A stretch of 35,265 bases of DNA from contig LPNZ01011614.1 of the NCBI GenBank assembly GCA_001655205.1, positions 1 to 35,265 of the forward strand, in the 5' to 3' direction. A program made the translations under genes and the position numbers. Below the pieces are notes generated by a model, which searched no databases, had not been told where the DNA came from, and saw only the letters and a program-made list of their open reading frames with translations. Position 1 is the first letter of the stretch; the number at the start of each line of letters is the position of its first letter. Of the stretch, positions 1 through 35,265 are shown one piece after another. This DNA is from Lenisia limosa (lineage: Eukaryota; Protista; Breviatea).

Positions 1-82
1 AGGGTTTCCCTGTGGTCCGAAAAAGACCTGGAAAATATCGATATTTATCGAGGGTTTATCGAATTATTCAGTCTCGGACCCC
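1..82 (+). mobile_element. hAT-like MITE, subfamily A, at window edge, right end degenerate
   Basis: AGGGTTTCCCTGTGGTCCGAAAAAGACC..TATCGATATTTATCGAGGGTTTATCGAA..GTCTCGGACC closely matches the 14775 copy. Confidence 0.75.
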
Positions 83-135
83 AATACCCCATATCTAATC
101 CATCTCCCCAGCCCATATCTAATCCATCTCCCCAG

Positions 136-3100
136 CCTACATCCCTCTGCGACACACGTGACGATTACGTTGACGGCTGCGAAGGGATCACCTCTGACAA
201 GCCACGCTTCAACAGGAGGCCTATTGGTGGGGGGGGGGGTAATAGATCTTTGTGGGGTTGCTATTTTGAACTGTAGTCCTGTCTTCTAATTGGTTCTGCT
301 ACATACATTTACATACAGATACATATGATTATAGTGAAAACTGTGGACATGCATAAAACCGTGGACAAAAATGGGACTTTTCTTTCAATTTTGGGTAGTA
401 GTTTCCATATTTCACTTTGCTTCCAAATTATCGCACTAAATACTTATTTCTAATAAGTATCACACAACAACATGATAAGGGGTATCAAAAAATAAGCAAA
501 ATAACACCTTCATGATACTACAGTAATTCCTTCAAAATACATCAAAAACATGGACTATTGGTCAAGATCGCTCTTGTCATAACGCAAAGACGTTCTTGTA
601 TCAATAATTTTGAATTCCGCCATTCTCGGGTAAACTACGAGCATATAAAGAGAGAAATATTCAAAAATTGAGCAAAAATGAGCATAAAGTCAGCCAAAAA
701 CTATGCCAAAATATGATAGAAGATGCTAATAAATCAAACAAATTTGACACTCACTTTCTGTGCCTTTCCAAAACGATAACTGCCTTACTAATGCTGCATA
801 TAGCTACTTTTATTAGATGAGTATTTCTTCCACTGACTCCATTTTATAAGCTGAACATGGAAAATTCTTGAAAAAAAAACGTTACAGAAGTTTATTCAAA
901 TATCTCAAAACTAATACATTTTCTCCAAAAAAGGACTTCATATTCGAATTCTCCTGAAAAATCTGCGTTTCTGTAGTGGGGCACTTTAATAGGCCCAAAA
1001 TGCTATTATTCTGAAAGAGGGGGGTTTCAAACAATACTTTGGCGTAAAGGAAATTGGGTCACCCTGGGCGGGTTCGATTCTGATTAAAGTATCATTTTTT
1101 TTGATTTTTTTATTTCCTCTTTTTTCTCTTCTTGTTGGTCAAAATTGCCTTGTTTTGATGTTGTTGATAATCTTGAGCTCAAAACTGTCGATTTTCATAC
1201 TAAAAAGGGTCTTTTTGAAGCGATTTTATGTAATTTTTTGGGTTTGTCCACGGTTTTATGNNNNNNNNNNNNNNNNNNNNNNNNNNNNNNNNNNNNNNNN
1301 NNNNNNNNNNGGGATTTATCGATAAATGCTGTCTTTTTTGGGACCGTAGGGAAGCCCTTCTCATACACCATACTCCCTCCCTTTCCTCATATCTCCCCGG
1401 TCCCTTTCCTCATATCTCCCCGGTCCCTTTCCTCATANNNNNNNNNNNNNNNNNNNNNNNNNNNNNNNNNNNNNNNNNNNNNNNNNNNNNNNNNNNNNNN
1501 NNNNNNNNNNNNNNNNNNNNNNNNNNNNNNNNNNNNNNNNNNNNNNNNNNNNNNNNNNNNNNNNNNNNNNNNNNNNNNNNNNNNNNNNNNNNNNTCCCTT
1601 TCCTCATATCTCCCCGGTCCCTTTCCTCATATCTCCAGGTGAAACGGCCACACCGTGGAACGCCATTGCCGATACCGCCTCTTATTACCCTATCAACTAC
1701 CTTAGTCAGGATGCATGGAACTCCGATGGTCTTATGTACGGTGTGCATGGAGTATTATTTGGAACTCTTTTCTTTGCTGCAATGCATACAGTAACTGGGA
1801 TAAGTCTTGACCGATTTGCTCAATAATTTTCCATTGAAAATCTGTCAAGACTTATCCCGATCGCCTGTGCTAATATCTCCACCCAGAATTCGACAACCCT
1901 TACGACATCGCCTTCCCCTACCACATGGACAACCGCCTTCCAAATGTCGACCAACATGAGCTGTGAGGGAACCAATAACATGCTGTAGTACTACCTGTCA
2001 ACATAGCACCTAATTTGAGTCAGCATAGCACCTAATTTGAGCAGGTATGTTCCAGACAATGAGCTGAAGTACACGATCTTCGATGGTGATACTTACTACC
2101 AAAGTTACAGTACTTCAAAGTGGGGTGAAGTCATTCGTTCCTTATTTTCTTCCTTCCTTCCTTCCTTCCTTTCTTTCTTCTTCCTTCCTGCCCCTCTGTG
2201 TTTTTAATAGTTCAGAGTCAATCTTGGGATTCTTTTGATTTGTTTCATACCTCATCCCTGACGTTGGTTTCCAATATTCGTTCATCGAAATTTGGTCCCT
2301 TCACCACCCCTTCACCCCGCAGTTCACGCCCCGGTGCGGGCCTGGCATGGTGGTCGGACCAGCTGCAGAACAAGGACGGTTCCATTCTCATCGGCCAAAG
2401 TAACTCTCCCTCCATCGCCGTCGGCCAAGCCACTGCCAGTAACCTCAACCTGGACCAGGTGTCAACGTTGACTAACTTGCCTGCTGACCGATTGGCAGCA
2501 GCCAAGACTAATATCTATTCCTGCTTGTTCAACCAGAACAGACAGCAAACCACCTCGGTATGGCCGTCTTTGTCCAAATAAAGCTGGAATAGATGTGAGA
2601 TCTAAATGATTGGCCCAGAAAATCGCGATAATGGAACGAATGTCTTTTTTTGGGGGAAAGAGAGAGACCCTATAAATGATGCTGCGTAGACCAATCTTTG
2701 AACCCGTTTTGTGACCATTCAGACCTCTCGTGTGTCCTACCCTGACAATGTCTTCACCAACAACGTGTAAGCCCTTCCTTCCTCTCAGTACTTTCTATCA
2801 TCACACTGAATGTCCTTTTGATTCCATCCCCCCCCCCCAGTATTCCTGTGGACCCCNNNNNNNNNNNNNNNNNNNNNNNNNNNNNNNNNNNNNNNNNNNN
2901 NNNNNNNNNNNNNNNNNNNNNNNNNNNNNNNNNNNNNNNNNNNNNACAACGACCTCACGGCATACTCCTGTACCTCTGACCTCAACCTGGGTTCCTGTGG
3001 GTGGATACCTTTCTTCTTCATTCGAGCTGCTGCTTGGAGTATTCCAACGCTCAGGATGTTGGACTGTTTTTAGCGGACCGTTGTTATAGTTGTTTTCTCA

Positions 3101-6100
3101 TTTACCCTTTTATCCACTCACAATAGCCTCTCACCCTTGATAGCCGCAACGAAGCAGTGGACCCGTCACCAGAAGAAGGTGCCTGGGGGGGGGGGGGNNN
3201 NNNNNNNCTGAAAATGTAGATGATAGGATTGATGTGTGTGTCAACTCTGTCCAAAACAAAACACTGACCGTGTAGGTTGGAAGCTACCTGAACCTTTACT
3301 ACGCCCTTGCCCTCAGAGGAGGCTCGAAGGTTGGCTGCTGCCTTATGGGCTCATCTTGGAGGTTTCTAGCTGAAGCCAAAATCAAAACTGCTACGAAACC
3401 AGTATTCTTTTGACTATGAAAAGGGCGGTATCCTCTATACGTTAATATTCCAGCCGATGACGATGCTCCTGCCTCACCCCNNNNNNNNNNNNNNNNNNNN
3501 NNNNNNNNNNNNNNNNNNNNNNNNNNNNNNNNNNNNNNNNNNNNNNNNNNNNNNNNNNNNNNNNNNNNNNNNNNNNNNNNNNNNNNNNNNCGTGAAAATC
3601 GCACACAGTGTTGGACCCCGTGCCCCTTTCAAACACGAGGGCATGACAGCTATCCAGGAGGGTTCCTTATGTGGGGGGGATTGCCGGATTCGGAGATTAC
3701 ACCTTTTGTTCCTGTTTTCTCTTGATGGCTTTTTCTGAGAATTTCTTGGGGTTAATCCACACTGTTGGACCTGAATGGGACTATCATCGTATTTGGCTCA
3801 CCATGTAGTCAAGTACAAGAACCCAGCCACGGCCACTGGAGGATGCAACGGCATCACCAATGGACCCCACTACGTAACAGGAATTCGGCACGACACTACA
3901 ATCGAGGCCGAATGCCACCCTTATCAGGTCGAAACCATCAACGCCCTTCATGTCGGTGTATACACGTGCGAGGGGTCTGTTGTTCCAAACGAGTGGGTCC
4001 TTAGCCTCTGTTTACCCTGCTACAGAAGCGACTGGCCNNNNNNNNNNNNNNNNNNNNNNNNNNNNNNNNNNNNNNNNNNNNNNNNNNNNNNNNNNNNNNN
4101 NNNNNNNNNNNNNNNNNNNNNNNNNNNNNNNNNTCGAAATTACATCCCCTCTCCCGCCAGGATTGAGGATGAGCCTGAAATCGAACGGACCTGGGACACC
4201 TACCAGTTCACCCAAGATCACGGGTTGGGGGCTTTTAGTGTGTTTGAATCAGCACATCGATAACTACTTTATTAATAGGGCTTCCCTGCGGTCCAAAAAA
4301 GACCGGTCAAATATCGATAGTTATCGAGGATTCATCGAAGCCAATATTCACAGACCTTTCACTCCTCCCCCCAGCTACGGAGATTTCACACTTCGAATGA
4401 TGTCGGGAGAGTTGAGAACCAACTCTGGCGGACCGGGCAGCACCCTTGACTACAGGGTGGGGTGGCATCTGATTTGCATCACAGGGGGTGGATATATGAT
4501 ATTGTTATTGATAGAAACATCGGCAAACACCACCTCAACACATCCCATTGCACTGTTGAAAGACTGTTTGCCTACCATCTGACCCTATAGGTGGTGATCT
4601 TCAACAACGCCGGCTTCGACATGCACATGATCGGCCAGGCCATGGAGGGTGCCGAACTCAATGGAATGGTGAGGCCTTGTTGTTATTGGCCCTGTTGCCG
4701 CGATCTTCTTCGCAACTGTTTCGGATGCCCTTGTTTTATCAAACCTAACAAGGCAGGTGTTCCCACCCGGTGAGCATTTTGTGAACAACAAGCGTACTTG
4801 TCAAGTTCCCACTGCCTTCAAGTAAGCAACGGACCTTCTTATCCCTTTGTGGAGACTTCTTATCCCATTGTGGCGGCTGTATCATGGGGTGGACGGGTTT
4901 TAAGACAGGAAACATTTTCTGACACGCAGCTTCCTGAAGTGGACTATCCCGGCCGAGCTCGAGGGACACATTGACATCCATCCCTCCGACTACTACGCTC
5001 CGAAGCCGAAGCTTCTTTTCGAGAGAGGAGTGGGGGGTGGGACTATTAGGGATATTTCACTTCACGGGTTGGTTCACTTCACGGGTTGGTTCACTTCACG
5101 GGTTGGTTCACTTCACGGGTGGGTTCACGGGGTAGGGACTTGATTGAGTCGCTTTCCTCCAGCCTAATCCTTGCAGAACATCAACGTAGGAGTGATTGCT
5201 GACGGCGCCTCTGCCGAGTACTATCTTGAGGTATCATGGGGGCACTATCTTGAGGTACATATACTAATCCAAAAAAGCTAATATTGAACATAACTTTGCT
5301 TCACTCACCCCTCAGATTGATATTCTTGGCACCCTTCCCGACGACGTCCGCGGCCGCGTTTGGGATATTACTGTGGGCTTTATGGGATATTACTGTGGAC
5401 TTATATATGAGTTGTCTTTCGGGCTGGTTTTTTGTTTTTCTACGACCCCCCCCCCCCCNNNNNNNNNNNNNNNNNNNNNNNNNNNNNNNNNNNNNNNNNN
5501 NNNNNNNNNNNNNNNNNNNNNNNNNNNNNNNNNNNNNNNNNNNNNNNNNNNNNNNNNNGTTTTATTAGGCTTCTTTTGTTATGTTTTCAATCCCTTCACC
5601 CCAAAGTGCGAGCTGGTTCCGGAGTATTTCGAGAGCCTGCCCAAGCTCAACGACCCCACTCCCACCGGCTACCACACCTACGACTTCGCCTTCCCAAAGT
5701 GGGTATAGGCCTAACAATGGGGGTTCATAATTACAATACTAATGAGGGGAATTAATATATTCTCTGGAAATAGCAATAGGATATTGGCCAGTCTTGATTT
5801 GTAATGATGCCTTTTCTACGCTTTCAGCTTTTGGTCCTATATTTACGAATATAGAGCCAAGATTGGCTTCCCCTATGCTTCCGGCCACCCCCACGCCGGC
5901 AAGATTTATCATGTATACGGCCATGGCCAAATTACAAGTAAGTCACGTGATCTGAGACATTGATGACCTGTTTTCCTTAGTTATCCATCTTTTTATGTTG
6001 GGCATGTTTCCATTTCACTGTTACTTTCTGCGAAAACGCGTTCCTCTGTTAGATTACCCCTTTAGACATGGAAGTTCACTACCTCAAGGACAAGCATCTC

Positions 6101-9100
6101 CCCATTGCAGCCAAGCGCATTACCCTGGCTGAGCTTGAGCAGTGGGGGAGGGGGAGATTTGCTCCTGGCTTAGCGTTGTGTTTCTGACTTTATTTTTGTC
6201 TTTGATGTTGAATCCAATGAGTTGTTAAGCGCTTAGCAGCTCTCTTATTTTTAACATGTCCTTTCTGCCTTCCTCACCCCCCCCCCCCCCNNNNNNNNNN
6301 NNNNNNNNNNNNNNNNNNNNNNNNNNNNNNNNNNNNNNNNNNNNNNNNNNNNNNNNNNNNNNNNNNNNNNNNNNNNNNAAGGACTTTACTGAGTCGTGGT
6401 TCGCCAACATCACCACTCCTGGTAGGGTAAAGATAGTGATGAATAGATCTTCTCTATGGTCCCAAAATACACTGAATTTCTCGAGAAGTTCTCGATAAAT
6501 ATCTCTGATTGAGATATTCCGGTCTTTTTCGGACCGTAGGGAAGCCCAAGTGATGATAGTCAAGTTGCAGAGTCTGACGGAAATTGACCAAAAATCCCAT
6601 CGCCTCGCGGTTCCCTCTTCACTATAGTCTCATCAATATCTCTTTTAAACTTGATGATGTGGACGGCTTCGGTCAGATACTCCTACTACTCATTTCCCCA
6701 TCTCTTCTCACGCTGTAGAACTGGACTTCACCATTAGCGATGTTCCCGTGCCTAATTACAGCTACGTATGTGGAGGATTGAGTCAACGGAATTGAGGGCA
6801 AATAACTGCTTGAATTGATAGTAATAATAATGGACTTTCTCTCTAACCCTTCCAGCGCGGCCGTCTTCACGTCCACGTTGACCGCGAATATGGTACTGAT
6901 TTCCCCTTCAAGGTGCCCTATCCTGACGGTATGCTTAAGTCCTCTCCTTACTGCCCATTTGGGATTGCTCGCTACTCGATTTGGACTGTTACGCATCATC
7001 ATCGTCTAACCTCATAGGTCCTGACGAGGCTCTTGCGTACTTCGCTGTGCTCTACTACTCCAACTACCTTCCAACATACTCCAGTGTTCAGGTTAGTCTT
7101 ACGTCTGTCCTGGGTTGTTTGGACCAATACCAGAGGGGCCATAGTCATATATGATATATAGCTATACAAGTGTCAGCCTGTCCCCTAACTGTCCATTCAC
7201 TTTCCAGTCTTACCGAACGTACTTCGAATATGACAACCACTTTGGGACCGTAAGGGGGAGGCTTGGCATACTCGTCTTGGTGTTATGCTACAATACTGTC
7301 ACTTTACCTCCCCCCCCCCCNNNNNNNNNNNNNNNNNNNNNNNNNNNNNNNNNNNNNNNNNNNNNNNNNNNNNNNNNNNNNNNNNNNNNNNNNNNNNNNN
7401 NNNNNNNNNNNNNNNNNNNNNNNNNNNNNNNNNNNNNNNNNNNNNNNNNNNNNNNNNNNNNNNNNTCCTGTTTTCGGCGTTTCAATGCTCTCTCAGATCA
7501 CTGACGCTCTGGGGTCGCCCCTACCTCAAAATGTATGTGGTGCTTTGATATCAATTGAACAATTGATTTTGGGCTTTTTATTTCATAAATTTTCCAATCA
7601 CTCCCCCCCCCCCCCTTTCTCTCNNNNNNNNNNNNNNNNNNNNNNNNNNNNNNNNNNNNNNNNNNNNNNNNNNNNNNNNNNNNNNNNNNNNNNNNNNNNN
7701 NNNNNNNNNNNNNNNNNNNNNNNNNNNNNNNNNNNNNNNNGAGACGCCATCATTGTCAAAATCACGTGTACTGCCAGGTTTGTACCCCCGGAATAATTTT
7801 GTGGTTTGTGTTGTTTTCTTCAATCTCACTCCTTAGAAACAACGGAAACGGGGTGGCCTACAACACGGATCTTGCCTTCCTGTTGCCAATGGACATCACC
7901 CCGGTCGAGGAGCTGATCCAGTATNNNNNNNNNNNNNNNNNNNNNNNNNNNNNNNNNNNNNNNNNNNNNNNNNNNNNNNNNNNNNNNNNNNNNNNNNNNN
8001 NNNNNNNNNNNNNNNNNNNNNNNNNNNNNNNNNNNNNNNATACAATCCTCCGCTGAGAATGCATCCCTTTGTCCCTTGCTTCCTTTTTATCGCTGTTTTT
8101 CTGTCCTCCTTATCCCTTGCTTCCAGGGTACCATTGATCACGCTTTAGGACAAACTCAGTGACGGCAAGGCTGTCAAGAGAGTCGTGCTACACACTGAGC
8201 ATAAGGTTGGGGTATGATTGTCAGGTTACCACTGATTCACCAAACCCTAATAGTATAATTCTCTTCCTGTCTTGTTTACCCCCCACCCGTACCGTGATAT
8301 ACAGCTACCTCGTCACCCCCCCCCCCAGGTCAACCCCGGANNNNNNNNNNNNNNNNNNNNNNNNNNNNNNNNNNNNNNNNNNNNNNNNNNNNNNNNNNNN
8401 NNNNNNNNNNNNNNNNNNNNNNNNNNNNNNNNNNNNNNNNNNNNNNNNNNNNNNNNNNNNNNNNNNNNNNNNNNNNNNNNNNNNNNNNNNNNNNNNTGTC
8501 CGTGGTCCCGTCTTCCGAGCTCCAGGACGTGGGTCGCGGGGATAAGTCGAAATATCATAACGGGATGGGGGGGGGGGGATAAACTCTCTACTTCTCCTTT
8601 TTTGTTGTGGAACTGAACACAGTTAACACTTTGTCAACTGTTGCCAATCGTTTCATATATGCATCTTTCATCCCTTCCTCTCACTTGGTAGAATACGTAC
8701 ACGAGGAGCTACCCCACCATCTTCAGAAGAACCGTTGTGGTGGGCGAACCCTCTGGATTTTACCTTCTTTTTTGATGTTACGTTCATTTATTACGCCCCC
8801 CCCCCCGCATTATCCATTGCCATCACCCCTCAGGCTGGNNNNNNNNNNNNNNNNNNNNNNNNNNNNNNNNNNNNNNNNNNNNNNNNNNNNNNNNNNNNNN
8901 NNNNNNNNNNNNNNNNNNNNNNNNNNNNNNNNNNNACCTCACTGGCACTCCCAATGAGAGGCGAGTGTCACAGGTTATCGAAGAACCGGTTAAGAGTGGG
9001 AGGGGTATCTAGAGTCACAATTGCATATTGGCCCAATAAACAAGGCTGATTGAGGGTTCCAAGTCCGTTTACCCTGTTTTTACATTGCAGTTGAGTACTA

Positions 9101-11993
9101 CGAAAGAGACCTTGCCTCCATCGAACTGACCATCGAGGAAGTCGGCGGCACCATGCAGGACTTCGAGTGCGAGGGGTATAAGGACCACATATTATTGGGC
9201 TATATGGTTTTGATGTTTCGATATTAATCCTTGGTGATATTTCATGGATTCATGACCCGGTGTTACAAGCCCAACGATCTTGCTGAAACCCCCCCTTAAA
9301 AAATAGTTATGTGTATATGGTGTGTGATCTGTCCTTGGTTGTCCCCTCCTCTCACCAGTCCAGGGTTGAGCTGACATCTATTCCGGCCAACTTCCCGGAC
9401 ATCCCTGTCGAGGATATTGCCTTCAACTATTATAGAAGAAACACGGACTGTGACCGTATGGGGGAACGACAACGCACCTCCTCCAAAAATACAACAATAT
9501 ACCTCCTCCTTACCCCCTTTTTTGTTGTTTGGAGTTTCAGATTACTCGCTTCGTGATTAGTATCTTTACGCCAATGCTCTTCATTGAAATTTCCTTCGTT
9601 TTACCCCCCCCCCCCCNNNNNNNNNNNNNNNNNNNNNNNNNNNNNNNNNNNNNNNNNNNNNNNNNNNNNNNNNNNNNNNNNNNNNNNNNNNNNNNNNNNN
9701 NNNNNNNNNNNNNNNNNNCCCTTCCGGAGGAGAAAATAGTAGCCCAGGAATATCTCAGTGACACATCTATGAATAACGACATTCTGGTTCGCGGATGGGC
9801 CCTACCGCTGGTTTATTCATGTGATGCTTAAAATGCAACCATGCTTTATTCATGTGATGTTTAAATTGCAATAGCTTCAGTCTCTGCCTGATCATATTCA
9901 TCGTCAAACCTCCGCCCCCTTTCTCTGTCCATATGCTATACCCAAGCCACACGACTCTATCATCAAGTAACTGCACCCCCCCCCCCCAGGTGCATTACTA
10001 CGTCAACGCCACCTATCGCGCAAACGGAACGGTCATCGCTATTTCCAATGAAGTTCCCTATGAACACTCCCCTGATTGGTTCCTATTTGTCCTGGTATGT
10101 ACGGGTGTTGCTTCCATCAGAGCAGGTCAGTATTTCCAGCTGAAACCTCATAGTTAGAGCTTCACTTCGGTTCGAAAAATATCGGTAAAATATCGTGAGT
10201 TTTCGAGGATTTATCGCAAAATTCAGTCTTTTTTCGAACTGAAGTGAAGCGCTACTCATCTATAAACGCCTTTGTTTTGTTGTTTTCAACCGTGTGTACT
10301 TCTCAAATGCTTAGTCGTAGAGTTCATTCTCAAATGCTTTGTCGTAGAGTTCGTTCTCAAATGCTTCGTCGTAGAGTTCATTCTCAAATGCTTAGTTGTT
10401 GAGTTCACGTTCGTTCTCAAATGCTTCGTCGTAGAGTTTTTTATTTCCCAAAATTTCCCATTTTTACCCAGTGCCACTCCTATTCTTCATTGAAATTTCC
10501 TTCACTTTAGAAGCGACTGGCCTGGGCTTTGTTNNNNNNNNNNNNNNNNNNNNNNNGGCAGCCAACTGAGTTGATTTGGGTTATATTTTTTTCCCATTCC
10601 ACCTTTCACTCCCCCCCAGGCTGGTCTTGCCGGTGCGGGACTTTTAATCGGCGCTTTTGTGTTCTTCCTCCGCCGGCCTAAAACCACTGTGGGGGGGGGG
10701 GTAGTCATGATTGTGGTTTTTTCTACTGTAGACTTCCACGTGTTTCCGCATTTTTCTATACAGCTTACCTCTACAGCTGTTCTAATTTCCCAAGCAATAT
10801 ATTAACATGTCGTCACCCCTCCAGTACAAAAAGTCTCGTCTTGCGCAAGAAACCCCATCACGAGTGGAGAGAGGAATTGTGGTATGTGGGGGGGGGGGAT
10901 GTCACCAATATCCTGTTGGCTTTATGATTTCATATTATTGTATAATATTGTTGGTATTGTGTAGAATGTTATTATTGCCTTCACACCCCAGGTTGAAGAA
11001 ACGTTTGTTGAGATGAAGGAAGCTGAAGTTGAGGCTGCGGTTGAGGAGGATGACGGCGCTGGCAACTACAAACTTGGTGCGGGGAAGGGCGACTTCTGCA
11101 TTTCTAAATTGTTTTTTGCTTCATCGAAATTCCCTCTTACACCTCCCAGGAGATTACTTCCGAGGAGCTGGCGGTGGNNNNNNNNNNNNNNNNNNNNNNN
11201 NNNNNNNNNNNNNNNNNNNNNNNNNNNNNNNNNNNNNNNNNNNNNNNNNNNNNNNNNNNNNNNNNNNNNNNNNNNNNNNNNNNNNNNNNNNNNNNNNNNN
11301 NNNNNNNNNNNNNNNNNNNNNNNNNNNNNNNATATTACTTTAACACGAACTTCCCTGACCAAATCAGCACGTCGAACACACCGCACCGAGTAATGACGGG
11401 CCTTTATTCACCGGCAAGAAGACTGTTTCCGACCACAGCTCCAAATCGAGTGGAGTGTCCAAGCCTCCGCCTAACATCAAGTGAGCGTTGGTGCCTTGCT
11501 AGTGGCTGCCCCTTTTCGTGCGGGTAAGGTCTCACAGAACCTTACACTACAAACAGCGAAAAGAGGCAGAAAGACATAATACTCTTATTGTCATTCATTA
11601 AACAACGTTATCCTGAAATGTCATTACGGGGTATGGGGTATGATGGTCTTACATCATCCTCCCCCACCCCATACTGGAGTGTGCTGGGTTTGTTAGTTTT
11701 GTTGTTATCAACCCTCGTGTGTGTCAGCCAACGGAGTTGATTTAGGCTTTTGTTTCATAAATATCCAATTATACCACCCCCACACCCCAGCATCCGCATG
11801 CACAAGGACATGAACGGAGCGCAACGGATGTGGGCCAAACTCCGGCGATGCTGCGGCGGCGGCGACTCAAAGTGGGTTCTGAGGGGTGCCTGGTTCTAAG
11901 GGGTTGTTACCTGCAGCCTGCTTTTCTCTCCAATCGATATTTTGACTGTTCAGACCTGCGCCACGCCCGCAGCCAGCTAATGCAGCAATTTAA
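136..11993 (+). CDS. Large multi-exon type I single-pass membrane protein, 5'-partial, with a probable beta-sandwich/Ig-like ectodomain; function unknown
   Basis: Manually spliced GT-AG exons join in consistent phase: 136-226 PTSLCDTRDDYVDGCEGITSDKPRFNRRPI, 1639-1740 GETATPWNAIADTASYYPINYL.., then EFDNPYDIAFPY.., YGDFTLRMMSGEL.., VVIFNNAGFDMHMIGQ.., KHFLTRSFLKW.., NNGNGVAYNTDLAFLLP.., VHYYVNATYRANGTVIAISNEVPYEHSPDWFLFVL | AGLAGAGLLIGAFVFFLRRPKTT (TM plus basic stop-transfer), and tail ..AKLRRCCGGGDSKPAPRPQPANAAI-TAA (11991-11993). Exons are GC-richer and favour C-ending codons. Some exons lie in N gaps. Confidence 0.85.
332..1260. mobile_element. Probable ~0.95-kb non-autonomous DNA transposon in the first visible intron
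   Basis: Perfect 18-bp inverted repeat CATAAAACCGTGGACAAA (352-369) / TTTGTCCACGGTTTTATG (1243-1260) brackets AT-rich non-coding DNA; the right terminus runs into an N gap. Confidence 0.6.
1311..1359 (+). mobile_element. hAT-like MITE, subfamily A, right half (left half in N gap)
   Basis: GGGATTTATCGATAAATGCTGTCTTTTTTGGGACCGTAGGGAAGCCCT matches the subfamily A right TIR. Confidence 0.75.
1378..1638 (+). repeat. 23-bp minisatellite (CCCTTTCCTCATATCTCCCCGGT)n ending at a 3' splice site
   Basis: Units are visible on both sides of the 1438-1594 gap; the last unit reads ..ATATCTCCAG. Confidence 0.85.
4276..4342 (+). mobile_element. hAT-like MITE, subfamily A, 3'-truncated
   Basis: TAGGGCTTCCCTGCGGTCCAAAAAAGACCGG followed by three TCGA motifs; right TIR missing. 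Confidence 0.75.
5056..5129 (+). repeat. 17-bp tandem repeat (TTCACTTCACGGGTTGG) x4
   Basis: Directly visible; intronic in gene 1. Confidence 0.9.
6444..6549 (-). mobile_element. ~100-bp hAT-like MITE, subfamily A, full length
   Basis: Ends TAGATCTTCTCTATGGTCCCAAAA ... TTTTTCGGACCGTAGGGAAGCCCAA; 8-bp TSD GTGATGAA/GTGATGAT (7/8); intronic in gene 1. Confidence 0.85.
10155..10254 (+). mobile_element. ~100-bp hAT-like MITE, subfamily B, full length
   Basis: TIRs TAGAGCTTCACTTCGGTTCGAAAAA / TTTTTTCGAACTGAAGTGAAGCGCTA; degenerate TSD CTCATAGT/CTCATCTA (5/8); lies in the intron that splits the TM helix of gene 1. Confidence 0.85.
10300..10438 (+). repeat. ~27-bp tandem repeat (TTCTCAAATGCTTMGTCGTAGAGTTCR) x5
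   Basis: Directly visible; intronic, 45 bp after a MITE. Confidence 0.9.
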
Positions 11994-12610
11994 TTTTGGG
12001 TCTTTCTTTATGTTTTTCTTTTTGGGGTTGGGGTTGGGGGTTATGTTTGATATAGTCTTAATATGATACGTTCAAAGGGCTGCAGAACTTGGGAGCGAGG
12101 CGGTGGGAGGTGCAAATATACATGGTCATCCCCCAGGACTGGTATTATGCTACATCAATATTCTCCTTGATAGATTTGTTTGGACTAGCGGTAGTGGATG
12201 TGAAATTCGGGGAAACTTCGGAGTAGACGCACGTGCCGGGGTCAGGGGGGTAGTTCCGGGAATGGAGGAAGATTGTTGCTTATATGTATTCTATTAAGAG
12301 ATTATTAAGCACAGATTAAGTATATATTTCACCTTATTTATGAGGTTCTATTGGAACAGTGCAGGAAAACGTAATAATGAGTACTTGCCGTGGACCAACC
12401 TTCTTTTGCAGTAATTTTAGTCTATAAACTTACTCGTGACAAATTTGAGCGATAACTACCAAAAATCTCCACTCCCCAGCGTTTTCTTTGGAATGATAAT
12501 TACTCCGCTCTTCTTCCTGGTGACGCTTGTCTATTGGGCCACTCCATTACAAGGGTATTCCAGGGTTTCGGGGATAATGAGTGATGTAGTAATGTTGTAG
12601 ATCTTATTCA

Positions 12611-15600
12611 ATGAATCCTCCCATCATATTCATACATTCCTTGTCCTTGTTGCTGTCATTTCCCTTACCTTCGGCCGAAATATCGGCTCACCCCGATCAA
12701 AGTCACTCACTTGAATCCTTGTTAAACATTTAGCAATGCTGAGTGCTGTGTCGAATCGCCGTCAATGGTTGGGCTTCTTTTGGAGTGACATTTGAGGATG
12801 GACAGACATATGTATGGTGGTATTTCACGGAGGGGTATTTGGCTCGTTCTCATAATAACACTCTAATTTTAAGGAAATAAAATCAAAAAAAAAAAAAAAA
12901 AAATATNNNNNNNNNNNNNNNNNNNNNNNNNNNNNNNNNNNNNNNNNNNNNNNNNNNNNNNNNNNNNNNNNNNNNNNNNNNNNNNNNNNNNGATGGTATA
13001 GACGGCTTCGGCCAGACACTACCATCTTGATTCCCCTTAATATATGGAGCTTTTGTAATCGGAGGAATCATGTTTCAATTTTCAAAACACTTTTGGAGTT
13101 GCTGTGTTGTTTTATATTAATGATATTTACATTTTTTTAAGAAAACATCGAAACACGCAAACCACCTGGGTACTCTCTCACGCCACAGGTTGGACTGGAC
13201 GCAATTTCGACCTTTAAGCTCACCCCATGCTCCGACTCTTCCCTCATCATCCCCGGGTGCAAGTACCAGATTTGTGGGTACAATACTCCTGGGATTGATC
13301 TCTGTTTTTTATACATGAGATATTATTTTGAAATGGTTGACTACACCTCACTTATGCTTTCTCAATAATGTTTGCTCGTAATGTATGTGAGACTCAAACA
13401 CACAACTTTTTTTGAGGCCTGGTACATTTTGCACTTCAGCTGACTCAATAGGAATTTCTGCAATTTCCCTAAATAACCTGTTTCATCCCAATTTCCTTTT
13501 TCCATTCCCAAGAAGTCCTTACTCTGTAGCGCTGGAGGAGTACCGACAGACGGAAGTGGCCTATAACTTCAATCTCGAAGTGGCTGATAGTGACACGTTC
13601 TCTTCGATCAGTGTGGCGTCACCTTCTTATTCGGCGGGATGGCAAGCGTGGATGAGATGCAATAAAGTCCGTAAGTTGTTGAGGAAATTCCGGCGGTTGC
13701 TCTTGAAATGGAATACTCACTTTGTCCAAAAAGTAACGATTGTTTGTATGTGTTTGATATTCCGTGTATGGTCACCCTCAGTCCTTCCAACATATCTTTG
13801 ATGCTGGTTTATTGACACTATTGTCACCCGACAGTCCCCCGTGGCCAGTCTCAGCGCGGGCGTTCTGACGGGTGCAAATCTCAATGAAAACGTTGACGGA
13901 ATTCTGGAAGTTTCTCTCAAGCAAGGTGACGTCAGCATTTCTCTTGAGTATGCCACTCTAATAATTGGTCTTGGGCTTTGTACGGTAATTAGTCTGTAAC
14001 TCTGGTGCGGTTAGTGATATTACCATCACTCGACATTATCTGGTACTGTCCGATCATTAAATGTGTCAGCATTTTTTATCATTATCAAAATTTCAATTAT
14101 CGATAATATTTGGCTTTATCGAGAATTCATTCAAACATCAATTACATGGCACATCAAGAGCCAGCATGACTTATTCAGACTTTCGGTAAGCAAATGCGCA
14201 TCGACATGTGAGACCTGCTCTGACGACTCCTGCATCCAGTGTAAAAGCCCGAATTATTTTTCATGTAAGACATGTCTCCCCTGCAGCGCCCAGAAGAGAT
14301 CGCAAGGATTTTTGCTCAACGTCTGCGGCCCGTGTCTCAGAAATTTCTACCATCTCAACGCCAACTCCCTTTGTACTGGTTGGGGGGGGGGGGCTAAATA
14401 CACTCTCTTCAGTCAAAGCATGCAAGAACAGTGGGTGAAAAACAAAGTTGCTTTTCTGCATTTACCCCCCCCCCTCCCCAGCCTTCACAACATGCACTGC
14501 TAGCAACCAGCCTTCACCACATGCACTGCTAGCAACCAGCCTTCACAACATGCACTACTAGCAACCAGCCTTCACAACATGCACTGCTTGCAACCAGTAC
14601 ACGGCAACCGCAGGATCCGCAACCTCCGACGCCATTTGTGGCTCGTGCGCCACTCAGAAGAGATCCAGCAAGGCCGGTGACAACTGCGACACGTGTCTGG
14701 CAGGATACTACTGGCCGGGAGACGGCGGCGTAAGCGCCACTTCAAAATGCTCGCGTGAGTGTGGGGGTTGTATCTAGGGCTTCCCTGCGGTCCGAAAAAG
14801 ACCGGTAGAGTATCGATATTTATCGAGGGTTTATCGAGAAATTTATTTTTGGGACCGTTGGAGAGTCAGCTGTGCCAATGCTTCTCCACATTAGCAATAT
14901 GCTCTCAGTGTATCATCCTGGGTCTGCAAAATCGTTGCTTGCTTTTGTTCCTTGCAGTCACCCCCCCCCCCCCNNNNNNNNNNNNNNNNNNNNNNNNNNN
15001 NNNNNNNNNNNNNNNNNNNNNNNNNNNNNNNNNNNNNNNNNNNNNNNNNNNNNNNNNNNNNNNNNNNNNNNNNNNNNNNNNNGTCTTTTTCAACTTGCTT
15101 CTCCCCAGATGTGACTTTCAAACAATCCATTTTCAAATAAGCAATATTGGGGTTTTAAAAATTTGGTGACAGCTGCGGGAAAGTTAACCTAACCATAGCT
15201 CATTTTGACCATTCAGCGCATCGCACGTGTCAAACGCTCGAGTACCCCCTGACTGCAAACCCCCACGCAAGACGTGGCCTGCGCACTGTGCAGCGCAATC
15301 AATAGGAAAGGCCACTCGATAAACTGTGGTACGTGCCTTCCGAACTACTTTCACACAACGACGGGAGCAAATGTCGGTGTCGCGGACGTCTGCATAGGTG
15401 GGACGGCTACACTGACTGGATTTTGCAACCTTGTGTTTGCCAACGATATGAACCGACTGCATAAATGATACCACATCATATTATTAACCATTAAACCATC
15501 AAACATCGGTGAATATTTTGAATCACATAAATGGCAAACTAACAGCCAGCGGCAAAAACATGTCCAAGCGACCCCAAGTACCTTGCTGAAAATTGCACTT

Positions 15601-16658
15601 TTACCACGGATGCGGTGTCCAAGCAATGTGGCGAGTTAAATCGAAAGAGCGCTGACGGCCCCACCTGCGGCGTCTGTGTGTCTAACTTCTACAATCTGTC
15701 TCCGTGTGTAATAGTGGGCGGTTGGGGGAGCGTGACAAGTGTGTAAACTGGGCATACTCTGTGGGTATTACTCTCAGGTCTATTTTGAAACTCTCAGTTT
15801 TGTAATTGTACTGTTTGATATCTATTCAGCATCCCTTTTCACCGTTGTTACATTTTAACATCCATCTTTTGTTAATACGTACATATATATGATATGATAT
15901 ACTTTTTCTATGGAGCTACATGTCTATCATATTGTCTTTTATTCCATCGAGAACCACAATTGGATCCTCATTTACTCAGTGTGCGAGGTTTGCACATTCA
16001 GTGCCAAACCTTGTGGCACATGCTTTGGTAAGTCTGGCTTATTAACTGTAATGGATACAACACGTCTCCTGTTATTGTGACTTGCAGATTGCACGCCTTT
16101 CGACCCAAAAACTCGGTGTAGTGGTGAGCAAGTTGACTACTACAAGTTGGGGAAGAAGTCCGGGAGTTGGGGAGTCCGGACTGAAACTGTTGGTTGTATT
16201 CAATTCCAAGTATCGTTGAGTATGGTGCACTTCATATGATAGTGGAAATCTGAACATCTCAGAATTTTTCCTGAGTATCGGAAGGTCAAAATTGACCACG
16301 TCTGTTGAAATACTTATTATTTGTCAACTCTGTGCACACAACTTTTTTCTTGCCTCCCAGCATACGTTATTCATTATTCTAACGGATAAATCAACTTGTT
16401 TTTTTTTTTAACCTAGCCTTATTCTAATTGTTAAATTTTGCGAATTGTTGCTTATTTGTTCAGAGAGGGTATCACCACAGACGCCTGTGTGGCCTTCTGT
16501 CAAGGTTTATTACCTCCTTCAGATTGTGTCAATCTCACGAAATCTGGGGGGTGGGGGTCAAACGGCTGGGGCAAGACTCGTTCTAATTTTCTAGGATCCG
16601 ATAAATGCGCATGTTATATGACCTACAGTACTGTGAGCAGTTCAACCACAATGGCTAG
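12611..16658 (+). CDS. Probably secreted Cys-rich repeat protein (TNFR-like / GCC2-GCC3-like repeats), possibly pseudogenised
   Basis: Exons encode CASTCETCSDDSCIQCKSPNYFSCKTCLPC.., YTATAGSATSDAICGSCATQKRSSKAGDNCDTCLAGYYW.., QDVACALCSAINRKGHSINCGTCLPNYF.., YLAENCTFTTDAVSKQCGELNRKSADGPTCGVCVSNFY.. (recurrent Y-x-T/S-D-x-x-C-x-x-C pattern). A hydrophobic stretch FLVLVAVISLTFG lies near 12636-12675. Start and stop are uncertain; there is a frameshift near 15258-15266. Confidence 0.7.
14482..14597 (+). repeat. 29-bp tandem repeat x4 of exon start plus CAG
   Basis: CCTTCACAACATGCACTGCTAGCAACCAG units at 14482, 14511, 14540 and 14569. Confidence 0.92.
14775..14870 (+). mobile_element. hAT-like MITE, subfamily A, right end decayed
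   Basis: TAGGGCTTCCCTGCGGTCCGAAAAAGACCGG..TATCGATATTTATCGAGGGTTTATCGAGAAATTT..TTTTTGGGACCGT; no clear TSD. Confidence 0.8.
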
Positions 16659-17181
16659 TACATGTAACAACTCAAGATGAGGGCGATAGTGTGTATCAGT
16701 TTTTTTATTAGTGTGAGGGATGTGGGGCACTGTGTATGCTATTATTGCTATCGTCTGTATATTATGGTGTTGATGCTGTTGCTGCCAAAGCATTTGTGGA
16801 TTCCAGCATTGGTGGAATATTCAAGATTGTATGGGGACTTCAATATATTACCGAATTGTGCCTTTACTTTTCGTTTCTAAACGACTGATTTGCGATAATC
16901 CTGAAAAGAACGTTGGATTATGTGTCTAAACAACTGATTTGCAATTATCCTGAAAGGAACGTTGGATTAGAAAGATACATAAGAAAAAAAACTAGACCTT
17001 CACACGAGGCAACAATTAGATAATTCACACAAGGCTGTCAATAAAGCTCTCTAACGACTGATTGATTGATGATGACATAATACCACCCATTGGGGTCATG
17101 TGGTCTACAAAGTCATATTCAACTGCAAACGCTGGAAGATGAGAAATGGTATCAATAGAATCACCCCATTCTCCGTGGTGT

Positions 17182-20100
17182 TCAAACATCATGCAACTGG
17201 GCTATTATCTTCGACTCTTTAGTTACCCCCCCCCCCTCACCCAAAAACAGCTCCTTGAGCGCCGGGCTTTGAGCCAGGTCAGCGGCTGTATTGCCTCGAG
17301 AGTCCTGTATAGACGTGTCCACCCCATGTTGAAGTAGTAATCTGGCACGGGTGAGTGCCGAAGTGAAGTTCATTGTAAGTTAGCTCAAAAACCAGATAAC
17401 CCCAACCGAACATAGCAGAAACGATGTATATATAGCTATATATATATCAATGAGAAATAAAAAACAAGGTNNNNNNNNNNNNNNNNNNNNNNNNNNNNNN
17501 NNNNNNNNNNNNNNNNNNNNNNNNNNNNNCCAATCATTTGCCTTACAACTCTGTGCACACAGCGTTCTGCGTGCATGAATAAGGACAATAGCCCCTTCAT
17601 AATAACCCAGGTAGGCCCTCCTAAATCCGTCTTATGCCACAGATTCAGGAGGTGCCAGAGAGTTAGAATTGCAGACATCAAAGGCTATAATATTATCGTA
17701 AATATTGACAATGTCCTCAAAGGAGAACATATTATAAGTGGCTCAATAGTAGGACCATCACCACCCCCGTACCGACACACCCCCACGTGCCCCTTGGCCG
17801 CTGCTGCCATGAGGGGACTTCGGCCGAAGCGGTCAATTGCGTTCTCCAGTGAGCCCTAAGGAATAAGAAGATGGATGGCTGTAGAAGTGAGAAAAGTAGC
17901 CCCAAACTGAAAAGGTTTAGAGAAGTAATGGCTAGAACAAAATTGGTCCAAAGATTAGTCCAACTTTGTGGAATAGGCATGAGGGGCTTGCCCCAACATG
18001 AAATACCGCCGCTCTCCACACGGTTAGAAAGTTCAGAGATAAAGTTTCAACAAGAACCAGATACAACAACGGGTTCAGAGTTAAAAGCGTCCACCAAAAA
18101 CACCAAGTAGAAGCCCTCCATTAACATGTTATCTCCATCACCAACCAGATCCAGTAGAATGTTGACCATATCGGTGTTGCCAATCTCGGAGGCAGAATGC
18201 AGGGAGGTCCGGTTCAAATTGTCGACACGGTTCAACACCTATGTGGGGGGGGGGGNNNNNNNNNNNNNNNNNNNNNNNNNNNNNNNNNNNNNNNNNNNNN
18301 NNNNNNNNNNNNNNNNNNNNNNNNNNNNNNNNCAGTTGCTTCTGCAGCACCGCATTCCATCACATATTGATGAAATGGCACCTGGTAAGAGGGTATGAAA
18401 CAAACACTAAATAATAACAATGGGCCGCTGCAATAACACATTGTGGTATACTGTGGGATACCTCAGAAGGGATGTCACCGATGATGGAAGATAGGCCATC
18501 TATTACACCGCGCAGAACAGATGGGCCGTGTCTACACAGTAAAATGGCATGACGTTACAATGCGGCTCATACCCGGACATGATGGCATCCTGTAGTGGAG
18601 ACATCTCGAAAGACCGGTCCAAAAACGCTGCTTTTGGGAAGGCTGCAAGGGAGTTCTTAATTTGCCGCACACTGCCTGAAGCCAGTGCTGACTCGTAGCA
18701 GAGAACTAAATGACGTCAATAACATTGAACTGCGATATCACAAACAACGATTCAACCCCCCCCCCCCCNNNNNNNNNNNNNNNNNNNNNNNNNNNNNNNN
18801 NNNNNNNNNNNNNNNNNNNNNNNNNNNNNNNNNNNNNNNNNNNNNNNNNNNNNNNNNNNNNNNNNNNNNNNNNNNNNNNNNNNNNNNNNNNNNAGACTGC
18901 TTCTGAAGCTGCGACTGTGAGAAAGCACTAGAGTTTTACTCTGGTCTGAAAAAGACCGATAAAAAATCGACAGATTTCGAAGACTTATCGAGAAATTCCG
19001 TCTTTTTTGAACCGAAGCGAAGCCATAGAAAGGACTATGCGCTTCGATTATCAGGCATGTAGTATCAGATACATTTCAATGGACTACACGTAAAAAAACT
19101 GAGAATTATCAATACTGTGAGGCTTCAATGAATCTTTGAAAGCCCGTAACACAATTGGTCAAAGGTTGTCCCAAGGTGAGAGAACATGGAAGGCAATGAT
19201 GAAAGGTTCTGTCTGACAAAAGCCCTTTGTTTTGTTTGATGATGATATCTAACACCCCACCCCGCGATATCAAAGAATCCCACCCCACCCCGCGCCCCCC
19301 CCCACAACAANNNNNNNNNNNNNNNNNNNNNNNNNNNNNNNNNNNNNNNNNNNNNNNNNNNNNNNNNNNNNNNNNNNNNNNNNNNNNNNGTGGCCTTTTG
19401 CGTAACCGGAAGCCGTCGGGTCGGAAGGTCGTTCCGATCTGTCGGAAGCGCGGGGCTCTGTTCCGATGCCGACCACGGGACGGCGTTACTGAGTTTGTGC
19501 GTGTTGAGCCCGGGCTGGGGCTTCTCAATTTCGTTGCGTGGAGTATGGCGTGGCCGTTCATGCAGCTGCCCGGCCGATTTAACGTTCCTTCGCGACACCA
19601 GCTGGGGGCGGAACATGGACTTGGGCCCGGCAGATTTGGTCCGAACTGAACCTTCCGATGCTTCCGACACTGCTAATTTGGGTCCAGTGGACATCTGTCT
19701 GTTCCGAGCAGCACTCACAGGGCGGGAAAACGGCTTCTTTTCTGACAAGTCAGGATGAAGAGTTTCTATTACTCAGCCCACCATCATGAACCCATACCAC
19801 CCACCTTCACGGTTGTAGCGATCGGAGAGAAGGGGTTCGGATTGGGATGCGCCACTTTGCAGAGACGCCAAATGCAGTTCGGGGGGCTTCAAGGTGGGCA
19901 CGTCTATATCATGATTAGAGCTTTGAAGAACAATTTATTGAGTATTATCGAGAAATACCTTCTGGGCAGAAAATGCATAGCAAAAAGTTATATTTCTGGG
20001 CAGAAAATGCATAGCAAAACAGTTATATTTGTGCGACAAGTCATGACATGCAAGGCCGGTATGAAGCCACTCAAACCGGAGGAATTATTGGGGCAGCTCG

Positions 20101-23100
20101 GAGGTTCAGGCGGGCCTATCGATGACTGAAGCCATGTAGGCACGGCGGCGGAACAAGGCTCCGATGCCTGCGGTTGTGTGGACAGCCATGAAGGGAGTTC
20201 CTGGGGAATGGGCTTGTCGCTACCCCCATATTCTTCGTCATTAATCAAAGCGTCATCTTCTTGCCTGATCTCTTCCTTTTCGAGTTCGTCCATGTCAACC
20301 TTGATTTCTTCGCTTTCCTCTACTTCCTTCTCTTCCTCCTCGTATTCATCTGACACCTCAGACCCCTCGTAATAGTCCTCGTCCTCGCCATAGTACTCCG
20401 CCGTTTCGGACGCGGTTGCTTCGGCATCCATAACGTCGTCACTGCGGTATCATATCAAAAGCAATGGTGATATGTGTACGCTCTTTCTTAAAATACTCAG
20501 CAATGGTGATACGTGTACGCTCTTATGTGGTATTTCTTAAAATACCCCACCATACTCATCCCTCCAACTACCTGGTGAGCGGGCGGACTTCAATTTGCTC
20601 CATATTGAAAATGACCCTTAAATGATTAGTTATACTTAACCACTAAAAATGCAGAAATATAATAATAATCCAACCTCGGGAGTCACTTCACATTCGCTTA
20701 CTTTGAAGTTTTCCGTTCGCGTTCAGCTTGAGACTCAGAATTGGACGGACCAAACACTGCGTTCGACGCCTGAGGATAATGGTCAATTTAGAAGGGATAA
20801 ATGAGCATGGTAAGGGTCACGATGGGTGACTAGGGCTAGCCTATGGCCACAAAAGTTACTAGCTTTCAGGAATATTGCTACTTTTCAGTCATCCTACGAG
20901 GCAATGATACGACCAAATTGAGAAGGTATTGAACAGAGTACAATATCGATAATTCAAGAGATGGTATCAGAAAATTCATCCACTGAAGAGCAACATACCT
21001 TCACTGGCGATGGCTCCGGCTCGGCCGGTATCTTTGGCCTGGGTGTGACGTAAACATCCTCCATCGCCTCGACGGCGGGCTGTTGAGTTAGTTGCGAGAA
21101 TGTTCTCTGATGGTCATCCACAAGACCATCAGAATGCGAATAGTAGCTACTAAATTGTTTTAGCTTTGTCTCGGATAAAGAAAAGAATAGATTCTTGTAA
21201 ATGTATCAGGAACCCACTGGAGACAGTGAAAGAGGCGGACTAAGTTGTTTCGAAGTTGGCTCGGTTACATCTGTCAGAGGCTCAGATTTGAGCGGAATAG
21301 GCTCGGCGGTGTGTGAGAATGCCTCCGATTTCGCTGAAGGCTGGGAGTTGAGGCTTGGAGTTGGATCGGATTCAATGACATCATCTAAATCAGATTGGGA
21401 TTCGGGCTCAATTGTGGAAGGTAGAGTATCATCACCAGATGATTGAGTGGCTGTTTCTGAAGAAGGTGGCATAATGGATGTCGACACTGCTGGTGGCTTT
21501 GTAGATGATGATGAGGATGATCTTGTGGATGATGATGCTAATGGCTGTTGCTGTGCAGCAGGCTGTTTGATGGGTTCTAAAGACATCCTTGTTGAAGCAA
21601 CAGACGAGGATGATAGTGGTCGTCCGGATGATGAAGTTGGTCTATTTGATGACGAAGGCTTTAACGACTCTGACGGTCTTAGTCCAGATGCTGATTGCGG
21701 TCGCCTTGAAGAGGCAGAAAACGGAAGATTGGATGATGAGGATGTGGATGAGGATGATGATGGTGGTCTTTTTGCTGATGCCAAAGGCCTGACACCAGAT
21801 GATGATGACTGGGGTCTTCCAGATGATGATGACTGGGGTGGCTGTGTTGATGGTTGCTTTGTGGATGCTGAAGATGGTGATAAAGGTCTCCCTCCAGAAG
21901 ATGAAGATGGGCAAACTACTGCAACAGATTCGTACGTTCGACTCCTTGAAGCAGACTGAGGCCTCGTAGAGGGAGAAGAATTCCTTATTCCAGAAGAGGA
22001 CAGCGGGCGTGCGTTAGAAGCAGAACATGGGCGTGTTGTGGATGATGATGGACGATTAGATGATGCTGAGGATGGTCTTGTTGATGATGATGCTGATGGC
22101 TGTGGCTGTGCATCAGGGTGTTTGATGGGTTCTGAAGGCATCCTTGTTGAAGCAACAGACGAGGATGATGGTGGTCGTCCAGATGATGAAGATGGTCTAT
22201 TTGATGGCGAAGGCTTTAACGACTCTGACGGTCTTAGTCCGGATGCCGATTGCGGTCGTCTTGACGAGGCAGAAAATAGACGATTGGATGATGAAAGATG
22301 TGTGGATGACGATAATGGTGGCTGTGTGGGAGTGGATGATGATGACGAACATTCAGATGATAGCAGTAATGGTTGTTTGCTAGGCTCTAGGACTGACTTT
22401 GCTGCTGGCGCAGACGTGGGTCTTGATGAAGATGCAGACGAAGGTCTTGATGAAGATGCAAAAGAGGGTCTTGAGGAGGTAGGCATCACTTCTGAAGGCT
22501 GCTCTTTTTGCGGCTCAATTTTATTTGATGCAGAATGGGTGACATCCGCCCCATATAATGGTCCTGAATTGTGAAACGAAAAAACATGTCGATATCAGAA
22601 CATATTAAACAGTAACTGGTCAGGCTGAAGTCATCCACACTGTCACAGTATATGATATCTCATAATATATCATATAGCAATGAGAAATACAAAATAAGGT
22701 TATATTTGGTCGAAGCTCCACACCATCACGCTTTAAGAGATATTGGATACTTGTATAATATTAATTCACCCAAACATTTGCCTTACAACTGTGCACACAA
22801 CTTACTGCGTGGCTCCCCAGCATAGTCACAGTATACTAGATTGAGAAAAAGAAAAACTAGGCACAATCGTGTTAACCCCATCCCTTATGAGGAATTGGCG
22901 GTTAGGGAAACAGAAGAANNNNNNNNNNNNNNNNNNNNNNNNNNNNNNNNNNNNNNNNNNNNNNNNNNNNNNNNNNNNNNNNNNNNNNNNNNNNNNNNAT
23001 TGTGGACGGATGACAATTCTAAACAATAACAGAGATGAAAGCCTAAGTGACTACTGTGAAGAATGAAGGGCGAAGGGAAAACAGAAATTATTATTCATCA

Positions 23101-24190
23101 AGGGCGGGGATGAGATAAAAACACAGAACAAACCATCATGTTTCTGGGGGTGCCTAGGTGCGACAGGAGCGGGCAATTCTAATTCGTCAGTAAAGGAACC
23201 CAATTGGTTTTGGTGAAAAAGACCCCTTTTCAACACCGTCAGGTCTGATATGCTTCAATATCTCAATATTACTGGTTATAATATTCTAGCGCGGGTAATA
23301 AAATTCCTTGTTTTACCATAAGAGAGGCATTATACTATTTAGTATGTATAATATTACACGTTGCTATACGTAACATTTGATATGTACCCTCCCAGCTCCA
23401 GGCAACCTTTGAGCTGCGAAGCGGATATTTTGAGAGTCTTTGGCATGGCCTGGATAGTGGGGGCAGTTCGTGGTGAGACCCCGGGGTGCCGGGGGGACGG
23501 CTTACTCCGGGCCGATACCGGCGGTGACGGAGTGAAGCGGCTAGGTTGGGTTGACAGCAGACTATCCCGCGACGGGTTGGGTGCAGTACTGAGGGACTCA
23601 AAAGAGTCATCTTCCCATTCCATGGTGTAATCAGGGTCTTCGTGGTAGCTGTCGAATGATCTTGGATCTACGTCACCAAGCTTGATAACAGGCACAATGT
23701 TCTCTCCTTCCTGTTGGTCATATTTCGAAGAATGCGGGTCGTGTTTTTCAATATCATAATCATCTTCTTGTTCCTTTATCCTTTCATTTTCTTCTATTTG
23801 CAACTCTTCCGTCTCCTTATCACCCGCGACCTTTTTGATCGACATATCAGGTTCATGAGCCTCTTCAAGTTTGTCTTCTATTTTCTCTTCTTCTTCATCA
23901 CCTTCATCATACTCTTCTTCTCCTTCACTTTCTTCTTCCTCCTCTTCCTCTTCCTCTTCCTCTTCCTCTTCCTCTTCTTCCTCCTCCTCTTCTTCTTCCT
24001 CCTCCTCTTCTTCCTCCTCCTCCTCTTCCTCCTCTTCTTCTCCTTCTTCTTCTTCCTCCTCTTCTTCCTCACTCATTTCCTTATCTATTAATCGTGGGTC
24101 TCTCTCCAAGTACATCCCAGAAATGTTTCTTGTCAACGAATCCATTTTCCAAACTAGGCGATTAGAGGCAAACAGCAGAGACATGGGCAA
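17182..24190 (-). CDS. Large protein with N-terminal poly-Glu tract, long Ser/Pro/Arg-rich disordered region and C-terminal ankyrin repeats
   Basis: Long minus-strand exons at 24190-~23409, ~22564-~21210, ~20440-~20050 and ~19750-19390. Spliced C-terminus reads MSPLQDAIMSG.., NRVDNLNRTSLHSASEIGNTDMVNILLDL, DRFGRSPLMAAAAKGHVGVCR|LLLQHGVDTSIQDSRGNTAADLA (ankyrin consensus), and ends AQLHDV-TGA at 17182. Confidence 0.85.
17447..17575. repeat. Dispersed intronic repeat, copy 1
   Basis: CAATGAGAAATAAAAAACAAGGT...CATTTGCCTTACAACTCTGTGCACACA..CTGCGTG matches 22678-22812. Confidence 0.75.
18929..19027 (+). mobile_element. ~100-bp hAT-like MITE, subfamily B, full length
   Basis: TAGAGTTTTACTCTGGTCTGAAAAAG ... 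TTTTTGAACCGAAGCGAAGCCATA; TSD GAAAGCAC/GAAAGGAC (7/8); intronic in gene 3. Confidence 0.85.
22678..22812. repeat. Dispersed intronic repeat, copy 2
   Basis: CAATGAGAAATACAAAATAAGGT...CATTTGCCTTACAACTGTGCACACA..CTGCGTG; a fragment CAACTCTGTGCACACAACTT also occurs at ~16325-16344. Confidence 0.75.
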
Positions 24191-24767
24191 TATACTAAGA
24201 GAGAATTATAGAAACAGCACAATTGCATTGAAATACCTGGCACTACGACATGCTTTCTTTTTCAAAATATGATAATTAAATGATGACTTATTTCCTTTTC
24301 AACCTTCACCATTATTTCCGAGTACGGAACCTGACGTAACTCAATGTGTGACAAAAGGAAGCCTCCTCCCCTCCCCTCACCGTTTCTTTTTCAATAGATG
24401 TGTCAGAACAGAGTAATTGGGAACAAGAAGAGGGCTGGTGGTGCTTCCTCCATCGGATCAATGCCAACACAATACTTGTTGCTTGCCTGGTCAAAAAGTA
24501 CACAAGCCACTGAATCTCTTGAAAACTATTATGACAATCTGATAATCTAATAACGGTGAATAAATAACTTCTGATAAGGCTGTGAATCCGTGGGGGAGAG
24601 GGGAAAGGAAACCAATAATGTGGGATCGATGATCATGATACTGTTTTACATTTACTATATTATTCAATTTTGTCCTTTTTTTATGGAATATAAAAGATTA
24701 CTATTGCATTAGGTAAATAAGAGGTAGAGTGCTCTGAAATCACAGTATTAAGACTTCTTAATTTTCA

Positions 24768-26539
24768 ATGAAGCTCTTTTTACTGAGCTTACTGCTGTTA
24801 TTTAGTTTTTCTATAGCGGAAACATATTTTCCGGAGATAAATATCCCGCTTGTCAAGCAGAGTTTTGTTTTGAATGTTAACCATCGCCTCTCTGACGACT
24901 CCTATGTTCCTTTAGGAACTATCTCCGTGGATCTCGACATTAAAAAGCAAAAAGGTTGGTGTTACCCTCTTGCTTGGCAGTTCCCAACGCTCCAGGAAGC
25001 AGAGTTCAGACCCACGAAGCTACCTTCTCTGGCCGCGAGTTCACCGAAAAGGAATGGAAAGGCTTCATGAAAATGGCCAAGAAAGATGCTTATTTTGGAA
25101 TTGAAGTAGGGCTTCGTCTTTTGGAATTTGCAATGTTGTTTTCTTTGTTCTCCTCTTCTATTGTTGAGATGCTTCTTTTACTGTGTAGATTTCTGGGGAG
25201 GAAGCCGTTCTTCCGAAGCCAATTCGAACCTCCGTATTCTCCGTAAGTTGAGTTATGATATTTAGACAACGCTAACCAAAGCCTATGATATCCAACGATG
25301 CTATCCCTTTAATATCATATCAATACAATGTTGGAGGGGACTACCTTTTTTTATTAAATCGTATGTACTACATGCTTTTAAATCAAGAATACTCCAATAA
25401 AAGCGCATAATTGCCAGCTTTGTTGATAAGCATATTTTTTCACCACATTCAGGTATGCATTATTGACCCTCCCCCCAGTGCAGCCTCTTGAAGGACGACC
25501 TTCTATCCGGCCTGGACCTTGTTCTGCTGTCTACCGGCCGTATTATCGACGTGCATCTGTCAACGCAAAGCCCTAGGTGCTCTCAAAAACCGGTAAGAGA
25601 AGGATAATCATGAAGGAATTCGTATGTTCCGTTGACTGTAATGACATTCTTCCTCTTAACCCCATCCCCCCACAGGAAAGTGCTGATGCTAAGCCTCTGC
25701 AAATGGCCATCAATGTTAAGATCACTGACGCTGTTGCGTAAGCTTGGTGGAAATGACTAATTGTTACGAGTTGGTCTATTTCGAATTGTTTGATAAGGGT
25801 ACCATATTTTCTCAGTAAAATTGTATAACATTTCATTGGATCCAATGAGTTGCCTTACAACAAAAATCTAATTGTCATCCAACCATGTTACACGATATAT
25901 TTTCATTCAACCAGGGTGGAATCGGTCCCTTTCAGACCGCGCTTTGGCCCGGAGTCCTACCCCTGGCATGATGTCAATAACATGAGAACTTTTGGCAAGA
26001 ATGGAGGTGGGAGGGAGATGTAAATTTGACTTCTGTTGTTAAGGGTGAATTGAATGTGTTGTTATCTTCCCTTTTTCTTTCTTAAAATAATGGTCTGGCC
26101 GGATTTATCAAGGTATATTACTCCCGATATTGCTCATTTCATATTCCTTTTTTTACCACGGGATGATACATAATTGAACGAATAATAGTTACCAACTTTA
26201 ACATGAGAGTGGACGGCTTCAGCCCTTTTTAATGGGGCAACAAGTATCCGAGATACCTTGGAGTATCAAACGCTGACATTGCTAATGAATGAAATCCTCT
26301 CTTTTCCACTAACTTGGCAGTAACTAACGAGCCCACTGCCCCCATCCCGATCAACGCTGAAGCAATCCCCCCGGTGGAGGAAAAGACGTTCTTCCAAAAG
26401 TACTGGCACTTCATTCTGCCTGCCGCTGTCTTCTTATTGGTAGGGGATTGGAATTATGTATACCGTTTTGGAGTATGCTAAAGTATGCTGAACTTGGCTC
26501 ATGCATTTAGTTACAAATGGTGATGAAGTAAGCGGCTGA
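24768..26539 (+). CDS. EMC10: ER membrane protein complex subunit 10
   Basis: Signal peptide MKLFLLSLLLLFSFSIA; luminal exons join in phase; diagnostic juxtamembrane motif PVEEKTFFQKYWHFILPAAVFLL (~26370-26439); final exon VTNGDEVSG-TGA. Confidence 0.85.
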
Positions 26540-26776
26540 AGACCCCCCCCCCCCCNNNNNNNNNNNNNNNNNNNNNNNNNNNNNNNNNNNNNNNNNNNNN
26601 NNNNNNNNNNNNNNNNNNNNNNNNNNNNAGACTTCAGAAACTATTGTACATTTACCATGATCACATGATCTACATTGTCGGAGGATCGTCCATGAGACCC
26701 AGACGTTCAAACTCAATACGGGCGTAATTCTGGGGGATTAGGAAGTCTTTGAGGCAAAGAGAGAACTCTATAAAGA

Positions 26777-27859
26777 TTAATTACACGTAGATAATATGTA
26801 ACTGTCATCTCCAATGACTTGAAAAGGTATGAAGATTTGAGCAAAAAAGCAACTCACGACAAAACAACTACATACTTGGATACTGGTGAGTTTATCAATC
26901 AAAGTTTGAATGCCGAGCTGTACGATCTGCTTAGCTGGCATCACGCCTGATGACTGGGGTAGGGGGAGTAATAGGAAATTTCGACGAAGAATATTGGAGT
27001 AAAGGTACAAATCAATTGAAAAATCTGAAACCTAACAAAATGAATGAAACAAACCAGCGGGGTGTATGTTGGGAGAAGAGTTGAGTGGGATGAATATGTC
27101 TTGGGTGGAGTTATCGATATTATTAGTACAGATATTATGAGGAAAAGTTCCTTTTCTGAAAAGAGGGGGGCAGGATGGGCAGGATAGATTTTCTCAAAAG
27201 GGATATTTGATTATTGAACTAAAAATCGAAAGGGAAGATAAAACAATACGAACAAATGAACCCACGAACCTCTACTGTAAACCTGAAGATTTCACAGCCA
27301 GTCTTTTTGTCTTTCCTTGTTGTGATTGTGACAACAGGCTGCTTGAAGTCTAGTTCTCTCTCGGCAAACTTCTTACATTCATTGCAGAACATGCATCTGC
27401 CATGTGAGGCTCGGTTGTTCAAACGCCAATATCCAACTGTTTCTGCGCTCAATAGGCAGTTTTAACATCACCACCCCCACCTCCAAACGTCCTCAACATC
27501 GACATTCTCAGCGGCCGTGGTGGTAAGGGCCTTTGTGGGACATGACTCAATACTACGGATGGTGAGTCAGAAGCAACCCACTGAAGCGCGAAGGTTGACA
27601 AAAAGTGACAAAGCTTAACAAACAGCTCAAAAAAAAGAATATAACCTTACAGAGCCTTCTTTTGTGGGAAAGTCAACGTAGCGACTGCGTGCTGATTGAT
27701 TGTAATCTGTGGCTGGTACGCGAAGACACAGCACGTGACAGGAGACCACTTGGCATGCTCCTTTCCGATACCCTGAGAGGTGTCAATGTTGATTCCTCTT
27801 CCGATCTGTGACTAAATAGACACAATAAACAATAACAACAGATTCCTCGAGATAGAGAT

Positions 27860-27914
<55 letters not shown>

Positions 27915-28960
27915 AACAGATTTAAACTGGCCGATGCGTCAATCCTGTCACTCTTCCCAAGTAGTAAATACCAAGGATACCGGCGTTGAGCAAAATACGT
28001 ACCTTCTTTGCGACAGCGCGCAGTTTGATGCTCTGGCCTTTCCTGAGTTTGCATAACACAATTGGCGGATCAATGGGCCTCACGTCATTGCCAGTCTCCG
28101 TGTCTATTAGGTTTGAGAAGTGACGAGTATGTCCAAGTAGGGACTCTCTTCGATGATTGATGGAAAGTCCATGTGTATTGAGAATCTATACTTTCTATTT
28201 GACCTTCCTAACCTCTATCCTCCCATTTGACCTTCCTAACCTCTATCCTCCCATTTGAGCTTCTCCGTAGTGACCAGCATTGTCTCGTCAGTGTTGCACG
28301 TCACGTCGAGACTGAATCCCACAGAACACATATCACAGGTGTCGGCACAGGTGCAATCCTTGGGGGGGGGGGGTAAATGGAAACTAATGAAACAAAAAGC
28401 CGGAATCAACTTGAAAATGGATATTTATCACACTAAAAGAAAAAAAAACTCTGATGGCTACCAANNNNNNNNNNNNNNNNNNNNNNNNNNNNNNNNNNNN
28501 NNNNNNNNNNNNNNNNNNNNNNNNNNNNNNNNNNNNNNNNNNNNNNNNNNNNNATGGTGGGGTGAAGTGGACATAAATAATCAATAAAACACTCAGCACA
28601 CCAAACAGAGATTATGATAGGAAGCCTACTCTAGTGTATGCAAAGCTGTTGACTGATTTTGAGACAAGGGGAACAAGACCGAGACGATGGGCCAGAAACT
28701 CGTCCGCCATAACACTACTGTTCTGATGGATGTCGACAAGGTCAATAGCTATGGTCGGCTACATTGGTTATTTCTGATTTTTGACCATTAAATGTCAAAA
28801 TAGATTCAAGAGAGAGCCAGCAGACCACTTCAGCAATGATAACTCGACGAAGAGCGTTTGCGACTGAAGCATCCGTTCCTGTTAGCAGAAATACAATTTT
28901 TTCATCTGTCTGTTGTTTAATCTCAACACGAGGACTTCTAGCCTTTGGAGCACCCTCCAT
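26777..28960 (-). CDS. RPB3: DNA-directed RNA polymerase II subunit RPB3
   Basis: [45 protein letters not shown]; [23 protein letters not shown]; Zn loop [21 protein letters not shown]; [32 protein letters not shown]; FRFTVE|[11 protein letters not shown]. The Zn-loop CxC..CxxC favours RPB3 over the paralogue AC40. Confidence 0.95.
27848..27912. repeat. (GAGATA)n/(GA)n microsatellite
   Basis: Directly visible in an RPB3 intron. Confidence 0.9.
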
Positions 28961-29235
28961 ATTGGACTACTGCTTTGCGAATTACTCGTCCGCTACTAGC
29001 TTATTGTAAATAATGTATAGACCCTTTTAAAATTATATCACCATTTATAAAATTAGTAGTCAATTAGTAGCCTCCGTTTTTAAAAATTTGCTTTTTTTAA
29101 GACACGTTCACGTGGCGTCAACTATGTAAGTTTTTTCACCACCAATTTTTTCAGACTTCAATTGCCACAGTATGACTTAAATATCAGGTATTTAGAATAA
29201 AATAAGAAGACCATAGCCTTTGCAGTTTCATTATA
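28961..29235. promoter_or_regulatory. Probable bidirectional promoter between RPB3 and CLASP
   Basis: Only 275 bp separate the divergent ATGs; AT-rich, with a central CACGTTCACGTGGCGTCA at ~29103-29120. Confidence 0.55.
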
Positions 29236-32200
29236 ATGAGTGAAGTTGACTCACTAATTGATGCTCTGCTTTCGAAATGTAAGCCACCCTTTCCTCCCTT
29301 TCCTGATCAACTGTGTAGCAATTAAAGAGAAAATCGAAGCTGCAGCATCATTGGAGGCTTACTTAGACTCTGGTGGAACCGTTACTGAAAATGTTTGTAA
29401 CTGGTAACTGTTCTGATCTCACACCCATAGTTTCGCCCCCTTGTCAAAGCAGTTTGTACAGTTGTTGCTGCATCCAATCCTAAGGTTTGTTCTAGACCAT
29501 TGGCTGTGGGAAACCCTGGTTCTCTTGTTAACATTGTGCGAGTCCTGATGTCAACAGGCCACTCTTCAAGGAATCAAATGCCTCGAGAAGCTCTCCGAAA
29601 CTCACATTTCAGTGTTTCCCAACGTAAGTCATCGTTGTTATTTTACTTTCAAGCACATCAACGCGTGCTTGTCGACAGTGATAGACAAGCTTGGTGACTC
29701 ACGCCAGCCAGCGCGTGATGCTGCTCTTGCACTCTCCGAAACGGTTGGTCTGTGATGACAGGTGTAATGACCATGTGATAAATGGGAAGGCCCCGTTATA
29801 GCACGATTATAGCATTAAGAGCTTTAAATATTAAAGTTTTTCGAATTCTTAATTCTTGTGTAATTAAGGAATCCTTAATGGCATTGCTCGGTCTCTTACT
29901 TTGTAGCTGGTCGAGTTGTCGCTTGATAGAGAGTCAACCCACGCGTCTTATGTCGCTGCCCTTTCAAACAAAAACGCCAAGACAAGAGAATACGTAGGTG
30001 TTTCAGTATTGCCAAGCCATCACAACAAAAGAATACTTACCACCCAGGCTGCGCTCCTGATTGGCCGCGTGATTGACAAGCACGGCGACCCTGCAACGAT
30101 ACTCAACGCGTCCATCAAGCTCTTTGACGATGCCAACAAGCCGGTTCGTGATGCTGTCATCACCATGGCCGCTGAAGCTATGAAACGCCACTCAAACCCT
30201 GACCAAGTGGGATGCTGTCTTGTCTCATTTATAAATCCTGCTTAAATGCGCAAAACAACCCGCAAAATATACAAATCGATAATTCATTCATAAGAATTTA
30301 AATGGCCGATAAACCCCTCAATACTGTATCCAAATGGCCGATAAACCCCTCAATACTGTATCCAAATGGCCGATAAACCCCTCGATACTGTATCCAGATG
30401 GCCAATAATGGGACAAAGCAGTGTATGACACCCCAGGTTCCAGGCCTTCTTGTCAAAAAAGGAGTGAGATCTGCCCATTCACAGGCCGTGGCTGATAAGT
30501 ATGTGTTTTGCTACTCAGTGTCGTATTTCATATGGGGGGGGGGGGGNNNNNNNNNNNNNNNNNNNNNNNNNNNNNNNNNNNNNNNNNNNNNNNNNNNNNN
30601 NNNNNNNNNNNNNNNNNNNNNNNNNNNNNGATAACATATGATACGTACTATATTTGCTTCCTTCTGATGAAATAGGGCTGCAAGTTTGGGTCTAAGCGGT
30701 TCAACCAAATCGGACTCGCAATCCAACCTCACAGCCTCCATGTCTTCCCTCCCGATCTCAAGGAATGACCCGTAAGCTTAATGTGCATATCATTATCTCA
30801 TAGAGATATCATATAAGTATTATATTATACTGGATGTAGGAAATAAAAATGGTACCAAATGGACATCATATGATAGTTATCTCACATTGTTTTTGAAAAA
30901 AAAACATATTTTTGCTTCACTATTTGAACTGCAGTGTCTCTACACTCTCCCCCTTGCAAGATACTTGCTGACATTCACAATAATGTGATACCTTCGGGGT
31001 ATAACAAGTTATCTTAGGATCAAAAAATACGCAATTTTAAGATGCACAGCGGCATGTATCAAAAATGTACATGTTACTTAACCTGTCTCCGCTGGGTTTT
31101 TATTTTTTTTCTTAGAGTTTTCCATTTTTACACCATCCAGCTATGCCTCTACGTTCGACCTGTCCTCCGCATCCTCCATTGACATTGGAAGTGATCGCGA
31201 GTTGAAGCAGGAGATCTCCAGCCTTCAAACCTGCTTCTCCCTGGGTGACGCTCAGTGGAAAAAGAAAATCGATGGTGAGGTTGCCTAGGATGAATTAAGT
31301 TTTCTTTTTTAAGTGAAGCAATTCTCACTGTGTAGGCCTTGTCAAACTCAAGGCCATTGCTGTGGGCTCGGCAGTAGGGCTTTCTTCGTGGAACGAGTCT
31401 TTGGCCACTCTTGCTCCCTTCCTTCTCCAACTGGTATACTGATTTCCTGCCCTCTGTAATCGTCTAGTGCCTTATTAGATGTGATTACCTTTTTTAATCA
31501 TAGGCCTCGATGAGCTATGATTNNNNNNNNNNNNNNNNNNNNNNNNNNNNNNNNNNNNNNNNNNNNNNNNNNNNNNNNNNNNNNNNNNNNNNNNNNNNNN
31601 NNNNNNNNNNNNNNNNNNNNNNNNNNNNNNCGGCTGTGACGGGCCCCGGTTTTGAGGTTGTTGCTCTCCGGATTGTTCCGGCACTGTGCAAGCAGGTGGC
31701 CACCACGGTCAAAGTCATTTCAAGCTGCTCGTCCCATACTTGTTGGGGGGTATGGCATAAGTTCCAAATAACAAAGCATGACAGCATGACATCCGAAACC
31801 TTAGGCTACTGCCAAACAATCCGAAACCTTAGCTTAGGCTGTTGCCAAACATCCGAAACCTTAGGCTACTGCCAAACAATAAACACTCCACATTGTTTAG
31901 TTCATACTTGGGGCAGAATTGACTTCCTTCTCCTGTCTAGTAGTTTGCTTTAGTTACATTTCAGGCGAAGCCATTATTGAACTCTCGCAACCCACCCGCG
32001 TTCTCCCGCGGATTGTCGACCTTCTTTCTGAGACCAAGGTCTGCTACCCTGAGCTTTTCATATTTACTCAATGGATACCTGACATTCTCCCCAAGTTTCG
32101 AAAACACTAGTTTTATGGTTCCAATTTCTTTGTTTTTGGATATCCGAAGCTATAAAAGGAATGCACGCTATCTTTATCCTTTTTAGTCCGCAATTGTCAG

Positions 32201-35200
32201 AAAATTTGTTGCCACCCAAATTACCCTTCTTCTCTGTAAGTGGTTGAAAAGCATTGCTTTGAGCCATCCATGTTTAGTGCTTCTTTCCAGTATTATGTCA
32301 TTCATTACCATTTCAGCCATTTGTCCCCCCAACAACCTTTCGAGAGTCGTGGATTCTGCCACCTCTTCCATCCGCACTCTTCTGAAGGACCCAAGCAGTA
32401 AGTGTAATTGCCCTGTTTTCTGCTTCTTTTGTCTTGATTGGGCTTCTTTTCTATTACCTCAGCAAGGTAACGTTTTGTGAAGCAATACTCATTTTTTTGC
32501 TCATCTATACTCTGCATCTTATTGTCACCACTGCACTCCGCTCCCCTAACCCTGCAGATGAAACAAGGAAGGAGGCAAGGAAGGCTGTCTGGGCTCTGGA
32601 AAGCAAATTCCCTGATTTGGCTAATCAGTCGGCGGCGGCGGCGGGAGAGGGTGTGTGATAAAAGCTTCACCTCGGTTCGAAAAAGACCGGAAAATTATCG
32701 ATAGTTTTCGAGACTTTATCGAGAAATTCATTCTTTTTTCCAACCGAAGTGAAGACCTAGGTATATGGCACATGTCGTAATGAGAGAGTATTGTAGAAAT
32801 GCGGGTACACTGGTCTTGTATTCGATGTGTCATTGACCGTGTTAAATAGTGACCGAAATGTCATTCCTGTAGGGAAATCGGATTTTAGACCTTTCAAACA
32901 TTTTGAAAGTGCCTTTAGATGATGTAGACCCTACATTTATGTTATCAGAATAATTTTGATTATTTATGAATTAAGTGAATGGATTCACTAAATTATGAAA
33001 AATACACCGATTTTAGTGAAATTTAGTCAAAGTTGCTACACAGCGATTGGAGGGAATTGAACCAATCAACTTTTTGACTTCTTCTCTTTATTACGCCCAT
33101 TTTAGAAAACTAACTTAGAAAAAGGGTCAAGAATCAAGAAATAAGAGCTTTAGTAGGGTGACCTCAGTTTAGTTCATGAACTGAGCTTTAAATTCACGTT
33201 TTTTTTAATATTCCATTCGCTAAATTCATAAAATTCACAAAATTTCACTAAAATCGGTATATTTTTCATAATTTAGTTCATTCACTTCATTCATAAATAA
33301 TCAAAACTATTCTGAAAACAAAAATGTGTGTCTACATCATCTAAAGGCACTTTTAAAATGTTTGAAAGGTCTAAAACCGATTTCCCTACAGGACCAACAT
33401 TTAGGTCACTATTTAACACGGTCACTAATTGTTCAACTTTCCGAGAAATGATCAGAACACTATTATTTTTCAGCTGAATATTCAACAGTTTTTTGTCCTT
33501 CTACTTGCCTGACATTTTAGGCTGATCTACTCTCTTGAACCAAGCCTTCAGAAAACTGTACTGGATTCCAAGTCTTCCAGCAAGGCCTCAGTCTCGTAAG
33601 TGGGTTGTTCTTGATGCTAGCGGAGATTTCTCTTTTGAGTCAAGAGATAGATTGTCACCTTGCAGGAGATTCAACACTATGCCGCCACCATCACGCACTC
33701 GGCCCGCTACTGCCCAGGTAAACTGCCTTGCGTTACATGCTAGTCCTGAGCTCTTCCTGAACTTTGTCAAAACTCTGAGATACCGGTGCTAGTCCTGNNN
33801 NNNNNNNNNNNNNNNNNNNNNNNNNNNNNNNNNNNNNNNNNNNNNNNNNNNNNNNNNNNNNNNNNNNNNNNNNNNNNNNNNNNNNNNNNNNNNNNNNNNN
33901 NNNNNNNNNNNNNNNNNNNNNNNNNNNNNNNNNNNNNNNNNNNNNNNNNNNNNGCAGCCGCAGCCGGCCCGACCTCGCACATCCAACCCCCCATCCTACT
34001 CCAGTGCCCCCACACCCCCGGGACCCCCGGGACCCTCGGGGGGCCCTCAGCGGCCACAAACCGGGGCTCGGAGAATGCCGGTTAAAGAGGTGGGGGGNNN
34101 NNNNNNNNNNNNNNNNNNNNNNNNNNNNNNNNNNNNNNNNNNNNNNNNNNNNNNNNNNNNNNNNNNNNNNNNNNNNNNNNNNNNNNNNNNNNNNNNNNNN
34201 NNNNNNNNNNNNNNNNNNNNNNNNNNNNNNNNNNNNNNNNNNNNNNNNNNNNNNNNNNTTGTGGTCTATTACAGTTTTTTGCTTTCCCGCCAAATGTCTG
34301 TATTTCACCCTACAGTCGACAACAATGGCTGGAGGAGCGCGTAGAGCGACAGCGCCACCCCAACAGGTGCCGGGCGTTACGTTGCCTTCTCTTTCGTCAA
34401 GATAAGATTGCTTGATTGTAAAACATCAATTTTGTGTCAGTCTTTTTCTGATCGTGATGTCCTGATTGATGCTTTTGCCTCTTGTCACCATTTACAATGT
34501 CCTCCCCGCAGGCCCGGAGCCAGCAGGAAGCGGAGGATGACAGCAGTGTGGAGGATGCGTGTCAGCGTGCGGCGGCAGACTCGTGGACCACGCGATGCAG
34601 CGCGGTGCTTTCATTGCAGAAAATGTCATCAACGCAGGCGGGCATCATGGCGCTGACACGTCATAAGGCTGAGGTGGTCCGGACGCTGAAGAACCGAATG
34701 CAGGATTCGCACTCGCGCGTGGTTCAGGCCGCGCTCAACGCCATCAGCAATTTGGTCCAAGCTGTACCAGGCATCCTTGATGACGACTTGGAGTCTGTGC
34801 TTCCCCTGATTTACAGTCGAACTGCGGATACCAAGGTTTGCCCTGCCCTCTGTTTTTATCCCCGGTCCAGTTTGATAATATTGCTCACTGCTCAGGACAC
34901 AATGAAGAGTTTTGCGGTTGATCTGTCCTCATCCATGCTCCAAGTCTACAGCCCCAGTATGCGGAAGTTCACGCAGATTGCTTCTTTGAAAGGCAAATGG
35001 CTCTACTCCCACACTTTTCCTGACCCCCCAGATATCCTCTTCCCTGCAGCCATCAAGGCTTTGGAGTGCTCGTTCGCGAGAGCGCTCAGCGTTTGTCTCT
35101 CTGACTTATCGTCAAAAATCGTTCCCTATATCTCCCCCTCCACCAAGTCCCATGGTGGTTGTGGCTTGTGCTGAATCCAACCCATACTCTGGCACACCTC

Positions 35201-35265
35201 ATATCCTGACGCTTTAGTTATCAAAGCTTGCATCCACAAAATCATCCCGCTAACTGTTCACAAAG
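29236..35265 (+). CDS. CLASP: CLASP-like TOG/HEAT-repeat microtubule-associated protein, 3'-partial
   Basis: MSEVDSLIDALLSK..; TOG-type motifs VIDKLGDSRQPARDAA, ALSNKNAKTRE, KLFDDANKPVRDA, QWKKKID.LVKLKA, VPALCKQVATTVKVISSCS, DETRKEARKAVWALESKFP, and a further TOG DSWTTRCSAV..RMQDSHSRVVQAALNAI..LPLIYSRTADTK. The window ends at an acceptor (CTAAC..AAG). Confidence 0.8.
30300..30395 (+). repeat. 32-bp tandem repeat x3
   Basis: AAATGGCCGATAAACCCCTCAATACTGTATCC; CLASP intron. Confidence 0.9.
32659..32759 (+). mobile_element. ~100-bp hAT-like MITE, subfamily B, full length
   Basis: TAAAAGCTTCACCTCGGTTCGAAAAAG ... TTTTTTCCAACCGAAGTGAAGACCTA; possible TSD GGTGTGTG/GGTATATG (6/8, 1-nt offset); CLASP intron. 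Confidence 0.8.
32834..33424. mobile_element. 591-bp non-autonomous foldback/MULE-like element with ~190-bp terminal inverted repeats
   Basis: Left TGACCGTGTTAAATAGTGACCGAAATG..CCTGTAGGGAAATCGG..TTTAGACCTTTCAAACATTTT.AAAGTGCCTTTAGATGATGTAGAC.. is the reverse complement, with scattered mismatches, of the right arm ending ..GTCACTATTTAACACGGTCA. No ORF and no clear TSD. Confidence 0.85.

Follow-up and report, generated by a model that had tools for sequence, protein, structure and literature searches.

Why do some introns of the breviate Lenisia limosa carry long runs of G near their start or long runs of C near their end, and do these runs take part in splicing? The question is raised by contig LPNZ01011614.1 (assembly GCA_001655205.1), a stretch of 35,265 nucleotides referred to here as the window. 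A preliminary description reported G runs behind GT donors, C runs ahead of AG acceptors and a reversal of this polarity in minus-strand genes. All the runs it cited were located at the positions given. The window holds 24 G or C runs at least nine bases long, whereas 200 order-1 Markov simulations averaged 0.25 such runs and never exceeded 2. An Rfam search of the window gave no match.

Read on the strand of the host gene, every run in the window consists either of G, towards the 5' side of its intron, or of C, towards the 3' side, and none has the opposite polarity. A GT ends 0 to 4 nt upstream of 9 of the 11 sense G runs, the donors being called from open frames and ankyrin-like exon content, and an AG starts 0 to 5 nt downstream of 7 of the 9 sense C runs whose downstream sequence can be read. 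Nine of the 14 sense C runs are directly preceded by A. The reversal with gene orientation is borne out by the minus-strand cases at 17226, 18245 and 28362. Location at splice sites holds for most runs, which adjoin GT or AG, but some lie 20 to 125 nt within introns, namely the G12 at 8567, the C11 at 8796 and a hidden G14 of RPB3 intron 2. Most introns with runs in the window have a single one. The features are listed below, A and B being two repeat families.

227-239, plus strand: GT followed directly by G11, donor side; an open frame reaches 226.
2828-2840, plus strand: C11 followed directly by AG, acceptor side (sequence).
3179-3197, plus strand: GTGCCT and G13, adjoining the gap 3198-3207 (sequence).
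5446-5458, plus strand: C13 cut off by a gap on its right (sequence; gap-side asymmetry).
6277-6290 (C14), 7310-7320 (C11), 9604-9616 (C13) and 14961-14973 (C13), plus strand: further C runs cut by a right-hand gap.
7561-7615, plus strand: family A copy (7561-7598) with a terminal C13 (family model).
8316-8328, plus strand: C11 and AG (sequence).
8567-8806, plus strand: a pair of runs, G12 and C11, within a single intron; distance to either splice site 20-45 nt.
9526-9616, plus strand: family B copy with a terminal C13, then a gap (family model).
9976-9989, plus strand: C12 and AG (sequence).
10473-10619, plus strand: stacked B-like and A copies, terminating in C7 and AG.
10689-10701, plus strand: GT and G11 in unique sequence.
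10882-10898, plus strand: GTATGT and G11 in unique sequence.
11722-11790, plus strand: family A copy, its C tract interrupted (12 C in 15 nt), followed by AG.
14379-14597, plus strand: GTT and G12, later C10 and TCCCCAG, then a 29-nt tandem array (4.1 copies) of acceptor and exon start; the acceptor used is probably the last array copy, at about 14568.
17226-17240, minus strand: GTGA and G11 after an ankyrin-like exon (donor).
18239-18375, minus strand: long family A copy, of which 18333-18375 is the 5' part; after a gap come C11 and ACATAG (at 18245), ahead of an ankyrin-like exon.
18756-18768, minus strand: G13 (sense); the preceding GT falls in a window gap and is visible in an independent contig.
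26543-26555, plus strand: C13 between a plus-strand gene and the 3' end of RPB3; an AG stands 8 nt further on in the real downstream sequence.
26954-27269, minus strand: RPB3 intron 7, closed on its 3' side by a family B copy (26973-31) whose C tract is interrupted; acceptor confirmed by the transcript protein.
28359-28629, minus strand: RPB3 intron 2, in the order G14, A-like copy, C12 (28362-28373) and AAG; acceptor confirmed by the transcript protein.
30534-30546, plus strand: G13 placed 12 nt after GT, adjoining a gap.

The stretch 14379-14481 had been taken for a complete short intron with G12 at one end and C10-T-C4 at the other. Both tracts are present, but an acceptor at 14481 puts a stop in frame. 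It is therefore more likely that the intron ends at about 14568, beyond three decoy copies of the 29-nt duplication of acceptor and exon start.

Transcript evidence comes from RPB3, whose junctions were read from the transcript-derived protein P0001, labelled Lenisia limosa, and from exon-by-exon matches. The junction of exons 2 and 3 (...FAYTR/DCTCAD...) falls exactly at C12 followed by AAG, and the acceptor of intron 2 reads ATTTAC, C12 and AAG before exon 3. An AG adjoining a C12 is used in splicing. In the gap-free ENA contig ERZ3820729 NODE_1274, which is free of N and matches the window at 100% identity across 18739-30512, intron 2 measures 258 nt and has its G14 about 125 nt inside, in what is a gap of the window (28465-28553). 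The exons of RPB3 have a GC content of 0.48 and the introns of 0.40, and no run was found inside the transcript-confirmed exons.

The polarised G and C architecture at intron ends is genuine, linked to splice sites and genome-wide. About 13,000-16,000 runs of at least 10 bases occur in the genome, the genome-wide figures being pattern counts with mirrored controls and the letters being sampled locally over about 150 kb (153 kb for repeat copies). About half of the runs lie within a few bases of GT or AG. Only about 10-20% of intron ends have a long run, and the runs therefore cannot be an obligatory signal. Since an intron of the form G(n)...C(n) is the same on both strands, the order of G before C alone shows no transcription-linked polarity. 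When runs are read as G, exon-like GC-rich sequence stands on their 5' side (flank GC 0.48-0.51, against 0.38-0.39 on the 3' side; p = 5e-8; paired 21 vs 2). A GT or CT is found at most 6 nt upstream of 77% of runs, compared with a background of 48% (p = 1e-5). GT is the most frequent upstream dinucleotide among the first 100 T-preceded runs listed, which come from the lowest-numbered contigs (43 GT and 29 CT, where 19 and 20.5 were expected). Short G/C tracts (5 nt; 6-8 nt) have the same polarity as the long runs, and A/T runs show no such polarity. A T follows 60% of G runs and an A precedes the C run, in each case at both kinds of end. A GT[AG] often stands behind the G run as an alternative candidate donor to the GT in front of it.

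The long runs form a discrete length class. Counts in the local sample at lengths 6, 7, 8, 9, 10, 11, 12, 13 and 14 were 68, 13, 1, 6, 5, 16, 12, 16 and 4, with a peak at 11-13 and nearly none at 8; runs at gaps are truncated, and lengths above about 14 cannot be read from these assemblies. No published description of such polar runs was found in the literature searched, the original Lenisia paper being outside its scope.

With a probability of roughly one half, we read the runs as genuine homopolymers at the ends of about 10-20% of GT-AG introns that provide two independent signals and are either repeat-borne or grown by slippage. They would represent a discrete class at the extreme of a compositional polarity found genome-wide in the spliceosomal introns of an amorphean protist, in which G tracts follow closely on the 5' splice site and C tracts closely precede the AG, mostly right after an A that is a candidate branch point. 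The two tracts would act separately. The C run may be the pyrimidine tract of the 3' splice site or the spacer from branch to AG, presumably recognized by a reader protein; the preliminary description had proposed a C-preferring U2AF together with a G-run reader or G-quadruplex. By analogy with G-run splicing enhancers, the G run may be a donor-proximal intronic signal beside a weak GTNNNN donor. Some C runs would have been delivered by families A and B, which bring a branch-like TTTTAC motif, a C tract and AG. The remaining runs, including all donor G runs examined, would have arisen where intron ends already rich in G or C expanded by threshold-dependent slippage, an origin suggested by the bimodal length distribution. 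The homopolymers would be hypermutable and partly transposon-borne.

Part of the C runs at acceptors belong to an introner-like repeat, of which they form the tail; this repeat is abundant, sense-oriented and 3'-anchored. Genome-wide, at least 1159 first-look candidates were found (best hits 88-94% identical; top 40 in the range 88-100% across about 75 nt), and the local 153 kb holds 26 family A and 12 family B copies. All eight copies in the window (seven model hits and the family A fragment at 18333-18375, read by eye) have sense orientation to their host gene, five in plus-strand and three in minus-strand genes, and the acceptors of the two in RPB3 are confirmed by transcript. The copies carry the branch-like TTTTAC motif, the C tract and the AG, and they are stacked at acceptors. 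Their similarity extends to the acceptor only, the 5' ends being variable and located inside introns. The tails range from pure C11-13 through interrupted C tracts of similar total length, and tail length bears no relation to the match score of the copy to the family model. A detectable A or B copy is touched by 7 of 60 local long runs, an undercount owing to gaps, and repeats account for a minority of the long runs. The donor G runs examined lie in unique sequence.

The units examined showed neither a target-site duplication nor a consistent flank. Directly after C(n)AG, the exon began with G in 15 of 29 cases and with GT in only 3, and there was no AGGT-type target-site duplication. In the metagenome collection, a repeat 30-mer including the C run had no match, and an exact repeat 21-mer matched only 28 unrelated low-GC bacterial contigs. 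A Pfam search with long ORFs of other contigs gave no match. As a separate observation, the T after 60% of G runs and the strand-symmetric G(n)...C(n) units inside introns are left unexplained by slippage and hint at an insertional origin.

It is possible, if doubtful, that the runs are instead the termini of inserted DNA, with single runs representing decayed or truncated copies. The inserts could be non-autonomous elements with shared G(n)/C(n) terminal inverted repeats, or C-tailed cDNA or linear DNA, and both would leave strand-symmetric G(n)...C(n). The runs do seem to be born long, as a discrete class of 11-14 nt, and G(n)...C(n) units appear as blocks within older introns. The same C tail is common to unrelated repeat families, interrupted C tracts of the same total length resemble decayed runs, and T after the G run and A before the C run are seen at both kinds of end. 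However, pairs are rare, the donor G runs lie in unique sequence without a common flank, no target-site duplication was seen in the units looked at, run and splice site are anywhere from 0 to 6 nt apart, and C-tail length is independent of the match score. We regard as improbable the related proposal that runs of 11-14 nt are birth marks of intron-making or intron-remodelling, that is, homopolymer-tailed 3' ends on inserted DNA that were co-opted by the spliceosome. Both mobile repeats and arbitrary fragments would then have been inserted, with C added, for example, by a reverse transcriptase or a terminal transferase. Strand-symmetric G(n)...C(n) would have been left, and its ends would now serve as a donor-side enhancer and a pure-C pyrimidine tract.

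A neutral by-product, in which slippage expands G/C homopolymers at G- or C-rich intron ends with no role in splicing, is also unlikely. Short tracts of the same polarity are possible seeds, the scarcity of runs of 8 nt, with a second mode above it, is what a slippage threshold would give, and runs occur in a minority of introns only. On the other hand, A/T runs are commoner than G/C runs and yet have no second length mode, so that a general slippage threshold is insufficient, a point that weighs on the slippage part of the main reading as well. Moreover, about half of the runs lie within a few bases of GT or AG, and C runs fill exactly the space between the branch-like A and the AG.

It was suggested in the preliminary description that G:C stems could join the splice sites (structure-guided intron definition, in which an intron's donor G run would pair with its acceptor C run), and co-occurrence within introns was named as the check. 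There the idea fails. Pairs of G10 and C10 at 40-300 nt gave 502 matches, compared to 1208 in the reverse order (2.4 times rarer), and at 301-500 nt the counts were 771 for G before C and 904 for C before G; the density of G before C at 40-300 nt is about half of that at 301-500 nt or in the opposite order. Stems of 12-13 bp are predicted where both runs occur, the stretch 14379-14481 folds at -41.9 kcal/mol (z -2.7) and RPB3 intron 2 at -74.3 kcal/mol (z -1.6), and some 240 runs genome-wide have a complementary long run within 300 nt downstream. These pairs, however, are found among roughly 16,000 runs, of which about 3% are partnered, and most run-bearing introns of the window have one run. 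The G runs of RPB3 intron 2 and of the 8567-8806 intron are located so deep within that a stem would bury the C tract rather than join the splice sites. A homopolymer offers no covariation by which such pairing could be traced. Pairing as a general rule is close to refuted, and we consider it very unlikely as the explanation of the runs.

A sequencing or assembly artefact, such as poly-G read tails or gap-closer filling, is extremely improbable. In its favour, a gap or contig end follows about 38% of runs, without exception 3' of the run on the plus strand; many contigs start or end with a run; and both assemblies probably come from the same reads. Against it, identical runs of identical length lie inside a gap-free contig of another assembler, positions are exact relative to splice sites and sense strand, C tails vary at one fixed repeat-family position, and transcript-confirmed exons are uninterrupted by runs. 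That contig, NODE_1274, is independent in its assembler only; it has the same runs as the window (C13, C9, C13, G12) plus a C14 concealed by the window gap 28465-28553. A run directly on the left and none on the right was seen at 10 of 29 window gaps and at 25 of 88 gaps in the local sample, and this one-sidedness is an assembly or gap-closing effect. The five gaps bridged by NODE_1274 are colinear, with real lengths of 37-76 nt in place of 73-125 N. Because real lengths differ from N counts, N lengths and frames across gaps are unreliable, and no feature was read across a gap. The bridged region is 18.7-30.5 kb, and the gaps at 1261-4133 remain unbridged. The ORFs at 2198, 6676, 13412, 14063 and 17575 and two from other contigs were looked up for bridging sequence, and none was on record.

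If the reading of two separate tracts is true, a deep and little-studied branch of Obazoa would offer a natural pure-C pyrimidine tract and long donor-side G runs in ordinary GT-AG introns. It would also have an introner-like system contributing no more than an intron's 3' half and stacking at acceptors, and the origin of the discrete homopolymer class would bear directly on how new intron sequence arises. In practical terms, the runs break short-read assemblies and will mislead gene prediction here.

Introners occur as hundreds to thousands of similar copies in introns, as in Micromonas and Aureococcus and in the fungal ILEs (10.1101/2022.06.06.494994, PMC12130899). The repeat described here is likewise found in many similar copies across unrelated genes, always within introns and in sense orientation, with similarity right up to a splice site in use. 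Introners are recognized by similarity up to both exon-intron boundaries (PMC12130899), whereas the present repeat is anchored at the 3' side only, its variable 5' boundary falling short of the donor. No mention of poly-C or poly-G termini was found in either source (10.1101/2022.06.06.494994, PMC12130899). Unlike introners, the repeat ends in a homopolymer C tail and its copies stack head to tail at acceptors; terminal inverted repeats and target-site duplications were not seen in it.

A few hundred introns of L. limosa could form a G:C stem. In this they are like euglenid non-conventional introns and structured yeast introns, in which the intron ends pair, but here the two kinds of run are not found together more often than by chance, and the introns are of the conventional GT-AG type. 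The donor side resembles the GGG intronic splicing enhancers of short vertebrate introns, which are read by hnRNP H/F or U1, in having sense G tracts within the first few to tens of bases past the donor. It differs in that each tract is a single uninterrupted homopolymer of 10-14 nt, forming a discrete class in a protist. On the acceptor side the comparison is with the polypyrimidine tract, which lies between branch point and AG and is usually U-rich. The C run similarly tends to begin right behind the A of a motif resembling TTTTAC or CTCAC, and 0-5 nt separate it from the AG in use, but it is pure C rather than U-rich, varies very little in length and occurs in a subset of introns only.

The G runs after donors and C runs before acceptors that the preliminary description had reported on both strands are real, polarised and tied to splice sites. 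Uninterrupted G or C runs of at least 9 bases number 24 in the window against 0.25 expected, and a metagenome assembly free of N (ENA ERZ3820729, NODE_1274), 100% identical to window 18739-30512, contains the same runs at equal lengths (C13, C9, C13, G12); an artefactual origin is very unlikely. In host-gene orientation, every one of the 27 window runs of at least 7 bases lies in an intron, the G runs in its 5' part and the C runs in its 3' part. GT lies 0-4 nt upstream of 9 of the 11 sense G runs, and AG 0-5 nt downstream of 7 of the 9 readable sense C runs. Direct evidence of use came from the best anchored gene:

26670-28960, minus strand, RPB3 (RNA polymerase II subunit), recognized by Pfam

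Its exon 2 (43 aa), searched alone, matched with 100% identity P0001, a 313-aa protein from a Trinity transcript ORF (EukProt EP01086 Lenisia limosa), and exon by exon this protein matched all nine RPB3 exons. The exon 2/exon 3 joint in P0001 (...FAYTR/DCTCAD...) falls exactly at C12+AAG, 28362-28373 on the minus strand: an AG beside a C12 is used. P0001 further confirms one GTGGGGG donor of this gene, along with two acceptors whose C tracts are interrupted. RPB3 exons and introns have GC contents of 0.48 and 0.40, respectively, and its donors have little in common beyond GT. A (GA)n/(TC)n microsatellite lies at 27849-27913, within RPB3 intron 4.

The window, one contig (LPNZ01011614.1) in an assembly of 49 Mb and 11,727 contigs, is intron-rich eukaryotic DNA of 42% GC with 29 N gaps and genes on both strands. 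After P0001, the nearest matches of RPB3 exon 2 were amoebozoan, apusomonad and fungal proteins, consistent with a breviate host. Lenisia limosa is the probable species label of this contig, which is not of human origin. A second RPB3-like piece, on contig C9962 (1908-2081, minus strand), has 53% identity to P0001 residues 22-79 and one internal TAG, and may be a paralogue or RPB3 from a second eukaryote within the assembly. Large low-complexity coding stretches occupy 19390-24190 on the minus strand of the window, including a serine-rich ORF of 427 aa, whose internal 265-nt repeats are 90% identical, and a glutamate-rich ORF of 278 aa built on a (TCT)n-like array.

NODE_1274 spans five window gaps colinearly. 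Their true contents are 60, 56, 37, 48 and 76 nt compared to 125, 79, 80, 73 and 89 N, the stated length exceeding the real one in all five gaps checked, by 13 to 65 nt. Bridging reached 18739-30512 only; the gaps at 1261-4133 are unbridged, and no result is read across them. In the window and 20 arbitrary contigs (L025-L044), a G or C run of at least 9 bases stands immediately left of 25 of 88 gaps and immediately right of none, and genome-wide about 38% of runs end, in plus-strand reading, at N or at the end of a contig. This left-only adjoining is a directional gap-closing artefact, in which runs halt the gap closer, and it hides further runs, at least one of which, a C14 concealed inside a window gap, is visible in NODE_1274.

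The polarity described for the window also extends across the genome, where runs of at least 10 bases number about 16,000, some 13,000 of them with a readable 5' neighbour. Read as G, they have flank GC contents of 0.48-0.51 on the 5' side and 0.38-0.39 on the 3' side (p = 5e-8; 21 vs 2 in pairs). In a local sample of about 150 kb (the window and other pieces of the genome), GT or CT, the reverse complement of AG, occurs within 6 nt upstream of 77% of runs against 48% for background (p = 1e-5) and 55% for the mirrored downstream control. Among the first 100 T-preceded runs listed, which come from the lowest-numbered contigs, GT comes before 43 (19 expected) and CT before 29 (20.5 expected); A-preceded runs most commonly have GTGA, GTA, CTGA, CTGGGA and CTA upstream. 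Shorter G/C tracts, whether 5 nt or 6-8 nt long, share this polarity, so that the long runs are the far end of a composition general to intron ends; A/T runs, looked at alongside, had no polarity. The long G/C runs are also a discrete length class: from 6 to 14 bases the counts were 68, 13, 1, 6, 5, 16, 12, 16 and 4, unlike the smooth decay of A/T runs.

The proposal that G:C stems between intron ends join the splice sites did not survive as a rule. Where both runs occur, a stem of 12-13 bp is indeed predicted. However, G10-then-C10 at 40-300 nt gave 502 matches against 1208 for C10-then-G10 (771 vs 904 at 301-500 nt); C-then-G pair density is flat with distance, that of G-then-C pairs drops to half at intron scale, and only about 240 G-then-C pairs exist among the roughly 16,000 runs. 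Most run-bearing introns of the window have a single run, and the G runs of RPB3 intron 2 and of the intron at 8567-8806 are located well inside their introns. The runs at the two intron ends are largely independent of each other. The G-then-C deficit may reflect biological avoidance of a stem that buries the acceptor tract, or loss of hairpins in short-read data. Because a G(n)...C(n) intron reads identically on either strand, G-then-C order alone is uninformative about the transcribed strand, which is told by the splice site that a run abuts and by the exon side.

When read as C, many runs have one or other of two related modules upstream. The family A core is ...GAGTTGATTTGGGC, a T run and GTTTCATAAATTTTCCAATTTTA, with long forms up to about 150 nt; family B ends in ...GAAATTTCCTTCGTTTTA. 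The local sample has 26 A and 12 B copies, and a 100-nt probe found at least 1159 candidates genome-wide, the best with 88-94% identity over about 75 nt. All eight window copies, of which seven are model hits and one, the A fragment at 18333-18375, was read by eye, have the sense of their host gene; two of the eight provide the 3' ends for introns 2 and 7 of RPB3, both acceptors being confirmed by transcript. In one piece (L006) copies are stacked in the order A-A-B, each closing with a C tract and AG. An abundant, sense-oriented, 3'-anchored repeat bears a C tail. After ...TTTTA this tail is pure C11-13, an interrupted C tract of similar total length, or almost absent, and its length had no relation to how well the copy scores against the family model. 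Contact with a detectable copy was seen for only 7 of 60 long local runs, which underestimates the true figure since the flank concerned is frequently a gap, and comparison of sequences flanking donor-side G runs found nothing in common; the repeats therefore account for part of the C runs and for none of the examined G runs. On contig C860 (830-864) a C run lies directly 5' of a long A copy (C(n), then TGGGATGCGGTGC), so runs can also flank the 5' side of the repeat, as expected with copies stacking behind an older C tail.

Short tandem duplications of 17-29 nt, in 2-4 copies, lie exactly on exon-intron junctions of the window:

28197-28263, RPB3 intron 3
14478-14597
88-137
5056-5128
1378-1437

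At RPB3 intron 3 the donor of exon 3 falls within the repeated 28-nt unit, and the first copy is the one used by the transcript; in the 14478 array each unit comprises an acceptor and the start of an exon, and the decoy copies carry in-frame stops. Junction duplication seems to be a second route of intron growth here. A palindromic MITE-like element (GGGCTTCCCTGCGGTCCGAAAAAGACC ... ATCGAT core) occurs in introns in both orientations, and elsewhere in the genome between some G..C pairs. In the window it lies at:

1-60
1311-1350
4277-4340
6480-6545
10155-10254
14775-14860
18940-19020
32625-32700

The C run, which usually starts right after the A of a yUnAy-like motif, is best read as pyrimidine tract or branch-to-AG spacer, and the G run as an aid to the definition of weak donors; slippage beyond a threshold of about 8 nt would hold runs at 11-14 nt. 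A serious rival is an insertional origin, through shared homopolymer termini or C-tailed inserted DNA. In its favour, the runs seem to have arisen long, older introns contain blocks of G(n)...C(n), and G runs have a T after them, and C runs an A before them, whichever kind of end is involved.

For families A and B the nearest known kind is the introner, whose definition includes similarity extending to both intron boundaries; the similarity found here reaches the acceptor only. Neither introners with a poly-C tail nor G12/C12 intron ends turned up in our search of the literature. Carriage of C runs by repeats was tested here and upheld, and the contributions of this analysis are the failure of pairing, the bimodality of run length, the polarity of short tracts, and the checks against an independent assembly and a transcript.
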